Positions 1 through 64,000 of a DNA stretch of 64,000 bases are shown here, one piece after another. Each line of letters opens with the position of its first letter. The first letter of the stretch is position 1. The translations under genes were made by a program, and so were the position numbers. The stretch comes from a virus. The stretch lies in the IMG/VR virus record IMGVR_UViG_3300047562_003246, positions 32,001 through 96,000 of that record. One strand, written 5' to 3'. The notes under the pieces were generated by a model. It was not told the origin of the DNA, did no database searches, and was given only the letters and a program-made list of their open reading frames with translations.

Positions 1-27
1 AACAGAAATCTATTGAGAGCTTAAAGC

Positions 28-573
28 ATGATACTAGTGGGCCTGAACGGATTTGATTGGTTCCCGTTTTTAATTTCCGGCGATATCAGTCGGTATTTTT
101 CTAAAGAGAATACTGCGTTTCCATATCGCCGGAACTGGAAAAGAAAACACATTGGCTGGGTAATATCTCGGATACCGGCCAAGGAGACTTATTTGCTCGC
201 TGGGTTTTCAGATGGAGGCACTTTAGCTCATGAAGTTGCCAGCATCGATCTTCGCTGCAAAGGTCTGATAGTGCACAGTGGTATGTTCCGCGAGCAGACA
301 ATGCAGTGGCCGAGGAACATACCTATCTTGCTTTTGACAACGAAGGGCGACAAAACACCAACAGTGAGAGAAACGAAAAAGGCACACGATTGGTATGCTA
401 AGCGGGTACAGGATAGCCTGTATTTTCCTGACGGGCCACTAGAATTGCCCGTTAAGGAAAATAACTTTTTGAAACACGAATTCGGTAATGGCTTAGAGGT
501 CATGACTAAGTTCGCCAAAGATACCCTGAATTTTGATTTGCCGATAAAACAACATGCCGAACGAACGAGATAA
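28..573 (+). CDS. alpha/beta hydrolase (phospholipase/carboxylesterase-like)
   Basis: Nucleophile elbow YLLAGFSDGG, followed by a plausible Asp (GDKTP) and His (KHEFG) in catalytic-triad order; 181 aa. Confidence 0.7.
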   Translation: MILVGLNGFDWFPFLISGDISRYFSKENTAFPYRRNWKRKHIGWVISRIPAKETYLLAGFSDGGTLAHEVASIDLRCKGLIVHSGMFREQTMQWPRNIPILLLTTKGDKTPTVRETKKAHDWYAKRVQDSLYFPDGPLELPVKENNFLKHEFGNGLEVMTKFAKDTLNFDLPIKQHAERTR

Positions 574-751
574 TCAGGACGCCTTACTCGATAGGCTTTG
601 CGAGATTTCAGTCGATAGTACTGCCCATATGTCCGACGATGAACGATGGGATTTCTACAAGAAGATGCTTAATCGACTCGACGAAGACGGTTCATCTGTT
701 GATGGCGATTACTATCAAGCTGCTGTAGAGTTGATTCGAGAAATCGGTTAG
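554..751 (+). CDS. small acidic hypothetical protein
   Basis: 65-aa ATG-started ORF overlapping the previous stop and followed by a hairpin. Confidence 0.6.
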   Translation: MPNERDNQDALLDRLCEISVDSTAHMSDDERWDFYKKMLNRLDEDGSSVDGDYYQAAVELIREIG

Positions 752-781
752 TTTTGGCTATCTTAAAAAGAAGTCAGTAAA

Positions 782-808
782 CCGCAAATAATATTTGCGG
801 CGTTTTCT
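782..808 (+). terminator. putative intrinsic terminator
   Basis: 8-bp stem ccgcaaat/atttgcgg followed by a weak U-rich tail cgttttct. Confidence 0.45.
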
Positions 809-835
809 TCTTATTACCATCGGGAGAATAAGCCG

Positions 836-1162
836 ATGAGTGAGTGTGACGAGCGATGGCTAGAAAATCTTCCAGAGGGAAGCTTAGTCATAACGTTTCC
901 GGCCCGTCTACCTACGTTGAACTCGATCTTACACATGAGCAGATCGAGATACTCAAAGGTAAAAAGATTAACAACAAGGTTAATGTTGTTATCGTTAGTT
1001 ACCGACACGAACGAGCCGACGCAGACGGACCTTGCGCAAAAGCATTACTCGATAGTCTCGTACGTCTCGGAGTACTGCCAGATGATAGCCAGGATTGGAT
1101 CGAAGAAATCATCCACGTATCCAAAGAAGTCGAAAAGAAAAAGCCGGAAAAAACGATACTAG
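836..1162 (+). CDS. overlapping ORF carrying a RusA-like N-terminal segment (beta strand + P-x-L-N + helix)
   Basis: ATG with SD gggaga about 8 nt upstream; LVITFPARLPTLNSIL resembles the RusA N-terminus; overlaps 856-1242 in another frame. Confidence 0.5.
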   Translation: MSECDERWLENLPEGSLVITFPARLPTLNSILHMSRSRYSKVKRLTTRLMLLSLVTDTNEPTQTDLAQKHYSIVSYVSEYCQMIARIGSKKSSTYPKKSKRKSRKKRY

Positions 1163-1242
1163 TTTTTTTACCTGCAGATTCGTTTAGTGTCAAAAGGCAA
1201 CTAGGTATTTCGCCTTCAGAAGAAAACGAGCCGCTTGATTAA
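856..1242 (+). CDS. rusA: RusA-like Holliday junction resolvase catalytic core
   Basis: RADADGPCAKALLDSLVRLGVLPDD matches the RusA D-x-D-x3/4-K-x3-D-x-L...G...DD catalytic signature; the N-terminal RusA segment is missing from this frame. Confidence 0.65.
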   Translation: MARKSSRGKLSHNVSGPSTYVELDLTHEQIEILKGKKINNKVNVVIVSYRHERADADGPCAKALLDSLVRLGVLPDDSQDWIEEIIHVSKEVEKKKPEKTILVFLPADSFSVKRQLGISPSEENEPLD

Positions 1243-1276
1243 ACCAAGCTAGTTTGTTACAAGTGAATTTAATGAC

Positions 1277-1310
1277 AAGAAGCTGGGACGCTCCTGGCTT
1301 CTTTTTTTTT
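1277..1310 (+). terminator. intrinsic terminator
   Basis: Stem aagaagctggga/tcctggcttctt (with G-U pairs) followed by T9. Confidence 0.75.
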
Positions 1311-1327
1311 ACCCAAGATGATGAGTT

Positions 1328-1789
1328 ATGGCAGAAAAACAACACAAGAAACCGTGTCACGATTGTCCATTTACGACTAAAGCTGCACCAGGAGAGACCG
1401 GAGGATCTCATCCAGCTGTATACGTGATGCAAACAATTTTGCCTTACAGAATTCCGTGTCACTGTCGTATTGATTATTCGGATCCAAATTGGAAAAAGAA
1501 CGACAGTACGCCAGAATGCGTCGGGCACGCAATTATGCGAGTAAAGCAGGGCGTAGCCGATAAGATGCCAGAGGCGCTATTACGTATTGAGCCTTACGAA
1601 GGCGATCAAGTGTTTAATAACTTGATTGAAATGTTTTGTTATCACACAGGGAGTACTGAAGACGAGGCTAAGGCTTATCTAGAATTAGCCTTACCTCAAA
1701 TGATTATCGAGCAAACATCATCCGAGTCGTTTCGGATCATTGACCAGAACCTTTTAAATAAACTAGACGAAACAAATGACGAACTCTAA
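1328..1789 (+). CDS. Cys/His-rich putative metal-binding phage protein (DUF6283-like)
   Basis: KPCHDCPF...IPCHC...ECVGH pattern; family recognised from memory only. Confidence 0.55.
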   Translation: MAEKQHKKPCHDCPFTTKAAPGETGGSHPAVYVMQTILPYRIPCHCRIDYSDPNWKKNDSTPECVGHAIMRVKQGVADKMPEALLRIEPYEGDQVFNNLIEMFCYHTGSTEDEAKAYLELALPQMIIEQTSSESFRIIDQNLLNKLDETNDEL

Positions 1790-2051
1790 TTCAAACAATG
1801 ATATTAAAAATATCACCATCGGCATCCTGATAGTCTGTGCTGTACTACTTGGCTTCAAAGTGTTTGAGCTTAGTACAGCTAGAGACGGTATGCATCATGT
1901 GATTGATCGGCAGCAGCAGGATCTGGAACGAGCCAACATGATGCTTGACATGGACGAGAACGAGAGATTGATTTTCGATCCAAGAGCTGACAATTGGTCG
2001 AACTTGCCAGTCAATCCTGAACTTGATCCAAGGTACATCAATAATAGATAA
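1776..2051 (+). CDS. single-pass membrane protein with coiled coil
   Basis: Hydrophobic ITIGILIVCAVLLGFKVF followed by a Q/E/R-rich helix. Confidence 0.65.
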   Translation: MTNSNSNNDIKNITIGILIVCAVLLGFKVFELSTARDGMHHVIDRQQQDLERANMMLDMDENERLIFDPRADNWSNLPVNPELDPRYINNR

Positions 2052-2078
2052 GTGAAAGCTTATTTGACTTGAAATTTA

Positions 2079-2120
2079 AAGCTTCCTGAATGATTTCAGG
2101 AAGCTTTTTTTTTTAGCTAT
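2079..2120 (+). terminator. intrinsic terminator ending in T-tract-AGCTAT
   Basis: 12-bp stem aagcttcctgaa/ttcaggaagctt, T10, then AGCTAT (same ending at 7516 and 20039). Confidence 0.8.
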
Positions 2121-2126
2121 CAGTAC

Positions 2127-2162
2127 CTAAATTTTTGCGTTTTTTGTGCCATATAAGTATAG
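2127..2162 (+). promoter_or_regulatory. candidate phage early promoter, copy 1
   Basis: 26/36 ungapped identity to 19213-19248 (CTAAATTTTT-N3-TT-N-TTTG-N2-CCATATA); both copies head islands of small genes. Confidence 0.6.
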
Positions 2163-2255
2163 ATTGCAGTTAGCTATCTTTATTTAAGCGAAAATTAGTA
2201 ACTTTTTTTAAGGAGATGTTATGAAGAAGTAACAAACGATTCGCGCAGAGGACTT

Positions 2256-2323
2256 GAACCAGGAGTGTCGTAATTCACTTGTATGTTTGGCCACGTACAA
2301 ACGACACTCCTGGTTCTTTTATT
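2256..2323 (+). terminator. long hairpin / attenuator-like terminator
   Basis: Perfect 16-bp inverted repeat 2256-2271/2301-2316, inner 8-bp stem, U-rich tail. Confidence 0.65.
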
Positions 2324-2330
2324 AACTTTC

Positions 2331-2371
2331 AGCATGACTAAATCACTGTGATTTGGTGTGCTTTTTTTTTT
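2331..2371 (+). terminator. intrinsic terminator
   Basis: agca..actaaatc/gatttggt..tgct stem followed by T10. Confidence 0.65.
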
Positions 2372-2397
2372 ACTAATTGAAGAAAAGAGAGTTGAAA

Positions 2398-2748
2398 ATG
2401 CAAAAGTTTAGATTACCGATTTTGCTGAGTATTTACTCAGTGCTATTGGTGTTGACAACCCAGCATAGCTGGGTTCATTACCTGTTAATCCTCGACATCG
2501 GCAGCATGTGGCTGCTGGTCAATGTTGTGCGAAAGTCAGTCGTATATCGTCCTGGGAATTTATTTCCCGTTGCACTGGCGTTAGGGACTAACGCGACAGT
2601 GTGCATGTTACCGGATACATGGATGTCGCTGATTTCGGTGGTACTAATTATCCACAGAATAATAACTCAAGTGTCATTGTGGTTATTATTATCTAACAAA
2701 CAGATATTAGAATTTACTGAGTTCGTAGTATCTCAGGAAGATAAGTAG
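2398..2748 (+). CDS. multi-pass membrane protein
   Basis: Four hydrophobic segments; start moved from TTG 2377 to ATG 2398. Confidence 0.6.
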   Translation: MQKFRLPILLSIYSVLLVLTTQHSWVHYLLILDIGSMWLLVNVVRKSVVYRPGNLFPVALALGTNATVCMLPDTWMSLISVVLIIHRIITQVSLWLLLSNKQILEFTEFVVSQEDK

Positions 2749-2781
2749 GTTTTTTTTTTACCTCGAAAAAGGAGGGTGTTT

Positions 2782-3309
2782 ATGTTTAAAGTTGACGACA
2801 TCCTCGCTGAGTACGAGGACAGCTACACAGTCGCCGGAGCGTATGGCGACTACGAAAAGCCTGGGTTCGATATGCAATCGGACCTAGAGCTTGTACAGCT
2901 AGCCAAAGAATGGCTAGCTATGGATGGTTATGCTGACGGACTTGTTGGCATTGATAACACAGCCAAATTAGTTTGGTTGTGTGAAGCGGTGAACTGGGCG
3001 GCAAAAGTCATACGCCCAGAATACTATCTATTGAAACCGCGAATTATCGACGCGGTTGCTAAGTTGCCTGGAGTGCAGTGTGGTTGGGGATATGACGCCT
3101 ATGACAATGGCGTCTTTTACTTGTACCACGTCGAAGCAGGCGTGGCAAGTTTCCATGATCCCGATCGCCAGCTATTTAGCAGTGGCGAATGGCCATACGA
3201 ATGGAGCGGTGTTCTTAGACAAGAACACGCTCTTGATGTCTGGGTAGGAAATGTAGATCTGGCTAAAGATCTGGCAAGAAGATCTCAACCAGGAATGATG
3301 GAATATTAG
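2782..3309 (+). CDS. hypothetical protein
   Basis: Strong SD aaggagg, ATG at 2782, protein-like composition. Confidence 0.75.
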   Translation: MFKVDDILAEYEDSYTVAGAYGDYEKPGFDMQSDLELVQLAKEWLAMDGYADGLVGIDNTAKLVWLCEAVNWAAKVIRPEYYLLKPRIIDAVAKLPGVQCGWGYDAYDNGVFYLYHVEAGVASFHDPDRQLFSSGEWPYEWSGVLRQEHALDVWVGNVDLAKDLARRSQPGMMEY

Positions 3310-3358
3310 ATTTTTTTTTACTCTGCTGTCACACGTAGACGCGGGGTGTTTTTTTTTA

Positions 3359-3480
3359 GACACCGCTCGCCTGTTGGTTGGCGTGTGGTTTGTTGAGTCT
3401 ATGCAGCCCGACTATTAAAGGGTTCTGTGTATAGGCTTGCAGCAAACCTATCCACGTAGGTTCGATTCCTACCGGTGTCT
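3359..3480 (+). ncRNA. tRNA-like RNA (tRNA-Cys-like) with insertions
   Basis: 7-bp acceptor GACACCG/CGGTGTC, D-arm cgcc-tgttggtt-ggcg, stem ATAGG/CCTAT, canonical T-arm GTAGG-TTCGATT-CCTAC, U discriminator; about 46 extra nt after the D-arm, 11-nt anticodon loop, no encoded CCA. Confidence 0.55.
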
Positions 3481-3586
3481 TTTTTAGGTTGCGTGACAGA
3501 CTTAATTTTCAAATTAAAACCGCGTACTTCAGGTTTCATAGTCCTGGGTGTCACTACGCATTCTTCGAGTTGGAGAACAAACTACT

Positions 3587-4429
3587 ATGAGTACACAAGT
3601 ACAAGTTTTGTTGGCTATTAACGTCGATTTGGCTAGCACTGTAAACGCTCAAATCACAATCGAAGCGGAGTATGGGTCGACCACGATTAATGGCAGTCGA
3701 TACACTGCCGCCCACCATGGGGCTAACTGTGAAAATCCAGCTCCATGTTTAGATGCAGGGCTGGATGATATTGCTGAAGACGGTGACACCGTTTTGGTAA
3801 GTCATCTCGACTTAGACACGATCGGAGGGATTGCCCGAGCAATTGGTCATCCAATCGCGGATCATCAAGGTTTTTGGAAATTGTCAGCCTATGTGGATGT
3901 GAATGGTCCGCATAAGTTGGGTCAGTCCGGTGCTGAACAGGAGGATGTTGATCGATTGTATGCTTACTGGGCTTGGGCTCAGAGCAATCGTGGACCACGT
4001 CGTGAAAATGACCAGATCCACGATGTAACTTCGGAGGTGGCGACCCACCTCAATGTTATCCATGAAATTCTGCGTGGGGACGCAGGATTACTCAAGGCAG
4101 GTCAAGAGTTCAAGGAGGCGGGAGAGCGACTCAACGAAGAGTCGTTCGTAGAGGTGCACGCTGGAACGATTGTGCGGGTAGGACCCGCATTCGTGAATCA
4201 TATCTACACGACGCCTCAGGGTGAAGTGTGTAAAGCAGTCGTCAGCTTCAACACGAAAACAGGGAGTATTACCCTGTCTTTTGCGGACAAGGAAGATGGC
4301 AGAAACGCTGCGAAAATTATGCAAGAAGCATTCGGACCAGATGCCGGTGGGCACGCTGGAATCGCTGGTAGCCCTAGAGGTACCAGGATGAAATTGGCAG
4401 ATCTAGCAACGTTGCTAGCTTTGCTGTAA
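3587..4429 (+). CDS. DHH/DHHA1-like phosphoesterase-related phage protein
   Basis: SHLDLDTIGG (H-x-D-x-D) motif and C-terminal GGHAGIAGSP (GGH) motif; SD ggaga before ATG 3587. Confidence 0.55.
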   Translation: MSTQVQVLLAINVDLASTVNAQITIEAEYGSTTINGSRYTAAHHGANCENPAPCLDAGLDDIAEDGDTVLVSHLDLDTIGGIARAIGHPIADHQGFWKLSAYVDVNGPHKLGQSGAEQEDVDRLYAYWAWAQSNRGPRRENDQIHDVTSEVATHLNVIHEILRGDAGLLKAGQEFKEAGERLNEESFVEVHAGTIVRVGPAFVNHIYTTPQGEVCKAVVSFNTKTGSITLSFADKEDGRNAAKIMQEAFGPDAGGHAGIAGSPRGTRMKLADLATLLALL

Positions 4430-4441
4430 TTTTTTTTTTGT

Positions 4442-4490
4442 CGGTTACTTGACTTTCAGGTCACATCGAGTTCGCGACTCGAAGTAACCG
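4442..4490 (+). other. intergenic three-way-junction RNA structure
   Basis: Closing stem cggttactt/aagtaaccg enclosing hairpins tgac/gtca and tcgagt/actcga; lies just after T10. Confidence 0.5.
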
Positions 4491-4827
4491 TTTGTGTAAA
4501 GGTTAACTTAATTTCTTTTTGTTGAGGTTGAGATGTTAGATAGAAATACTTGCGTGTTGAACAGAGGAATCTTGGCGATCAAATAATGGGATGACGCCGT
4601 ATTTAACGTAACACTTAGTTACGTTAGCAACTATATGGTTGTTATTCGGTACGAAGATAACGATGAGATTCGCGTAGTCCTATAAAAATGGGTGAGAGAT
4701 AGCCTTATTGGTATTACGAAAGATACCGAAGACTGTCTCATTGTAGGCAGTAACGGCATCACTGTTGCGATGCCGTGTACTCTGCGAACATACTTAGTTA
4801 AATAAATTAACAAGTACGTTAATTCAT

Positions 4828-4861
4828 ATCGCACTTCAAATTTGAGGTGCGATTTTTTTTT
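4828..4861 (+). terminator. intrinsic terminator
   Basis: 12-bp stem atcgcacttcaa/ttgaggtgcgat followed by a T tract. Confidence 0.75.
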
Positions 4862-4890
4862 AACTATTACTTTTTTTTTTGAGTCGAAAA

Positions 4891-5379
4891 ATGATTTGCA
4901 GAAACACTTTAAATGATGTTGTCGGAAAATGGGCGGCTAAGAGCGTCGTATTAGCAGTATTAGCTGAGAGTGGAAAGTACGATCACACTATTAGTCTGAT
5001 CGTAAGAAGGTTCGTTCAAAAATTCGATTTGGACGGATACCAAATAACTAGTCTATCTGATGCAATCGATAAGTTATTTGAAAGACTTCAAGTTTGCTCA
5101 GATGAGCTATTAGACATCGATGTCGGACTGCGTCATCGTGTCAGACAAGACTTGCTCGAACAAGAGACTATCAACTTGTTGTTGGACGAGCCAAAATTTT
5201 TGTTGTCAGAAAATTTTGATGAATTCACGTTAAAAATCTACCAGCGATATGAATTTATACGTTGGAAGATTTACTGTTACCATCAAAGAAGGAACCCCGA
5301 TTCCAGTGAAGGGATCAAAGAACTTGTTGTAAAACTACGTCGCATAAATGAAAATATTACTCAAGTCTACGGCGGCTAA
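4891..5379 (+). CDS. hypothetical helical protein
   Basis: ORF 4879-5379; first ATG at 4891. Confidence 0.65.
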   Translation: MICRNTLNDVVGKWAAKSVVLAVLAESGKYDHTISLIVRRFVQKFDLDGYQITSLSDAIDKLFERLQVCSDELLDIDVGLRHRVRQDLLEQETINLLLDEPKFLLSENFDEFTLKIYQRYEFIRWKIYCYHQRRNPDSSEGIKELVVKLRRINENITQVYGG

Positions 5380-5656
5380 TTTCGAGCCGTTGTACGAAGG
5401 TCAGCTTATACCTGTGCCAGACAGTTATAAGCATTGCGTGGAAGAGTCAGAGCATGGATTCTTTATGCGGATCCAGCATGACCACTTTCTTGATAGTTCT
5501 ACGCATGGAAAGCTGCTAGTTAGGGACTTACGATATCGCGGCGCGATGTCGGCGAAAGTTAATAACTACGATAAAAACAACCCTCCAAAATTTTTGAGGG
5601 TGTTGAGGCTATCTAGATCAGGCAAGTCTGTGATTACGGAAGCTGTTACGGAGTAG
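5348..5656 (+). CDS. hypothetical protein
   Basis: 102-aa ORF overlapping the previous stop. Confidence 0.6.
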   Translation: MKILLKSTAANFEPLYEGQLIPVPDSYKHCVEESEHGFFMRIQHDHFLDSSTHGKLLVRDLRYRGAMSAKVNNYDKNNPPKFLRVLRLSRSGKSVITEAVTE

Positions 5657-5703
5657 TAGCTTTTTTTTTAGTATTTAATCTAGTTTGTTGAGTGAAAAAA
5701 AAA

Positions 5704-6702
5704 ATGACGTACGAAAATATCATTGAAAAGTTTTTTTACGCTGAAGCTCCAAATAGAAATGTTTCGAAAAGTGTGCAGTTTGAAGCAATTTCTGACGCTA
5801 TCATTGGAACGAAACAATTACGGTACGGACCTAGGCCGTCACCTGAAGATCAGGTCGAGATTCGTAAAGTTATCCAACATGCATTGGATAAAGAGGTACC
5901 ACTGGTAATCTTTTTACCGTGGGCCTGCAGGAAACAGGACTCTAGCGACTTAGATGTGTTGGAGTTTATGGCAATTAAACAATTGCGTAATCTGCAGGAA
6001 ACGCTAAGTAGCTTCGACCTGCAAGTCACGTATCAGTTTAGGGTCGAAGATGCTAGCGATAGTGTTTTGTTTGATGACTATGATCATGAACGATCCATGA
6101 TTAGTTCGCAGACTGCAAGGTATCGCGAGACGTTCAGGCAACTAGTAAGTTGTTTGCTTCGAGCAAGCATCGTACGAACAGAGCTTCAGAAAACGACACT
6201 GAAGACTTTCGTAGAAGCAGTAGAGGATAACAAACCACTAGTCAGAGATATGCTAAGTGGTGTCTCTACTCGACAAGACTTGATTGCTTTTGCTCCAGAG
6301 CAGAAGCAATATTTCGATGATCTCTACGAAAAACTGTATCCGTCTGAGTCTTCTTCTGAGAGGCGAGAAAGGTTAGTTACTTATTTTTCTTGCGTCTTTG
6401 CAAGGAGACAACTCAACGCGGTCTGTAGGCCAGACTATCCTCACCTCTTTGCGACTTTCAGTCACCCAGTACCGGGTGACCCTGTCAGAGATAGTCGGCT
6501 TTATTACAGAACCATGCCCGAGCGAGTCACAAACACGCATCGAGCACCGTGGTTGAGTCGCGGCTATTTCTTGATCGATGATCGAGAGAATACGGCAACG
6601 CCAAGATTTAGAGATGAACTGCAGCATGATACAGAATTGCACAGAGGTGCAATTACTTATCAGAACATCGAGTTTTGTGCTGACTATTTGATCAAAGATT
6701 AG
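5704..6702 (+). CDS. PvcA/Dit1 (isocyanide synthase)-like protein
   Basis: PLVIFLPWACRK..D.LE..A..QL..L...VED resembles the PvcA P.h..LPaFP.K..PD..E..AL..L..L...SDG block; C-terminal TFSH...RAPW resembles LSIH...TPWH. Confidence 0.45.
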   Translation: MTYENIIEKFFYAEAPNRNVSKSVQFEAISDAIIGTKQLRYGPRPSPEDQVEIRKVIQHALDKEVPLVIFLPWACRKQDSSDLDVLEFMAIKQLRNLQETLSSFDLQVTYQFRVEDASDSVLFDDYDHERSMISSQTARYRETFRQLVSCLLRASIVRTELQKTTLKTFVEAVEDNKPLVRDMLSGVSTRQDLIAFAPEQKQYFDDLYEKLYPSESSSERRERLVTYFSCVFARRQLNAVCRPDYPHLFATFSHPVPGDPVRDSRLYYRTMPERVTNTHRAPWLSRGYFLIDDRENTATPRFRDELQHDTELHRGAITYQNIEFCADYLIKD

Positions 6703-6730
6703 TTATTAGTAACTAGTCTTTGCTTTTCCT

Positions 6731-6764
6731 AAAAGCTGCGTAGATTTCTACCCAGCTTTTTTTT
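6731..6764 (+). terminator. intrinsic terminator
   Basis: aaaagctg/cagctttt stem followed by T8. Confidence 0.65.
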
Positions 6765-6784
6765 AAGTATTCAAGGAGAACATT

Positions 6785-7162
6785 ATGGGTTTCACGACAT
6801 GTAACGGTTATTCTCGCAGAGACTTAATCATACACTTGATGTCTGATAGTCCGCAGGATAAGTACATCGCTATCAACAAGTACACAAGTGGTAACGACTT
6901 ATGGGTCGTCATGCAAAGGCGTGATGCGCAGGATCCTACAAACGCCGATAGATACATCAGGCTGTATAGATTACAGCGAACTAAGGATGGCTGGGGCTAC
7001 AGCGACTATGCAGAAGCAGATTGTCCTTACGTATTTAGCTGTCCGTTGATTTTTCTGGACATTACTTTTCACCAAAACACCGATTGGCGAAAAGGGGTAA
7101 GAGAGTATTGGAAAGCCCGTAAGGAAGCGATGACTACTCGTAGAAAAAGTTCGCCTAGTTGA
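6785..7162 (+). CDS. conserved phage hypothetical protein (DUF6927-like)
   Basis: WGYSDYAEADCPYVFSCPL...WRKGVR pattern; SD aaggag; contains 14-mer copy 1. Confidence 0.65.
   Translation: MGFTTCNGYSRRDLIIHLMSDSPQDKYIAINKYTSGNDLWVVMQRRDAQDPTNADRYIRLYRLQRTKDGWGYSDYAEADCPYVFSCPLIFLDITFHQNTDWRKGVREYWKARKEAMTTRRKSSPS
6926..6939 (+). repeat. dispersed 14-mer GCGCAGGATCCTAC, copy 1
   Basis: Exact match; encodes AQDPT. Confidence 0.95.
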
Positions 7163-7228
7163 CTGGCTGAGCTTGTCGTGCTTTGATGGTAGCTGTGTGT
7201 TGTTTCTTCTTGGCTTTTGGAGTTTGAA

Positions 7229-7432
7229 ATGATTGCAGTACCAGTTAGCATTTCCGAAATTGTTGGTTTGACATTTGAGCAGGCTAAACAGTGGGCGACT
7301 GAGCACAGTTACAGGGTAGTTCCGTCAAGCATTGACGGAGAAGCGACTGTTCTTACGCAGGAATTCGATCCGACGCGGATACAGGTTGCTTTGGTCGATG
7401 GTAAAATCAAGGAAGTAACCAATATCGGTTAG
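7229..7432 (+). CDS. I78 / potato-I-like serine protease inhibitor
   Basis: IVGLT..QA...G..TVLTQEFDPTRIQV...G.I..V..G matches the I78/I13 pattern (T-x-D/E-F-x-P-x-R, terminal G); SD ggag. Confidence 0.65.
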   Translation: MIAVPVSISEIVGLTFEQAKQWATEHSYRVVPSSIDGEATVLTQEFDPTRIQVALVDGKIKEVTNIG

Positions 7433-7473
7433 TGCCTATAAAAGTTAGGCATTCCTACGGCGCTGGTGGGCCG

Positions 7474-7521
7474 AAAGAAGGACGAGTTAAGAAATACTTG
7501 TCCTTCTTTTTTTTTAGCTAT
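7474..7521 (+). terminator. intrinsic terminator ending in T-tract-AGCTAT
   Basis: 14-bp stem aaagaaggacgagt/acttgtccttcttt, T9, AGCTAT. Confidence 0.8.
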
Positions 7522-7586
7522 TAGAGCTTTTGCGTGATTTTGGTAAATTGAGTTAGGGTTTGCTTACAACACAGAAGGACTGAACA

Positions 7587-8036
7587 ATGCCAGATCCAAT
7601 CGCCATATCTGCTGACGGTACCACCGCTTCGCTTTCGCTTGATCTAATTACGCCTTACAAATTGAGCCTTCGAGGCACAACACTGGACGCAGGTATCGAA
7701 GTTGTCTTTGAATACGCAGACATTGGACAGACGAACTGGAGACCGCTTTTTGTTGGTCCTGAGGCAGATGATCCGAGAGTTAAGTTAAACAGCAAATTTC
7801 AGGATATCTTGATCAGCGGTGATTGCCTGCTCAGGGCAGTGATTACTGGTTACGGAACAAGTAACACGGTAACGTTGACTGCCAAAGCACTGCAAGAAGT
7901 TACCAATGAGCGAATTGAAACAGCGGTGCAGGAAGTGCTTGACATGCTTGGTGTACTTCGAGAGGGTGTTGAGTATGAATGGACGAACTCAGACAACAAC
8001 GCGTCGGACTTGGTGACTATTACGCGTCCTATTTAG
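7587..8036 (+). CDS. putative virion beta-sandwich protein
   Basis: 149 aa, beta-rich, first gene of the structural block. Confidence 0.6.
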   Translation: MPDPIAISADGTTASLSLDLITPYKLSLRGTTLDAGIEVVFEYADIGQTNWRPLFVGPEADDPRVKLNSKFQDILISGDCLLRAVITGYGTSNTVTLTAKALQEVTNERIETAVQEVLDMLGVLREGVEYEWTNSDNNASDLVTITRPI

Positions 8037-8044
8037 GATGATTT

Positions 8045-8500
8045 ATGTCGGCAGTATTTTTGTTAGCGTTCCCTGAGCAGGATAACGTCGGAGTCTTCTC
8101 CGATGCGTTTCCTGTCTCTGCGCCGCCTCCTGTGTTATTGGCTGCTGCGCTGAATATTCTGCGAGATAGGCTTGTACTGAGTTTCAGCGAAGTAGTTACA
8201 GGAAACACAGTTCCAGTGCTGACATTCTCAGGCGGCGCAGTTACGGCGACATTTGCAAACATTGTCGGAGATACGGTCAGGTTTACCTTAAGTCGCACGA
8301 TTGCCGAAAACGAAACAGGTAGTTTGACGCTCAGCGCAGGATCCTACACTTCGGCTTCTTCAGGGGAGACTAACTCGGCAGCTGCGCTTAGCATCGCAGT
8401 ACCTACGGCGAGAATGAATGCAGACAGGGGTCTGGTGAATTCTCTGTTTCGTAGCCGCATTGTTGAGAGTATTACGGGCGATATTGTAGAGCTAAACTGA
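8045..8500 (+). CDS. Ig-like putative virion protein
   Basis: LVLSFSEVV...TVRFTLSR...LTLSAGSYT Ig-like strand pattern; contains 14-mer copy 2. Confidence 0.55.
   Translation: MSAVFLLAFPEQDNVGVFSDAFPVSAPPPVLLAAALNILRDRLVLSFSEVVTGNTVPVLTFSGGAVTATFANIVGDTVRFTLSRTIAENETGSLTLSAGSYTSASSGETNSAAALSIAVPTARMNADRGLVNSLFRSRIVESITGDIVELN
8334..8347 (+). repeat. dispersed 14-mer, copy 2
   Basis: Exact match; different frame, encodes SAGSY. Confidence 0.95.
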
Positions 8501-8528
8501 AGCTACAGGCTATATTAAATGCTCTTCG

Positions 8529-8557
8529 AGGCGGCTGGTAACCTAGCCGCCTTTTTT
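8529..8557 (+). terminator. intrinsic terminator
   Basis: aggcggct/agccgcct stem followed by T6. Confidence 0.75.
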
Positions 8558-8637
8558 GTTTGTATTCGAGTCTATCTTACGGCTTGTAGAATAGCTATAG
8601 AAGTTTGCGAACGTTAAGCCCTGAATAACAAGCATTT

Positions 8638-9267
8638 ATGAACTATACCGAGATAGCCGTAGCTTTAATAGCGATCGTAGGCAACATTATCGTTGGTTTC
8701 TTTGTTTGGATGACCCGAAGCGGCGCATCAAGAGATAGACAACTTACGAATTTTTACAATCAGCTATTGGTTGAGTGCCAGTCACTAAGAACCTGCAACA
8801 TGGAGCTGCAGAACAAGCTTGCTTCCGTATCTGTTCGCATGAATGATCTGCAAGCTCAGTTGCAATTTTACGAAGACAATACGTTACTTACAGAGTCCAG
8901 GGATATGCTTGCGAACATCTTCGAGAAGTTCGTTGACGCAGCAGCTTGGATTCATGACGTGTCGTCAAACAAGTGGTATCTCAATGAAAAATACTGCGTA
9001 ACGTTTCATGTCAAACGGGTGTCATTTTGGACTCCTGTGAACATTCTCGGTCAGTATGATGCAGCCGACGTAATCGACTACATGAAGAACGATCTGGCAG
9101 TCATCGAAACCGGCACCATGATGGAGTGTGTCGAACGAGTGCGTGTACGTATCATGGATCCGCACTGCGACGACTATATGCACTACAAGATTCGTAAGAC
9201 GCCGTTTTTCATCAACAATCGACCTTACATTGTCGGTTCAGTAGTTGCTCAGGTTCATTCACCTTAA
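8638..9267 (+). CDS. membrane-anchored coiled-coil PAS-domain protein without output domain
   Basis: N-terminal TM helix, heptad region, then AAWIHD..WYLNEKY..ND..VIETG..E..RKTP..IVG typical of PAS_4-like folds. Confidence 0.65.
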   Translation: MNYTEIAVALIAIVGNIIVGFFVWMTRSGASRDRQLTNFYNQLLVECQSLRTCNMELQNKLASVSVRMNDLQAQLQFYEDNTLLTESRDMLANIFEKFVDAAAWIHDVSSNKWYLNEKYCVTFHVKRVSFWTPVNILGQYDAADVIDYMKNDLAVIETGTMMECVERVRVRIMDPHCDDYMHYKIRKTPFFINNRPYIVGSVVAQVHSP

Positions 9268-9282
9268 TTGTAAATACGAAAA

Positions 9283-11787
9283 ATGCTTACTGGTACTAAA
9301 CACTGTTCGTTGTGTACGACGATTAATTACGCGAGTTTGAAGCGTAAAATGGGAGTTGTCGTTCCTTCTAACCTTAAGCAACTCCTCTTCCACGACAACA
9401 ACGTAGCCCAACCCGCCTACTACACTCCCCAGGAACTAACAGGCAGCGGACTACCTCACGATGCGTTCCTGAAAGACTACAGCCTTGGTAAAGGCTCTCT
9501 ACGTCCTAAGCGTCAAGGGTACTGCTACAACTTCGATGGGGTGAATGACTATGTAAATCTTGGAGATGTGACTTTTCTAGACGGTTTGGCCAAGTTTTCA
9601 ATTTCTGCTTGGTTTTACTACGATGGGCAAAGCAACCAGAAAGCTATACTTTCAAAAGGTAGTTACTTTATACTAAATCAATGGTTTTTTGGTTTCACGC
9701 ATTCAGGGCAAAATAGATTTGGATATTCGGTAGGTCAAAGATACAAATATCAAAACATTACCGGTATGTCGCATGGCTGGAAACACGTTGTACTTACCTA
9801 TGACTCAGTAAATAGCTTAGATGGAATTTACATTAACAATGCAATATTATCGGGTGAAGGTATAATACAAGGAGGTAACTATCTACCAACCGTAAATAAT
9901 GGTGAAATACTATGTATCGGATCAGTAACTCAGTCCAACGGTGCTACTGTAACATCTTATTTCGACGGCAAACTCTCTGACGTTCGCATCTACAACGACG
10001 CCCTCACCCCCGACGAAGTGACTTACCTATACACTGGCGGACAATCGGGGATTAATCCTGGTAGAGCCAACCTCGTAGCTCACTATCCACTTCAAGAAGA
10101 ATCCGGCCCCAGAGCCTACGATACCAGCGGCAACGGACACCACGGCACCATCATGAACGCTACCACTTCAGGTGTTGGTAGTATCCATGTTGTCGATGAG
10201 GGTGTACCCAAGAGTTATCTGAATGATGAAGGGTACAGTGTAGCATTTACCAAAGACGATACGTTTATTACTAATGTATCTGGGATAGATAACACAATTA
10301 GTTTTAATATAAAAATCGCTGATACAGACACTGTTGGTATAGCTTTAACTAATTCAAGTATTAACGCTTTTCTATTTTGTTGGCAGCAAAATGGTACAGG
10401 GGTTGTTAATGTATCTTCAGGCTCGCCAACGGTCTTAGTTGATGGTGTTAATTTCACAGGAAATCGAGGAGATTTATTCAACATACTTGCAGATCAAGAG
10501 TTTCATGTCGTAGAAATAATGGGTGCGGATTTTACAGCAAATTGGGTTTCTGGATTGTACTTTGGAGGTTATCCATCATCGCCGTATGAGTTACTTGCTG
10601 GAACCGTAATGACCAACCTCTTAATCAACGGAGTTGCTTATTCAGGTCCAACTATCATCCCCGCAGCTTCTACTACCCAGGACGCTCTCGGTGGCACGCT
10701 CACCTACACCGGAGAAGCACCACTACCAGGACTTGCTAAAGGTTACGCTTGGCAGGGTGACGGGACTAGTATCGAGGTGGACTTGGGATCACCGATTATT
10801 CCGACAACTGCTGATTTTGAACTTGAGTTTTGGTATCAACACAAAGATACAGGAACGACAAAAAAAGGAGTTTTTCAACAGTTAAATAACCCTGACAATT
10901 GTGCAGTAATAGCTAACAACGGAATCGCTAATGCACTACAATTATATATTGACTTTGCAGATGCTACTTCTGCTGTCAATATAACCACTGCTGCCGCTGG
11001 AGCATTAGTAGAGAATGTTTGGTATCGTATAAATATTCAAAGGGAAGGTTCCGCGTTTGTACTTAGTGTGTACGAAGTTAGTGGTAGTTTGTGGTTTACC
11101 GGAACTCAAACAAGATCCATAAGTTCTGCTATATCTATTGTTTCTAACACTCGATTATTGCGGTATTTATCTGATTATGGGCCGTTTGCAGTCGGTCCAG
11201 TCTCCATAACCACCGGCGGAGTCACCACAACCTATAGTCCAGTACCAGGAACTCGCAACGTAGCAGTCACCAAGTCCGATGGAACCTACTCGGTAATCAA
11301 TAATGCAGTCGTCAACGGTACTCTAGCCAATCTCTACACACTCGGTAACGGATCATGGAGACTACCAGAGATTGAGAATGGTGCTCATTGGGATGGAACG
11401 GCTTTGTATCCTGCCTCCCCAGGAGCCGAGGTAGCGGCAAACGGTGAAGCAATCAACGTACCAGCTAACAAGCATCCTCGAAGCGTACTGGTAGATCGTA
11501 CTGGTGCTGTCATCATTCCACTTGATACAGCAATGGGTACGGATGAACTCACAGCGGAAGCGTTTGACACTAACTCACTTGTAATTACAGATATGCAAGC
11601 ATCTAAACGGTTTGCTGGGGACTATTACTCGGATCGTTACGGTGCTGCATTAGTAACAATTGATGATTTAGAATTTTTTGGTGAAAACCCAATACTTCAA
11701 TTCGCACTCGTCGATAGAGACGGAGCCTACATTTTAGACCGCGATGGTGCCTATATCATTGCCGACCCAACACCAAGGACTAGCTAA
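9283..11787 (+). CDS. tail-associated LamG/ConA-like lectin-domain protein
   Basis: YNFDGVNDYV, FSISAWF, WKHVVLTY, YFDGKLSDVRIYNDALT LamG motifs; the true start may be ATG 9349. Confidence 0.75.
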   Translation: MLTGTKHCSLCTTINYASLKRKMGVVVPSNLKQLLFHDNNVAQPAYYTPQELTGSGLPHDAFLKDYSLGKGSLRPKRQGYCYNFDGVNDYVNLGDVTFLDGLAKFSISAWFYYDGQSNQKAILSKGSYFILNQWFFGFTHSGQNRFGYSVGQRYKYQNITGMSHGWKHVVLTYDSVNSLDGIYINNAILSGEGIIQGGNYLPTVNNGEILCIGSVTQSNGATVTSYFDGKLSDVRIYNDALTPDEVTYLYTGGQSGINPGRANLVAHYPLQEESGPRAYDTSGNGHHGTIMNATTSGVGSIHVVDEGVPKSYLNDEGYSVAFTKDDTFITNVSGIDNTISFNIKIADTDTVGIALTNSSINAFLFCWQQNGTGVVNVSSGSPTVLVDGVNFTGNRGDLFNILADQEFHVVEIMGADFTANWVSGLYFGGYPSSPYELLAGTVMTNLLINGVAYSGPTIIPAASTTQDALGGTLTYTGEAPLPGLAKGYAWQGDGTSIEVDLGSPIIPTTADFELEFWYQHKDTGTTKKGVFQQLNNPDNCAVIANNGIANALQLYIDFADATSAVNITTAAAGALVENVWYRINIQREGSAFVLSVYEVSGSLWFTGTQTRSISSAISIVSNTRLLRYLSDYGPFAVGPVSITTGGVTTTYSPVPGTRNVAVTKSDGTYSVINNAVVNGTLANLYTLGNGSWRLPEIENGAHWDGTALYPASPGAEVAANGEAINVPANKHPRSVLVDRTGAVIIPLDTAMGTDELTAEAFDTNSLVITDMQASKRFAGDYYSDRYGAALVTIDDLEFFGENPILQFALVDRDGAYILDRDGAYIIADPTPRTS

Positions 11788-12945
11788 ATGACGACTCGAA
11801 ATATCTACGAATTGGCTCAGACGTGGAACAACGGTGCTGTTGATTTCACGGCTATCAAGATGAACGTGACCGACACGGCAAGTGCGGCAACAAGCAAGTT
11901 GTTGGATTTGCAGGTTGGTGGGAGTAGCAAGGAGTCCACGGATAAAAACGGAAACAAGACACTGGCTGGTGCTATCATATTGAAATCTGGTGCTTCAATT
12001 CCTATCACTGGTGCCAATGTTTCAATTACCGCTACTGATGCTAGAGAGTTGACATTTGGTAGGGACAGTAGTACAGCTAGAATGCTTTTTGATCTCGATG
12101 GCACAGGGGGGATCAAAATTGGGAACACGAGCTCTTATGCTTGGTCTAGCACCACGCTTTCTACTAGTGTATCCGATTTGTTTCTTGTGCGAGACGCCGC
12201 TAATATTCTTGCTCTTCGCAACTCCACAAACCCCCAAGCCTTCAACATCTACAACACGTTCACCGACGCATCGAATTATGAGCGTGGGTGCATTAAGTGG
12301 TCTAGTAATCGGTTTGAAATCAAGAGTGAAGTGTTAGGGACGGGAACAGCTCGCCCGCATAGATTTTATTTGCATTCAAATCAGGAATCTTGGATAGAGG
12401 ACACAAATGCAAGCGGTGGTGGCTACAGAATTGCTATTCGTAATAGGTATGGGCATTCATTTAATTTTGGACCTATTCTATCTTCGCCTGTACCGATTTC
12501 ACTAGGTGATGTTGCGTATGTACCTCTTATTCATTTTGGGATACGTGGTTCAAGACCAACAGGAGCATTGAACGCGAATGTTGTTGCTGGCGACCTTCAT
12601 TTGTGTGGTAAATATGGTGGAAATTATGCTATCTCTACAAGCTATCATAGAGGTACAGGTATAACAGCTTGGTGTGGATACGGAGCAACACCTACAGATA
12701 CGGATGGCGATGGAGGCGATGCTGGGAACTTTGATATTTGGTTGAATGCCGGTGGTGCAGGTAATGGTAGCGGAGACGCAGGTGCAGATGGTCGATTTCG
12801 TATCATTAACGATGATACTGACTCAGAAGTATTTGCTATAGATAAATCTGGCAACGTATATGCCGCTAATTTACCCACATCTGACCCAGCGGTGGTCGGC
12901 CAAATATGGAATGATTTAGGGACTCTCAAAATTTCAGCAGGTTAA
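11788..12945 (+). CDS. tail fibre / receptor-binding protein A
   Basis: G/S/T/A-rich beta protein; C-terminus NLPTSDPAVVGQIWNDLGTLKISAG shared with 14479-16905. Confidence 0.65.
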   Translation: MTTRNIYELAQTWNNGAVDFTAIKMNVTDTASAATSKLLDLQVGGSSKESTDKNGNKTLAGAIILKSGASIPITGANVSITATDARELTFGRDSSTARMLFDLDGTGGIKIGNTSSYAWSSTTLSTSVSDLFLVRDAANILALRNSTNPQAFNIYNTFTDASNYERGCIKWSSNRFEIKSEVLGTGTARPHRFYLHSNQESWIEDTNASGGGYRIAIRNRYGHSFNFGPILSSPVPISLGDVAYVPLIHFGIRGSRPTGALNANVVAGDLHLCGKYGGNYAISTSYHRGTGITAWCGYGATPTDTDGDGGDAGNFDIWLNAGGAGNGSGDAGADGRFRIINDDTDSEVFAIDKSGNVYAANLPTSDPAVVGQIWNDLGTLKISAG

Positions 12946-12948
12946 CAA

Positions 12949-13326
12949 ATGAGCATTTTCAACATCCAAGACAACGGACCCACAGCACAACAACTTGCTG
13001 ATGGGTTTCTCAAAGAAGCCGATCTCAAAGCTGACCAAAACGTCCAAGAGATATACGACGGAATCCAACGGTTCTGGTACAGAAACAAGGACGCCGACGG
13101 CAATGGAGTGCTGGAAGGTGACGAGCCAACAGGCATCGAAACCTTGCAAGCAATGGGCACTCGGGCAGAGGCATTCCTAACAGTTGCTTATGCCAGAGTG
13201 CAGATGATCGTGACTATTCAAACCGCTTTGGGTGTGGAGCTTATCGACTTGTCGAAAGCCTCGGCACCTTACGATTTCACATTTAATCCAGACGGAAGTT
13301 TGAACACATGGACTCTCAAGAACTAA
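12949..13326 (+). CDS. putative fibre-associated chaperone A
   Basis: Directly follows fibre A; similar to 16981-17346 (W.N...E..QA.GT.A..F). Confidence 0.5.
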   Translation: MSIFNIQDNGPTAQQLADGFLKEADLKADQNVQEIYDGIQRFWYRNKDADGNGVLEGDEPTGIETLQAMGTRAEAFLTVAYARVQMIVTIQTALGVELIDLSKASAPYDFTFNPDGSLNTWTLKN

Positions 13327-13484
13327 CACTCAAGCTGACCAAAGAAGAAGGTCAGCAGCTTTACGAATTGATCGACTTGGCTGTAAAAGCTGGAGGTGTG
13401 CAAGTCTCTCGGGCTGCTTTGCCCATCGTCGATAAGTTAATGGCTGAAGCACAAAAGCTGAGTGAACCTAAGGAAACTCAATAA
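13308..13484 (+). CDS. 58-aa helical protein not in the ORF track (MDSQELTLKLTKEEGQQLYELIDLAVKAGGVQVSRAALPIVDKLMAEAQKLSEPKETQ)
   Basis: Translated by hand; fills the gap between 13326 and 13486; resembles small proteins commonly found beside phage fibre genes. Confidence 0.65.
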   Translation: MDSQELTLKLTKEEGQQLYELIDLAVKAGGVQVSRAALPIVDKLMAEAQKLSEPKETQ

Positions 13485-13485
13485 C

Positions 13486-14199
13486 ATGACACGCATATAC
13501 ACGATACCAACAGCTTTCACATCAGAACGAATATATCGAACCATTGATGCTAGTAGTCTCACACTACTCAATCAGTTGTTCGGTGCTGCTCTAGCAATGG
13601 AGCAAGCACAAGAGGCAACGCCACTCACGCAATGGACTGGAGACTACTGGGGCAACCCACGAATGACTCCAGCCGAAGCAATGGAGAAATGGGGAGTTAC
13701 TAACGAGGTCCCAGTAGCCAACATTGCTCCTGGTGACATTAACCCGTTCTTTCGATTTATTGACGACATTACAAAGACCGGCAACACAATTAGTCGTGGC
13801 CCCACCATCACCACAATGGAAATGGTCAACGATGATGATATGTTCTGGATCGGTTCAGGCGTTGGTCGAATCTTACTGCTTTGTGCTGTAGGAGGTGAAC
13901 TAGAAGGTTGGCAAGTCTTCTTCAAAGTAGCCGAAGCTGACTACGAAGACGAAGTACCAGTTGGGTTTCCTTTTGGCACAACCACGGACCTAACTGATCC
14001 CGAAAACCCTGTCGAAGTTCAACGTAAATGGAGCGAGTGGAAAGACGAGTTCCACGAACACCAGCTAGTTGATGGGTATTACTACATCGCTTCCAACAGC
14101 TTTGATCGGATGTTAAAAGCCAGCGAGTGGTTTATGTTTGCACTTGCTGGATTAGCTGTAGTCACAGAATTACCTGTACCGGATATTACTCCCGAATAA
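13486..14199 (+). CDS. hypothetical tail-region protein
   Basis: ATG at 13486, 1 nt after the previous stop. Confidence 0.7.
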   Translation: MTRIYTIPTAFTSERIYRTIDASSLTLLNQLFGAALAMEQAQEATPLTQWTGDYWGNPRMTPAEAMEKWGVTNEVPVANIAPGDINPFFRFIDDITKTGNTISRGPTITTMEMVNDDDMFWIGSGVGRILLLCAVGGELEGWQVFFKVAEADYEDEVPVGFPFGTTTDLTDPENPVEVQRKWSEWKDEFHEHQLVDGYYYIASNSFDRMLKASEWFMFALAGLAVVTELPVPDITPE

Positions 14200-14233
14200 T
14201 CAGGTAAATATTCATTTAAAGGGCTAAGTAGTT

Positions 14234-14440
14234 ATGTTCTTGCTATATTCTTTTCTGATCTGCTTAGCTATCGCTATTTGTCCGTTCCTGTTTCTGATTC
14301 CAGGATTCGATCGGTTGATCGGACATGAGTCCTCCGGTGCAGAATGGGCTTTATTGTTTTTCACGGTACCTTTTGGTGTCGTGTTGTTCTTGGTGAGTCT
14401 CCTTGGCAGAGTTGTTTATCTTCTGCTGACTAGAAACTAA
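14234..14440 (+). CDS. small two-TM membrane protein
   Basis: Two hydrophobic helices separated by a short polar loop. Confidence 0.55.
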   Translation: MFLLYSFLICLAIAICPFLFLIPGFDRLIGHESSGAEWALLFFTVPFGVVLFLVSLLGRVVYLLLTRN

Positions 14441-14478
14441 TTCACTTTCGCTTTGAAGTCCGCCCGAGTGAAATTTCT

Positions 14479-16905
14479 ATGAGTGCGACAACGTTCGTCC
14501 CCCAATCCATCTACGCAACGCAAGCGGGCCTGGTCGGTGCCAATGCTGCTGGGCTTTGTCGTTTGTTGACGGCGGAAGAAGTGAAAGCCCTAGCCGGTTT
14601 GTCCGCCGCCGATTCGCCGACGTTTGCGGGCATGACCCTAAGTGGAAATTTGCAAGCAAACGGAGAAGTACGTTCACTCAATGGTGTTTACTCTAATCGC
14701 CTGTATATGGCAGGCGGCGTAGCCTTACTGGGTAATCACTCTGGACATTCTTTACAGCATAGCCCACAAGGATTGTATCTGTATGGGTCAGAGCTAGTTT
14801 TTGCTGTCCAAACGCCTGATACCACTTTAGCACGCAACGCTGTTGGTCAACTTGATATAAGAGGCAACAGCGGACTTCGCGTACGTAATTTTGCTAACAC
14901 CGCGAACGCTCCCATCGTCGCAAGTCAGTTTAACTCAAACAATCTTACAGCCAGTAATTACAACCTGGGTCTAGGGCAAAACGTTTCTAATGTCGCCTTT
15001 ACGGCAACGGCATTGGGTTGGTCGGCAGCAGCACCTCATACCAATTCTATTGCTATCGGAACCAGCGCAGCAACAAGTCAAGCTGGTCAACTATCTATAG
15101 GCAGCGCGCAAAATGTCACGCAAATGCGGTTTGGAGATGGGACTGCGAATGTTTCAATCGTAAACCCGATTACGGCAAGCGGAACGCTGCAAGCGGACGG
15201 ACAAATTCTGTTTGGTCCAAGCGACACGTCTTTCATCGACTCTACCGGAACAAACCTACGATTAGGAGTTAATAACTCCGCGCGTCTAACTGTCGACACG
15301 TCAGCAATTACAATAAACGATGCTGGGTTGTTACTAAGATGGGGTACAACCTCTGCATTCCCGGCTCTCAAACGCAACGGAACGGCAATAAATTTTCGTC
15401 TGGCAGATGATAGTGCCGACGCTCCTATCACCGCGTCACAAATTCAACTTTCCGGGTTTGGCGTCGTTCCCGGCAATTCTACGCAAGGACTGCGATTCGG
15501 TGATGGTTTTGCTGCTGATATAGTGAGAATGTTATCACGCTTCACTGGAATTGCGGGTGGAATACGACAACTACGGATCGCAGAAAACGCACACTTAGCA
15601 TGGGCTGCTAATCAAGGTACATCGTCAACCGATGTCACTTTGTCCCGTGACGCGACTGGTCCTAGTCTTCTTGCTCGTGTTAATGGCGGGCTACTGGTTA
15701 GAAATTTTGCAAATGACGCGGACGCTCCGATATCATGCGGAGCGATTACGGCAAGTGGAAGCGTAACAGTGAATGGTATTCCGTTGATCGGTGGAAATAC
15801 CGGAGCGACTGCTAACGCGGTGCTGCGGGCGGATGGAGTGGGAGGTACAACACTAAAAAACAGTGGCGTGACTATAGATGATACCGGAAATGTAGAGCTT
15901 AATGCCTCATCATGTCTACGCTTACGGAGTTCGACAGGGTTCCACGGAGGAGGCTCCAGACGAGTACTTGAAGTGTTGCTGAGTGCTCCAAATGAGACTG
16001 TGGTGACCGCATCTCTAGGTGAAAATGGACATTTAGATGCGAGGACCATCCTAAGTCAGAACACTGTCACTTGTGGAACACACGCAGGATTCAAAATTGG
16101 GGGAGGTTGGGGAGAATTCAATTCAGCTAGTACTTATGGACAGCGTACATTCGTTTCTAGCGTCTACAATACCGAAATACAGCACGGTCCTTCCTATGTT
16201 GCAAGAATTCGTAATCAGAACGGATCGTTAGGAAATCTTGAATTAGGGCAGATTACAAACGTTGCACAATCGGCTTCAACCGTTGCAACTATCATTCGAG
16301 GAGCCGCTTCCCAAACCGCCAATCTTACAGAATGGCAAGACAGTGTTGGTACGGTTGTCGCAAGCATGAGTTTAGAATTCCTCACGATGCCTGACAACAT
16401 AAACAGAGGAATACGATTTGGAACATCCGTTCACGCTCCACGAATAGGAGGCCTAGGAAGTGGGCGTACAATCCGATACGCAGTAGGAAACAACGCTTCT
16501 AGCATTTATTACTTCGATCCGAACGGTCTTAAAAATGACAGTGTAAACGATGGAGGCGAAGCATGGCTTCTGTCGGGCGGTGCTAATCGTAACCAGATAA
16601 TGACCATCAGTGGAACACTGCCTACAGGTGATTTCGCATCGCATTCGATTCGCGTGAGAGCAGGTAGTGCTTTTGCAAACGCTACGACCAACATCACTGG
16701 TGGAGATATTGAAATCCTTGCTGGCGATGGATCTGCAAACTCGGCAGGCAACGCAGACGGTGGTGACATCACACTGACAGCAGGCACCGGACACGGTACT
16801 GGGCGAGACGGCTTGATACTTCTCCAGAATCTTCCAACGGCAGATCCAGTGGTCACAGGAGCGCTCTGGAACGACGGTGGAACATTAAAGATTTCAGCCG
16901 GATAG
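14479..16905 (+). CDS. tail fibre / receptor-binding protein B
   Basis: G/A/S/T/N-rich; internal repeats (VRNFANTANAPI, VRNFANDADAPI, RLADDSADAPI); C-terminus NLPTADPVVTGALWNDGGTLKISAG. Confidence 0.7.
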   Translation: MSATTFVPQSIYATQAGLVGANAAGLCRLLTAEEVKALAGLSAADSPTFAGMTLSGNLQANGEVRSLNGVYSNRLYMAGGVALLGNHSGHSLQHSPQGLYLYGSELVFAVQTPDTTLARNAVGQLDIRGNSGLRVRNFANTANAPIVASQFNSNNLTASNYNLGLGQNVSNVAFTATALGWSAAAPHTNSIAIGTSAATSQAGQLSIGSAQNVTQMRFGDGTANVSIVNPITASGTLQADGQILFGPSDTSFIDSTGTNLRLGVNNSARLTVDTSAITINDAGLLLRWGTTSAFPALKRNGTAINFRLADDSADAPITASQIQLSGFGVVPGNSTQGLRFGDGFAADIVRMLSRFTGIAGGIRQLRIAENAHLAWAANQGTSSTDVTLSRDATGPSLLARVNGGLLVRNFANDADAPISCGAITASGSVTVNGIPLIGGNTGATANAVLRADGVGGTTLKNSGVTIDDTGNVELNASSCLRLRSSTGFHGGGSRRVLEVLLSAPNETVVTASLGENGHLDARTILSQNTVTCGTHAGFKIGGGWGEFNSASTYGQRTFVSSVYNTEIQHGPSYVARIRNQNGSLGNLELGQITNVAQSASTVATIIRGAASQTANLTEWQDSVGTVVASMSLEFLTMPDNINRGIRFGTSVHAPRIGGLGSGRTIRYAVGNNASSIYYFDPNGLKNDSVNDGGEAWLLSGGANRNQIMTISGTLPTGDFASHSIRVRAGSAFANATTNITGGDIEILAGDGSANSAGNADGGDITLTAGTGHGTGRDGLILLQNLPTADPVVTGALWNDGGTLKISAG

Positions 16906-16980
16906 CGTATAGTTTTGATTCCTTTTAGCCGCAGCCCGTAGCTACGGCTTAATTTCCTCTTAGTTTTGAAAGGTACAGAA

Positions 16981-17346
16981 ATGTCAGATTTTCTAAATGC
17001 AGAAATCGCCAAGCTCGCAAACCCACAACAGAACCAGCCAACCCGTGGACAACGCGCCAAGGAGTCAGCTGACGCGATCAAGCAGATTGCGGTTCAGAGT
17101 GTTGTGCAGTTCGTCAACAACATTAACCAGGGCTTCCAGTTGATTTGGCAGAACCAGATGGGCCTGTCGCCTCAAGAGGTCTGTGATGCCTTGGGAACTG
17201 ACGCACGCGGTGTGTTTGAACGACACGCAGCAACCGCCCAGTTCTTAGTTACGCAGGCCCCTGCCATCGCGGCTTTGTTGGCAACTGTTCCCGATGGATA
17301 TACGATTTCCTACAACGAAGACGGTACGGTCGTCATCAGCGAGTAA
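16981..17346 (+). CDS. putative fibre-associated chaperone B
   Basis: Follows fibre B; paralogous pattern to 12949-13326. Confidence 0.5.
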   Translation: MSDFLNAEIAKLANPQQNQPTRGQRAKESADAIKQIAVQSVVQFVNNINQGFQLIWQNQMGLSPQEVCDALGTDARGVFERHAATAQFLVTQAPAIAALLATVPDGYTISYNEDGTVVISE

Positions 17347-17365
17347 CAGTTTCCAAAAGTGACCT

Positions 17366-18223
17366 ATGACCACGCAAACCCTCGAATTCAACGCTCCTAG
17401 TGGGCTCACTTTAAGCTGCAAATTGTTCGCGATTGGCAGCGATACAGTGATCGCTACACAGACGGCATCTGAAAAGACAAACGATAAAAATCGTTACGCA
17501 GTTGAGTTTGAAGATATTCCTGCCGGAGTCTATCGACTAAACGCCTTTGTCGAGACGGTTGGAGGGTTTGCGAATGAACTGTATGATCTTGAACCGGTTA
17601 CAAAGACATTTTTGCCTCGCGGAGAATACAGTCCTGAACCTGTCGGGATCTATCAAATCACCGTGAATGTTACCAGCGGCGGTGTCGGAGTGGCTGGCTG
17701 TGGCATCTCCATCGCAGGTTTAGGTACGATCCCTCGTACAAATCTTCAGGGCCAAGCGATAATTAGCGTTGACTCTGGTACGTATCAGTTGCGGGTGCTT
17801 CCGCCAACAGGGTTTCTTGGTGTCCCAAATATAAATGCAGTAGTATCTGATGAAGATATTACTGTTCCGGTAGTATTAACGAGCACAATGATGCCAGAGA
17901 ATTTACCTCCAGGAATCTGTCGATTGTTTACTTACGTAATTGACGGTGAAGGTAAACCTGTCGAAGGTGTCGTGCTTAAAGCTACGCTCATGGATCTTAA
18001 TGTCACAACGACTTCTGTGGCTGTCGCTATTGCGCCGGTACAGGCTGTCAGTGACGAGAATGGTTACGTAGGTGTGGACGTTATCCAGGGCGGACAAATC
18101 ATCACTGGAAACAAAAAGTACCGAATTGAACTGTTCGATACGAACAACAAGGTGAGGCTGCGAATCAATGCAGTTATTCCTGACCAAGACTCTTATAACA
18201 TTAAAGATTTAGTCGGCGTGTAA
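17366..18223 (+). CDS. beta-sandwich (carboxypeptidase-regulatory/prealbumin-like) virion protein
   Basis: Repeated V.D..G.PV.GV and T...G...I.V..G.Y motifs. Confidence 0.55.
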   Translation: MTTQTLEFNAPSGLTLSCKLFAIGSDTVIATQTASEKTNDKNRYAVEFEDIPAGVYRLNAFVETVGGFANELYDLEPVTKTFLPRGEYSPEPVGIYQITVNVTSGGVGVAGCGISIAGLGTIPRTNLQGQAIISVDSGTYQLRVLPPTGFLGVPNINAVVSDEDITVPVVLTSTMMPENLPPGICRLFTYVIDGEGKPVEGVVLKATLMDLNVTTTSVAVAIAPVQAVSDENGYVGVDVIQGGQIITGNKKYRIELFDTNNKVRLRINAVIPDQDSYNIKDLVGV

Positions 18224-18247
18224 GCAGTTAGTTTGCTGTAAATTACC

Positions 18248-18306
18248 AAAGCTGGGTAAGTTGATCTTTTTAAACAACCTAGAGACTTTCAACTTATCCA
18301 CTTTTT
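18248..18306 (+). terminator. putative terminator
   Basis: gggtaagttga/tcaacttatcc stem with a long loop, then T5. Confidence 0.45.
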
Positions 18307-18447
18307 GTACTTATCTATCGCATAAAGATTCTTGTTCTGTTTACTTAGCCGTTTGTTTTTGCTAAACACAGAACATCTGGCACTACTGGTTTTGGAAAGT
18401 GCTTTCCAGTGTAGTGCTGAATTTTTACATGACTCAAAGGTGGCGTC

Positions 18448-18948
18448 ATGATGCGGTTAGTTTTGACAGGAGTGCTGTTTGTTTGTTGCTCAAATGTTTT
18501 TGCTCAGCAAATTATCTTTAGCACAAAGAATGGGCTGATCGGTAGAATCGCCCAAAGGATCACTGGAGACTTCTATACTCACACGGCAATTGTGTTGCCC
18601 GATGCACAAGGTAGACAGTGGGTGTATGAACAGGACTGGCCGAGAGCCAAAAAAGTACCGCTCAGTCAGTATGGCAAGCGAAGAACGATCAACGACGTTT
18701 ACGCTCTACCACTATCTGGTTCACAGATAGCCGCAATGCGAAATCACGCTGAATCGCGACTTGGCGAACCTTACAGACTCCGTGCTTACTTTAGGCCGGG
18801 AGCCAGATCAAATGGGACTTGGTGTTCCAATTATGTAGGTCAGGTTCTTAATGCTGGCGGCTACAATATCAGCAGACAAGGAATGCATGAGCCGGAAAAT
18901 TTGCGACAACAAATTAGCCCTCAATTCCAGTACAGCTATTACAGATAG
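18448..18948 (+). CDS. secreted permuted NlpC/P60 (YiiX/YaeF-like) papain-fold amidase
   Basis: Signal peptide; YTHTAIV (His) precedes LGEPY and WCSNYV (Cys), the permuted order. Confidence 0.7.
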   Translation: MMRLVLTGVLFVCCSNVFAQQIIFSTKNGLIGRIAQRITGDFYTHTAIVLPDAQGRQWVYEQDWPRAKKVPLSQYGKRRTINDVYALPLSGSQIAAMRNHAESRLGEPYRLRAYFRPGARSNGTWCSNYVGQVLNAGGYNISRQGMHEPENLRQQISPQFQYSYYR

Positions 18949-18964
18949 TCGTCAGGAAAGTTAA

Positions 18965-19216
18965 ATGCCCGCTTCCAAGATTCGTGAACGTATCGGTTAT
19001 ATCAACGAATGGATCAGCCAGGGCATTAATGTTTTCACAGGCGGGTATCCTGACGAAATGTTTTCAGCCAGAGCGTTCAGAACAAAAAACTGGACGCTCT
19101 TTTTTATTGATGCAGTCTTTGGACGTGGCCACTGCGAAGAAATGTATAAGTACGAGTGGTCAAGAAAGTCACAGCATCCGCACTATAACCAGCAGAACAG
19201 ACCTAGCGATATCTAA
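18965..19216 (+). CDS. conserved small phage protein
   Basis: N...GG.PDE..SARA.R...ID..F...HC pattern typical of a common phage family. Confidence 0.65.
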   Translation: MPASKIRERIGYINEWISQGINVFTGGYPDEMFSARAFRTKNWTLFFIDAVFGRGHCEEMYKYEWSRKSQHPHYNQQNRPSDI

Positions 19217-19248
19217 ATTTTTCGCTTATTTGCACCATATATACATGG
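19213..19248 (+). promoter_or_regulatory. candidate phage early promoter, copy 2
   Basis: 26/36 ungapped identity with 2127-2162. Confidence 0.6.
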
Positions 19249-19284
19249 TGTACACTTTAGTCATGAAGACTCAAGGAGGTCAGG

Positions 19285-19392
19285 ATGGATCCTATATCTG
19301 TAGCCTTGTTCGCAGGGCTGTCTGTTCCAGTGGCAGTGTTAATCTCGATTCTCGTTGATCAAATACTTGATCGTATCGAGCCGCGAGAATAA
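19285..19392 (+). CDS. 35-aa membrane peptide not in the ORF track (MDPISVALFAGLSVPVAVLISILVDQILDRIEPRE)
   Basis: Strong SD aaggaggt 4-5 nt upstream; one TM helix; first ORF after the promoter motif. Confidence 0.6.
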   Translation: MDPISVALFAGLSVPVAVLISILVDQILDRIEPRE

Positions 19393-19419
19393 CGCAGCCA
19401 AACTTGCTTAGAGGATAAT

Positions 19420-19788
19420 ATGCAAGTAGCAAAAGTTTTGGACGTATTTCTAGATGAAAACGTCCACTGCTGCTCACCGCAGCAATTGGCTCATACTGAT
19501 GAGCCTATTCTTTTCATCCCAGGAGCGTATGCCTGGGAGAACGATGGGCGAATTCTTGTGGCTGTTGTCAAGCCAAGCGGACCAGTAAGCCTCGAAGGCT
19601 TTGGGCTGTTGCTTGAAGACAGCCGACAAGAAGTAACAAAGCTAGATGGAATTAAGCTAATTCCACTAGCTGAAGGTCTTTTGAAGAAAGACCTGTCACG
19701 GCTTGATCAGCATTTTATGAAGCTGATCGAGATTTTCAAAGAAGTCGCTGGAATGTTTCCGGCGACAGAACTCAACGCCGAGGATTGA
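19420..19788 (+). CDS. hypothetical protein
   Basis: SD gagga; 122 aa. Confidence 0.7.
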   Translation: MQVAKVLDVFLDENVHCCSPQQLAHTDEPILFIPGAYAWENDGRILVAVVKPSGPVSLEGFGLLLEDSRQEVTKLDGIKLIPLAEGLLKKDLSRLDQHFMKLIEIFKEVAGMFPATELNAED

Positions 19789-19967
19789 TAATGTACCTGT
19801 GCGTAATTTTGGGAGGCATCGCTGTGATTACAGCGATAGCCTCTCTGTTTCCACAGAAAGATGTGGAACTGGAAAAACGGTTAACTGACCAGCTAGTCAC
19901 AGCTGATCAGAGAACAAAATTCGAAGAGGTGCTTGATTTCAATCACCCCTCGAAATTCAAGTGGTAA
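19785..19967 (+). CDS. small membrane-anchored protein
   Basis: N-terminal hydrophobic helix; start overlaps the previous stop. Confidence 0.6.
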   Translation: MIMYLCVILGGIAVITAIASLFPQKDVELEKRLTDQLVTADQRTKFEEVLDFNHPSKFKW

Positions 19968-19998
19968 TTAGCAGGTAAGCCTGCAAGTTACTACAATG

Positions 19999-20044
19999 GA
20001 GTCAACACGATATTTTTCTTGTTGGCTCTTTTTTTTTTAGCTAT
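19999..20044 (+). terminator. intrinsic terminator ending in T-tract-AGCTAT
   Basis: gagtcaaca/tgttggctc stem, T10, AGCTAT. Confidence 0.75.
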
Positions 20045-20064
20045 CACAACTATTCGGCAAAAAC

Positions 20065-21261
20065 ATGGAACAAGGATTCACATCACTGTCTGCGGGTATC
20101 GCCGAAATCGATCAGGCGGTTACCGATAAAACAACAGCCGATTTGGTGACAAATACAGGTCTCGGTGCTGTTCTGCGTAGGATCCTGCGCACGGTTTACG
20201 AGATAAATCCCGATGTTTCTGGTACCTGTCAGAACTGTTTTTTCTACGGGCAAGGAGCACCTGCTGCTGAGTTAGGCAAAGAAGATGACTGGTATTTGCA
20301 GATCGACACCGGAGACATATGGGCGCATTCCGGTGCAAGTGCACAAAATACGCCTGCTCCCATACCAGTTGATATTGAAGTCATTACCGAAGAAGACTTG
20401 GAAAACTTTTTTGGTAGCTGGGCGAAAACTGGTATCACGCTTAAGGGTCCAACGGGTCCAACTGGATTAACCGGACCCGCAGGAACCAACGGTACTAACG
20501 GAGCTTCAGTCGATGTTCGTATGTCTGGAACAGAACTACAAACAAAATTGACTAATCAGCTGGATACAAGTTACGTAACTAGATTTGATTTTGCAGATAT
20601 TACGCCAGTTGTAACGGTTAGCCCTGATTTAGATCTAAATTACCGTTTAGCTGGCGATGCTCCAGAAGAAGCTGCAACGATATTTGATCTAGCGTCCTTG
20701 ACGCCAAGAATGCGTGTCGATTCTAACAAGCTCCAGTGGAAGCTCACAGTTCAGCCTGACACCGATTATGTAGACGTTCTAAATCTCAATACGATTACGC
20801 CAGTATTTCGTATTGTCAATCGTGATGTGCAGTACAAATATGCTAGCCAAGCCGACAGTAGCTACACGTCTATCGGGGAATTAGATAGCGCTTCACAGTT
20901 AGACGGTGATATTATCCCGGTCAGCGTTGCGCTCAGTAATATTACTCCGGACACAACCCCTGAACAAGTAACAGCAGCAGACCAGCTCGGTGCGATCATA
21001 AAAGGCATCGATAATGCACTGACGCAGGCCCCTTTAAAAATGCGGGCTGTGCAAGTTGACGCGGCTATGGTTACCGCTAGATCGGTGAATTTTTCTGTCG
21101 AGCTTCGTGACCCGGCGAATGCTGTGGTAGTATTAGATGGATCCTTCCGACCAGCTGGACAGGTCTCAGTCAACGCTAACGGCGTAATGACTTGGGCAGC
21201 TGGAGGTGCCTTTGCCAGTGCTATAACTAGCTCAAGCTATGTAATACTGTTCTCTAACTGA
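20065..21261 (+). CDS. tail fibre/whisker-like protein with short collagen repeat
   Basis: GQGAPAAELGKEDDWYLQIDTGDIW motif and (GPT)n run GPTGPTGLTGPAGTNGTNG; contains 14-mer copy 3. Confidence 0.65.
   Translation: MEQGFTSLSAGIAEIDQAVTDKTTADLVTNTGLGAVLRRILRTVYEINPDVSGTCQNCFFYGQGAPAAELGKEDDWYLQIDTGDIWAHSGASAQNTPAPIPVDIEVITEEDLENFFGSWAKTGITLKGPTGPTGLTGPAGTNGTNGASVDVRMSGTELQTKLTNQLDTSYVTRFDFADITPVVTVSPDLDLNYRLAGDAPEEAATIFDLASLTPRMRVDSNKLQWKLTVQPDTDYVDVLNLNTITPVFRIVNRDVQYKYASQADSSYTSIGELDSASQLDGDIIPVSVALSNITPDTTPEQVTAADQLGAIIKGIDNALTQAPLKMRAVQVDAAMVTARSVNFSVELRDPANAVVVLDGSFRPAGQVSVNANGVMTWAAGGAFASAITSSSYVILFSN
20177..20190 (-). repeat. dispersed 14-mer, copy 3
   Basis: Exact match on the - strand; encodes RRILR on +. 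Confidence 0.95.
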
Positions 21262-21285
21262 GAACTCTATTACACAGGCTTGCAA

Positions 21286-24200
21286 ATGCGTCCAGAACAG
21301 AAGCTTCATTTAGCCCAAGAAACGCCAAATTTAAATCAAAGACTATCTCGTTTAGGTGCTCAGTATTCAGGCACCTGCGTGATCTTTGATTCGACATTCG
21401 GACAGGAATTGGACTTATCGCTATCTTTTGTCGGCGAAGATCCGAATTATCTGTGGGTTAGGGCGGTTTTTAGCAAACCACCAGCAAACTTATCGACAGC
21501 GTCTTTTACAATCACTGGACCGATTACAGCACATAGTCTGTCGGGACAAGATCGCAGTTTTGTATTTGTGCTGCAAAAAACAGGGTTTGGACAAGCTTCG
21601 ATCAGCATTGCTACCAATACCGTTGCTGACGAAGCTGGTGAGTTTTTCCCTGCAACTGGACCTATCATCAGGGATATTAACGCAAGGCCGATACCTGTCA
21701 TCACCGGGCCAACTCAGGTATCTGTAGGCACAACCCAGTTGACGATCACCTTCAATGAAGATGTTACTGGTTTATCGATTGCAGACTTTGTTGTCACTGG
21801 AGGCTCGGTTAATTCGCTAGTAGGTTCCGGAGATAGTTACACGTTTAATTTGGAAGTCGCAAGTATCCAGACCGAAGTACAAGTCGTGTTGCCAGCCGGT
21901 GTGTGTCAAGCGGCTAACCTCAGTACGAATGTTGATTCCAATATTTATGCGCCCGTTACCAGTAAAGGGCCGCTAACGGCAACTGTTAAACCGACTAAAG
22001 CTATTTTCTCGACTTTCTTAACTACGTTTTTAATTGAGTGGAACGCGGACGTAGATGATTCGTTTTCGCAGCAAGATCTGAGTGTTAATACAGGAACTAT
22101 CACAGGATTTACAAAAATCACTCCAAGTAAATTCCTAGTCAATGTCACAGTGACAGAAGACACAACAGTGACTCTGACAGTTGTAGCCGAGACTGTTACT
22201 TTGCTTGGATACGATCCAAACCTCGCAGCCTCTGGTTCTTGTCAAGTATCTACGACTGCCCTTACTTTTACGTTAGTGCCTCCGACTGGTTGGCTTAATG
22301 GAGAAGCAGTTATCGAAGTCATAGCCAACGGACCTCACTCTGGTTTATTAGCAAGTGATTTTGTGGTGCAAAACGGTGTCGTACTTGACTGGTCTCCTGT
22401 TGGTAATGGAGGCAGCCTCACGGTGGCACCGACAAGCTACGGTCGAGAAGTTGTGCTTGCTGTCAGTATACCTGCAGGTGTAGCAGTTAATCCGGCAGGT
22501 TTAGAGAATAACGCTGCTGGTCCTGTTCAAGTTTTTCATGATTCGCTGCCTCCAGCAATTACGTTTGTAAGTTTCACTAGGATAGGCGACGAATATGAAT
22601 TTGCATTTCGTACCAGCGAGATTGTTGTCAGGGTATTAGATTACTCACATCCAGAGTCCAGTAGCACTGTATTTACAGGCGAAGGACTTAACTGGGTTGT
22701 CCGAGTAAATCCTATTGCCGATAAGGGTAATTTGCAGATTAACTTTCCTGCAGGATTGTTTGCAGACAAAGCTTATAACGTCTCAGCTGCTGTCAGCTCC
22801 CCGGTTTATCCGTTTGACACAGTTGGTCCGGTAGGTGACTGGCAACTTGTAGCCGATGGTCACGCAATTACTCGGGTAACAAATAAGAAAAATCGAGCGT
22901 TCATACTCACGTTCGATTCGCAACTATCTGCAGAGCTAACAATAGACAAACTAACAACAAGTACTGGACTGGTTGTTTCTGGGTTAGAAGTGATACAACC
23001 GAGAAGAGTTTATCGCGTATCGACCGTCAATTCTGGTTTAACTGGTATTGCACAGTTATCTCTACCCGTTGGGTCTGTTCGCGATATGTTTGACAACATT
23101 AATACGACTGCAAGTACGGTTAATTGGGATTTCGATTTTGTAAAGCCTGTTGTCAGTGATTGGTCGGCTACGGTAGACGAACGCAACGTATTGTTTGTTA
23201 TTGAATTTAACGAAAATGTTTCTCGAAATGTCGGTAACTTTCAGGTACTAACACAAAACCTGACAGTACTGGATGTGACTTTTAGTTCTAGGATTATTAC
23301 CGTCAGTACTACGGTCAATAGTTCAACACCATCTAACAATCTGCAGGTAGGAATTGCCCTGCCTCAAAATTTTGTACTAGACATAGCAGACAACGGTAAC
23401 GATCAGACGATTTACTTTACAACGATTGTCGATACTGCTGGACCTACTGTAACAATTACCAGTCCACAGCATCCACAAACAAGTTCGCAGTTAGTTACGT
23501 TCGGTATCGAATCTAGTGATCCACTATCTAGTGACTTAGTTCGTAGTCAGCTGCAGTTGGTCAACGCTACGCTAGATCCGTTAAGCGATCTTGATACAAG
23601 TTTTGTCATCAATACGCCCGGTAGAGTTTATACCGCAACAGTAAGAGCTGTTCAGGACGGCGAAGTCAGATTAACAGTACCCGCTAATATTCTTTTGGAC
23701 CTAGACGGGAATCCAAACTCGCAAGGAAGTTTGACGGTTCTTGTAGGTAGCAGGTTTAATCTTACACTAGCATTTTCTGCAGGATCAAAACCAGATACTA
23801 GGGTTCTTACAGTTAGCTCTTCGATTGCGATTGATCAAAGTTCGTTGACAGTCAGCGACATCAATCCATCTGAAGGTGCTCTAAGTGTAGAGGCAGGTGA
23901 TTCGTTTAATAGATTTGTTATTCAGCTCAACCCAGCACTGACAACAGCAAGAGCTACGATACCGTCAGGGGAAGTTTTATCAACAACGGGTCGAGTTAAT
24001 AATCAGGCGACTCAGCAGACTAGCTACGCTGCGATGCTTGCTTCAGCGATTATGACTTCGACGACTCAGCAAGTTAGACGCAACGTAGATATTCCAGTTG
24101 ATATCACTTGGAACATTAGAGTTCAGCGGTTTACCGTTGCTGATCTAAAGATCGGTATTAGAAACGTAGACTTGCAGATAATTACTGGCACAGGCTTTGT

Positions 24201-27200
24201 AGGGAATATCGTAGGACTCACTACTATCGAGCCTGGGTACAAGTTTAGAGCTATTTGCAGAGTCTCCGAGTTTCCAAGTAATCTTCAAGAAAGATTACAC
24301 ATATGGCATGATGCGACTGTCAACGGTACAGCCGACATGGCGAATCGTCGTGTCACAGATCAAGCTTTTATTTCCCTTCCATTTGTTGATCCGCTTGTCA
24401 GTACGTTCTCTTCTCCAGACTCACCGTCGACGACAAAAAGATTGATTACTTTTGTTGTGACTTTCAATAGTGATTTGGCTCAGAACTTAACGCAGCAAGA
24501 TTTTACAATCATCAATGGTGCCATAGGAGCTGCGTATCCAGGTAGTTCTTTTACTGTTTCGCCAAACGGTAGGCAGTACACTTTGGTTGTTTACGCTTTA
24601 GCTGTAGATGACGTGACGGTTATTCTCGCTAACGACGTAGCTCAAGGTGCTCAAGGTCAATTCGTTCAAGGCGGCGAACTTACCGTTGTCTGGTTAGGAC
24701 TAGAAAACTTCTTCATCGAGTGGGTTACGGCTGCGGGAGAATACAGAGATTCTTTTGACTTTCATTTAGTCGTCGAAGAAGGTATTGACCTTGATTATGA
24801 TCAAGTCACTGTAGATAGTTTGGTCTTCAATTCTAATTTGATGAAGATCACTAAACTGCCAGGACAAAACGCTGCCTTTACTGCTATCAGAATACCGAGC
24901 TTGACAGTTGCAGTTTTTGAAGCACCAGCCGGTGTTTATGAATCGGCAGATGGTAGACGTAATAACAAAGCTACTGGCGTCAGGTCGTTACTTGCGTTTC
25001 TTGGCGGCTTAACTATTACTACCGAGACTTCGTTTGTTGTTTACGATAGAGACCTTGTTTTTACTATCACCTCGAATACAAAGATCAACGGCACGATTGA
25101 TCCTAACGATTTGGAGTTTGGTCTTCGTGACAGTCTTTACAATCCTGTTCCAGGATTTAACCAAGACGGTGAGCTTGTAGAGTTTGTTGAAGTTGTTCCA
25201 GGTTACAGATGGACAGGTAGATATCGATTAGACGGACAAATAACTACCACGGCGTACCCGTTCTATATTTGGTATACCAATAATGGCAACGACACTGTTA
25301 ACTACTTCAATCAACCGATACCATCTGGTGCAAGAGCCCGTTTACAAGTTCTAGGAGTATTCGCTGCTGAAATTTGGAATTCAACTCCAGCGGCTTGGTA
25401 CCCGTATCCAGCTATCTTGACGTTCGATATCAGGTTTAATCAGGATTTAGCTGTAGAGCTGACAACTGCTGATTTTGATATCGTCAACGGTAATGTTCAC
25501 ACTAGTTCGCCGTCAAACGGATTTGTAACTGTTACTTCGAAGCGACATTACAAAGTTTATGTTCGACCGATTACTACTGGTAACGTAACAGTAAGCATTG
25601 CAGCGGGCGAAGTAGCTAGCGTCACTGGCGCAAGAAATACAGCAGCTGAAGCTACTGCTTCTTGGACATGGTATTTCCAGTTAACAGGTCAAATTACTCC
25701 GACAGCTAAAGCTGACCAGTTCATGGTAACGTTGAATGTACCGGAGGGCACAATATTACCTGACGCGATGGCTCAGCAAAATGCGTTATCAACAAACAGC
25801 TGGGTCGCGGAGAAGATCTATGTACCCAATACGTTCCAGTGGATTCTAAGGGTACATCCAGCAACAGGTCCCACGTTCAACACATCTGAACCTAGACAGA
25901 TTCAGATTTCGATTAATCGCAATGTTTTCGTGACTGACAATGGTTCTCGTAATGAGCCATATGTTTTTCCTGCGTACAGTTTTACGGTAGTTCCAAACAT
26001 TAATTTGACTGTTGAAACAGACCCACTTAGTACAGGCGAAAACTTTGTTGTAAGAGTTAAGTCAAATACTTACTTTGTTTTTGATCCTGATAGTAATCCG
26101 TCACAAAATATACTGGGCCTTGGCATTATTTGTTATTGCGGGTTTGTTGATGTGTCGGGATTTGATCCTGCTAACTACCTCGCGAGCATCCCTGGATTAA
26201 CGCTTTCCGGCGACAGAGGATATCTGCAATCGACCGAGGTTGACGAGAACTACGAATACACTTGGGCTTTTCAGTTGACAGCAATTAGCCCGCCTAAGCG
26301 AATTCAATATTCTAATCTGATTACTTATGGACATCGTGATCAAGTTAACGTACAGGTTCAAGTCGGCTTTGACGACAATAATCAACCGATTTATCGATTC
26401 AGTCAGGAAGCTTACTTGGCGATTGTTAATAGCGTTATCGGTGATTTTGGTGCACGTCCACTCACTGGCGGCTTATTGCTATCAAACGGTGCTATTTATT
26501 TGGTGCAAGGAGACAAGCTCCATAAGCCTGTCGTACTTGATATTACAAAGCATCTTGTCGAGTTTGATTGGCTTGGTGATGTTTACGCTACATTTAGGCA
26601 CGCATTTCACAACACGTTATTAAATGTGTTTCCTAGATATAAAACTAGATCGATTATTGTTCGTGTTCGTGTACGAGAAATGCCAGCGGGCACAGCTCAA
26701 GTTATTACAGTTGATTGGGGCGACGGTGAAATAGAAAACATCACAGCTTCGCAGGCTGTCAATACTGGAGTTACTGTTCCGAATGAACTTGAGTTTTGGC
26801 TCAGTCACGTTTATCCAGACGCTTCGCTCTATACAGCAAGCATCGAAGCTGTATCCAGCTACACGACGATTACAACATTATGCGAGGCAAGAGTACGAGC
26901 TAACGGCACGTTAACGCGAGTCAGACCCACAGAGATATCGCTTAATCAAATCGTTGCAATCCGAGAAAACCCAAATCGAGACAAACTTAAAGGTCTGGAA
27001 GAAGTCTGTGTTAGTCAAAACTTGACAGGCATGTTGTCGGTCGTAAGCACAGCCGAAGACAAAGTCGTGAAAAGTTTGAAGGCATACACAGGTTATTTAA
27101 AACTACCTGAAGATTATGGGATTTTCAATTTCGATACTAATCCCAATAATCCTTTTCAAGAACGTCTTACCGTGGGCGGTGTGACTTTTGCACCAGTTGA

Positions 27201-28008
27201 GTATCTAGATATCGCTACTACTCATAAGTTGCACGAAGCTTTAGGGTTATCTACTGCATCTTTAGGAGCAAATACAGACGGTGATCGTATTGTTAATTTG
27301 CACGACAGTAAATTCTTCAGTAATACGGATTCAGGTCACATAGGGACATTTAGATATACGACAAACACCCCTTCAGGTTCGCCGTTGTCGCACAGAAATG
27401 TACGATTTCAAAAAGCTGATTTGATCGAATTAAACGGACCTGTTTATTGGCGTATCGAGTTGCAGATACCGCCGCCCGCAGGTACAACACACTGGTTAAA
27501 GTCTGCTAAAGAAATCATAATTCAAAATTCGCCTAGCTTTATTCTCGACGAGCTATCGTTCGATCCTAGGTCTATAGGTACAAGGATTTACAGAATTACT
27601 AACACGCAAAACGTGTCTCTTCGTATCGATTGGCGCAAAAATTTAGCTCAAGCAAATACTTTGTTTTTCCCGAACGCTAACTGGCCTTCCAATACAGAAC
27701 TGGGCGTCCGACTAGTCCATATCATTAATCATCAGATGTCTTATCAAGAAGAACTAGCGTTTTTCACTAGGCTAGAGGGGATGTTGAACACACTAGTTAA
27801 CACATCCGGAGCTTATTCTCGTAGTGCAGGTTTTATACTCCCAGCGGCAACGATTTGCGAGATTTACCTGAAACGAGTTGGTGGGATTAACCCGCAAACT
27901 CCGGACGATATAATGCACAACAACGCGATTTTGCAGTCTATTACGAATATTGCTATATATTCGCAGCAAGCAAACGCACCGAATGTTTTCAGAATTACTA
28001 GAGAGTAA
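21286..28008 (+). CDS. giant multi-Ig-like-repeat virion protein with PKD-like domain
   Basis: About 2240 aa; recurring TITFNE.V..L...DF.V.NG...Y...V units; TVDWGDG...HVYPD PKD motif. Confidence 0.75.
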   Translation: MRPEQKLHLAQETPNLNQRLSRLGAQYSGTCVIFDSTFGQELDLSLSFVGEDPNYLWVRAVFSKPPANLSTASFTITGPITAHSLSGQDRSFVFVLQKTGFGQASISIATNTVADEAGEFFPATGPIIRDINARPIPVITGPTQVSVGTTQLTITFNEDVTGLSIADFVVTGGSVNSLVGSGDSYTFNLEVASIQTEVQVVLPAGVCQAANLSTNVDSNIYAPVTSKGPLTATVKPTKAIFSTFLTTFLIEWNADVDDSFSQQDLSVNTGTITGFTKITPSKFLVNVTVTEDTTVTLTVVAETVTLLGYDPNLAASGSCQVSTTALTFTLVPPTGWLNGEAVIEVIANGPHSGLLASDFVVQNGVVLDWSPVGNGGSLTVAPTSYGREVVLAVSIPAGVAVNPAGLENNAAGPVQVFHDSLPPAITFVSFTRIGDEYEFAFRTSEIVVRVLDYSHPESSSTVFTGEGLNWVVRVNPIADKGNLQINFPAGLFADKAYNVSAAVSSPVYPFDTVGPVGDWQLVADGHAITRVTNKKNRAFILTFDSQLSAELTIDKLTTSTGLVVSGLEVIQPRRVYRVSTVNSGLTGIAQLSLPVGSVRDMFDNINTTASTVNWDFDFVKPVVSDWSATVDERNVLFVIEFNENVSRNVGNFQVLTQNLTVLDVTFSSRIITVSTTVNSSTPSNNLQVGIALPQNFVLDIADNGNDQTIYFTTIVDTAGPTVTITSPQHPQTSSQLVTFGIESSDPLSSDLVRSQLQLVNATLDPLSDLDTSFVINTPGRVYTATVRAVQDGEVRLTVPANILLDLDGNPNSQGSLTVLVGSRFNLTLAFSAGSKPDTRVLTVSSSIAIDQSSLTVSDINPSEGALSVEAGDSFNRFVIQLNPALTTARATIPSGEVLSTTGRVNNQATQQTSYAAMLASAIMTSTTQQVRRNVDIPVDITWNIRVQRFTVADLKIGIRNVDLQIITGTGFVGNIVGLTTIEPGYKFRAICRVSEFPSNLQERLHIWHDATVNGTADMANRRVTDQAFISLPFVDPLVSTFSSPDSPSTTKRLITFVVTFNSDLAQNLTQQDFTIINGAIGAAYPGSSFTVSPNGRQYTLVVYALAVDDVTVILANDVAQGAQGQFVQGGELTVVWLGLENFFIEWVTAAGEYRDSFDFHLVVEEGIDLDYDQVTVDSLVFNSNLMKITKLPGQNAAFTAIRIPSLTVAVFEAPAGVYESADGRRNNKATGVRSLLAFLGGLTITTETSFVVYDRDLVFTITSNTKINGTIDPNDLEFGLRDSLYNPVPGFNQDGELVEFVEVVPGYRWTGRYRLDGQITTTAYPFYIWYTNNGNDTVNYFNQPIPSGARARLQVLGVFAAEIWNSTPAAWYPYPAILTFDIRFNQDLAVELTTADFDIVNGNVHTSSPSNGFVTVTSKRHYKVYVRPITTGNVTVSIAAGEVASVTGARNTAAEATASWTWYFQLTGQITPTAKADQFMVTLNVPEGTILPDAMAQQNALSTNSWVAEKIYVPNTFQWILRVHPATGPTFNTSEPRQIQISINRNVFVTDNGSRNEPYVFPAYSFTVVPNINLTVETDPLSTGENFVVRVKSNTYFVFDPDSNPSQNILGLGIICYCGFVDVSGFDPANYLASIPGLTLSGDRGYLQSTEVDENYEYTWAFQLTAISPPKRIQYSNLITYGHRDQVNVQVQVGFDDNNQPIYRFSQEAYLAIVNSVIGDFGARPLTGGLLLSNGAIYLVQGDKLHKPVVLDITKHLVEFDWLGDVYATFRHAFHNTLLNVFPRYKTRSIIVRVRVREMPAGTAQVITVDWGDGEIENITASQAVNTGVTVPNELEFWLSHVYPDASLYTASIEAVSSYTTITTLCEARVRANGTLTRVRPTEISLNQIVAIRENPNRDKLKGLEEVCVSQNLTGMLSVVSTAEDKVVKSLKAYTGYLKLPEDYGIFNFDTNPNNPFQERLTVGGVTFAPVEYLDIATTHKLHEALGLSTASLGANTDGDRIVNLHDSKFFSNTDSGHIGTFRYTTNTPSGSPLSHRNVRFQKADLIELNGPVYWRIELQIPPPAGTTHWLKSAKEIIIQNSPSFILDELSFDPRSIGTRIYRITNTQNVSLRIDWRKNLAQANTLFFPNANWPSNTELGVRLVHIINHQMSYQEELAFFTRLEGMLNTLVNTSGAYSRSAGFILPAATICEIYLKRVGGINPQTPDDIMHNNAILQSITNIAIYSQQANAPNVFRITRE

Positions 28009-28010
28009 CA

Positions 28011-28604
28011 ATGAGCGAACTAGATAAAACGATTGGAACACTTGACGGTTTGAACAGTATTTTGCTTGGTCAAATCGAGAACGGACAGCTGCCCAAGTTT
28101 GCGCAGGATCCTACAACTGCCGGTGCCTACGGTGAACCGATACCGGCGGAAATGGTTCAGCAAGGTGCAACGCAAATGGCACCAGAACCTGGAGCAGCAA
28201 GCGGTATGCCGCCAGAGCAACAAGATCCAATGATGCAGATTGCCGACATGGTCGCTCAGATCGGCCAGCTACTAGAGCAAGGCATGATGCAGATTCTCGA
28301 AGTCTTGACTCGTATGGACGAAACCAATCAGCGGGTCGAGAAACAGTTAGTGCTGATGTCCGGCGCAACACTAGGACAGCAAGCCACGATGGCGGCAAAT
28401 CCGATTGTTCCTCCACCGCCACAAGCAGCAGGACCTGGACCAGCTCAGCCGCAAAAGATGGCAAGCGATGAGATCGAACTTCCTGCTGCACAGCGAGACG
28501 GGCAAATGGCCAAACTCGACAGCGTTGACAGTCTGGGAGAGACGCTTAGAAAAACAAGTAATGTTTTCGAAGCGATCCGAGCGATCAGGGCAAGTGGTGA
28601 GTAA
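28011..28604 (+). CDS. Q/M/P-rich putative head (internal) protein
   Basis: Low-complexity; K-x-A motifs KFAQ and KMAS; contains 14-mer copy 4. Confidence 0.65.
   Translation: MSELDKTIGTLDGLNSILLGQIENGQLPKFAQDPTTAGAYGEPIPAEMVQQGATQMAPEPGAASGMPPEQQDPMMQIADMVAQIGQLLEQGMMQILEVLTRMDETNQRVEKQLVLMSGATLGQQATMAANPIVPPPPQAAGPGPAQPQKMASDEIELPAAQRDGQMAKLDSVDSLGETLRKTSNVFEAIRAIRASGE
28101..28114 (+). repeat. dispersed 14-mer, copy 4
   Basis: Exact match; KFAQDPT. Confidence 0.95.
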
Positions 28605-28609
28605 TCAGC

Positions 28610-28819
28610 ATGCAGGTGCTAGTTAAAAAAGTCCGCGAACCTGTTGAGCTTGTCGCGGACGAAGCTAACGTCGTGATCTTAAGTAACGACGGACAACATG
28701 CTCATGTCATCATTGAGTCTGAGCTAAGAGTTGTACGTGTGTATGTGGCCGGTGAACCTGAGTTCGCAGAGAAAGCCAAAAGCTACGGCTTTGATTCGCC
28801 TAAAATAACCAAATTATGA
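28610..28819 (+). CDS. small protein coupled to the RNAP gene
   Basis: 69 aa; ATGA overlap with the next ORF. Confidence 0.6.
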   Translation: MQVLVKKVREPVELVADEANVVILSNDGQHAHVIIESELRVVRVYVAGEPEFAEKAKSYGFDSPKITKL

Positions 28820-29028
28820 CAAGCCTTCGAATCGTTAAGCCAGTTCCGAAAAATTCAGCAAGAGAGAGTATTGGTCCGGCCAATACTCTTTCGGTTATTA
28901 CTGTCGATGGTAGTCCTGTTGCGTGTGTTGTAGAAAAACGAGCCGTCGCTTCTGTGCTGACTAAAATTAGTAACACATATAAGCTTGATCCGTCGCGAAT
29001 CAAAGTTACTGAGACTCCGATCATATGA
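28816..29028 (+). CDS. small protein coupled to the RNAP gene
   Basis: 70 aa; ATGA overlaps on both sides. Confidence 0.6.
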   Translation: MTSLRIVKPVPKNSARESIGPANTLSVITVDGSPVACVVEKRAVASVLTKISNTYKLDPSRIKVTETPII

Positions 29029-30950
29029 ACGATCCAACACTTGCGCAGCTACGTTTAGCGAGGATACTCCCAAAGGATTTATATCAACCGGGAGACCCGC
29101 TCAATAAAAAAGAGCAACAAAAGATTCTGACGCAAATTGCCAAGAATAATCCAGACAAGTACAAGCAGGTCGTTGAAGCTTTAAACGAAGTAGGTCTTGA
29201 GGTAGCAAGACTCGACGGTACTTCGTCTATTGGTATCGAAGATATCGCGATGCCAGCAAGAGCTAAAGTTCGTCGCACAAAGATGCGAGAACAAATTGAA
29301 AAGATGCTCGATAGTAGTCGAGACAAGCAACTGCCTAGGGCAGATATTCATCGCAAGATCATGGAAGTACTTGCAAAGAATGTAGCTGACGATGTAGAAG
29401 AGATCTATCAAGACTCTAAAGCAGAGAAAAATCCGCTGGCTATCCAAGTAGATAACGCCGGTCGCGGTAATAAGTCTTCGATTGCTGCAATTCGAGGTGG
29501 AGAGCTTGTTGCTAAAGATTCTTACGGAAAGCTTATTCCTATTTTGCTTGACAGGTCTTATTCGCAGGGCTTAACGCCTATGCAGTATATGGCCGGGCAA
29601 GAGGCTGCACGTATCGGCGTGGTCGATACAAAGCTATCTGTTGCCTCGTCTGGTTATGTTAACAAAACAATGTCACAAGCTGTTCACAGACTTGTTGTCA
29701 GCGCTCTTGATGATGAGTCTGCTGTTGGGCGAGGACTTGCTGTACCTACGGATGATCGTGATAACGACGGAGCGGCATTATCTTTCGATTACGGACCCTA
29801 TAAGCGTAATACGATTATCACACCTAAGATTCGTAAAAATCTTATTGAAATGGGTCATGACGAAATTGTCGTTAGAAGTCCCATCGCATCAGGAGCAAAA
29901 GACGGTGGTGTACTTGCCTGGGATTTAGGCGAAAGAAATTACGGGAGACTTCCTGAACTTGGCGAGTACGCAAATTTAGCTGCGTCAAACTCTATCGGTG
30001 AAGCCGTCACGCAGGCTACGCTAAATTCCAAGCACAATTCGAATGTTTCGATGCGAGATATCGAAGCCCTTGATGATGAAAATAGATTTACTCTAAAAGG
30101 CTTTGAGCTTATCGACAGAGTCATCAATCCGTCTGGTGAGCAAAGAGGTTTTGCAGTTCATGCTGAGTCCGATGGACGGGTTGGTTTAATTAGACCTGCT
30201 CCTCAGGGCGGGCATTATGTCATGATCGGGCTTAAACAGCATTACGTGTTACCAGGGTTTAAGATCAACGTAAAGCCTGGAGAAGAAGTTGAAGCCGGTC
30301 AGCAATTAACTGAAGGAATACCTAATCACGCTGCCGTCACAAAACTTCGAGGTATCGGTGAAGGTCGCCGCGCAGTTGTTGAAGCTATGACTAGGGCTCT
30401 TAAGGAAAACGGACAAAAAGGTTACCGCAGAAATCTGGAGATTCTCGCCAGAGGGTTAGTCGATCGTGTGCGTATGACCGACGAGTATGGCGATTTTATT
30501 CCAGATGATGTTGTTCCGTACCATAGACTTGAAGCGACCTGGAAACCGCGAGAAGACAGTTACGAGCTACAAACAGATCGTGCGATCGGAAAGTTCCTCG
30601 AAAAGCCTGTGCTACACTATAGCATCGGAACACCTATCAAACCTTCGATGGTGAAAACTTTACAAAAGCACGGGATTAAAAGCCTAGTAGTTAACGAAGC
30701 AGCTCCTCCGTTTGAACCCACCGTCGTTAGGGCTGTGGATTTAATGCAAACCGACCCCGACTGGATGACAAGGCAGTTGGGCGGTCACGGACGTAGAAGC
30801 TTCGAAGAAGCTGTCATGCGAGGTCGAGATAGCGATACTTCTGGGACTAGTTACGTTGGTTCTCGTGCAGAATTAGTTTCATTCAATCGTGGCAACTCGA
30901 CAGTAAAACTCGATGAACCAGCCCCAGGCACACCAATATTACCGAGATAG
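29025..30950 (+). CDS. rpoC: DNA-directed RNA polymerase beta-prime subunit, C-terminal half (split subunit)
   Basis: SIGIEDIAMP, NPL...AGRGN, GLTPMQY..AARIGVVDTKLSVASSGY (bridge helix), VVRSP, LAASNSIGEAVTQATLNSKH (trigger loop), RNLEILARGL; no NADFDGD in this ORF. Confidence 0.9.
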   Translation: MNDPTLAQLRLARILPKDLYQPGDPLNKKEQQKILTQIAKNNPDKYKQVVEALNEVGLEVARLDGTSSIGIEDIAMPARAKVRRTKMREQIEKMLDSSRDKQLPRADIHRKIMEVLAKNVADDVEEIYQDSKAEKNPLAIQVDNAGRGNKSSIAAIRGGELVAKDSYGKLIPILLDRSYSQGLTPMQYMAGQEAARIGVVDTKLSVASSGYVNKTMSQAVHRLVVSALDDESAVGRGLAVPTDDRDNDGAALSFDYGPYKRNTIITPKIRKNLIEMGHDEIVVRSPIASGAKDGGVLAWDLGERNYGRLPELGEYANLAASNSIGEAVTQATLNSKHNSNVSMRDIEALDDENRFTLKGFELIDRVINPSGEQRGFAVHAESDGRVGLIRPAPQGGHYVMIGLKQHYVLPGFKINVKPGEEVEAGQQLTEGIPNHAAVTKLRGIGEGRRAVVEAMTRALKENGQKGYRRNLEILARGLVDRVRMTDEYGDFIPDDVVPYHRLEATWKPREDSYELQTDRAIGKFLEKPVLHYSIGTPIKPSMVKTLQKHGIKSLVVNEAAPPFEPTVVRAVDLMQTDPDWMTRQLGGHGRRSFEEAVMRGRDSDTSGTSYVGSRAELVSFNRGNSTVKLDEPAPGTPILPR

Positions 30951-33201
30951 CACTTCGTTGCCTCCAAGTCGATCGGTAGCGCTTGCCAGATTTAATACTG
31001 ACAAGCATTACTTTACCGACCAGCAAATTCGCCGACAGCAAGCTATTGCTTTACAGCCTGCGATGCAGCAAGCAGCAATGCAGGCTCAGCAAAATTTAGC
31101 TGACCCTACGTCGCAGCAGCAAGGTAAATCTCAAAAGCCAAAACAGCAAACGGCTGAATCTCAATTCAAAAATGTTCCAAAGGTGCCGCAAGCTTTGAAG
31201 CCGCCCACGGTCCCAGGTCAAGGTTCTGTTCCTGGAGGCTCTTTAGGTTTACTACCTAAAAACGCTACTGGTAGTTTTTTAGGAGATTACGGGCACTACA
31301 TCAATAAGTTCTACAATCCATGGAGTGAGGCATGGAAAGAAGAGTCTAATGATGGAATTGAGACAGGGCTTAAATATACGGGCCGGGGTGCTATGGCAGT
31401 GGGTACAACTGCTGCGGCACTTGCTGGCGGTTTAGGTCTCGCAGGTATCGGAACAACAACTGCCATCGGTGGCACTGGTGGAGCAGCCGGAACAGGTACA
31501 GGTTTACTCGGAGGAACACTTGGTATGGGTCGCGGATTTTCAACTCTTGGCAATTTATTTAGTCGCGGCTCTAATTTCATAAGAGGATTTGGTGGCAACG
31601 CTACTAAAGCAGCCAAACCTCCAGGGGCTACCGGAGGTGCTTGGGATACAGCTGGTAAAGTTTGGAATTGGGCAGACCGAGCCATGACGGCTGACTATCT
31701 AGGCTCACTTGTTACTGGCAGTAGTCCGATCGAAAGCGGGCTTAGCATGTTTGGTTTTGGCTCGGGTTCTAATCAAGCAGGCGGTGTAGGTCCTTCCGGT
31801 CCTGCTGATCCTTACAGTCAGTACGATAACACTCCGAATCCTTCGAGTATGTGGAATCAAAGTGGTTACGGTCCACCACCTGCGTACGGAAGGTATAATC
31901 CCGATAACTGGTCAAACTTACCTTCTAACCGTTTTTCGTCTGCGTTACCAACAAAAACTGCGAGCGTTGTTATGCAAAATATTCCTGTAATTCTTCCTGT
32001 GACGCAGAAGATTGCTTCGGAGCTACGTGCTGAAGTTATTTCGCCGATGCCGATTCTTTTTTTACTCGATAAAGAAGCAGCAAGGTTAAGAGGAACCGGT
32101 AGATCTGGCAGACGCGGAAGAGGGGCGAACCCTAATAACAATCGTGGTGTAGGTAATACACTCAGGGCTCCTGCGGCTCCAGCTGTAAGCGCGAGTCCAA
32201 GTACTTATCTCACTGATTCACAGTTGTTGCCCAGGGGTTATTCCTTTGGACAATCCCGACTAACTAGATCTGGTGCAAGTTCTAAAACCGTACCAAGAGA
32301 TATGGTAGATTTGGATAACGTTGATCCAAACGACATACACACTCCTGCTTTTACGTCGTCAACATTGACTTCTGGAGGTTCAAGAACTCCTGGTTCAGGA
32401 CAATCTACGGCGTCTCCGCCAGGTACTAGAAGTGGACAAGGAACTAGCACTGGTGGCGGTCAAAGTACTGGTGGCGGTGGCGGTGGTCAAAGTACTGGTG
32501 GCGGTGGCGGTGGTCAAAGTACTGGTGGCGGTGGCGGCGGTCAAAGCACTGGTGGTGGCAGTCAAAGCACTGGTGGTGGCAGTCAAAGCACTGGTGGTGG
32601 CAGTCAAAGCACTGGTGGTGGCAGTCAAAGCACTGGTGGTGGCAGTCAAAGCACTGGTGGCAGCGGTAACCAAGGTAGTCGCAATACTAGAAATAATTCG
32701 CCTACACCTATACCAGCGGATCCTGCGATGGACCGAGCAAAAATGCTCGGAGGTATTGGGGCTGGTGCAGTAGGCGGTGCGTTACTTAGCTCATATTTCG
32801 GCGGCGGTGGCGATGCTTATGATGAGAATATTCAGGTAGCTGGACCCGATGGTAGACCTGTGCCGATTTCTTATTACACAAAGAGCACAGGGTCAGTGTT
32901 CTCTCCTTCGTCCTGGGGAAAGACACAATACGAAAAGGATAAAGAAGTTATGGATGCAGCCAGAAGATTAGGCTGGGTTCCACCTACTCAATATGGACAG
33001 CAAGGTGAATATTACGGTGGCGGCAGCTTCGGTGGCGGTACTAGACTTCCGACCAGTCTTTACAGTATGACTCGCTGGCCAGATCCTCGACATTATCGTG
33101 ATATGGTTTTGAATAATCGAGGCGGTGTACAACCGATTCAACAGCCTCAACCAATCGCACAACCCGCGAACACTGCAGGATTTCAAAATACACTGATATG
33201 A
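30913..33201 (+). CDS. Gly/Gln/Ser-rich low-complexity putative internal head protein
   Basis: 762 aa; KTAS/KIAS/KEAA motifs; Gly-rich tandem repeat; the start may be downstream of 30913. Confidence 0.65.
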   Translation: MNQPQAHQYYRDSTSLPPSRSVALARFNTDKHYFTDQQIRRQQAIALQPAMQQAAMQAQQNLADPTSQQQGKSQKPKQQTAESQFKNVPKVPQALKPPTVPGQGSVPGGSLGLLPKNATGSFLGDYGHYINKFYNPWSEAWKEESNDGIETGLKYTGRGAMAVGTTAAALAGGLGLAGIGTTTAIGGTGGAAGTGTGLLGGTLGMGRGFSTLGNLFSRGSNFIRGFGGNATKAAKPPGATGGAWDTAGKVWNWADRAMTADYLGSLVTGSSPIESGLSMFGFGSGSNQAGGVGPSGPADPYSQYDNTPNPSSMWNQSGYGPPPAYGRYNPDNWSNLPSNRFSSALPTKTASVVMQNIPVILPVTQKIASELRAEVISPMPILFLLDKEAARLRGTGRSGRRGRGANPNNNRGVGNTLRAPAAPAVSASPSTYLTDSQLLPRGYSFGQSRLTRSGASSKTVPRDMVDLDNVDPNDIHTPAFTSSTLTSGGSRTPGSGQSTASPPGTRSGQGTSTGGGQSTGGGGGGQSTGGGGGGQSTGGGGGGQSTGGGSQSTGGGSQSTGGGSQSTGGGSQSTGGGSQSTGGSGNQGSRNTRNNSPTPIPADPAMDRAKMLGGIGAGAVGGALLSSYFGGGGDAYDENIQVAGPDGRPVPISYYTKSTGSVFSPSSWGKTQYEKDKEVMDAARRLGWVPPTQYGQQGEYYGGGSFGGGTRLPTSLYSMTRWPDPRHYRDMVLNNRGGVQPIQQPQPIAQPANTAGFQNTLI
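32446..32664 (+). repeat. coding minisatellite: 3x27 nt (STGGGGGGQ) + 5x21 nt (STGGGSQ)
   Basis: 27-mers at 32464-32544, identical 21-mers agcactggtggtggcagtcaa at 32545-32649, partial units on both flanks. Confidence 0.95.
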
Positions 33202-35741
33202 GAACTACTAGAACATTAACTAATCAGGATCAACAGTTAGTTTCTAAGATTGGACAACTAACTGGCAGGACTCCTGGCAATCTAGTTCGCGGTAAGTCTG
33301 CGCAGCATTTACATGCGATGAGTCGTGTCGCTGGTTCTAGGATCCGCGATCAAATTTCAAGCGGCTTGTCGAAACTCGCAGCTGGACCTAACACTACGCA
33401 GCAATTTAGTGAGTCTTTTGCTGCGATGGCTTTTACGTTTCTTGAAGAGCGTAGTCCAAGCTTGCGAGAATTTATGCTTGGATTTCAAGTAGTTGACAAA
33501 GATGACGAATTAAACACTGCTTTCGGTGTGTTTGGGTTTGAATTACCCAATCGCATTGTGCAATGCCCAGTGTTCTTTGTGCGAGGTCAAATTAAGGGTT
33601 ATCAGGTAATGTTCCTACCTGAGCAGCAATTGTTTTTGCCATCGCATGAAGGTTTCGTACAGCAACTTATCAACAGTGATAATAGCTCGAACGGAGAACC
33701 TGGACCAGTTTGGGGTGACATGTCAACGATGGCAGACCCTGGTGCTGTAGCTGGTCAAATGCCTCGCAGTATCAAGTACGCACAAATTCTTAAAGAGAAT
33801 AGTGCGATGCCGCCTTTGCCTTGGGCGGAAGAAACCAAACTCTACGAGTCTGTCGCTAGCTGGTTTACTGACCCAACAGCGACAAAACAGCTTTCTTCAT
33901 TACTGACAGAGGGTAATTACAAGTCAGCTGCTTGTAGTGCTGACGATGTTTTATCGTTGGGTTCCAGTGTTTTAGAAAGTGCCTTAAGTCTTGCTGTTGA
34001 ATATCCAGCAATGTACAAAGCGATGCGAGGCAGCGAAACGGATCGATTGCAAAAGATTGCTGAAGTCGCCGAGCGTAACGATAGCGAACGAGTCGTCAGT
34101 TCTCGGATTACGTTTGCTGGAGCAGACTTGCCGAAGCTTATCGGTAAGAAGGCGCAGGATCCTACGCAAACCAAAGTTGCTGTATACATTCAGCCTGAGC
34201 CTCCTAGGCTTTTGGACAAGCAATCAAAGGATCAGTATCGAGACAGTATTAGCACGCACGGTATCTACGTCGTAGATAACCGCAGCGAAACTGAAAGAAG
34301 TGTTCTTGAGAAGTTCTCGATTGACGTTGCACAGGACTTTCAGTCTCTCGCACTTACAGAAACAGTAAGTGGCGATGTGCTCATGGAAAACGGCGAAGTC
34401 AAATCTTGTGTGATCGTACCGAAAAATTACGTCATGCAATTTTCGTGGGCGGGCGACCGTACACCAAACATCGTTTTAACATCTGATGGGAAGTCTTTCC
34501 AAGAAACACATGGCAATCCTGTAGTTACTAACGTTAACGAAGAGTCAGCTGCTAATCCTTTGTTGTCGATGGGTTCAACCGGTATGCCAAAGACTCGCGG
34601 AATGTATTTCGCGGTGACACCCAAAGGCAAACTCATCGGACCTTTCTGTTTGCGTAAAAACAGAGACTCAACGGACAAAGGACCGATATCTGTCAGTCGA
34701 TTTAGTCGTATCGATTACATCATGGAAGTCGAAGAGACTGACGAGATATACACAGCGTTTATCGATGGACAGGATTGCGATAATGTACCAATGTCTACGA
34801 GCGCCAATCGAGATAACTGTTTAGTGCTGCCAACAGACACGCGGTATATCAAGATTGATACCGGTAACGATTCGACTCCAAAAGACGAATACGAGTATTA
34901 TTCGCCTAAGCAAAAATCGCCTATCTATCCAGAGACGTACGATACGATCTCGCCAAAGAAGCTTACCGATATCACTTTGTCGATTCGCAAAGAAGCCGAA
35001 GGTTACATTGCAATCGAAAATAAAGTGATCACTGAAAAGATTGCTAAGGCTATCTTGGTCGGCAGTATTGGGTTATCACTTGAAGACGCATCGAAAACTT
35101 TGACAGGTCTGCACACGGGACACCGTCAAAGATTCTTAATCAAGAATGCTGCCACACAGGTGATGCAAAAGCATAATCCTAACGCAGTTTTTCCAATGCT
35201 TGAAGGCCCGGTCGGCGCTAGCGAAGGTAGTCGTGTTCCTTACATAGTTGATAGTCCTGAGTACGCTCAGCAACCTATCGAAACGCCAGCAGAACAGAAC
35301 ATGACTCCGGAAGAAGCTGGATTGCGGGATGCTATGGAAGGGCACCCGACCTCCGGAATGAATCGTGGTCCGATGGCTGCTGATGGAGGCATGTCAATGG
35401 ATCCTGAGATGCAGCAAGTTATGCAGTCAGGCATTGAGGGACCAATGGACATTTCGATTGTTGCTTCTAGCTTAAGTAACGCTCGCGTCGACGGTGCGAT
35501 CACTCAAGCTATCAGGCATTTGCTTGCAGGTATTAGCGAAACAGGACGATTAATCCTGTTGCTTAACGCACAGCGAACAGCTTTTGAAGACATGTATCCA
35601 GAGAACGATATCAAGCCGCTAGAAGATACTCTGCTATCATCGTTTGAAACAGCCGGTGACGCTTACTTGCGTCTGAAGCAAAAAATGGCAATATCTGATC
35701 CAGCTGCAGATGCTGCTGTGCCCTTTGAACACGCGATGTAA
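33198..35741 (+). CDS. large putative head protein
   Basis: 847 aa; FGVFGF...PVFF..G.IKG block; many K-x-A motifs; contains 14-mer copy 5. Confidence 0.7.
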   Translation: MRTTRTLTNQDQQLVSKIGQLTGRTPGNLVRGKSAQHLHAMSRVAGSRIRDQISSGLSKLAAGPNTTQQFSESFAAMAFTFLEERSPSLREFMLGFQVVDKDDELNTAFGVFGFELPNRIVQCPVFFVRGQIKGYQVMFLPEQQLFLPSHEGFVQQLINSDNSSNGEPGPVWGDMSTMADPGAVAGQMPRSIKYAQILKENSAMPPLPWAEETKLYESVASWFTDPTATKQLSSLLTEGNYKSAACSADDVLSLGSSVLESALSLAVEYPAMYKAMRGSETDRLQKIAEVAERNDSERVVSSRITFAGADLPKLIGKKAQDPTQTKVAVYIQPEPPRLLDKQSKDQYRDSISTHGIYVVDNRSETERSVLEKFSIDVAQDFQSLALTETVSGDVLMENGEVKSCVIVPKNYVMQFSWAGDRTPNIVLTSDGKSFQETHGNPVVTNVNEESAANPLLSMGSTGMPKTRGMYFAVTPKGKLIGPFCLRKNRDSTDKGPISVSRFSRIDYIMEVEETDEIYTAFIDGQDCDNVPMSTSANRDNCLVLPTDTRYIKIDTGNDSTPKDEYEYYSPKQKSPIYPETYDTISPKKLTDITLSIRKEAEGYIAIENKVITEKIAKAILVGSIGLSLEDASKTLTGLHTGHRQRFLIKNAATQVMQKHNPNAVFPMLEGPVGASEGSRVPYIVDSPEYAQQPIETPAEQNMTPEEAGLRDAMEGHPTSGMNRGPMAADGGMSMDPEMQQVMQSGIEGPMDISIVASSLSNARVDGAITQAIRHLLAGISETGRLILLLNAQRTAFEDMYPENDIKPLEDTLLSSFETAGDAYLRLKQKMAISDPAADAAVPFEHAM
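34152..34165 (+). repeat. dispersed 14-mer, copy 5
   Basis: Exact match; KKAQDPT. Confidence 0.95.
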
Positions 35742-35744
35742 ACT

Positions 35745-36104
35745 ATGCCACTGATTTATGGAAACGTACCGAGAACACTACCAGGGTCATACCGGTACGC
35801 TAATTCTGCTTTGGTAGACGAGACCCTGACACAGGGTCAAAATACGACACCAAGTTATTTTGAAGTCGCCAAGCATTTACATGACGAAAACAAAGTAACG
35901 CTTGCAATTACTGCCAGCGGTAACTACGAGTTGCTTATTGAAGTTTCCATTGATGACGGCGTAACATTCAAGACGCTTCGGTCAGTGACTCAAGCGGACC
36001 CAGCAATCATACCTATTAGCTACGTTGATTCAAGTATGAAACTGCGAGTTAGGGCCGTGACGCTTACCGGTAGTGCTAGGGTAGTATTAAGACAAGGAGG
36101 TTAG
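35745..36104 (+). CDS. small beta-sandwich putative virion protein
   Basis: 119 aa; IEVSIDDGVTF motif. Confidence 0.6.
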   Translation: MPLIYGNVPRTLPGSYRYANSALVDETLTQGQNTTPSYFEVAKHLHDENKVTLAITASGNYELLIEVSIDDGVTFKTLRSVTQADPAIIPISYVDSSMKLRVRAVTLTGSARVVLRQGG

Positions 36105-36165
36105 TCACTGACTAACCTTTGATTTTGGTTTGAAAAAATGTTTCCTGTTTGTTAAAGGAATGAAG

Positions 36166-36573
36166 ATGGATTTGCTGAATTTTCTGATCCGCTTTGGGCA
36201 ACAAAGCATGGACAGCCTGAAAGAAATCATCGCGCTGATTGAAAAGATCACAAAGAGCGAAGATTTGGAAGAGCAGGTCAAGCTCGTACTTGAGATGCTC
36301 AAGATTGCTGTCGAGCTTACACCGACCGAAATGGATGACAACATTGTTGATCTGATCAGCAAGCTGACGGATTCGCCGCTGTTTGACATTCTGCTTCGCA
36401 TGATTAAGCGAAATGACCCGGCTACTTCTGTTGCCTACTTGACGACCGCACAAGTGCAAGAAATCGAAACAGTTCAAATGCAAGGAATTAACTTCCTGCA
36501 GCTTGTTTCGCTTGCTAATCTTGTGATGCAAATTTTGAAGACGATCAAGAAGTCACGACAAGCGACTCTGTAA
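36166..36573 (+). CDS. amphipathic helical protein, possibly holin-like
   Basis: LTPTEMDDNIV motif and amphipathic C-terminus INFLQLVSLANLVMQILKTIKK; SD aaagga. Confidence 0.5.
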   Translation: MDLLNFLIRFGQQSMDSLKEIIALIEKITKSEDLEEQVKLVLEMLKIAVELTPTEMDDNIVDLISKLTDSPLFDILLRMIKRNDPATSVAYLTTAQVQEIETVQMQGINFLQLVSLANLVMQILKTIKKSRQATL

Positions 36574-36607
36574 GTCTTCAAGCAAGTTTAAGCTTTTGAT
36601 CTGATAT

Positions 36608-36647
36608 AAACGGGTAATGCTCTTGGAACATTACCCGTTTATTTTTT
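36608..36647 (+). terminator. intrinsic terminator upstream of the S8 gene
   Basis: aaacgggtaatgctc/gaacattacccgttt stem (1 mismatch) followed by attttttg. Confidence 0.7.
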
Positions 36648-36655
36648 GATGAAAT

Positions 36656-37738
36656 ATGTACACTTTGCCATCAGATCTACCGGAAGATATTTGTTATATC
36701 CCTCCGGTTATCGTGCATCCTTTTGTTTTTACGGAACTTGAAAGCGTTCCTTGGCACATCGCTGACAGAAAGCTACAAACTTTCTGGCCCATTAGTGATG
36801 GCGGTAAGGATGTTAAAGTCGGCGTGATTGACACCGGTATTGATGCTAATCATGCCGAAATCAAACATGCTTTTGAAAAAGCTGTAGACTTTACCGGTAG
36901 CAGTCGCGGAGCCCGAGACGTACAAGGTCACGGCACTCACGTTGCTAGCAGCATTGTCGGCAAGCAAGTCGGTGGTGCGCCTAACGCTAGGCTTTATGTC
37001 TATAAGGCACTTGGCGATGAGGGCTGGGGCCAAAGCAACTGGATCGCTCAAGCTGTGCTGGCAGCGATTGCCGATGGCGTTGATATTATCAACATGTCTT
37101 TAGGCTCCGATTCGCCTTCTTCCACGATTTACAATGCGCTCAAGAAAGCACACGCAGCTGGGATAATCATCTTTGCCGCGACTGGTAACAACTCTAGTCG
37201 ACGCAATAGTTATCCAGCAGACTTCAACGACGTATGTATGGCGGTAGCTGCAATTGACCGCAATAAGAACCGAGCTTCTTTTTCAAACGCCGGTCAAGGT
37301 ACTGATATCTCTGATTACGGTGTACAAGTCATCGGTGCGCGGGCTGGCGGCGGACTTATCGCTATGTCAGGCACTAGCATGGCTACGCCAGTCTGTGCCA
37401 GCATGGCAGCTAATCGCATTTCGTTCCAGAAGAAGTACGGATTGCCGACGTTGAAAGTCAATGATTGGTATGCCGAGTTTCAGACTTTTTGTGATGATCT
37501 AGGCTCAAGAGGTAATGATCCGTTTTACGGAGCTGGTCAGATCAATCCAGAGAAGGCTTTCGGCGTTGCTCCAAAGAAACCCAAGCCGGATCCTGAGCCA
37601 GAACCGAAACCAGATCCCAAGCCGGATCCTGAACCGGGACCAACTCCTGCGTTCGAGCAGATTGGACGAATTATTAAACGTGATTCCGATGGGGCCATCT
37701 TCGTAGCAAACAACAACGGACTCACTGTTGCTCTATAA
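36656..37738 (+). CDS. subtilisin-family (S8) serine protease
   Basis: Complete triad: VGVIDTG, GHGTHVAS, SGTSMATP, plus oxyanion Asn in ATGN; C-terminal PKPDPEPEPKPDP linker. Confidence 0.95.
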   Translation: MYTLPSDLPEDICYIPPVIVHPFVFTELESVPWHIADRKLQTFWPISDGGKDVKVGVIDTGIDANHAEIKHAFEKAVDFTGSSRGARDVQGHGTHVASSIVGKQVGGAPNARLYVYKALGDEGWGQSNWIAQAVLAAIADGVDIINMSLGSDSPSSTIYNALKKAHAAGIIIFAATGNNSSRRNSYPADFNDVCMAVAAIDRNKNRASFSNAGQGTDISDYGVQVIGARAGGGLIAMSGTSMATPVCASMAANRISFQKKYGLPTLKVNDWYAEFQTFCDDLGSRGNDPFYGAGQINPEKAFGVAPKKPKPDPEPEPKPDPKPDPEPGPTPAFEQIGRIIKRDSDGAIFVANNNGLTVAL

Positions 37739-37778
37739 TCAGTAAACGCTCTCTCGTTTCCGTGGTTTAGGGAGCTTT

Positions 37779-37825
37779 ACCCGCTTTGGTACCTTGCCGC
37801 CTGTGGTATCCAAAGCGGGTTTTTT
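37779..37825 (+). terminator. intrinsic terminator
   Basis: acccgctttggtacc/ggtatccaaagcgggt stem followed by a T tract. Confidence 0.75.
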
Positions 37826-37910
37826 ATTGCCTGCATCGAATATTTTGTAAATCTGCGACCGTATGGCATGCTTAATTAAACGTAGAGTTTGTTTCTTTAC
37901 AGGCGAAAAA

Positions 37911-39758
37911 ATGAAAATCACGTATTTACTTTTGTTGTGGTTATTTTTGGTATCGACAGCGATTGCTCAGGAAGATCTTGCAGCTCCTGTTGACGATAAA
38001 CCGAGAATCATAGGTCGACCTGATTTAGCTTTAAAGGTTACCGCTCAAAGTGCCAGGGACTTAACCAATGTTGATCCTGCGGCAGCTGCTAATTCTTTTT
38101 ATGTGTGGATTCGAGATCCACAAGATAAAGAGTTTGATGCCATTTATGATTTTGTGCTTAATACGGCTGTCAGTCATGCGGCTGTTTTACTTAAGGCCGA
38201 TCGCATACGTAGCGAGCCAGCAGGTATTATTCTGCGATTAGATCTAAGGCAGTGGATACCCGACGAGAAGCTTCGAGCCAATTTTCGCAAGATCATTAAC
38301 GAAGAGTATTTTGATCCTGCGTTTTATGTGAAAGGCAAAGAGACAATCGGTGCCGCCGCAGAAGTTGCGTTTACTCCGACAAACTTTGACTACATTCAGA
38401 AGCTTTTCGGCGAGCAACATCCAAATTTAATATTCAAGAACGTTATTACGGACTCTACAGAAAATGACTTCAATCGAATTAAAGTAGCAACAGAGCCTTA
38501 CGTAAAAAACGGTACGTTATATCAGGCCGCTTATGTTGTTAATGAGGTTGTCGACTCGCCGGTAACTAACGGTGTGATCTTCGGCCCGGCCCTTCAAGAT
38601 CTGTGTTCACAAGATATACAGGATTTGACAACTATCAGCGGAATGACCATACCGATCGTGGAAGCTGAAAGGTTTATGGTTTTTGCGCTTAGAACACTTG
38701 AAGGCGGTCTTTATTACAAACTTCAAGGACTAATAGATGCCGAAGGTAAAAGACTATCTCAGGAAGAGTGGCTTAAAACTTTCGGTGCTGAAGAAAACGT
38801 TAGTGATGACCTGGGTGGACGCGAATTTGTCGGCATGTGGCACAGCGGTGTTACGAGCAAGCCTAGAAAGATTTCTTTCTTCTACGGTAGAAACCTGCGA
38901 CCATCGTCAGGTCTGCCGTTAGTTGTAGTTACGCAAGATAATTTGGACGAAACAGACGATACGGCGGTGCATCCGATGTACTCCCTATTAGATGTTAAGT
39001 TCGATGCGGCAGAAATTTTGGCGACAAAGCCGAATGGGATGATCGCTTATGGTCTCTTTGACGGTAACGGAGTTTTACAAGACCAAGCACCTGACAATCT
39101 GGTAAGAGATCACACTGTGCCTAGTCCGTTTACAAGCAGATTAGAGTGCGCGATTTCATGTATCAGATGTCATGGTCCGCATGACCAATGGATTCCAGTT
39201 AAAAATCACGTTAAGACATTGTTGTCGAACCTTGATAAGCAGGGACAAAAACTAACTGTCGTAGGTGATCTTACTGAGGACCTAGATATTGCCGAGCTAC
39301 AAGTTAGACTTGCGCACCTTTACAACGGCGATATCGACAGCGCATTGCAATTAGCAAGAGATCAATTTGAAAAAGCTTGCGCTAAAATGAGTCCGCTTGT
39401 TAGGCAAGAAGCTGATTACGCAAAGTGGACCGTACAAGTTCTTTCAGAGCGTTTTGAGAAATACCGGTATACTTGGATAGATCCTCAAGAAGCTCTAAGG
39501 ACGCTTGGCGTGGTAGTTTCTCAAGATCAAGCCAATGACTTATTTGCTCAGGTTGTTCCTGGCGTGGCAAAAAATAACGGACCAGCGTTGTTTGATATTG
39601 CTCTATTCACATTACGTTCACATGCGACTGATAGAGAGCTTGTTATCAGTCGGGAAGACTGGGAAAGAATTTATCAAGCTACTCTGGCGTATGCTATACA
39701 AAATGGATCGTTTCCTTTACCTGAAGAGGTTAAACCAAATGCAGAAGCTAACCAGTAA
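37911..39758 (+). CDS. exported protein with single CxxCH heme-c motif (Planctomycete-type cytochrome c-like)
   Basis: Signal peptide MKITYLLLLWLFLVSTAIA; NGMIAYGLFDGNG..DQAP..LVRD...ISCIRCHG. Confidence 0.7.
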   Translation: MKITYLLLLWLFLVSTAIAQEDLAAPVDDKPRIIGRPDLALKVTAQSARDLTNVDPAAAANSFYVWIRDPQDKEFDAIYDFVLNTAVSHAAVLLKADRIRSEPAGIILRLDLRQWIPDEKLRANFRKIINEEYFDPAFYVKGKETIGAAAEVAFTPTNFDYIQKLFGEQHPNLIFKNVITDSTENDFNRIKVATEPYVKNGTLYQAAYVVNEVVDSPVTNGVIFGPALQDLCSQDIQDLTTISGMTIPIVEAERFMVFALRTLEGGLYYKLQGLIDAEGKRLSQEEWLKTFGAEENVSDDLGGREFVGMWHSGVTSKPRKISFFYGRNLRPSSGLPLVVVTQDNLDETDDTAVHPMYSLLDVKFDAAEILATKPNGMIAYGLFDGNGVLQDQAPDNLVRDHTVPSPFTSRLECAISCIRCHGPHDQWIPVKNHVKTLLSNLDKQGQKLTVVGDLTEDLDIAELQVRLAHLYNGDIDSALQLARDQFEKACAKMSPLVRQEADYAKWTVQVLSERFEKYRYTWIDPQEALRTLGVVVSQDQANDLFAQVVPGVAKNNGPALFDIALFTLRSHATDRELVISREDWERIYQATLAYAIQNGSFPLPEEVKPNAEANQ

Positions 39759-40845
39759 GCTACTTGTCGTAGCTTCAATTTTCGCTGTTGGATTGTCTTG
39801 CCTGCAAGTTGCAAAGGCTGGTGATCCATTTTTTCGCAGTCGAGCAGTCGTATTAGGGCACGGACACTGCGTGACTCCAGTTCAGAGCTTTCATCAGCCG
39901 GTCTTTAATTATTCTTCGCCGGTTGTTGTGAAGTCTCATGTTGTAGACTCGCACGTTGTCAGTTCTCACGTCGCTCATCCTGTTCATCATGTCGATAAGA
40001 CTGATGATGTAACTGCAGCGCTCAAAGTCATCACTGACTTCAAGCTCAAACAACAAGCACTCGATCAAGGTCTGAACGCACTAGGCTACACACCTAGTCA
40101 AGCTGCACAGCAGTACGCTCAACCGCAATATGCTCAGCCGCAGCAAGTTTACGGCGGCAATATTAATTACGGTTTGGCTCCTTACGCACAAGGTGCTACT
40201 CAGTATCAGGTTGAATCACTACAGCTGTCGTCGTTTACTGATAATGTTGACGGGGTGAAAGAGCATATCAACTCGCTAATGCGTTTAGCCGAGAATATGC
40301 AAAAGAATAGCCTGACCGTCGGTACTTCTGTACAGTCGACGGTGCAAACACTTGCTGACAGTGCAAGTAAGCAAGCGGAGTCTCAAGTAGAAGTCGCTCG
40401 CATTACTTCTGAAGCCGCAGCTAGGGTTGCTATGATCCAAGCGGCTGCTCAACTTGTTAGCGAAAGCAAACTGAATTCCAAGATTGATCTGAATATCGAA
40501 AGATCTTCTGGTGGTCAGACCGGTGAAGGTACTGTCGGCGAGCCCATCGTAGTCGAGTCCGTAGAGCAAGAAGTTCAAACGCAAGAAATGCCTCAAGCAG
40601 CTATTCCAGCTGGTCTCGACCAAATGACAGCCGTCAAGCTTGTGACCGAGTCTTGCGGAGCTTGCCATATGGGCGGAAAGACGAAAGGTAACTTTTCAAT
40701 GTTAGAGGGACAGATGTCCCAAGCTGATATTGATACTTCGATTGCTGAAGTATTTACCGGTGAAATGCCGAAGCAAGCAAAACTGACCACCGCAGAGCGG
40801 CTGCAGATGGCAGAAGCAATTAAACTTTTTGGCGCTGCTAAATAA
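39739..40845 (+). CDS. exported protein with C-terminal class I cytochrome c domain
   Basis: Signal peptide from ATG 39739 (SD gaggt); SCGACHMGG...GEMP (CxxCH plus distal Met-Pro). Confidence 0.75.
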   Translation: MQKLTSKLLVVASIFAVGLSCLQVAKAGDPFFRSRAVVLGHGHCVTPVQSFHQPVFNYSSPVVVKSHVVDSHVVSSHVAHPVHHVDKTDDVTAALKVITDFKLKQQALDQGLNALGYTPSQAAQQYAQPQYAQPQQVYGGNINYGLAPYAQGATQYQVESLQLSSFTDNVDGVKEHINSLMRLAENMQKNSLTVGTSVQSTVQTLADSASKQAESQVEVARITSEAAARVAMIQAAAQLVSESKLNSKIDLNIERSSGGQTGEGTVGEPIVVESVEQEVQTQEMPQAAIPAGLDQMTAVKLVTESCGACHMGGKTKGNFSMLEGQMSQADIDTSIAEVFTGEMPKQAKLTTAERLQMAEAIKLFGAAK

Positions 40846-40847
40846 GC

Positions 40848-41408
40848 ATGAACGCTTTACTGGCTTTATTCAAACTAATTGTTGCGGTGCTGGATTTATT
40901 TGCGCCTCCTCCGGTGAAACCAGATCCAGCGCCTCCTGAAGACAATCCTGACCCTAAACCTCCGGCTCCACCTACGCCTCCTGCTCATCCACTACCAAGT
41001 CCTCTTCCTCCTTCTGTTATTGAGCTACAGACATCTTTGCTTGTCGCTCACAATAGAATGCGAAAAGAAGCCGGTATTAACTCAATGCTTTTGCATAATG
41101 TTGAACTTGCAGCATTAGCACAAAAACAAGCTGAGTATCAGGCTTCCATAGAAGGCTGGAGAAATTTGCATGCAAGGCCAAACGGTGGTAGTCTGACAAA
41201 AGATTTAAAAACTTTATCGTTTGCGATTAGCGGCGGTGGAGAAAATGCAGCAGCTGGATATAATCGGGTTGCTGATGTAATGCAGGGATGGAAAAATAGT
41301 CGAGGTCACTACCAAAATATTATTCGTAGAAATTACACTCTTGTAGGTTTTGGATTTGCCAAAAGTAAAAAGGGTGTTGCCTACTGGGTAGCCATCTTTG
41401 TAGACTAG
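40848..41408 (+). CDS. CAP (SCP/Tpx-1/Ag5/PR-1) domain protein with Pro-rich linker
   Basis: AHNRMRKEAG, AQKQAEY, ENAAAG, WKNSRGHYQNI, VGFG...YWV. Confidence 0.9.
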   Translation: MNALLALFKLIVAVLDLFAPPPVKPDPAPPEDNPDPKPPAPPTPPAHPLPSPLPPSVIELQTSLLVAHNRMRKEAGINSMLLHNVELAALAQKQAEYQASIEGWRNLHARPNGGSLTKDLKTLSFAISGGGENAAAGYNRVADVMQGWKNSRGHYQNIIRRNYTLVGFGFAKSKKGVAYWVAIFVD

Positions 41409-41456
41409 ATGTATCAGACCTTTAGTTTCGTTATTCGCAATTCCAAGGAGAATAAA

Positions 41457-41948
41457 ATGCGAAGTATCTCAAGTCTCGGGTTGGCCTGCGTGGCCATGAT
41501 CGCAGTGTTTGTTTGCGCGCTTACAGCAAATGTTGCACACGCCGGTAATGGATCAGTTGTCGCAGACGTTCAGCTTCAGCCTTGTGTTGGTCCTAACTGC
41601 AATGCAAGTTTGAGTCAAGTTATTCAGCAACAAGCACAATTACAAAACGCTCAGCATCATTTTGTTTCGCATGGCGGCTTTGGCGCTGCAAACGTTGTTA
41701 AGCGACAAGTGGTTGTACAAGCTGTGCCTGTTCAGCAGCACGTTGTGCGTCAGCAATTTGTTGCGCCTCAGCGCGTTATCGTTCAGAATGTGCCTGTACA
41801 TCGCCAGCAAGTAATTGTGCAAAATGTACCGGTACATCAGCAGCGAGTATTAGTACAGTCGCACGGCTTCGGCGTTCAAGCCAACAATGTTCGTGTTCGC
41901 AGCGTTGAACGTGTTCGTGTTTCGAGGTTCCCTCGATTGTTCAGGTAA
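41457..41948 (+). CDS. secreted Q/V/H/R-rich low-complexity protein (Planctomycete style)
   Basis: SD aaggag, signal peptide, repeats VIVQNVPVH. Confidence 0.75.
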   Translation: MRSISSLGLACVAMIAVFVCALTANVAHAGNGSVVADVQLQPCVGPNCNASLSQVIQQQAQLQNAQHHFVSHGGFGAANVVKRQVVVQAVPVQQHVVRQQFVAPQRVIVQNVPVHRQQVIVQNVPVHQQRVLVQSHGFGVQANNVRVRSVERVRVSRFPRLFR

Positions 41949-41983
41949 GCTACCATCGCTTGACTGAAGCACTCTCTCTTATT

Positions 41984-42023
41984 AAAAAGGCTGGCTTGTT
42001 AATTCAAGTCAGCCTTTTTTTTT
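41984..42023 (+). terminator. intrinsic terminator closing the exported-protein cassette
   Basis: 15-bp stem aaaaaggctggcttg/caagtcagccttttt, T9; 14-mer copy 6 follows immediately. Confidence 0.8.
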
Positions 42024-42037
42024 GTAGGATCCTGCGC
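42024..42037 (-). repeat. dispersed 14-mer, copy 6
   Basis: Exact match on the - strand; intergenic, between terminator T9 and ATG 42038. Confidence 0.95.
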
Positions 42038-42310
42038 ATGCCAGCGATCAAGTTGGACGACCATCAGGTTATGCTGTTAAATCGACAATTAAACGCAGTA
42101 CAAATGGAGCAGCAAGCTTTCAACGTACTGGTTGCTTCTTTCCTGTCGTTGGGTGGAATCCACAATCAAAACTTAGAAGATATAAGTTATGACCAAGAAA
42201 ACAGGTGTATCAGCTACCACGTCTCAGGCACTTACAAAGAAAACCAGGAGACCCAAGATCAGCAACAAGGCCAAGAAGATCAAGGCCGAAGAAATCAAAG
42301 CGACCGCTAA
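42038..42310 (+). CDS. small hypothetical protein
   Basis: ATG 42038 directly after the 14-mer, whose AGGA can act as an SD. Confidence 0.55.
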   Translation: MPAIKLDDHQVMLLNRQLNAVQMEQQAFNVLVASFLSLGGIHNQNLEDISYDQENRCISYHVSGTYKENQETQDQQQGQEDQGRRNQSDR

Positions 42311-43433
42311 AACGAAATCAAAGAAGGTTCGTAAAACTAATTTCGATAAGTCAGAGACAGTCGAGCAATCAGAACGAGTTTATGTGCCTCTGTTACCGAA
42401 AAAGAAAACAGCAAAATATTACTTTGACGCAGCTGAGACCAATTCACCGGATTGGCGAAACAGGCAGATCGAATCGATTTTGAATTTGACGCCGGATAAG
42501 TATTCGCTGGCGAACTATTTGCCCAAAGATGTTGCCAAGGCTTTTTATTTTCGAGAAGCCTGTAATCGTATTCGAGTCGATTGCGAAGATCACCGACAAG
42601 CAGAAATGATTTGTTGTAATCTTAATCCTGAGCTGTATTCTGCTTATAGGATTTATGAGCAACCAAGCGACATGCGTAGAGTAATGCTCGAAGCAAGGAT
42701 ACTCTCCGGACAGTCTGTCAGCGAGATAGCAAGACTAAGTGCGATGGATGACGAAGTCGTTGAGACTTATATGTCATTGTTTTTCGATGTGCAGAGTCGA
42801 CTGGAAGCTAAAGACTGGATTTGCAGCGAAGTACTCGGAAGAGTTTTTCAGTCCGGAGATACGCATTGGCATTATGCGATGACAGCAAAGTACTTTGCTT
42901 ATTTTGGTGGGCCGCAAATTTTAGAGTCAGTGATGTATGGTGCCAACCCGCTCCAATCACGCTGCAGCGGCGGTGACAGTATTTCTGGTTGGATCGACGG
43001 CGCTACGAGATTCAGAATTCGTGTTCAGTCTCTTGTGGCTGCCACGACTTACCAGCCTAATAGATTCGATGTGACAGATTTGCTTGGCGGTTATATGAGT
43101 TTGGTAGCGCTGGAAAACCGCGAGAAAGCTCTTGACGGTGAAGATAACGTGCTCACGAAAATCCTAGAAGCTGTGAAAATACAGAATCCTGTTTTGCTTG
43201 GTGATAAGGCTAACCCGGTAAAATATGGCCAAGACGTGATTCACCCATCTGTGGTACCAAGACCTGTAGAAAGAATGTTGTTGGCGCATGGCGAGGTACC
43301 TGAAACACTCAGCAGGTATACTGACAGTGAATATTCGTCAGAATTGACGCTGCGTTATGCACGAAAAGCAAGCGGTACAAAACAATTACCACCTGCTGAA
43401 GAAGTCAATCCAGCACCCGAACAGCCGCAGTAG
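42189..43433 (+). CDS. conserved phage head-module protein
   Basis: 414 aa; Lys-rich N-terminus; LEARIL..IA..Y..LFFDV..RL..DWI block. Confidence 0.7.
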   Translation: MTKKTGVSATTSQALTKKTRRPKISNKAKKIKAEEIKATAKTKSKKVRKTNFDKSETVEQSERVYVPLLPKKKTAKYYFDAAETNSPDWRNRQIESILNLTPDKYSLANYLPKDVAKAFYFREACNRIRVDCEDHRQAEMICCNLNPELYSAYRIYEQPSDMRRVMLEARILSGQSVSEIARLSAMDDEVVETYMSLFFDVQSRLEAKDWICSEVLGRVFQSGDTHWHYAMTAKYFAYFGGPQILESVMYGANPLQSRCSGGDSISGWIDGATRFRIRVQSLVAATTYQPNRFDVTDLLGGYMSLVALENREKALDGEDNVLTKILEAVKIQNPVLLGDKANPVKYGQDVIHPSVVPRPVERMLLAHGEVPETLSRYTDSEYSSELTLRYARKASGTKQLPPAEEVNPAPEQPQ

Positions 43434-43444
43434 CGCATTAAAAA

Positions 43445-44842
43445 ATGAATTCAGCTGTAAACCAATTAAGTGATGCCACCAAGCGACGGATCGTATCAGC
43501 AATTACGAGCATGACGGATCATTACAAACAAGGCAGTTCACCTAATGAGGCACTTGAAAAAGTAGCAGCCGAATTCGGATTGTTACCTTATCAGCTTCGT
43601 ATTGTCGGTCGAGGTTTTAACTCGGGACAAACGCAGACGGAGCTGTCTCGTGGTCAAACCATTGCAGAGAAGACTGCTGGTGCGTACCCGCTTGCCGATA
43701 TCGAGGGGACGATTAAAAAGATCTACACGGATAGTCCTGTCGCCAAAGCTGCACAGAAATATGTGGATGACGAAGTGTCTCCAGTTTATGCGCAGGATCC
43801 TACAGTTTTGCAATCGAAAGCAGCCAGTGTTGTCTCTTCTCCGAGAAACGCCGAGCCCGTCGACGATGCACCAAGTCGTCCTCCTGTTTGGGTAGCTCCG
43901 CATCTTTATGATGCAGCTGAAAAGACTTCAACAATATTTCAGTTGCGAGACACCATCATCGCAGCTGACAGAGAAGCGGCGGAAGCTGATACAGAAGCTA
44001 GAGTCCAAGAAGCTAGTTTCAAAGAAGCTGTCGCTAAGTACGCTCATGATGTAGACGTACTGCGTGATTTGTTGTTTGACGCTGAAAGGTTCTATGGACA
44101 AGAAGGTACTGAGCTATTTAAACAAGCCCTCGGTAGTTTTGCAGATTCAAGATATTCAAAGCAGATCAAACAGGTTACTGAACTGGGACCTAGTACGCTA
44201 CGAAAAATCGCATCGTCTGATAAGCATCCGGTTATTCAGAAATTGGCTGGCTGTATGGGCTCTAAGAAGAAGAGCAAAAAGAAGTATCTCAAGAAAGTTG
44301 CTCAGCGGATGATCGTAGCTAAGTTGCAGAGAATGATTCTTGGCAAAGAAAAAGTCGCAAGGTGCTATGGCGTAGAGGTAGGTAGCTACGGTCAGCAAGT
44401 TGAATCACATCTCAATAAGTTCGCAACCAACGTGAAGTCCATGCTGGCCGGAATCGCCGCTCATCGAGCTTCCAGTGGGATTGACCCAAATACATCAAAG
44501 TTTCGTGAGGCAGAACTGCAGATCGAAGATCCTGAGCATGAGCAAGCTCTTAGACAAATTCGGTTGCAAGCAACTTTGCAATCCTTACTGAACTACGATC
44601 CGATCGTGCAGTCCTATGATCCTGAAGAAGTGATCGTTGCTTTTAACGAACTCAGTCAAGCTGCCCCGGCCACGCTGGATAATCCTGTAATGCTTCGAGC
44701 AAATCTTCGAAGATTACTTCAAGGAGATATTGCCACGCACGAAGCCAACCAATTGCAATCTGCTGACATCGAACCACGCAAGCTTATTTCTCCGTTAGCC
44801 GCTCAGGTATCCCAAAGCGTTAAGCCAAGTAAAACTGTCTAA
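43445..44842 (+). CDS. K-x-A-rich putative internal head protein
   Basis: 465 aa; KVAA, KAAS, KIAS, KVAQ, KFAT; contains 14-mer copy 7. Confidence 0.7.
   Translation: MNSAVNQLSDATKRRIVSAITSMTDHYKQGSSPNEALEKVAAEFGLLPYQLRIVGRGFNSGQTQTELSRGQTIAEKTAGAYPLADIEGTIKKIYTDSPVAKAAQKYVDDEVSPVYAQDPTVLQSKAASVVSSPRNAEPVDDAPSRPPVWVAPHLYDAAEKTSTIFQLRDTIIAADREAAEADTEARVQEASFKEAVAKYAHDVDVLRDLLFDAERFYGQEGTELFKQALGSFADSRYSKQIKQVTELGPSTLRKIASSDKHPVIQKLAGCMGSKKKSKKKYLKKVAQRMIVAKLQRMILGKEKVARCYGVEVGSYGQQVESHLNKFATNVKSMLAGIAAHRASSGIDPNTSKFREAELQIEDPEHEQALRQIRLQATLQSLLNYDPIVQSYDPEEVIVAFNELSQAAPATLDNPVMLRANLRRLLQGDIATHEANQLQSADIEPRKLISPLAAQVSQSVKPSKTV
43790..43803 (+). repeat. dispersed 14-mer, copy 7
   Basis: Exact match; VYAQDPT. 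Confidence 0.95.
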
Positions 44843-44844
44843 TT

Positions 44845-46071
44845 ATGAGCAATAGCAATACAGTTAAGTTAGTTGCCAAGTACTATCGGGCTCAAGAAAA
44901 GCGAGCCGGTATGGAACTGTACCAGTTTGTGAAATTTGCTGGTGATAAATTTCAAAAACAACTGGCAACAAATCTTGAGAAAAATGCTTCAAGTAGTCGA
45001 TCTTTCGAGTACCTGCAAAGCGTGCTGCAACAAGCAAAACGAAACATCGAAAAAGCCGCTTTTGATATTCCAGAAGGAATACAGAAGATTAAAGACATTT
45101 CTCAGAATCCAGCTTATGCGGCTTTATTGGGTGGCGGTGCTGGCGGTTTGCTCGGCGCTGGTATCGGCATGGCTACAGGAAATAACACGCTTAGTAAAGC
45201 ACTGCAAGGAGGTATTGCTGGTGCAACGCTGGGCGGTGGTGCATCACTTATTGGTAATTCTTTGTCCGGTAGAGGCGACGGCTATCAAGATGGTATTAAC
45301 CAACTTAATAGCGCTATTTCTGACGCTCAAGAGGCTAACCAAGATACGAACTGGACAGCAAGACTGATGGGTCTAGCTGGTACATCTAAAGCCATGAACA
45401 TGGCTGATAATTTTATGGCTAGAAACGTTCCATCGCAAACGTTTCTAGCTCAGAACATGAATACGACTAGAGATCGAATGGATCTAATCAATCGTCTCGA
45501 AAGCTGGCTTCAAGATGGATCTAGCTCACGTATCGGTGACGAACCTGTAAGAGACTTCGTTGATCTGCTACAGAGAACAGATAAACCTGATGAGATCAAT
45601 AGATTGTTTCGAGACCTATCTAGCGTTGTAAATCAACCGAAGGGTGTTTCGTTAGCTAATCAGCTTTTGCAAAACGCAGGTTTAAGTGAGTCAAGTGCTA
45701 ACATCGATGCGATCATGCGGGCCATGCAAGAATCTCGCGCAGACGGTTTCCAGATCTTACCAGCTAACTTGGTTGACAGGTTGCAAAATCTTACAAACTG
45801 GACATCATCTGCTTTAGGCAAAGGTAACATTTTGCCGCAAGGAAGACTAACTGGAGCAGTTCGAGGTTCGAAAGGTTTAGTCAGCTGGGATGCCTTGAGA
45901 AATGCCAATTCAGCACTGAGCAACCCGTTCTTACGTGGCCGTAGCGGGTTGTACGGTGCTGGTTTGGGTCTTGGCTTATTTGGTCTAGGCGAGCTTATGA
46001 TGGGTAATAATGAGAAGGTCGATACTTCTTTTGACCCAGAAATTTTGGAACGCATTCGATCAAAGTTATGA
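44845..46071 (+). CDS. putative internal/ejection head protein with glycine-zipper segment
   Basis: ALLGGGAGGLLGAGIG...GGIAGATLGGGA glycine zipper; K-x-A motifs in the N-terminus. Confidence 0.65.
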   Translation: MSNSNTVKLVAKYYRAQEKRAGMELYQFVKFAGDKFQKQLATNLEKNASSSRSFEYLQSVLQQAKRNIEKAAFDIPEGIQKIKDISQNPAYAALLGGGAGGLLGAGIGMATGNNTLSKALQGGIAGATLGGGASLIGNSLSGRGDGYQDGINQLNSAISDAQEANQDTNWTARLMGLAGTSKAMNMADNFMARNVPSQTFLAQNMNTTRDRMDLINRLESWLQDGSSSRIGDEPVRDFVDLLQRTDKPDEINRLFRDLSSVVNQPKGVSLANQLLQNAGLSESSANIDAIMRAMQESRADGFQILPANLVDRLQNLTNWTSSALGKGNILPQGRLTGAVRGSKGLVSWDALRNANSALSNPFLRGRSGLYGAGLGLGLFGLGELMMGNNEKVDTSFDPEILERIRSKL

Positions 46072-47570
46072 GCCAATTAATTAAAATCGCTTCACTTTCT
46101 GACTGGGGACTTGGCGACGAGGGAGCTGTCCTAGCCAAGTATTCCAGCTTTGGTCTTAAAAACGGCGACTACAAGCGTATGCAGAAAGTTGCCGGTGAAA
46201 AGTTTGCAGACGCTGCCAGAAACCTTGTCATCGAAGCAGGATTAGAGCCTGTTTATCAGGCAGCGCTGGCTTCTACAGAGTCCCACGGTTACAACCGAAA
46301 TGGCGACGGCTATAGTGCTGCAATGCTGGATAAGTGCGCCAGTACTTTTGTGGATTACGGCAGACTGTATCGCGGACACAATGCCAAAGATCCAAATAAA
46401 AGCTATGGCATCATCAAGCTAGCTCAGTACGATCCACGCATGGGCGTTGTGCACGTTATCGGTGGATTGTTTAAAGACGCCGAAACAGCTAAACGATTTG
46501 GTGGAGGCAATGCAGCGGATAAAGAGCTTGAGCTTCTTGCTAAAAAAGGCAGCTACCCGGTTTCGCAAGGCAGCTCGATCATCGGCGGCGACAAATGCGT
46601 TATCTGCGGCAAGGTGAGTACCAGTAAAAAAGATTACTGCCTACCAAAGACTGCCGGTGGAGTTTGTGATCTGTTCGGTTGTCGTGGTGGTCTTGGTAAA
46701 ATTGCTGATGACGGAAGGCACCAAGCCCTTGATAACCCTAACGGGATATTTCATGACTTATCCAATGTCGACTTCCCGGCAGATCGACAAGCGGCTGCTT
46801 ATCGTATATCACCTGATGAATTTGATAAGCAAGCGAGTTTACACAGATCGCTCGACAAGCAAGCCGGAACTGTCGATCTTGCATCAATGCAAAAACTCGC
46901 GGCAGTTATCCAAGAGACAAGTCAAACAATCCAGTACTTGCCGTCACAAGCAAAAACATATGCTGACGCGGCGATCAAGCTTGCACAGGTCGAAGGACAG
47001 ATTCGACATGAACTAGCCGGTAAGCGAGAAGATGTTCTTGCTTCGTACGCCGGTCTCAAGCAGACAGATGACGTGACGTTACTGGCCAAACATGCTGCGT
47101 CTGATATTGACAGTTATGTAGCTACCGCAGCAAGAATGTCAGCCAACATGGGTGTTTGCGTTTGTCCAATGGCATTCTTCAAGGCGGCTGGACTGTGTGA
47201 TGCGGATATCGCAGCAGCTACAAGTCGAGCCGCAACCTTGTACACAGATCTTGTATCTGATCCAGCAAGAATGCAGTCTGTATGTCAAAAGGCAGCGCAA
47301 GATAGTGTTTATTTGCCTTTGTCCGCTACGGATTACACAGCTCCAACTGAGCTGCCTTTGAATAGTCATGACGTTCGGCGCAGGAGCCTACAAAAAGTAG
47401 CCGAAGGCGAGACTGTTTCTCCGATAATTTTCAGTTCGCCTAGTTTATCGGTAGCTGCGTCAAAGGCACTAGATAAGTACGCTACCTATTCTTTGAGAAC
47501 TTTGGCTACACTTGTTGTATCCAATCCGCAAGTTGCGACTTTTGCGATAGCACAGTCCAACGTATATTGA
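46068..47570 (+). CDS. prohead (capsid maturation) protease with Cys cluster
   Basis: NRNGDGY...LYRGH..KDP.KSYG...PVSQGS (His then Ser, HK97/herpes-like protease pattern), DKCVICG..C..C..C; located upstream of scaffold and capsid. Confidence 0.65.
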   Translation: MSQLIKIASLSDWGLGDEGAVLAKYSSFGLKNGDYKRMQKVAGEKFADAARNLVIEAGLEPVYQAALASTESHGYNRNGDGYSAAMLDKCASTFVDYGRLYRGHNAKDPNKSYGIIKLAQYDPRMGVVHVIGGLFKDAETAKRFGGGNAADKELELLAKKGSYPVSQGSSIIGGDKCVICGKVSTSKKDYCLPKTAGGVCDLFGCRGGLGKIADDGRHQALDNPNGIFHDLSNVDFPADRQAAAYRISPDEFDKQASLHRSLDKQAGTVDLASMQKLAAVIQETSQTIQYLPSQAKTYADAAIKLAQVEGQIRHELAGKREDVLASYAGLKQTDDVTLLAKHAASDIDSYVATAARMSANMGVCVCPMAFFKAAGLCDADIAAATSRAATLYTDLVSDPARMQSVCQKAAQDSVYLPLSATDYTAPTELPLNSHDVRRRSLQKVAEGETVSPIIFSSPSLSVAASKALDKYATYSLRTLATLVVSNPQVATFAIAQSNVY

Positions 47571-47603
47571 TTTTTGTCACAACCTCTTCACTAGAGAGTA
47601 AAT

Positions 47604-48905
47604 ATGTCTACTACACAGCAGAAACGAAGTAACATCCAGACTTTGCTTGCCGAGATGAACAAAGCAGCTGGTGTGGATGCGATCAATCCGCCAACAAGTC
47701 ACGAAAGTGGTGGTACGCCTGACGATTTGACAACCGTGACTACCGGCGAATATTTTGCCGAACAGTCTGCTGCCGATAAAGATCGTCCTGGTCCGACCGC
47801 TGAAGACAACAAAGTTACCGGTAACACCGGCGAAGAATCAGCAACGGTTCCGACGACAACCAAGCCGACCGGTGAGGATCCCAAGAACGAGCGTGATGTT
47901 ACCGGTGACATCAAGGATCCAAACCAAACTTCGCATCCGGCCAATGGTAATTTTGGCGAGAAGTATTCTTCGGATGATTTCTTGGCTAAGGCTGCCCAAA
48001 CCATTGAGAGTCTTGTGCAATCAACACAAAAGCGAATGACCGAGCTGGCTGTGCAGGGTCAAAACGGCGGACAAAACAAGTCTGCAGGACAACAAGATAC
48101 GCAGCAAACCGCGCAACAGTCGACCGAGCAAGGCAAGCAAGCTGGTGATGCGAATCAATCAGCCCTGTCTTCGGAAGAGCTGGCTAAGAATGCTGAGATC
48201 GTTGAAAGCATCCGTCAGCAAACTGGCAATGATGCTTTGGCTGAGTTTTTCCGTGGTCGCTCTGAACAAGAGATCATGGAAATGCAAAAGGTTGCTCATG
48301 CCCGCGTGATAGAAGCTCGCGAATACGGTGATGTTTTGGCAACGATTCTTGCTGATAGCTACGATCAAATTAAGGTCGCAGCAGCACAACAACAAAAGCA
48401 AGCTAATCAGCAGAAATCCACCTCTTCGCAAGGTTTGAACTTTTTCTCTCAGCTGAAACGAGCCCTGGAAGAAGAAGGCGGCGATTATGAAGAGACCGAC
48501 GATGCAGCTAGCAGCGATGGCTCGGGCGGTGCTGCCGATATGGGCGGTGACAGTGCTGGTGCGATGGTTGACCCTACCGCAGTTATGGGCGGTGGTGGCG
48601 ACATGGGCGGCGGTGACGATGCTGCCATGGCCGCAGCTGCTGGCGAAGACATGGGCATGGGCGGTGGAATCGATCCAGAACTTATGGCGATGCTCGAAGC
48701 CATTGCCAAGCAAGAAGGTATGTCCGTTGAAGAGCTTTTGATGTTGCTTGCAAGTAAGCAAGCCTCAGAAGTTTTGCATAGCAAGAAGGCTTCAACTGAA
48801 AAGCCGATCGACAAGACCAGCGAGCAGTACAAGAAGCTTCATCAAATGTGCAAAACGGCGATTGAAGCAGCAAATGATTTGCTTAATCGCGGTCAACGCA
48901 AGTAA
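47604..48905 (+). CDS. scaffolding-like protein
   Basis: Acidic/Q-rich, helical and low-complexity; between protease and capsid; many K-x-A motifs. Confidence 0.6.
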   Translation: MSTTQQKRSNIQTLLAEMNKAAGVDAINPPTSHESGGTPDDLTTVTTGEYFAEQSAADKDRPGPTAEDNKVTGNTGEESATVPTTTKPTGEDPKNERDVTGDIKDPNQTSHPANGNFGEKYSSDDFLAKAAQTIESLVQSTQKRMTELAVQGQNGGQNKSAGQQDTQQTAQQSTEQGKQAGDANQSALSSEELAKNAEIVESIRQQTGNDALAEFFRGRSEQEIMEMQKVAHARVIEAREYGDVLATILADSYDQIKVAAAQQQKQANQQKSTSSQGLNFFSQLKRALEEEGGDYEETDDAASSDGSGGAADMGGDSAGAMVDPTAVMGGGGDMGGGDDAAMAAAAGEDMGMGGGIDPELMAMLEAIAKQEGMSVEELLMLLASKQASEVLHSKKASTEKPIDKTSEQYKKLHQMCKTAIEAANDLLNRGQRK

Positions 48906-48926
48906 CCGATCCTTGTGTGGGAGGTT

Positions 48927-48965
48927 AGCCGGTGTTGGAACGAAAGTTCTGGCACCGGCTTTTTT
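48927..48965 (+). terminator. intrinsic terminator
   Basis: 15-bp stem agccggtgttggaac/gttctggcaccggct with GAAA tetraloop and T tract. Confidence 0.85.
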
Positions 48966-49073
48966 CGTAGAAACTCGGCGATAATGCTACATTATTGGCA
49001 AGCCAAGTAATAATAAAGCATCAGCAGATCTATCTGTTGTCTTGCTAATCAGTCAAACCTAACGAGGTTATAC

Positions 49074-49508
49074 GTGAGTAATACAAACACAGTACAGGTG
49101 CCAAGCGACGTTCAACGGGAGCTTGACGCACATAACACAACGATTGAACTAGCGAAGGTGGCACAAAGTGTTATCTCGCACGTTCATCAAGACAAGAAAG
49201 CTGCCGCAGAGCTTTGCGACAAGCTGATTTCTTTGGGCAAACAAGCTGGATTGATGACCGAGGGAGACATCCCCGCAATCAAAAAAGCGCTGTCAACGCA
49301 AGCCGGAACAGCCAAAATTGCTATGCAAATTTTGGAAGAAGTTGTTGAGCAAGCCAAGCTCAACAAGAGCGCTTCGGCGTCTTCCGGTAATAATAGCGTC
49401 AGAGGCAATGGTTTTGCTGTTGGCAATCCGACGATTAAGAAGACGGCTTCTTACGGCGGATATGACGGTGAAGACGTAATTGGTAGTGAAGCGCGTCGCA
49501 TGCGATAA
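49074..49508 (+). CDS. small helical head-module protein
   Basis: 144 aa; KVAQ, KQAG, KSAS, KTAS. Confidence 0.65.
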   Translation: MSNTNTVQVPSDVQRELDAHNTTIELAKVAQSVISHVHQDKKAAAELCDKLISLGKQAGLMTEGDIPAIKKALSTQAGTAKIAMQILEEVVEQAKLNKSASASSGNNSVRGNGFAVGNPTIKKTASYGGYDGEDVIGSEARRMR

Positions 49509-49570
49509 GCTGCTTGTGACTTGTTTTTAGTAAGAAATTTTCCAACTCGACAACGAAGGTCGTTATTCAT

Positions 49571-50182
49571 ATGGATTACACACGCACAATGTACAGTTCG
49601 AAACTCGAAGTCAAGCGAGGTTTCGAAGGTATGGCAGATCATCGATATGACATGCTTATCGATGAAGCCGAAGAGGCACTCTTCCCCAACAAGTACATGC
49701 CCGCAGGTCTTGTATTCAGCCGCGATACCACCGGCAAGAAAGTCAAGATTGGCTGCGTAGGGAATAAGGTTCCTTACTTCTTGTTCAACCCAACCGATCG
49801 TCCGATGGCCGCTATGAGCGGTATCGTACCAAGCAACACCGCCGCAGCATCTGGTGGATTCTTGGGCGCTGGCGATCGCAAGATGCGATTCTACAGTGGT
49901 ATGGGTCACTTTGAAGTTTCAACCACCGAGTACGCCAAGCCAAGTAGCTACAGCTACGCAGTCGATGATCCATTGACTGCACCTGGATTTGCTACCCCTG
50001 CAACGTACGACGTGAATGCTGGTAAAGTCGCCAAGACGACTTACACCGGCACTGCCGTGATTGTCGGCATTGTTTCTCTGCCTTGTACCGAAGCTTCGCC
50101 TTCGACCAACGAGCACAAGACTCCTGCTTTGCACTTTACGACTTGCTACATTCCAAACCGCAAGGTAAACGCAGCGTCGTAA
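49571..50182 (+). CDS. putative head decoration/cement protein
   Basis: 203 aa beta-rich gene immediately upstream of the major capsid gene (lambda gpD-like position). Confidence 0.55.
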   Translation: MDYTRTMYSSKLEVKRGFEGMADHRYDMLIDEAEEALFPNKYMPAGLVFSRDTTGKKVKIGCVGNKVPYFLFNPTDRPMAAMSGIVPSNTAAASGGFLGAGDRKMRFYSGMGHFEVSTTEYAKPSSYSYAVDDPLTAPGFATPATYDVNAGKVAKTTYTGTAVIVGIVSLPCTEASPSTNEHKTPALHFTTCYIPNRKVNAAS

Positions 50183-50233
50183 TCGTTCTGTTTTAGTTTA
50201 AAATCGACTGTGAAATATCAGTCGATTATCTGA

Positions 50234-50290
50234 TCCGCGATAAGCGGGTATGAATCGTCAGTTAAAGTGTTCACAACCGCTTATCGCGGA
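50234..50290 (+). promoter_or_regulatory. 5' UTR hairpin overlapping the capsid gene RBS
   Basis: Perfect 14-bp inverted repeat tccgcgataagcgg (50234-50247) / ccgcttatcgcgga (50277-50290); the 3' arm includes GGA of the GGAAGG SD. Confidence 0.6.
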
Positions 50291-50300
50291 AGGTAATAAT

Positions 50301-51257
50301 ATGCTAGAAACTATGGAAAAAATGTCGCGAGCAGAGTATGAGGCTTTTTCTGAAAGCACATACGAAAAGTTTGCTTCAGGCACTCCAGACCTTGATAAGT
50401 CTGGTGCAGCCGATATGGACGTTCTCGTCCGAAAGATGGTTCGCGAAGGCTCGTACTTCGATTCGATTCTGACACCCAAACAGATCAGTCCTGAAGAGAA
50501 CGTGATCACTGTTGATACCGATCAACACATCATCCTATTCCCTTTTGAACCAGATTCTCCTGGTGCCGTGTCGACGTACTTGGACGGTCCAAGTGACCAG
50601 TTCTATATGTACGGTAAGTACTTTCCGTTGTTCCTGCGAGAGTTCAACACTCACGAAGTCGTGAAGACTCTACTCGAACTGGAGTCGTACAAGTACGATA
50701 TTCGCCAAATCATCGGCGATAACATGGTCAAGGACTTGATCGCCATGACGGATTATCTGGGCATGGATCCGATCAACCGTTTGCTTGGTGCAGCTAACTC
50801 GACGAACTATTACGTCAATCGTCCGCTGTACCACGTACAAAACTCCGCGATCACTTTCAGCTCGTTGAAAGATGCTCAAAAGCCTTTGTACGATGAGCCT
50901 TTCAACCTGGAACCTACTCGGTTCTTGATTGGTCGAACGACTTTGCCTGAAATCGAAAAGACCGCGATTGACGAATTCCGTGGTACTAAGATTGCGGAAG
51001 ACATTTTCAACGGCTCGCTCAAGAGTGGTGAATGGAACGGCATGCCGTTTGTATCAACCACCAAGAAAGCGTTGGTCCCAGAAGGGGCTGTGTTCTTCTT
51101 CCCAGACGAGAAGTACATGGGCCACAGCCGCGAACACACTCCGCCGACCATGTCGGTTCAGCGTAAGCGTGGTCGTATCGGCTTCAGCTACTTCATGATC
51201 AAGGGTATTGCTATCGGCCACTTGGCCTGTGCGACTCGAACCGACTTCCGGTTCTAA
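50301..51257 (+). CDS. major capsid protein (HK97 fold)
   Basis: About 318 aa after protease/scaffold/decoration genes; VREGSYFDSILTP, EPDSPGA, ELESYKYDIRQ..N..KD pattern; high-expression codon bias; own terminator. Confidence 0.75.
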   Translation: MLETMEKMSRAEYEAFSESTYEKFASGTPDLDKSGAADMDVLVRKMVREGSYFDSILTPKQISPEENVITVDTDQHIILFPFEPDSPGAVSTYLDGPSDQFYMYGKYFPLFLREFNTHEVVKTLLELESYKYDIRQIIGDNMVKDLIAMTDYLGMDPINRLLGAANSTNYYVNRPLYHVQNSAITFSSLKDAQKPLYDEPFNLEPTRFLIGRTTLPEIEKTAIDEFRGTKIAEDIFNGSLKSGEWNGMPFVSTTKKALVPEGAVFFFPDEKYMGHSREHTPPTMSVQRKRGRIGFSYFMIKGIAIGHLACATRTDFRF

Positions 51258-51287
51258 TCGCTTTGCAGTACGCTTACTGATACCGGA

Positions 51288-51318
51288 GCGGCGATTGGTT
51301 TTCCGGTCGCCGTTTTTT
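51288..51318 (+). terminator. intrinsic terminator after the capsid gene
   Basis: gcggcgattgg/ccggtcgccgt stem followed by a T tract. Confidence 0.85.
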
Positions 51319-51355
51319 ATTTAGCAACAAAGAAAAATTTCTTGAAGGTTCTCAT

Positions 51356-51757
51356 ATGTCACAGAATCAGCAACCACAATGGACCGAAGAAGCGGTTGAT
51401 GCTGTTTACTCGCCTTTCAATGATCACTTGAAAGACCAATTCGTCATGACGTTAGGTGCACGAGGCTATATGCCCAAGACCGCCGAAGAAGCAGAAAACT
51501 GTCTTCAAACGGCGCTTGCACTGCATGAAAAGATTGCCTCCGGTCAAATACAGGCTCCGAGCCGTCATCCTTCGCAACTTGAAATGCTTAACGAAAAAGT
51601 CGCCAGCGCAATCGGTGGATCTCCGCAAGATCAGCACATGCAAGCGCTGTATCAAAACATTCAAGAGAAGGTTGCCGCATCGGTTTACGATCCGTTTACG
51701 TTGTACGCTAGCATCGCAGCCGACAGCCTCGAAAACCAACAACAACAAGCTCAGTAA
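51356..51757 (+). CDS. small K-x-A-rich head protein
   Basis: 4 of its 5 lysines are in K-x-A (KTAE, KIAS, KVAS, KVAA). Confidence 0.7.
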   Translation: MSQNQQPQWTEEAVDAVYSPFNDHLKDQFVMTLGARGYMPKTAEEAENCLQTALALHEKIASGQIQAPSRHPSQLEMLNEKVASAIGGSPQDQHMQALYQNIQEKVAASVYDPFTLYASIAADSLENQQQQAQ

Positions 51758-51837
51758 TTTGTTGTTAGTGAGCAGCTACAATATAGCTAGCTCTAAAACG
51801 TTAAACAAATCAACCTGATATATAAAGGTATTTGCAT

Positions 51838-52176
51838 ATGTCGGCATCGATCACCTGTCTGTACACCACAGTTGTGAATTCCAGTGGTGCAGAAAGAATT
51901 TTTGGCTTCTTGCCTCCGCGAGGACGCAAGCTAGCAGCAGACGCTGAGTTCGCTGAAATCGGCAGTGTCGTCGATTGGATGCAAGGTCGTGGTGGTTTAT
52001 CGCCGCTTCCTGAAAAGCAATTCAAAGCGTTTAATCGGGCAATTGTAGACGGCGACTTGTACATCAAGTCGACACCGGCAGTTGCTCTTTACGATGAAAC
52101 AGCGACTCAAACTCAGATCCTGACCTTGGATGATGGTTCATTTGCAGCAGCTGATCCTTGTTGGGAACCGGCTTAA
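51838..52176 (+). CDS. conserved virion protein
   Basis: TTVVNSSG..RIFGFLPPRG..L...E pattern; ATG 51838. Confidence 0.65.
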   Translation: MSASITCLYTTVVNSSGAERIFGFLPPRGRKLAADAEFAEIGSVVDWMQGRGGLSPLPEKQFKAFNRAIVDGDLYIKSTPAVALYDETATQTQILTLDDGSFAAADPCWEPA

Positions 52177-52214
52177 GCTGTAACCGTCGTTACCTCTGTC
52201 TAACGTCGTCTTAT

Positions 52215-52255
52215 AAAGGTACTAAGCGATAATAAGCTTAGTACCTTTATTTTTT
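52215..52255 (+). terminator. intrinsic terminator
   Basis: 13-bp stem aaaggtactaagc/gcttagtaccttt followed by attttttg. Confidence 0.8.
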
Positions 52256-52272
52256 GTTTACCGAGGGCTCTT

Positions 52273-53112
52273 ATGTCAGATCTTATTCTCCCAGGGCAGT
52301 CCAGCTTAAATGATTGCCCGACTATGCCGCTGGATCTAGGCTACCAAATACCTGCAGGTATATCAGCTACGCTGTGCGTGCCGGACGGACAAAGAGAGCC
52401 TGGCGCATATAAAGCAATCTTTACGCCTGTTACTTGTGGCGGCGAACCCATTGATGTTGATATCGCTATTGACGAAGTTATCGTTGATGACTGTGGATTT
52501 AAAATTCCTGTACCAAACGAAGTTGCCGACAACGTAGGTATTTACAGCGTCGAGTTTGCCAAAATGGTCGACGGAAGACCCTCAGGTATTAAGTCCGCAG
52601 TAATCAGCGTCGAAGAGTCTGCATGGGCGCAGGATCCTACAAAACCAGTCGGGATTACGATCGACCGAATCCGCATGCATATGCGAGATACCGAAGCCGG
52701 TGGTGCTGTAATTGAAGGCTACGAGTATTCCACCAAAGAAATCATCAGCTGCTTACTCAGACCAATCGAGTACTGGAACGACACGCCGCCTCCGAACTCC
52801 ATAAAGTTCAGCTCACCTCAGTCTTTCCCATACACGTACAACTGGATGGAAGCAACGATCTCTTGTTTGCTTAAGATCAGTGCCACTTGGTACCTACGAC
52901 AGAGTAAACGAATGACTTACAGTGGTGGATTAACTACGGATGATCGCGATAAAGCAGACAAGTATTTGGCGCTAGCCATGCAAATGTGGGCCAAATACGA
53001 GATGTTTGTGCAACAAACTAAGTTAGCAATTATCCGCAATCAAGGAATCTATCCGACTCCTAGTGCTTTACCGGTGGCTGACTTCGGTTCTTCCATGCCT
53101 CGAAGGTGGTAA
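52273..53112 (+). CDS. head-tail adaptor (neck) protein
   Basis: Position; IR..MRD.....E.S..EI...WN..PP...K..KY...A pattern; contains 14-mer copy 8. Confidence 0.6.
   Translation: MSDLILPGQSSLNDCPTMPLDLGYQIPAGISATLCVPDGQREPGAYKAIFTPVTCGGEPIDVDIAIDEVIVDDCGFKIPVPNEVADNVGIYSVEFAKMVDGRPSGIKSAVISVEESAWAQDPTKPVGITIDRIRMHMRDTEAGGAVIEGYEYSTKEIISCLLRPIEYWNDTPPPNSIKFSSPQSFPYTYNWMEATISCLLKISATWYLRQSKRMTYSGGLTTDDRDKADKYLALAMQMWAKYEMFVQQTKLAIIRNQGIYPTPSALPVADFGSSMPRRW
52627..52640 (+). repeat. dispersed 14-mer, copy 8
   Basis: Exact match; AWAQDPT. Confidence 0.95.
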
Positions 53113-53114
53113 GC

Positions 53115-53927
53115 ATGTCTTGCGATTGTCCAGTCGATCAAATCTTTATCCTGCCATATGTAGACGGTGGGACGATTCTTTCGTGGTCGTTTCGTAAAGG
53201 TTTGACATTCTCACCGAGTGACAGTATCGAGATCCAGGTATCCAGACACGATACAACCGATGACGCTGCTTGGTCTGTTATAGGTACTGTGCCTATCGAA
53301 ACGCTACAGTATGTTGACTCGCCGAGAAGATCTTACGGTAGCCAGGAACGTGTGTATTACCGGCTAAGAATACTGCCTTACAATTGCTACACCGAAAGCA
53401 AACCGATGCTTGCCGGTGTAACCGATTGTCGCGTTAGAGGCGACATTCGTGAGATTATTCGTCGCGAGCGATCCCGACATAAATCCGGAGAAGCTCAAAA
53501 AGGCGTACTACTCAAACGCAAATATTCCGGCGTTAGATGCACAACCTGCTCTGATCCTGATTACCCAGACAGACTAATTAATTCAGATTGTCCTGTTTGT
53601 TTTCGTACAGGCTATGTCGGTGGTTATTTTTTAACGCCCAATTTTTTTGCTGACTTAAATCAGTATGGGTCTGCGGGTCAGCGAGGCGAGTATCACGACA
53701 TTGAAGGAGCGGACTCAACCACGTCACTACAGTACTTAAACATTCCCGATGTTCAAGTCGGTGATGTCTGGGTGGACACACAATCTGATCAGCGTTGGTT
53801 AGTCGATCAAATTAAAACAGTCGCCAGAGTTGGTAGCTATATTTTGATCGCTGCTGCTGGAGTGACAAAACTTAATACCGATGACATTGTTTATAAAGTG
53901 CCGGTACCGCTCGAAATGCGAAGGTAA
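53115..53927 (+). CDS. neck/head-closure protein with Zn-finger
   Basis: G.LLKRK.SG.RCTTC...CPVCFRTGYVGGY; ATG 53115. Confidence 0.6.
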   Translation: MSCDCPVDQIFILPYVDGGTILSWSFRKGLTFSPSDSIEIQVSRHDTTDDAAWSVIGTVPIETLQYVDSPRRSYGSQERVYYRLRILPYNCYTESKPMLAGVTDCRVRGDIREIIRRERSRHKSGEAQKGVLLKRKYSGVRCTTCSDPDYPDRLINSDCPVCFRTGYVGGYFLTPNFFADLNQYGSAGQRGEYHDIEGADSTTSLQYLNIPDVQVGDVWVDTQSDQRWLVDQIKTVARVGSYILIAAAGVTKLNTDDIVYKVPVPLEMRR

Positions 53928-53930
53928 CCT

Positions 53931-54101
53931 ATGCCCAAACCTATTCCAGGAATGACCGATTTTGTTAAGCAATCGCAAGAATTTCCTAAAAAAGAAAACC
54001 AAGAAAGACCTGAGAAGACCTATAATAATCAAACAGCGGTCTACTCTCTTTATGACGACGTAGATCCTAAAGAAGTAGCCCGTATTCTAGGTGCCAGGTA
54101 A
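53931..54101 (+). CDS. 56-aa protein not in the ORF track (MPKPIPGMTDFVKQSQEFPKKENQERPEKTYNNQTAVYSLYDDVDPKEVARILGAR)
   Basis: Fills the gap exactly; TAATG overlap with the next start. Confidence 0.6.
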   Translation: MPKPIPGMTDFVKQSQEFPKKENQERPEKTYNNQTAVYSLYDDVDPKEVARILGAR

Positions 54102-54721
54102 TGTCAGAAGCCGTTTACACCTCTCCGGAGCAAGTAAGAAATGCTTTGGTAAGTCAGTGCTATCTACTCACTGGCTTTCTTAGTAATTTGCTGCGTAGAC
54201 GGTTTGCTGTGAATACCTCTCTTCCTTCATCAATCGGTCGACTTCGCTATGCTCCTGAAGTCGCCAACAGGACGATTGAAATTGGTACGCGTGACGAAAT
54301 CAAACGCACCGATTGGCAGTTGAGGCCCAGCATTATTATTCGTCGCAACAGTCTGACGACAAAAAATCTAGGCATCGATGAAGGTAAACTTGTTACTTTT
54401 GGCAACGAAGTTTACTCTTCTCACAACACGCTATACGTCGGCAGTCACACAGTACTGTGTTTATCAAAGACTGAAGCTGAGAGTGAATTGATCGCACTCG
54501 ACACACATCTTTATATAAATCGTTTTCAAGCCCAGATACGCAAAGCTCTGTGCTTGCTTAGAATACGGGTAAACGATATCGGACAAACGGGGCTGTTAAA
54601 AGAGGACACTCAGGTATTCGCTACCCCGTTTACAATATTTTATGCGTATGATCAGCCCTTCGTCAGGTACCCGATCACACCTAACATCAGATTTATTAAC
54701 GTCAATTCGACTATAGGATAA
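54101..54721 (+). CDS. tail terminator/completion-like protein
   Basis: Position before the sheath gene; beta-rich 206 aa. Confidence 0.5.
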   Translation: MSEAVYTSPEQVRNALVSQCYLLTGFLSNLLRRRFAVNTSLPSSIGRLRYAPEVANRTIEIGTRDEIKRTDWQLRPSIIIRRNSLTTKNLGIDEGKLVTFGNEVYSSHNTLYVGSHTVLCLSKTEAESELIALDTHLYINRFQAQIRKALCLLRIRVNDIGQTGLLKEDTQVFATPFTIFYAYDQPFVRYPITPNIRFINVNSTIG

Positions 54722-54727
54722 GCAGTA

Positions 54728-57487
54728 ATGACCGGTTTTGCTCCTGGTATTGAACTACGTCGTGTTTTTGAAAACATCACTTCTGTAGCTGCTTCACGGT
54801 TAGGTGCCTATTTCTTTGGACCTGCTGCTGATGTTTACGACTACGTTGCCGGAGGTGACAACGTCGGCAAGCTTGGTCAGTATAACCCTGAAGCCACGAC
54901 TCTTGTTGATGGTGTTGCGAAAAACGTTTTTACGTATCCAGAAAAGCGTCTCGGTGGCACGGTGGATTTAGATACAACTAAGTTGTACATCACCAACGCG
55001 CTACTAAAATATTTTGAAGACACAGGCGGAAACGCTGTGAAAAAGTCGCGTAATTCAATTCATTTGGCTGACACTGTGGTGAGGTCAGGAAATGGTGCAT
55101 TTGCCGATGTCAATTTGCCTAGTCGTGAAGTACAGATTGGCGATGTTGTTCGTATTAAAGCAACTATCCCAGAAGTAGGCGCATACGAGCTTAATAGCTA
55201 TATCACCGGTTTCATCGCAGATAAAAAAGCTGTTGTTATTGGCAGCCCTGTTGCTGGCGCGGCAAACGCAGTAGAACCAGCAGGTGCGCCTGTTTCAACA
55301 GTAACTGCTGTAGCTAACGGCGCGATCGCAGCAAACTCAACGATTGAGGCAGTTGGTGATATTGAAAACTACGAAGGCTACGCTTCCGGTAGGTTACAGG
55401 AAACCTACACAATCGAAGCACTAAACAGTTCTGTCGCAGGATCTGTCGCCAACACTCGGTTTCGTATTACAAGTGCAGACGGACAAGATAACGTCGCTGA
55501 TACTTTGATCGGTAGCGGTGGTGTGCTGACAGTCGGTACCCGAGGTGCGACAGTAACTTTCACAGCTGAAGCCGGTGAATCCATTCTTATCGGACAACGA
55601 TGGGTTTTCTCAATCAAGCAAGAATACGAAGCACCTACAGTGACTATCACTGGCGCTTACACTGGAACGCGTTCACGTACTTACATCATTGAAATCGTAG
55701 AAGGTGGTGTGTTAGGGGACGATATTGTTGCAAGAGTGCTTACTGAAGACGGAAGTGACCAATCAGGACCGTTCACTCTCGTTAAGGCTGTAGGTGCTGC
55801 GACTGTACCGGTAGCACTTGGTAACTACGGGTTGTTGTTCTCTCTGGGAACTACATTTGGTTTGGTGACCGGCGATCGGTGGAAGGTTACTGCAACTGCT
55901 GCTGCGGATGACAAGATTCGAACCATCGTTTTGGCTCATTCATTAAGTGAGGCGATTACGGTCGATACGCCGATGAATATTCAAGTGGAGTTCATGCTGC
56001 GTCGTAGTATTGAAGTTCCAAGGATGCTTGGCGGAACAACAGTATGGGAAGCACGAGAAAACGACATCTTGGTTAGCCCAGGTATGACTGTTTATTTGAG
56101 TGATGTTACTGACAAGAACGGAGCTGATCTGCCACTTGAAGTGGTCAGGCCCGTTGTCAATAACGCGGATAATCAAGCCGAGCTTGCTTATCGCGTTTTT
56201 CATCCCCGATCGACCGAGCTGTTGACACTTTCGTCCGAAACGTCACTCGATACTGCTGTGCCGGGGCCGACCAGTGTCGATAATCCGCTGAAGTTAATGC
56301 TGAGCGTTGCCCGAGCAGACGCCGGTGGTGTGCCGCTTTATTATTTCTGTGTCGGTGATCCATCTGTGGAAGCGAACTGGGACGCTGCACTTAAGGCTGT
56401 CACGTTTACAACGCAAGTCAACGGTCTTGTACCGTTGACACAAGATCCTGTGATTCAGCAAAAAGTACACGCTCACGCTGTTGCGATGTCAGGTCCTCTA
56501 GTCAAACGATGGCGACGTGCTTGGTTGTCTTTGTCGATGAACAAAGTCAAACAAATTACCAACGCCGACGAAGTTGAACTGGCAACTATTCTCGATGACC
56601 CAGACACCGCCGGACTCCAGTCGACTCTGGTAGGTTTCACCAGCGAAGTTGATTTGCTGGACCTAGGAGTACGTCCTGGTGACGTGTTGCGATACAACTA
56701 CGGAATCGACCTACATGGGAATGTCACTTACGACGAAGCTGTGATCGATCGTGTTATCAACGCTGACACGCTAAAGCTGAAAACTTCGATCGGCGAACCA
56801 GAAATCATTGCTCGCAAAGTTGAAATCCATCGCAACCTACAGGGCGCTGATTTTATTCCAGAGTTTCAATCGAAGCTTACGGCTTACGATGAGTTTGCCC
56901 GAGTGTTCATGCCTGAGTATCAGATCGGTACGCAGACTGTACCTGGGTTTTACGCCGCAGGAGCCATGGCCGCTCGAAGATCTGGTTACCTGCCACATCG
57001 TCCTATGACCAATACGGATGTAAACACTTTCACAGGAACACCGTGGGAAGACTTGTTCGAAGAAAGCGACATTAACGACCTAGCTTTTGCAGGTATGTTC
57101 TTGTTTACCCGAGACCCGGCTTCTGGTCTGATAACGGTTCGTCACGCAATCACGGCTGGTGATTACACTAATGTGCTGTTACGAGAAGAATCGGTCCAGG
57201 CCAATGCTGACGACTTGTCGTTTAGAGTCGCGGCAAAGTTGTCGCCTATCTTTGGTAAACTCAACCGAAACACTCAGACACTAGCGAGGATCAATACAGA
57301 GATTGCTTCGCTGGCTAACGAGATCGCAAGTGAAGGCATTAATAGTCCCTACGGGCCGCAGGTTATATCACTCGATTCGTCTGGTTCCAGATTTTCACCC
57401 GCAGAACGAGATACCATTCTTGTTGATATAATCGGTGAAACGCAGGTACCTGCCAACAGAATCAGAACGACTATGTATTTCGTGTAA
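54728..57487 (+). CDS. contractile tail sheath protein
   Basis: 919 aa; C-terminal RHAIT..EES...NAD...L....GK.N...QVPANRI sheath-like domain; followed by a tube-sized gene. Confidence 0.8.
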   Translation: MTGFAPGIELRRVFENITSVAASRLGAYFFGPAADVYDYVAGGDNVGKLGQYNPEATTLVDGVAKNVFTYPEKRLGGTVDLDTTKLYITNALLKYFEDTGGNAVKKSRNSIHLADTVVRSGNGAFADVNLPSREVQIGDVVRIKATIPEVGAYELNSYITGFIADKKAVVIGSPVAGAANAVEPAGAPVSTVTAVANGAIAANSTIEAVGDIENYEGYASGRLQETYTIEALNSSVAGSVANTRFRITSADGQDNVADTLIGSGGVLTVGTRGATVTFTAEAGESILIGQRWVFSIKQEYEAPTVTITGAYTGTRSRTYIIEIVEGGVLGDDIVARVLTEDGSDQSGPFTLVKAVGAATVPVALGNYGLLFSLGTTFGLVTGDRWKVTATAAADDKIRTIVLAHSLSEAITVDTPMNIQVEFMLRRSIEVPRMLGGTTVWEARENDILVSPGMTVYLSDVTDKNGADLPLEVVRPVVNNADNQAELAYRVFHPRSTELLTLSSETSLDTAVPGPTSVDNPLKLMLSVARADAGGVPLYYFCVGDPSVEANWDAALKAVTFTTQVNGLVPLTQDPVIQQKVHAHAVAMSGPLVKRWRRAWLSLSMNKVKQITNADEVELATILDDPDTAGLQSTLVGFTSEVDLLDLGVRPGDVLRYNYGIDLHGNVTYDEAVIDRVINADTLKLKTSIGEPEIIARKVEIHRNLQGADFIPEFQSKLTAYDEFARVFMPEYQIGTQTVPGFYAAGAMAARRSGYLPHRPMTNTDVNTFTGTPWEDLFEESDINDLAFAGMFLFTRDPASGLITVRHAITAGDYTNVLLREESVQANADDLSFRVAAKLSPIFGKLNRNTQTLARINTEIASLANEIASEGINSPYGPQVISLDSSGSRFSPAERDTILVDIIGETQVPANRIRTTMYFV

Positions 57488-57511
57488 TTCACGATATCAG
57501 GATTTTCCAAT

Positions 57512-58024
57512 ATGAATGACGTATTCGGCGCAAAGAGTCAGGTTTTCGGTGGAGCATTTTCTGCCGATGAATCTGAAATTCAGTTCGGCCTATCTAACGG
57601 CAATCAAGACAGTGACGAGCTGGGTCTAGCGATCGAGCAAGCACAATTCCAGTACATGCAGCGTATTGGTAAAGCATTCGATATCACTCGAAACGCTGTT
57701 TATGTCATTCGTGGTCGCAGCGAAGGTAACGGCACGTTCAACCAAATTGCTGGTGTGCGAGCTATCACTGAAGAGTTTCTTCGTACCTACGCTGATGTCT
57801 GTTCGATGGATAAGAACATTTTGAACTTTGAAACAAGTTCAGGCTGCGGTACGACCCGAGAAGTTCGGGAAGCTTTCCGATTGCAGTCGTTGCTTTTGAT
57901 CGGCATCAGCCAACAGGTTTCTGGTGAAGATATGATGATCCGCCGAGGTTTGCCATTTACGTTCTTATCGCTTGAACACCAAACGGCTCAGGCAACGCGA
58001 ACTGCTGTTAATACCTTAGTCTAG
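57512..58024 (+). CDS. tail tube protein
   Basis: 170 aa directly after the sheath gene; Q..Q....FD......Y...GR.EG pattern. Confidence 0.65.
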   Translation: MNDVFGAKSQVFGGAFSADESEIQFGLSNGNQDSDELGLAIEQAQFQYMQRIGKAFDITRNAVYVIRGRSEGNGTFNQIAGVRAITEEFLRTYADVCSMDKNILNFETSSGCGTTREVREAFRLQSLLLIGISQQVSGEDMMIRRGLPFTFLSLEHQTAQATRTAVNTLV

Positions 58025-58107
58025 CTGTAGCTGTCAGCGAGTTTATCTCTAAACTTAAGCTAGCTTACGTTAGAATACGTCTTGTTTCTTTTATACAAGG
58101 CGTATTC

Positions 58108-60720
58108 ATGACAAAAAACTCTGATTTCGGCGCAGGGATTATTGACGAAGTTCTATTCGTTATGGCTTCGATTCCTGTCTATGATCCCAACGAACCTTAC
58201 AGTGACGTTTTCGGCTTAAGGGCCTCTGCGGAAAGGTCTACGCTTCCAGACGCACAGCTTGTTACCGGCACTGTTCATTTGGTTTTTCCTTACGTAAGTT
58301 ACGCCAAGCTCCAGGGAGACCATGGTCGCGGTGTTATAAGATGCTTCACAGGTTCGCTAACCCAGGTACCTAACCATCTACAAGCGTTCCATGTGTCTGC
58401 TGACCTAGACACGAATATCGGTACGCTTGTACATAAGACACCGCAAAATAGAATCCTTAGCCGTGACAGCTACAGTGACGTTGTTGTACACGGTTCAGGT
58501 GTAGGATTTTACGCACAAGAAGTTTATCGAAAACAGTTTGATACTTACGACAACTGCGGTGTGCTGGATTTTAATACCGGTGAACCGTTCGATCAGTTAC
58601 CGGGAGATTGGGGACATATTTTCAGTACAGGCGTAGGTATACATGCAGATGAATTGATGTTATTTATGCGTGTGAGCGAGACCTGCGGTGTGTTTGGTTA
58701 TTACATTGATTCGGTTTTGCGTATCGCTGGTGAGCAATTAGAGATAGAGTCCGACGCTCACTTACAGAAATTTGGGAATGACACGGGTGAGCTATATCAG
58801 GAAAGTAGCTATTTTTATACGCCATGGGAGATGCAAGGATTTTTTGATCCCAACTACCAACAGGACAATATCAAAACAAACGATCCAGCTAAGGTTGCCC
58901 GTGAAGGTGGGTTTGTATGGGAACCGAATAACTCAGACCAGAAACAGTTTGCAAGGTTTACCGAATACGGAGGCTATCTCAGTCAAGGAAGCCTACTGGT
59001 TTGTGGAGCAATATCTGAAGATATCAAAGAAATTACACAGTCCGATCTTGAAAAACAAAGTGGACTAGCTAAACAGTATTTTGGTGTCGGTGGTCAAGTA
59101 TTAATCGAGTCAGCTAAACGTATCACTATTGCAAAATCGGCTGTAGGTTATGTTCCTGTAAGAAAACAAAATCCGGACAGTACAGCCGAGGAAGCAGACA
59201 ACCTGGATAACTATAAGTTCAGCGGTGTATTTGGCGAAGGAGATGACCATGTTTATAAGGATCTTCGACCGACTCACGAGGATCCACATATACGTGCTGC
59301 TGGCGATCAAGTTTATGCGATGGATTTGTTTGCCATCGATAGTGCGTATAGCTGCCTACATGTATTTGCACAACATAAAAATGATTTTGCAATTAGCTCT
59401 CCGGCAACGCTTCAAGAAAACGCTGGATTAGATTTTTCTAGTTTATCCTCGTCCGATAGGATATTACCGCCAGCAGGCTCAGATCTACATTTAGATCGCG
59501 ATAAACTGCAAAAGCTTTTTCAGTTGGCTAGCCTAATTCAGCTTACTGACGAGGGCGCAATAATTATTCAGGAAGCTATGGGCGGTAGCATTACGCTCAA
59601 AAACGGTGTAATTACACTCAGCGGTACATCTATTCGATTGCACGGAGGCAAAGCTGTTCATATAGCAGGTGGTAGAGTTATTTCTAGATCTGTACTCGAT
59701 ACTGACATACTGTCAGGACATGGACGTGTTCGCATAAAGTCCGAAAAAGACTTCATGCTTGTGGCTGCATGCGGTGGTACTGGAGGAGTACTTATTGAAA
59801 ATCGCGGAACAGGAGCTACACATAGTTTTCCAGCTGAACCCGATGATATTCAGGTAGCTGGTGTAGTTATTAAAAGTTCAAAGACCCCGTTTCAAGTCTT
59901 ATCTGCCGGGACTTATATTCGTTCTGGTATAGATGCGGCGAAAGTTTCCCCTGGCGATATTATTCTTGACGCTGCTGCTGGTAAGTCAAATATTATTACT
60001 AGATCTTCAGAGATAAATCAATTTGTCTCCTCACATGTTTGGACGTTGTTTGGTACTTCGCCCAATAATATCTCTATAGCAAACGTATCTAACAGTACTT
60101 ACAGTAAATTCGGTGCTTGGCTAGGTATTGACGGTAGTGTTGTTGTTAGCGGAGGTATACAAGCGCAAGACAACATCATTTCAGCCGGGGTTGTTGGTAC
60201 GGCTCAGTATCCGCAGAAAGTCAAAGATGCTGTCAATCAAATGAACAAACAACTAGAAGACGATATCAAACGTTCGAGGGAAGTTTTAACGTCTAGAGTT
60301 GAAGTGCAGTATGAAAAGGCCGGTAAAGCAGGTAATAACACAACAGCTGCCAGTATTAGCTTCGGTTTCCCATCTTCCGATCGCTACAACGCCGGTAAAG
60401 TTGTTTTTGCTGAGCCTTATTGGCAGAAGCTTGTAAATGCGACGAGCAGTAACATCGCTCAAGGCTGGCAAGAACCGGTAGTTAAGTACAAACCCGATAG
60501 AGATAGCCGTGATACTCACGCTTGGCCTGGACAAGAAGCTTGGTCTGAGTCCAAAAACTGGGTAAAGTCAGATGATACAAAAGTTGGGCTGTTTGATGTT
60601 AAAAAGCAAACGCCGAAGCACCCCGTTACAGACAAAGAAAAATATCTTACTGTGATGGAACAAGAAGAGTTACCACTTAAAACCGACACGATTGCAAACG
60701 GACTGAAGTATTTACCATGA
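58108..60720 (+). CDS. baseplate hub/spike (gp5/VgrG-like) protein
   Basis: 870 aa after the tube gene; beta-helix-like run IIIQEAMGGSITLKNGVITLSGTSIRL. Confidence 0.5.
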   Translation: MTKNSDFGAGIIDEVLFVMASIPVYDPNEPYSDVFGLRASAERSTLPDAQLVTGTVHLVFPYVSYAKLQGDHGRGVIRCFTGSLTQVPNHLQAFHVSADLDTNIGTLVHKTPQNRILSRDSYSDVVVHGSGVGFYAQEVYRKQFDTYDNCGVLDFNTGEPFDQLPGDWGHIFSTGVGIHADELMLFMRVSETCGVFGYYIDSVLRIAGEQLEIESDAHLQKFGNDTGELYQESSYFYTPWEMQGFFDPNYQQDNIKTNDPAKVAREGGFVWEPNNSDQKQFARFTEYGGYLSQGSLLVCGAISEDIKEITQSDLEKQSGLAKQYFGVGGQVLIESAKRITIAKSAVGYVPVRKQNPDSTAEEADNLDNYKFSGVFGEGDDHVYKDLRPTHEDPHIRAAGDQVYAMDLFAIDSAYSCLHVFAQHKNDFAISSPATLQENAGLDFSSLSSSDRILPPAGSDLHLDRDKLQKLFQLASLIQLTDEGAIIIQEAMGGSITLKNGVITLSGTSIRLHGGKAVHIAGGRVISRSVLDTDILSGHGRVRIKSEKDFMLVAACGGTGGVLIENRGTGATHSFPAEPDDIQVAGVVIKSSKTPFQVLSAGTYIRSGIDAAKVSPGDIILDAAAGKSNIITRSSEINQFVSSHVWTLFGTSPNNISIANVSNSTYSKFGAWLGIDGSVVVSGGIQAQDNIISAGVVGTAQYPQKVKDAVNQMNKQLEDDIKRSREVLTSRVEVQYEKAGKAGNNTTAASISFGFPSSDRYNAGKVVFAEPYWQKLVNATSSNIAQGWQEPVVKYKPDRDSRDTHAWPGQEAWSESKNWVKSDDTKVGLFDVKKQTPKHPVTDKEKYLTVMEQEELPLKTDTIANGLKYLP

Positions 60721-61628
60721 ACTCTGATTTTATGTCGTCAAGTAGGCCAGCTTCTTTGATCCCAGTCAAAGAGTTATTATCTAACGAGCGAGAAGCCTTG
60801 ACCAAGTTGGGATTAGCACTCGATCAACACGAATACGTGGCAACTGACCTTGCGTCCCGCTTAGACAAAAACCCAGGACTTGATGCGAATCAGGTTAACT
60901 CACTGGCTCTCGATGAATGGAGAGACGAAGATGAGCTATCGACGCTACATCCAGACATCGCAGCTAGTCTGCGTGAAACGCTCGGACAAGAAACAATCAA
61001 AAGTCGTCCGCTTAATGAAATCGTGCAGGATCTTGACGAACAGCCTGATGCGCCTAAAGAAAAAACCGCGCAGGATCCTACAAAACAGGATCAAGAGTCG
61101 ACTGAAGAAGCACTCGCCCAAGTGGTAAGTTCATTAAGTGAGCTGAGAAAGCGGGAGCGAGAGGCGTACCGTAAGCGTGTTAGTGAAGAAGATCGTAATG
61201 CCTTGCTCGAAGAAGCAATGACGGGCAAACAGTTTGAAAAGATATTCAAGCTGCTCAACGGTAAACTAATCATTTGCCTAAGCACAATCACCGCCGAACA
61301 ATCTGACGATATTTCAAAGTATTGTTCAAAACAAGTCAACGTTGTCGGCAGCATGACAACTGATAGTTACCAGATGATGCGGGCTAAGATCAAAGCCGCT
61401 GTCAGACTTAAATACGTTGTCAGTAACGGTAACTTTATGTACCAGCGAGAGGAAGGAAAAGCGGTTGAAGATATTCAGTCGCAGGTTTACAAGACTATCG
61501 CAAACAGTGAAATGTTTAGATTGATGCTTGCAAATTGCGACAAAGAATTCAACATGATCCTCGACTGCATCATGGAGGAGATGACTCGCGATGTTTTTAT
61601 AAATCCCGCGCTAGAAGGCATTGGCTGA
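60717..61628 (+). CDS. tail assembly chaperone (G-like)
   Basis: Two ORFs upstream of the tape measure gene; overlaps a -1 frame ORF; contains 14-mer copy 9. Confidence 0.6.
   Translation: MNSDFMSSSRPASLIPVKELLSNEREALTKLGLALDQHEYVATDLASRLDKNPGLDANQVNSLALDEWRDEDELSTLHPDIAASLRETLGQETIKSRPLNEIVQDLDEQPDAPKEKTAQDPTKQDQESTEEALAQVVSSLSELRKREREAYRKRVSEEDRNALLEEAMTGKQFEKIFKLLNGKLIICLSTITAEQSDDISKYCSKQVNVVGSMTTDSYQMMRAKIKAAVRLKYVVSNGNFMYQREEGKAVEDIQSQVYKTIANSEMFRLMLANCDKEFNMILDCIMEEMTRDVFINPALEGIG
61068..61081 (+). repeat. dispersed 14-mer, copy 9
   Basis: Exact match; KTAQDPT. Confidence 0.95.
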
Positions 61629-62017
61629 AATTACTAACGCGGGGAATTATCGCAGCACCCGTACCGTTGCCTCTCGGATGGAGAGGCGAAGTATGGAAGG
61701 CGATTCTTGATGTTGCTTGTGACAGACGTGTTGAAGAGGTGCTTACGATTGCACAAATCAATATGCTCAGTCATAGAACCAACGCAGCCGAAGCACTCAA
61801 CAATGCGTTCTTGTCGCTTAATAACATTTTGAAGTTCCAGAGACTTACTCCGAGTTTGATTAAAGAACTCAAATTATTCAAGCAACAAGAAAGATATAAA
61901 CGCAGATACGGGATGGACATCAATGATCCTGAAATGCAGCGTAGAATTGAGAAGACAGTGCAGGGTATGCGAAAGCGAAGACTACAAGCTCGCAAAGAAC
62001 ATTTAGATAAGAATTAA
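61595..62017 (+). CDS. -1 frameshift extension of the tail chaperone (GT-like)
   Basis: ORF 61535-62017 has no early ATG or SD, is -1 relative to 60717, and overlaps at GTT TTT ATA AA (61593-61603). Confidence 0.6.
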   Translation, partial: FYKSRARRHWLKLLTRGIIAAPVPLPLGWRGEVWKAILDVACDRRVEEVLTIAQINMLSHRTNAAEALNNAFLSLNNILKFQRLTPSLIKELKLFKQQERYKRRYGMDINDPEMQRRIEKTVQGMRKRRLQARKEHLDKN

Positions 62018-62028
62018 ACGGTACTGCT

Positions 62029-64000
62029 GTGGACGAGTTTGAAATTTTCTACGGAAATCAATTTACAAATCCTCAGCAGTTCGCCGGAGACATGTACAAC
62101 TCAATGTCTGGCGGGAGTAGTCCATACAGATACACAGGTGGGTACGGTAGTCTCTTAGATTCTTTCACAGGAAGGACCCGACAAGAAGCTAGATTCGAGC
62201 TTCGTGACGCGATGAATCGTTACGAAGCTGAACGAATTATGCACATGACCAGAGCGGTGCTTAATTCTGGGGCGCAGGGATTAACACAGCAGCAACGAGC
62301 AATATTTGAGGACTTCTCAAGAAACGGTGTAACAGGTACAGGTATCATGGCTCTGTCTAGAGCCGGTATCGAGCTACCAACAGATACCGTAAGAGCAGCT
62401 ATGGGTATCGATCAAGCTTTAAGCTCGATGACAGACCCGATTTCTGGTACGTATTCGATGGACGCTACCCATCGTGCCAAGATAGCTGCGCATACAACTG
62501 CAATGCTGTATATGCCTGGACAAGGCAGAATCATGGCTGGCGGTTTGTCTGGTGCCGAAATGTCTCACTTGGCTCAGTACATGGGTTCTCGTCGTGAGCT
62601 TGTCGGTGGCGCTGAAGTAGAAGCAGATATCGACGCTTATATGCGTATGCGTAACGATGTCACTGCTGGAGGCAAGTATGGACCAGAACTAACAGCCGAG
62701 CGAGCTGAGAAACTTGACACGATGTTAGATCTTGCCACTAAGCGAGCAGCTGCTTCGGATCCGGACGCGTCTCAACAAGAAATAGACGATGCAGCAATAG
62801 AGTATGCCAACGCTTTAGATGCAGAAATAGCTAAGCGTATCGCAAAAAATTTATCGGAGAGAGCAAAAACAGTTTCAGTTATGAAAAGGCACTTTCGTAA
62901 TCACGAAGGTAGAGAATTAACTGATCCTGAGGCAATGCAATTTATTGAGGCAATTACTGGTGGTACTTCGATGATGGGAGCCGCCGAGGCTACCAGAGTC
63001 GCTGCTATGACGAGTCAGCTTTCTATTGCGTCAGGATTAACTGGCGAGCAAGTAACACTTCTTCACCAGCGAGCAAGACAATTTGTTGATAGTGGTCGAA
63101 TGGCAAATACCGGACTAGGTAATTACGCTGCTTTATCTGCTGGCGCACTTAATACCGCACAACAATCTCTGGGAACATTTAGCGGAGAAAACCCGTTATT
63201 TGGTATCGGTTCTGCAAATGTTGAATTAGAAGAAGAAGCTTATCGTGCTTCAATGTTTGCTGGCAGCGATATGAATCAAGCAAAAATTGCGATGTATCGC
63301 CTTCGAGGGATGGTTGGGAATTTAGAAGACGGCAAGGTTAAAAACCTACTAACAAAATTAGATCAAGGACAACGCTTAAGTAAAGAAGATATGGATTTTC
63401 TTAAAGATCCATCGGCTGTACAAATCGAAATGGAAAAAGCAGCACCAGGCGTAGGTAGTTCATTTGTAGCCGGGCTAATTGGTGATGAGCGTGGAAACGC
63501 AGAATATGCTTTCTACAACAAAGAAAACGCTATGGCCGGTCAAAGAGATATTCAGTACCAAGATATGCGCAACGATTTAGATGAAAATATACAAGGTATC
63601 GTAGCGTCCTATCAAGACGAAGGCGGCATACTTGGCACAAATCTTACAGAAGAACAGCAGCTAGGGCTTACTCGAAGTGTTGTCGATGACTTCACACGCA
63701 TGACTCCGGAACAGATCGGACAGGTCATGGGTGAGACCGAGGAAGGTAGAACGCTCGGTATTCAATATGCTAAACAAGCTTTGCTCAATGCGATCGATCG
63801 TGGTGAAATAGCCCAAATGTCTGATGCTGAACTAGAACAGGCAGCTAGGGCAACGTACTTACAAGCAAGAGGTGCTGTTGGTGCGACGACCGGTTACGGA
63901 GAAAGCTCTTCTGAACTTTTGGTTGACTTAAACCCAGATACGCAGCGTAAGGCTTATCGCACCGAAAAAGTCATGCAGGTCATGGCCGACATTGAAAAAG
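62029..64000 (+). CDS. tape measure protein (5' part, runs off the window; absent from the ORF track)
   Basis: Open frame from GTG 62029 (VDEFEIFYGNQFTNPQQFAGDMYNS...) to the window end; Ala/Gln/Glu-rich helical; follows the chaperone pair. Confidence 0.7.
   Translation, partial: MDEFEIFYGNQFTNPQQFAGDMYNSMSGGSSPYRYTGGYGSLLDSFTGRTRQEARFELRDAMNRYEAERIMHMTRAVLNSGAQGLTQQQRAIFEDFSRNGVTGTGIMALSRAGIELPTDTVRAAMGIDQALSSMTDPISGTYSMDATHRAKIAAHTTAMLYMPGQGRIMAGGLSGAEMSHLAQYMGSRRELVGGAEVEADIDAYMRMRNDVTAGGKYGPELTAERAEKLDTMLDLATKRAAASDPDASQQEIDDAAIEYANALDAEIAKRIAKNLSERAKTVSVMKRHFRNHEGRELTDPEAMQFIEAITGGTSMMGAAEATRVAAMTSQLSIASGLTGEQVTLLHQRARQFVDSGRMANTGLGNYAALSAGALNTAQQSLGTFSGENPLFGIGSANVELEEEAYRASMFAGSDMNQAKIAMYRLRGMVGNLEDGKVKNLLTKLDQGQRLSKEDMDFLKDPSAVQIEMEKAAPGVGSSFVAGLIGDERGNAEYAFYNKENAMAGQRDIQYQDMRNDLDENIQGIVASYQDEGGILGTNLTEEQQLGLTRSVVDDFTRMTPEQIGQVMGETEEGRTLGIQYAKQALLNAIDRGEIAQMSDAELEQAARATYLQARGAVGATTGYGESSSELLVDLNPDTQRKAYRTEKVMQVMADIEK

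Follow-up and report, generated by a model that had tools for sequence, protein, structure and literature searches.

Two open reading frames (ORFs), A and B, share most of the bases of a short locus in a 185-kb virus. Our comparison of this locus with its relatives establishes that both frames are conserved as open frames with start codons, that selection alternates between them, and that frame B encodes a RusA-like catalytic core. The interpretation towards which we lean, without regarding it as settled, is that two co-translated polypeptides jointly build a RusA-like nuclease; there is no protein or ribosome-profiling evidence for either of them. The whole evidence base is computational, and the AF2 models and the models of the complex are predictions. 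All coordinates are those of the window, that is, the whole stretch of 64,000 nt that was analysed (IMG/VR record IMGVR_UViG_3300047562_003246, positions 32,001 to 96,000).

Results

Two overlapping ORFs and their flanks

The two ORFs and the terminator-like elements on either side of them are as follows:

ATG 836 to TAG 1160-1162, + strand: ORF A, 108 aa, with WLENLPEGS, a strand, a P-x-x-N motif, helix 1, a predicted helix 2 and a basic tail.
ATG 856 to TAA 1240-1242, + strand: ORF B, 128 aa, with an unconstrained basic leader followed by the RusA-like core.
782-810, + strand: terminator-like hairpin and T-run (stem 782-800 of 8 pairs, then CGTTTTCTTC), 3' of the upstream gene.
1277-1313, + strand: terminator-like hairpin and T-run (12-pair stem 1277-1303, then TTTTTTTACC), 3' of the locus.

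ORF B is in the -1 frame relative to ORF A, and the overlap extends over 307 nt (856-1162). The coordinates and frames that the original prediction had given for these two ATG-started ORFs were reproduced, and every peptide quoted in it was found as written; the good SD that it claimed for frame A is present as GGGAG at 822-826, 9 nt 5' of the ATG. The third + frame is riddled with stops across the locus. The overlap by itself is not beyond chance in the window, as neighboring alternative-frame ORFs reach 96-112 aa. The hairpin at 782-810 insulates the 5' side of the locus, and the presence of terminator-like hairpins at both flanks suggests that the two-frame locus may be its own transcription unit.

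Long ORFs are found exclusively on the + strand in window positions 1-13000. Very little of the 185-kb virus is covered by known families, and a PHROG scan of ten ORFs near the locus left eight without a match and assigned the other two only to families of unknown function. The downstream ORF at 1328-1789 (153 aa), which is Cys/His-rich near its N-terminus (CHDCPF...CHCRIDY), matches phrog_5443 and phrog_31541, the function of both being unknown.

A RusA-like catalytic core in frame B

964-1176, + strand: RusA-like catalytic core, frame B residues ~37-107, made up of one strand, one helix and two further strands.

On the basis of PHROG matches, profile alignment by hhalign and fold match, frame B residues ~37-107 are a RusA-like catalytic core. 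The core residues aligned to RusA are R50, D55 (1018-1020), D57, K62 (1039-1041), D66 (1051-1053) and D76-D77 (1081-1086), and the columns of the D-x-D...K...D...DD pattern, invariant or nearly so across the frame B family, correspond to D70, D72, K76, D80 and D90-D91 of E. coli RusA. Residues 31-98 of frame B match the RusA-like PHROG families phrog_1682 (7e-8) and phrog_34 (3e-4), and RusA-like PHROG families also match 24 of the 33 members of the frame B family. A profile built from 125 frame B relatives aligns with residues 57-119 of the E. coli RusA profile in hhalign (probability 92.7, E = 4e-7). The AF2 model of the B protein from one family member, L012, has a pLDDT of 90-96 over the core; RusA occupies the top four ranks in a Foldseek search with this model, and its comparison with RusA (PDB 1q8r, residues 44-117) by VIA gives Z = 6.7 and an rmsd of 3.5 Å over 73 aligned residues, against Z = 4.2 for the best unrelated chain. 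Of the HMM and Foldseek comparisons of frame B with RusA, which had been proposed together with the original prediction, those with PHROG and hhalign profiles and with the fold of the L012 model are positive.

Because the L012 model superposes on RusA 44-117, frame B has no counterpart of RusA 1-43. Residues 1-36 of the B protein in the window form an unconstrained basic leader without an N-terminal motif. A conserved N-terminal helix motif (AF2 helix H11-21) is present in the B proteins of the main group of related loci.

The Pfam RusA model remained below threshold for frame A, for frame B, for a read-through fusion of the two and for the whole virus record in six frames; over the 33 B members it matches a single one, with E = 0.21. 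No match to A, B or the read-through fusion was found with Pfam plus NCBIfam, and PDB sequence searches with single sequences and with profiles were also without a match. Likewise, neither tblastn of the B protein of the window nor megablast of the start of the window gave a match among phages, and a search for related loci using B alone found none.

The two-frame layout in related loci

An exhaustive phmmer search with B returned 271 cluster representatives, and searches with the N-terminus of frame A brought 10 viral and 51 metagenomic loci. In the two loci closest to the window (L002 and L003), the counterpart of frame A is likewise open, and its first ~48 residues are conserved more than the B residues that those bases encode; for the window compared with L003, identity over this part is ~56-60% in A and ~37% in B. 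A motif scan identified an A ORF of ~100-118 codons together with a B ORF of ~120-145 codons in 45/45 distinct loci, and the same A and B ORFs are present in nine loci missed by the motif scan, L069 (GenBank BK063671.1), L070 and L071. All of the ~55 related viral and metagenomic loci that were fetched, drawn from many metagenomes and a broad range of G+C, have the two-frame layout, with the N-terminal module and the core never in one frame. The combination of N-terminal strand 1, PPSxN and helix 1 with the core in one polypeptide was found in 0 of the ~55 loci and in 0/125 family proteins. The recurrence of the same layout in every one of the ~55 loci shows that it is a selected design, not a broken gene.

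The stop of A precedes that of B by 5-59 nt in complete typical loci and by 80 nt in the window, L070 and L016 being exceptions. The distance from the Asn of the frame A motif to the first of the catalytic Asp residues in the core is constant in 42/45 loci, including L002, which was counted by eye after the regex missed it. The top conserved feature of frame B upstream of the core, 'vP..NVEp' (B residues ~14-22 in the window, nt 895-921), does not belong to B as a motif but results when frame A LPTWNR (CTN CCN ACN TGG AAY CGN) is read in the -1 frame. Among the 125 frame B proteins from the exhaustive search, 105 have [VLMI]E at the expected distance 5' of the core, which is the shadow of (W/L)-N in frame A, and none has P-x-W-N in the frame of the core itself. 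Protein-level family building from called ORFs would misread the 'vP..NVEp' shadow, and this should serve as a warning for pipelines.

L070 (160-945) has a frame B of 261 aa, in which a Cys/His-rich N-terminal domain is joined to the front of the RusA-like core, and ~35 additional codons separate the helix of frame A from the strand of B; its frame A carries the tail motif SYLDLIRPRKK upstream of the B core and stops inside the core. The family is widespread: the nearest-fold Atlas clusters have 605, 118 and 60 members, nearly all of them viral 'hypothetical proteins', in addition to one RusA cluster.

Selection in the two frames

We analysed selection in 34 loci of <88% nucleotide identity, using a gap-free alignment anchored on the Asn codon (N29), from which codons are numbered. 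The stretches that it delimits in the window are:

857-985, + strand: A-selected stretch, A residues 8-50, in which the wobble position is A3.
964-985, + strand: junction zone with both frames constrained, of low entropy in all three phases (codons +15 to +21).
1019-1102, + strand: frame A tail helix, wholly within the B core, with T62, V77, Y80, I84 and S89 constrained beyond the needs of B.

From codon -14 to codon +21, A3 is the most variable position and frame A is conserved among the 34 loci; from codon +22 onward, A2 (the same base as B3) is the most variable and frame B is conserved. The selected frame therefore changes sharply, from A to B, at window nt ~983-988. The junction zone encodes the end of helix 1 in frame A (consensus RDLTDKLV, RLTTRLM in the window) and, in frame B, a loop and the start of a strand (consensus RFDGQVD, KINNKVN in the window). 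According to the original prediction, a helix of A and a strand of B use the same bases over 964-1008; the double use holds for ~964-985, where both are constrained, and not for the remainder, as A is selected only to ~985. The 'LLSLV' of A (986-1000) is the shadow, in the +1 reading, of the GTN-rich strand of B. In the main group, ~13 codons after the A ATG are B-selected again, with the B motif DLPERYQxQ..QL.

Frame A is free of stops for ~57 codons past the switch in every locus, with per-locus P values of 0.02-0.2 under synonymous resampling of B; the summed log10 P is -39 with pooled codon usage and -47 with within-gene shuffling. Over the same region the third frame has 1-13 stops. Frame B, for its part, has no stop through the A-selected stretch in 34/34 loci, compared with ~1.1 expected in each (summed log10 P = -18 or -16). 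The summed P values treat the loci as independent and are somewhat overstated for that reason, though their direction is not in doubt. Interruption of frame A by stops in homologs would have refuted the original prediction; in all ~55 loci both frames are open, and several synonymous sites of B are fixed, which is the reduced synonymous variation that had been proposed as a check. The locus has the sequence features of an overlapping gene pair (both frames open beyond chance, a start codon for each, and amino-acid selection in both). A dual-coding locus, as had been inferred at the outset, with amino-acid-constrained parts in each frame is supported at the level of sequence comparison. The other possibility raised there, regulation of B by A, is neither favored nor ruled out by these data.

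The AF2 model of the A protein of the window (pLDDT 73.7) has helices at residues 36-58 and 63-88, and frame A ends in a basic Lys/Ser/Arg tail. Frame A conservation relative to synonymous resampling of B is highest at Y80 (+51; z = 28), followed by I84 (+55; z = 15), T62 (+33; z = 11), V77 (+48; z = 10) and S89 (z = 5.7), and a control frame in the same resampling reaches z of at most 5. V77, Y80 and I84 are spaced i, i+3, i+7 on the predicted second helix. The V/I/L codon of B at +51 nearly always ends in A, which gives a frame A Tyr in 31/34 loci, and the Asp of B at +55 is nearly always encoded by GAT, which gives a frame A Ile, also in 31/34 loci. Judged from these aligned codons, the tail of frame A is more than a shadow of B, with site-specific constraint at synonymous positions of B.

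Start codons of the two frames

Both ORFs have start codons, which are ~20 nt apart in different frames and mostly accompanied by SD-like motifs; in homologous loci an SD precedes whichever start comes first. The leading start in the main group is the B ATG, which has an SD, and the A ATG is mostly located 19 nt downstream within the B codons [ND][DE] (xAT GAx). Codons 2-3 of main-group B (ARR GGN) provide AGGA/GGGG 8-14 nt before the A ATG in ~14/19 loci. The M-[KR]-G-I codons of B can thus be seen to double as an SD-like motif for A in this group, e.g., at L007 408-470 and L012 1122-1180. The order is reversed in the subgroup of the window, with A first behind an SD and B 20 nt later, and in 5/5 of its loci an A at the wobble position before the TGG of frame A makes the B ATG. 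No recognisable SD precedes the B ATG in the window.

The N-terminal module of frame A and the predicted complex

The N-terminus of frame A consists of WLENLPEGS, the strand LVITFP, the P-x-x-N motif LPTLN (N29 at nt 920-922) and helix 1. With hhalign, a profile of the frame A N-terminus gives one alignment with RusA, in register, with P = 0.048 (VITFPARLPTLNSILHMS = SITLPWP-PSNNRYYRHN), and in some family members frame A reads ELPVPPPTTNRV against TLPWPPSNNRY of RusA. Pfam and PHROG have no match to frame A, hhalign of full-length A with RusA yields no alignment, and a search with A for homologous proteins found none. An ESM Atlas feature search with A 1-58 gave nothing usable, and Foldseek with the A model of the window retrieved only generic helical hairpins from the PDB. 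The strand-P-x-x-N-helix of frame A is only marginally similar to the RusA N-terminus, that is, at the motif level and without significant homology. Of the RusA-like N-terminus originally proposed for frame A, the in-register match of motifs survives; homology is not shown, in the absence of HMM matches. FPARLPTWN in an Anaerolineales MAG, encountered in a scan of genome contigs, is a chance occurrence with no family gene behind it.

Prediction of a complex between B 34-112 and A 1-54 gave a score of 0.50, compared with 0.00 for the best of three controls, which is rated as 'weak support'. The mark for this score is reached by 58/80 solved complexes and by 2/110 mismatched pairs. Passes with a score of 0.60 or less comprise just 7 of the 80 solved complexes, together with both passing mismatches. 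At least 95% of contacts are common to the runs, and the partner has a pLDDT of at least 68. The pass may reflect the likeness of the halves of the split fold to solved RusA structures. Co-folding of A and B, another check proposed with the original prediction, has thus given a weak pass and no demonstration of binding.

Discussion

Two polypeptides or one

Two chains are the simplest account of the locus, and the data require translation of both ORFs. Ribosomes would load at one initiation region that offers a start codon for each frame, the two being separated by ~20 nt, and this shared region would couple the synthesis of A and B. Protein A would supply the strand, the P-x-x-N loop and helix 1, which are the N-terminal elements of RusA, in addition to a second helix and a basic tail; protein B would supply the catalytic core, a strand-helix-strand-strand unit with D-x-D...K...D...DD. 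The two proteins could then assemble into a RusA-like metal-dependent junction endonuclease, which may serve phage recombination or genome maturation. Three elements of this account are inferred: the accumulation of both proteins, the binding of A to B and the cutting of junctions by the complex.

Several points speak against a nuclease of two chains: the N-terminal helix of main-group B might replace helix 1 and make B self-sufficient, the B ATG of the window has no recognisable SD, the homology between the N-terminus of A and RusA is not significant, and the prediction of the complex is a weak pass. It is conceivable, though in our view quite unlikely, that a divergent RusA-like gene has been overprinted by a separate gene, frame A, so that B works without A and uses its own N-terminal motif where one is present, A having an unrelated role, e.g., as a regulator or a DNA-binding helical protein. 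Such an origin would be consistent with the lack of a significant match of A to any family, with the predicted structure of A alone, a helical hairpin whose PDB matches are merely generic hairpins, with the conserved N-terminal helix owned by main-group B and with the fact that overlapping genes are co-inherited regardless of interaction. It is not easily reconciled, however, with the absence from B of a counterpart of RusA 1-43, nor with the B of the window, which has just its unconstrained basic leader in place of an N-terminal motif. Moreover, the strand, P-[ST]-x-N and helix of A follow each other in the right order, the sole hhalign alignment of A is in the register of the RusA N-terminus, and the complex score (0.50 against 0.00 for the best control) lends weak support to an interaction. 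A RusA gene broken by a one-base indel, as a pseudogene or through an assembly error, can hardly be entertained: a single locus with the halves of a fold in two frames does resemble a frameshift mutation, but this explanation is refuted by the comparative data, since ~55 loci that were assembled independently, with ~25% to ~83% amino-acid identity, share one and the same frame structure, and since both frames are kept open and the start codons are conserved.

955-967, + strand: slippery-looking bases TC A_AAG GT A_AAA_AGA, not conserved and upstream of the switch.

We also consider it unlikely, if still worth serious attention, that a programmed -1 frameshift fuses the N-terminus of frame A to the core of frame B in one chain, possibly beside unshifted A; the fusion would probably be additional to the two separate products. 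The most plausible site for the shift would be the Lys codons within the conserved R-K-K (window 955-967); the junction (~983-988) is the alternative. A fusion would explain the clean switch of selection from A to B and would agree with known RusA proteins, which carry both parts in one chain; a perfect in-phase A_AAA_AAR is found at codon +11 in 10/34 loci (A_AAR in about half), and the constraint on B starts at +15, just past this site. Strict X_XXY_YYZ heptamers between +5 and +26 are, however, restricted to 10/34 loci, all at +11, and absent from 24/34, none of the 34 loci has a slippery heptamer at the junction (codons +18 to +22), and C_AAG occurs in L002, L003, L004 and L049. In addition, conservation stays with frame A for nine codons past R-K-K, and RNAalifold on the 34 sequences (codons +13 to +50) found 0 conserved pairs. 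Without a heptamer at the junction, with A conserved past R-K-K and without RNA structure, the bases at 955-967 of the window do not qualify as a conserved signal. A fusion would also leave unexplained why frame A is open and site-constrained for ~57 codons further, why B stays open upstream and has an ATG and, in the main group only, an SD, and why main-group B has a conserved N-terminal motif. A fusion read through near nt 957 scored no better against RusA models than B alone, and its PHROG match did not extend into the N-terminus of frame A. We reject a canonical frameshift at GTA AAA AGA (958-967), which is unconserved and lies within the part where frame A is still selected. The original prediction had named this site as possible and held that a single -1 shift could not give the full fold. 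An occasional slip at 955-967 cannot be excluded.

Highly improbable, in our judgment, is a ribosome that stitches one RusA chain from the two frames without canonical slippery sites, by a +1 shift and then a -1 shift. In the main group, selection acts in turn on frame B (N-terminal motif), frame A (strand-PxxN-helix) and frame B (core), with only 2-7 doubly constrained codons at each junction, and this B-A-B order is the expectation for a single polypeptide made by two such shifts; in the subgroup of the window the second shift alone would be needed. If double recoding were true, it would be a new kind of recoding.

Comparison with known systems

We know of no split RusA, and the characterised RusA proteins of which we are aware are all single chains. 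The E. coli Holliday junction resolvase RusA (Pfam PF05866; PDB 1q8r, 2h8c, 2h8e), which cleaves its substrate as a dimer, has the catalytic residue pattern and the core fold that are found in frame B, and at the motif level frame A opens, as RusA does, with a strand, P-[ST]-x-N and a helix. Unlike RusA, which is one chain of 120 aa, the locus splits these parts between two overlapping frames, with shared bases encoding the last part of helix 1 in one frame and the beginning of the following strand in the other. Frame A also has an additional helix and a basic tail, and neither frame reaches the threshold of the Pfam RusA model.

In the lambda Rz/Rz1 spanin, one gene is embedded in another frame of its partner, and the products are thought to act as one complex. 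The locus is similar in having two phage proteins encoded in different frames of the same DNA, an overlap that guarantees co-inheritance and co-expression. Rz and Rz1, however, are two separate folds in two membranes, whereas A and B are apparently complementary pieces of one small enzyme fold, encoded with an overlap of ~300 nt of ~400 and with starts ~20 nt apart. Programmed -1 frameshifting is known from dnaX (tau/gamma), the phage tail chaperone G/GT and IS3 transposases. As in those genes, the second frame here is -1, and some members of the family have A_AAA_AAR; unlike in those genes, the junction lacks any conserved slippery site or stimulator, the zero frame continues long past the junction and is still selected, and the -1 frame is also open 5' of the junction, where it has a start of its own.

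A frameshift site in IS1222 has been described (PMC10885494); the remark on a 'RusA/RuvC' frameshift in the same paper rests on a 1991 ruvC paper and was set aside. No description of a split, frameshifted or dual-coded RusA was found in the literature searched, and we have not seen such an arrangement described for RusA or for other resolvases. If the two-protein reading is true, a single stretch of ~400 bases encodes, in frames that overlap, the two polypeptides from which a small single-domain nuclease fold is made. The ~55 aligned examples constitute a natural test case for the sharing of constraint in a long dual-coding region.

Gene callers pick one frame only, which is B in most metagenome records and A in BK063671.1, and with one frame called per locus half of the system is invisible in current annotation. 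In BK063671.1 (L069 2492-2779; Caudoviricetes sp. vir555, host given as Methanomicrobiales), only frame A is annotated, as a hypothetical protein of 95 aa; the overlapping RusA-like ORF of frame B is unannotated, and a DNA primase gene lies directly upstream. In L071, the gene immediately upstream of the two-frame locus (55-399) matches Pfam RecA_dep_nuc (PF16786), which indicates a recombination context in at least one virus.

Follow-up and report, generated by a model that had tools for sequence, protein, structure and literature searches.

An evenly spaced array of one asymmetric 14-bp word across the genome of an uncultured phage

Dispersed sites in described systems

It is rare for one exact word to recur in an array throughout a genome, and such arrays point to proteins with whole chromosomes as their target. 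Scattered sites of 14-16 bp, from which a bound protein acts over kilobases, are used by the ParB-parS, Noc-NBS and KorB-OB systems. The stoperators of Cluster A mycobacteriophages, which Brown et al. are said to have described in 1997, reportedly consist of an asymmetric 13-14-bp site in about 30 copies read by a single phage protein (L5 gp71). Most stoperators lie between genes and point in the direction of transcription, and the phages that carry them are temperate and have an identified repressor. Cluster O mycobacteriophages (Corndog) carry 17-bp dyad repeats, TGTTCGG-NNN-CCGAACA, in more than 30 invariant copies throughout the genome, many of them in or at the edges of ORFs, with few one-mismatch variants, no meaning attached to orientation and neither reader nor function assigned (PMC4351075). 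The programmed interruptions of T5, tf/LUZ24-like and phiKMV-like phages likewise occur at a short invariant word dispersed in coding DNA; the major-nick consensus of T5 is 5'-R/GCGCRGG-3', and the recognition sites of the described nick systems lie on one strand only (PMC3517423).

The DNA analysed here is a window of 64 kb, bases 32001-96000 of a 185,237-bp IMG/VR virus record that is approximately 88% complete and represents an uncultured phage genome of about 200 kb. Coordinates are those of the window unless the genome is named. The word GCGCAGGATCCTAC was found in nine exact copies in the window and in 30 exact copies in the whole record, of which 20 are on the plus strand and 10 on the minus strand. 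The array resembles the Cluster O repeats in its tens of invariant copies, located in and between genes and conserved, in its few one-mismatch variants and in its indifference to orientation; its dyad symmetry is partial. Those repeats, found in siphoviruses of 70 kb, are perfect dyads around a 3-bp spacer, whereas the present word is strictly asymmetric, belongs to a phage of about 200 kb with its own RNA polymerase (RNAP), is evenly spaced and has changed polarity in situ between relatives. In contrast to stoperators, two thirds of the copies lie in genes and one third run against transcription, and neither a repressor nor an integrase was seen in the phage. The site also differs from parS in being no palindrome, in bearing no resemblance to the parS sequence and in lacking a ParB_N match in the record and five relatives. 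With the T5-type nicks it shares an invariant short word, few near-cognates and positions conserved in relatives, but those nicks are one-stranded, whereas the present array is two-stranded (20:10). To the described systems it adds a spacing ceiling of about 12 kb, orientation independence, strict asymmetry with in-place polarity flips, and the independent use of other words for such arrays by sister lineages within a large family of uncultured, approximately 200-kb phages with a fused RNAP.

Copy number, spacing and placement

The nine copies of the preliminary description were all recovered at the same coordinates and on the same strands, and the 30 copies over the 185-kb record bear out its view of a genome-wide signal. 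The purine that it reported directly 3' of the motif was present in 9 of 9 window copies and in 29 of 30 genome copies. By chance, an exact 14-mer is expected about 0.001 times (equal base frequencies; from genome length and word length). When up to two mismatches were allowed, the window held 12 matches, against a mean of 0.26 and a maximum of 2 in 100 dinucleotide shuffles. Only two one-mismatch variants were found in the whole record, compared with the 30 exact copies. In its extended form the motif reads W-GCGCAGGATCCTAC-R with an A-rich tract after it, and its asymmetry is identical in all 30 copies. The perfect palindromic form, GCGCAGGATCCTGCGC, did not occur in the record, and no site in the record or in the relatives examined had GCGC on both sides. 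The word contains GATC as well as BamHI and HhaI restriction sites.

Copies are evenly spaced regardless of orientation. They recur at intervals of about 6 kb, with a coefficient of variation (CV) of the gaps of 0.50 versus 0.97 for random placement (P<1e-5). The widest gap is 11.9 kb, compared with an expectation of 24 kb (P about 1e-4), and the gap distribution is roughly uniform with a hard ceiling near 12 kb. Plus and minus copies are interleaved along the genome and neither class is evenly spaced by itself, the minus copies alone leaving a gap of 51 kb. Statistically, either class could have been obtained by thinning the combined lattice at random (P 0.20 and 0.42), and function is therefore orientation-independent. 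Given the interleaved classes and the polarity flips between relatives, orientation showed no bias that follows the movement of a translocase or of replication.

Within the window, the reading frames were as previously given: six copies are read as AQDPT, one as SAGSY, one as RRILR from the opposite strand, and one is intergenic. The AQDPT copies, all on the plus strand, are located at 6926-6939 (125-aa ORF, 6785-7162), 28101-28114 (197-aa ORF, 28011-28604; context KFAQ), 34152-34165 (847-aa ORF, 33198-35741; context KKAQ), 43790-43803 (465-aa ORF, 43445-44842), 52627-52640 (279-aa ORF, 52273-53112) and 61068-61081 (303-aa ORF, 60717-61628; context KTAQ), and the three K-x-A contexts that had been pointed out were all found. 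The plus-strand copy at 8334-8347 (151-aa ORF, 8045-8500) is read in another frame as (S)AGSY, and the reverse-oriented copy at 20177-20190 (398-aa ORF, 20065-21261) gives RRILR on the gene strand. The other reverse-oriented copy, at 42024-42037, occupies the intergenic space directly after the T-run of a terminator hairpin and up to the ATG at 42038, with its AGGA 8 nt before the start codon in a Shine-Dalgarno-like placement. A one-mismatch variant on the plus strand, GCGCAGGAGCCTAC at 47378-47391 (500-aa ORF, 46068-47570), is a decayed or nascent site.

Purifying selection maintains the sites as DNA sequence. When synonymous codons were shuffled, the in-gene copies vanished and a mean of 8.6 copies was left per shuffle, close to the number of intergenic or edge copies (10), of which most are unaffected by the shuffling. 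All 12 AQDP peptides in the proteome were encoded by identical codons, including GCG, which accounts for only 18% of Ala codons. This codon-preserving null, together with the use of three frames and both strands, upholds the earlier claim that the DNA rather than the peptide is under selection. Placement at the lowest cost, which had also been suggested, was likewise apparent: about one third of the copies lie in non-coding DNA, which makes up about 7% of the genome, and the copy within a methyltransferase gene falls in a C-terminal extension without counterpart in homologues. The 20 of 30 copies inside genes include mid-gene positions in large structural genes. Nearly all genes are on one strand, 10 of the 30 copies are opposed to this single direction of transcription, and several reverse-oriented copies adjoin terminators or start codons.

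Conservation and arrays in related phages

As the preliminary description had anticipated, sites are conserved in relatives at orthologous positions, with turnover. The site at 43790 was kept exactly in L371 (94% amino-acid identity), in which the flanks differ. In L372-L376 (52% identity) a site was found at the orthologous codons with flipped polarity, such that the GCGC arm is on the other side in the same frame. The site at 52627 was present at orthologous codons and in the same orientation in L372-L374 and L376, and the orthologue in L372 of the gene carrying the site at 34152 had none. A site in the RNAP gene was found at the homologous position in L075 and L076, and a site adjoining the 2H-SAK gene was found in five phages.

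Analogous, evenly spaced arrays exist in sister lineages of the fused-RNAP family. G002 carries GGAGACGTCTCC 23 times (CV 0.47, P 1.5e-4), and at least 10 of these sites are identical in G001, with flanks only 63-94% identical. G008 carries AAAACGTTTT 18 times (control, 1), and L173 carries TTAACGTTAA seven times within 18 kb. These arrays consist of perfect 12-18-bp palindromes, with cores such as GACGTC and AACGTT, that are unrelated to GCGCAGGATCCTAC and also occur inside genes; their symmetry suggests a two-fold symmetric binder in those lineages. The complete relatives G004 and G005 were without a strong array, and an array is therefore not essential to the family.

Candidate readers and roles

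What had been a vague idea of a binding site can now be divided into testable alternatives, namely a docking lattice, a nick lattice and a modification mark, and the exact sites can serve as probes in pull-down experiments, nick mapping and methylome analysis. We tentatively prefer the reading in which a sequence-specific protein encoded by the phage docks on duplex DNA at the sites of the lattice. The phage would most likely encode its own protein recognizing the 14-mer on duplex DNA, and the 30 copies would form a lattice over the whole genome. Selection would maintain at least one site per approximately 12 kb, so that each site would serve about 6 kb on either side, a range of the same order as ParB spreading. 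Selection would be indifferent to the orientation, gene and reading frame of a site, and sites would therefore settle at the least cost: between genes, at stop codons and Shine-Dalgarno positions, beside terminators, and in the linkers and tails of proteins. Most likely the protein would dock or load and then spread, slide or bridge over kilobases, in the manner of ParB, KorB and Noc or of the stoperator-bound repressor of mycobacteriophages, and the lattice may serve to organise, coat or silence the approximately 200-kb genome. The stepwise ejection, packaging or repression put forward in the preliminary description are conjectural. We infer that the reader is encoded by the phage and is a binding protein rather than an enzyme. 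Two properties of the site count against docking: its strict asymmetry, which a simple homodimeric binder does not explain, and the scarcity of weaker variants, a pattern seen more with the recognition sites of enzymes than with families of operators. Neither a sequence-specific DNA-binding domain nor a helix-turn-helix (HTH) repressor was found among approximately 80 proteins scanned (Pfam, PHROGs). A six-frame search for ParB_N (PF02195, E<=1) gave no match in the record (about 88% complete, so that a gene may lie in the missing part) or in any of five relatives, of which three are 100% complete, with matches in 11 of 14 control genomes serving as positive control; the parS idea of the preliminary description is thus left without its defining protein.

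Programmed nicks, though unlikely, are the main rival to docking, and a serious one because the motif begins with the nick word of T5. A phage nickase may introduce site-specific nicks or transient single-strand cuts at the asymmetric word, cutting one strand, probably at the GCGC edge, as in T5, tf/LUZ24-like and phiKMV-like phages. With nicks evenly distributed over either strand, torsion would be relieved or flexibility gained in packaging or ejection, or recombination-dependent replication would be seeded. Programmed nicks were absent from the candidates of the preliminary description. The first seven bases of the motif, GCGCAGG, match the T5 major-nick word at 7 of 7 bases, and T5 is cut at the same edge where conservation of the motif starts. 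On the T5 minus strand, GCGCRGG was found at 8.0, 18.3, 32.6, 64.5 and 99.6% of the genome, near the positions classically given for the major nicks. As in tf, the word is invariant, almost without near-cognates, and held in position between relatives. That GCGC is never two-sided would be expected if a doubly cognate site led to a double-strand break, and DNA is relaxed equally whichever strand is nicked, in line with evenness independent of orientation. The genome also encodes UvsX/RecA-like, Rad50/Mre11-like and RuvC-like functions. However, the seven-base match could be due to chance: the estimated probability of an edge-aligned match is about 2e-4, but several known motifs were compared. 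The 20:10 split departs from the one-strand rule, and a symmetric nickase acting on the palindromes of the sister lineages would make double-strand breaks. T5 and this phage share only DNA polymerase A (tblastn), so no homologous nickase is in sight, and the only nuclease-like candidate adjoining a site is an HUH-like ORFan (genome 124189-125229) without homologues and with a predicted fold of pLDDT 37. Rather doubtful is the broader proposal of an asymmetric, enzyme-type reader, most likely a nickase, acting at about 30 sites no more than 12 kb apart on either strand. Such a nickase may share the GCGCRGG specificity of T5 by coincidence or descend from it, selection would forbid the doubly cognate palindrome as chromosome-breaking, and sister lineages would have re-invented the lattice with other words. 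If true, a two-stranded, evenly spaced array of nicks (or loading sites) would be described for the first time and would open an approach to the purpose of phage nicks, a 50-year-old question. Should the sites be nicks, the word match could link the family to the long-unexplained nicks of T5.

It is improbable that the word is a self-identity or processing mark, either a target of covalent modification or a Chi-like stop or attenuation signal for a translocating nuclease or motor, through which the phage genome, and not host DNA, would be spared or correctly handled within a limited scanning distance. Nearly uniform gaps below the ceiling fit a processive scanner of limited range. Among the bacterial matches listed there were no dispersed copies. 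In this phage and in L075-L078, a D12-class adenine methyltransferase is conserved beside the RNAP module, and the motif itself has GATC. Yet the sister cores GACGTC and AACGTT share no methyltransferase target with GATC, the methyltransferase was undetected in G002, G004 and G005 (tblastn), and we know of no 14-bp-specific methyltransferase. Chi-type recognition is directional, which sits poorly with the uneven spacing of either orientation class alone. That the word is a transcription signal (promoter, pause site or terminator) used by the multisubunit RNAP of the phage itself is very improbable. The phage does encode a fused beta/beta' RNAP for genes that are almost all on one strand, and the 3' purine and the reverse copies abutting terminators or start codons also speak for such a signal. 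However, the opposed third of the copies contributes equally to the even spacing, two thirds of the copies are within genes, at one orthologous codon the site has changed polarity in place, and the sister arrays are perfect palindromes inside genes. An artefact of assembly or adapters is hardly credible, and so is a functionless short repeat, neutral or selfish. The copies are identical and hold common restriction sites, but reading frames are open through every in-gene copy and a 14-bp insertion would shift the frame. The even spacing and positional conservation argue against neutral spread, and the artefact reading is contradicted by the same sites, with diverged flanks, in independent assemblies from other samples.

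The preliminary description had also raised a signal in the host chromosome and had named Chi, KOPS and DNA-uptake sequences as analogues. In a search of 185,579 bacterial species genomes, at least 120 matching stretches were listed; among these no genome with dispersed enrichment was present, and no other IMG/VR contig showed such enrichment. A host-chromosome signal is therefore unlikely, as are the three analogues, given in addition that evenness is orientation-independent. Bar one contig, the bacterial matches listed were single chance matches. The high-GC MAG G007 held a pair of 14-mer matches in repeated sequence, and its 11-mer enrichment, with unrelated flanks, was consistent with codon usage.

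The word, its spacing and its coding context

The nine exact copies of GCGCAGGATCCTAC that the preliminary description had placed in the window were recovered with the same coordinates and strands, and a tenth copy was found with one mismatch at 47378. With up to two mismatches permitted, dinucleotide shuffles of the window still contained only 0.26 matches on average. The window corresponds to bases 32001-96000 of an IMG/VR virus record. Across the whole record (linear class, ~88% complete, 185,237 bp), 30 exact copies of the 14-mer were counted, 20 on the plus strand and 10 on the minus strand, together with only two one-mismatch variants; the natural one-mismatch forms are GCGCAGGAGCCTAC and GCGCAGGATCCTAT. 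When the 30 copies were compared, the edges of the conserved block were sharp. The base 5' of the word was A or T in 23 of the 30 (full form W-GCGCAGGATCCTAC-AAA), the base 3' of it, earlier described as always a purine, was one in 29 of 30 genome-wide, and the three positions beyond that purine were A-rich. The perfect palindrome GCGCAGGATCCTGCGC does not occur in the genome. The symmetric 12-mer GTAGGATCCTAC, made of two "weak" halves, is present twice (genome 25181 and 127274), and the symmetric "strong" form GCAGGATCCTGC has 0 occurrences.

Neighbouring copies were on average 6.2 kb apart (range 0.7-11.9 kb), and the coefficient of variation (CV) of the gaps was 0.50 versus 0.97 at random placement, a value as low as this being reached in none of 100,000 simulations. 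Gap lengths were spread roughly uniformly below a limit of about 12 kb, and the widest (11.9 kb) compares with 24 kb expected (P about 1e-4). When the plus and minus subsets were taken separately, each was no more even than a random thinning of all sites (P 0.20 and 0.42), and the minus subset by itself had a 51-kb gap; the even lattice therefore belongs to all sites jointly, in either orientation. The proposed analogy with Chi and KOPS is unlikely, given that evenness is a property of the combined set whichever way the sites point. This orientation-blind evenness argues against Chi, KOPS, promoters and strand-specific signals, and argues for recognition of duplex DNA, with an effect that is independent of orientation and reaches some 6 kb to either side.

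Twenty of the 30 copies are located in genes, where they are read as AQDPT (12), AGSY (3) or, in plus orientation, RRIL (1), and in reverse orientation as RRILR (3), with one further copy in a minus-strand ORF. The other ten are intergenic or extend across a gene edge, where the reverse word supplies a stop codon (TAG), has its AGGA at the Shine-Dalgarno position, or follows a terminator T-run. At window 42024 (genome 74024), for example, the order is terminator hairpin, T-run, motif and ATG (42038). The copy at genome 21797 likewise lies directly 3' of a terminator T-run. Outside the window, at genome 2080-2135, the reverse copy at 2113 contributes the 3' arm (CCTGCGC) of a hairpin; an upstream GCGCAGG forms the 5' arm, and a T-run comes next. 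Here the motif is co-opted into an intrinsic-terminator-like structure.

For the codon null, synonymous codons were shuffled in every gene while proteins and intergenic DNA were kept as they are. A mean of 8.6 copies was left, close to the ten intergenic or edge copies, which this shuffle mostly leaves untouched; the 20 in-gene copies exceed the null and are therefore not explained by protein sequence and codon usage. All 12 AQDP peptides of the proteome are written with identical codons, and GCG makes up only 18% of alanine codons. The AQDPT peptides arise incidentally from the DNA word. The earlier proposal that selection acts on the DNA and not on the peptide was supported by the codon-shuffle null and the several readings of the word.

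Conservation in relatives and arrays in sister lineages

Two metagenome contigs with 71% RNA polymerase (RNAP) identity, L075 and L076, have GCGCAGGATCC at a density of 3-4 per ~20 kb; in L075 this word continues with TAC or TGC, in L076 with TTC or CTC. The copy in the RNAP gene is at a homologous position in our phage and in both contigs, within the conserved peptide EEPLRRILQLKQ, and five phages share the position of the site adjoining the 2H-SAK gene. Within the methyltransferase gene, the copy falls in a C-terminal extension that homologues do not have. In the relative L371 (94% identical), the copy at window 43790 is exact and its flanks are different. L075-type phage (L372-L376; 52% identity in the protein at 43790) carries three sites, separated by 6.1 and 8.5 kb, within the syntenic 20 kb, and two of these lie at the codons orthologous to window 43790 and 52627; the preliminary description had named conservation in related phages as a check, and sites at orthologous positions were found.

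At window 43790, our phage reads TAT GCG CAG GAT CCT ACA versus TAT TTG CAG GAT CCT GCG C in the L075-type relative. Core and frame are shared and the GCGC arm is on opposite sides. Thus the site has long occupied this position, without constraint on its polarity. No copy with GCGC on both sides was found in our phage or these relatives, and the asymmetry itself is retained. L372 lacks the sites of window 34152 and 42024 and has one at the 3' end of its subtilase gene that is missing from our phage; sites therefore turn over while spacing is maintained. GGATCC is absent from two further relatives, L077 (27 kb) and L078 (25 kb), with about 6 expected in each at 50% GC, and occurs outside the motif at the expected frequency in our phage. 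Its absence suggests that L077 and L078 avoid a BamHI-type site.

A search of IMG/VR with an RNAP profile gave 117 related stretches, of which the best 80 were kept; most came from phages of 180-225 kb with 30-43% identity. One fused-RNAP relative, G002 (190 kb), carries 23 copies of GGAGACGTCTCC, mostly lengthened to AGTGGAGACGTCTCCACT (CV 0.47, P 1.5e-4; 19 of 23 in genes). The same word occurs 14 times in G001 (181 kb), where at least 10 sites are identical to those of G002 with flanks 63-94% identical, and 11 times in G003 (93 kb), whose gap series is identical to that of G002 and which is therefore a fragment of the G002 phage. Other words were found in G008 (219 kb; 18 copies of AAAACGTTTT, control 1), in L173 (18 kb; seven largely intergenic copies of TTAACGTTAA) and in L077 (63% RNAP identity to ours; three copies of GCGCAGA-NNN-TCTGCGC). 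With different words per lineage and a similar spread, the arrays are lineage-specific in sequence and alike in density and evenness. No strong array was found in the complete relatives G004 and G005. Apparent repeats in G009-G011 and repeats of CATGGTGCCGA in the loci L105, L111 and L170 were rejected as arrays, being local clusters only.

Candidate readers and modes of action

In other IMG/VR contigs the 14-mer was found only singly, and among the at least 120 stretches listed from bacterial and archaeal species genomes it was single in all except one contig. A metagenome-assembled genome (G007) with 32 copies of the 11-mer was considered as host and rejected, as the flanks of these copies are unrelated and were taken to be high-GC coding sequence; both of its 14-mer copies are in a repeated sequence. 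Judged from these sequence matches, borrowing of the signal from a host chromosome would be unlikely, and since no dispersed host signal was seen among the matches listed, it is simpler to assume that the phage encodes the reader. Neither this record (~88% complete) nor any of five relatives contains ParB_N, and Pfam and PHROGs searches of about 80 proteins were mostly blank and returned no sequence-specific DNA-binding domain. By gene-content comparison, only the subtilase, the RecA/UvsX-like protein and a DUF932 protein are present in our phage and G002 and absent in G004 and G005, and none is plausible as a reader. Upstream of the 2H-SAK gene, a 157-aa protein that ends at the conserved site was also set aside, as it is neither basic nor marked by any DNA-binding signature. 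An HUH-like ORFan of 346 aa (genome 124189-125229, outside the window) contains a Cys cluster, a PHLHVV (HUH-like) motif and a YLARCIK motif, and its TAG stop codon lies within a reverse-oriented copy of the word; it has zero homologues among 5.8 billion proteins and its predicted fold is unreliable (pLDDT 37). The predicted fold of a basic 113-aa protein encoded between the closest pair of sites is also poor (pLDDT 53).

The best supported reading, which we put forward tentatively, is that the word would be a duplex-DNA recognition site, forming a lattice for a phage protein that acts across several kilobases and that would dock or load at a site and then spread or bridge. Docking explains why gaps have an upper limit, why orientation does not matter, why the sites are under purifying selection and why sister lineages have palindromic arrays; alone, it does not explain the strict asymmetry and the near absence of weak sites. 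Its main rival is programmed nicking, which we consider rather unlikely. The major-nick consensus of phage T5 is R/GCGCRGG (PMC3517423), and GCGCRGG matches the first seven bases of the motif, edge to edge. On the minus strand of T5 (AY543070) this heptamer was located at 9742, 22330, 39740, 78567 and 121273, that is, at 8.0, 18.3, 32.6, 64.5 and 99.6% of the genome. Four more copies are found on that strand at 25.5, 69.4, 79.1 and 88.3%. The first five lie close to the classical major-nick positions. Nick systems share invariant words and conserved positions with this array, and the absence of a doubly cognate palindrome would be expected if it were turned into a double-strand break. However, known nick sites are single-stranded (PMC3517423), whereas the motif here is found on both strands; nicking would cut the perfect palindromes of sister lineages on both strands, and by tblastn PolA is the only protein that T5 and this phage have in common.

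A mark for modification or for a scanning protein is improbable, and a transcription signal, against which the orientation-blind evenness speaks in the case of promoters, is more improbable still. A reading as an RNA hairpin was rejected, as the motif cannot fold into a stable one and functions equally in either orientation. Least likely of all is an artefact or neutral repeat. By eye, neither the topoisomerase IB word (CCCTT) nor the DnaA box fitted.

The array belongs to a kind that is already known in phages but poorly understood: Cluster O dyad repeats, stoperators and phage nick sites are likewise dispersed invariant words. What is new here is the quantified even spacing that is blind to orientation, the conserved asymmetry with an in-place flip of polarity, and the fact that several lineages of one uncultured ~200-kb phage family have arrays independently.

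The phage and its gene content

Approximately 208 genes were called from ORFs, about 200 of them on the plus strand (coding density 93.5%), and few of the proteins match known families. The GpA-type terminase gene (genome 121255-123192) is among the few off the main strand, on the minus; G002, G004 and G005 are largely unidirectional too. Ten structural proteins gave zero matches to PHROGs, and megablast of 6 kb against GenBank phages gave no match. By RNAP, the closest isolates are Vibrio phages D181, D148 and D69 and Salmonella phage Arash (~28% identity), and in the two that were examined, Arash and D181, no comparable array was seen over the first 100 kb.

Recognizable products include PolA with a UDG-like domain, Rad50/Mre11-like proteins, a RecA/UvsX-like protein and a D12-class adenine methyltransferase. 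In the head-gene module, a subtilase (window 36656-37735; Peptidase_S8, E 6e-43) may be the prohead protease; it is kept in L372-L375 and G002 and was not detected in G004 or G005. In addition to the fused beta/beta' RNAP (genome 170093-174508), a second beta'-like protein of 641 aa with an RNA_pol_Rpb1_5 domain is encoded among the structural genes (window 29025-30947) and may be a virion-associated polymerase subunit; it has 38-41% identity in G002, G004 and G005. LAGLIDADG-type intein domains lie within the fused RNAP gene of several relatives (RNAP homologues P0004, P0006, P0010, P0012 and P0013), with products of up to 2,562 aa, and in L078 (14893-17811) the fused RNAP gene is split into two ORFs.
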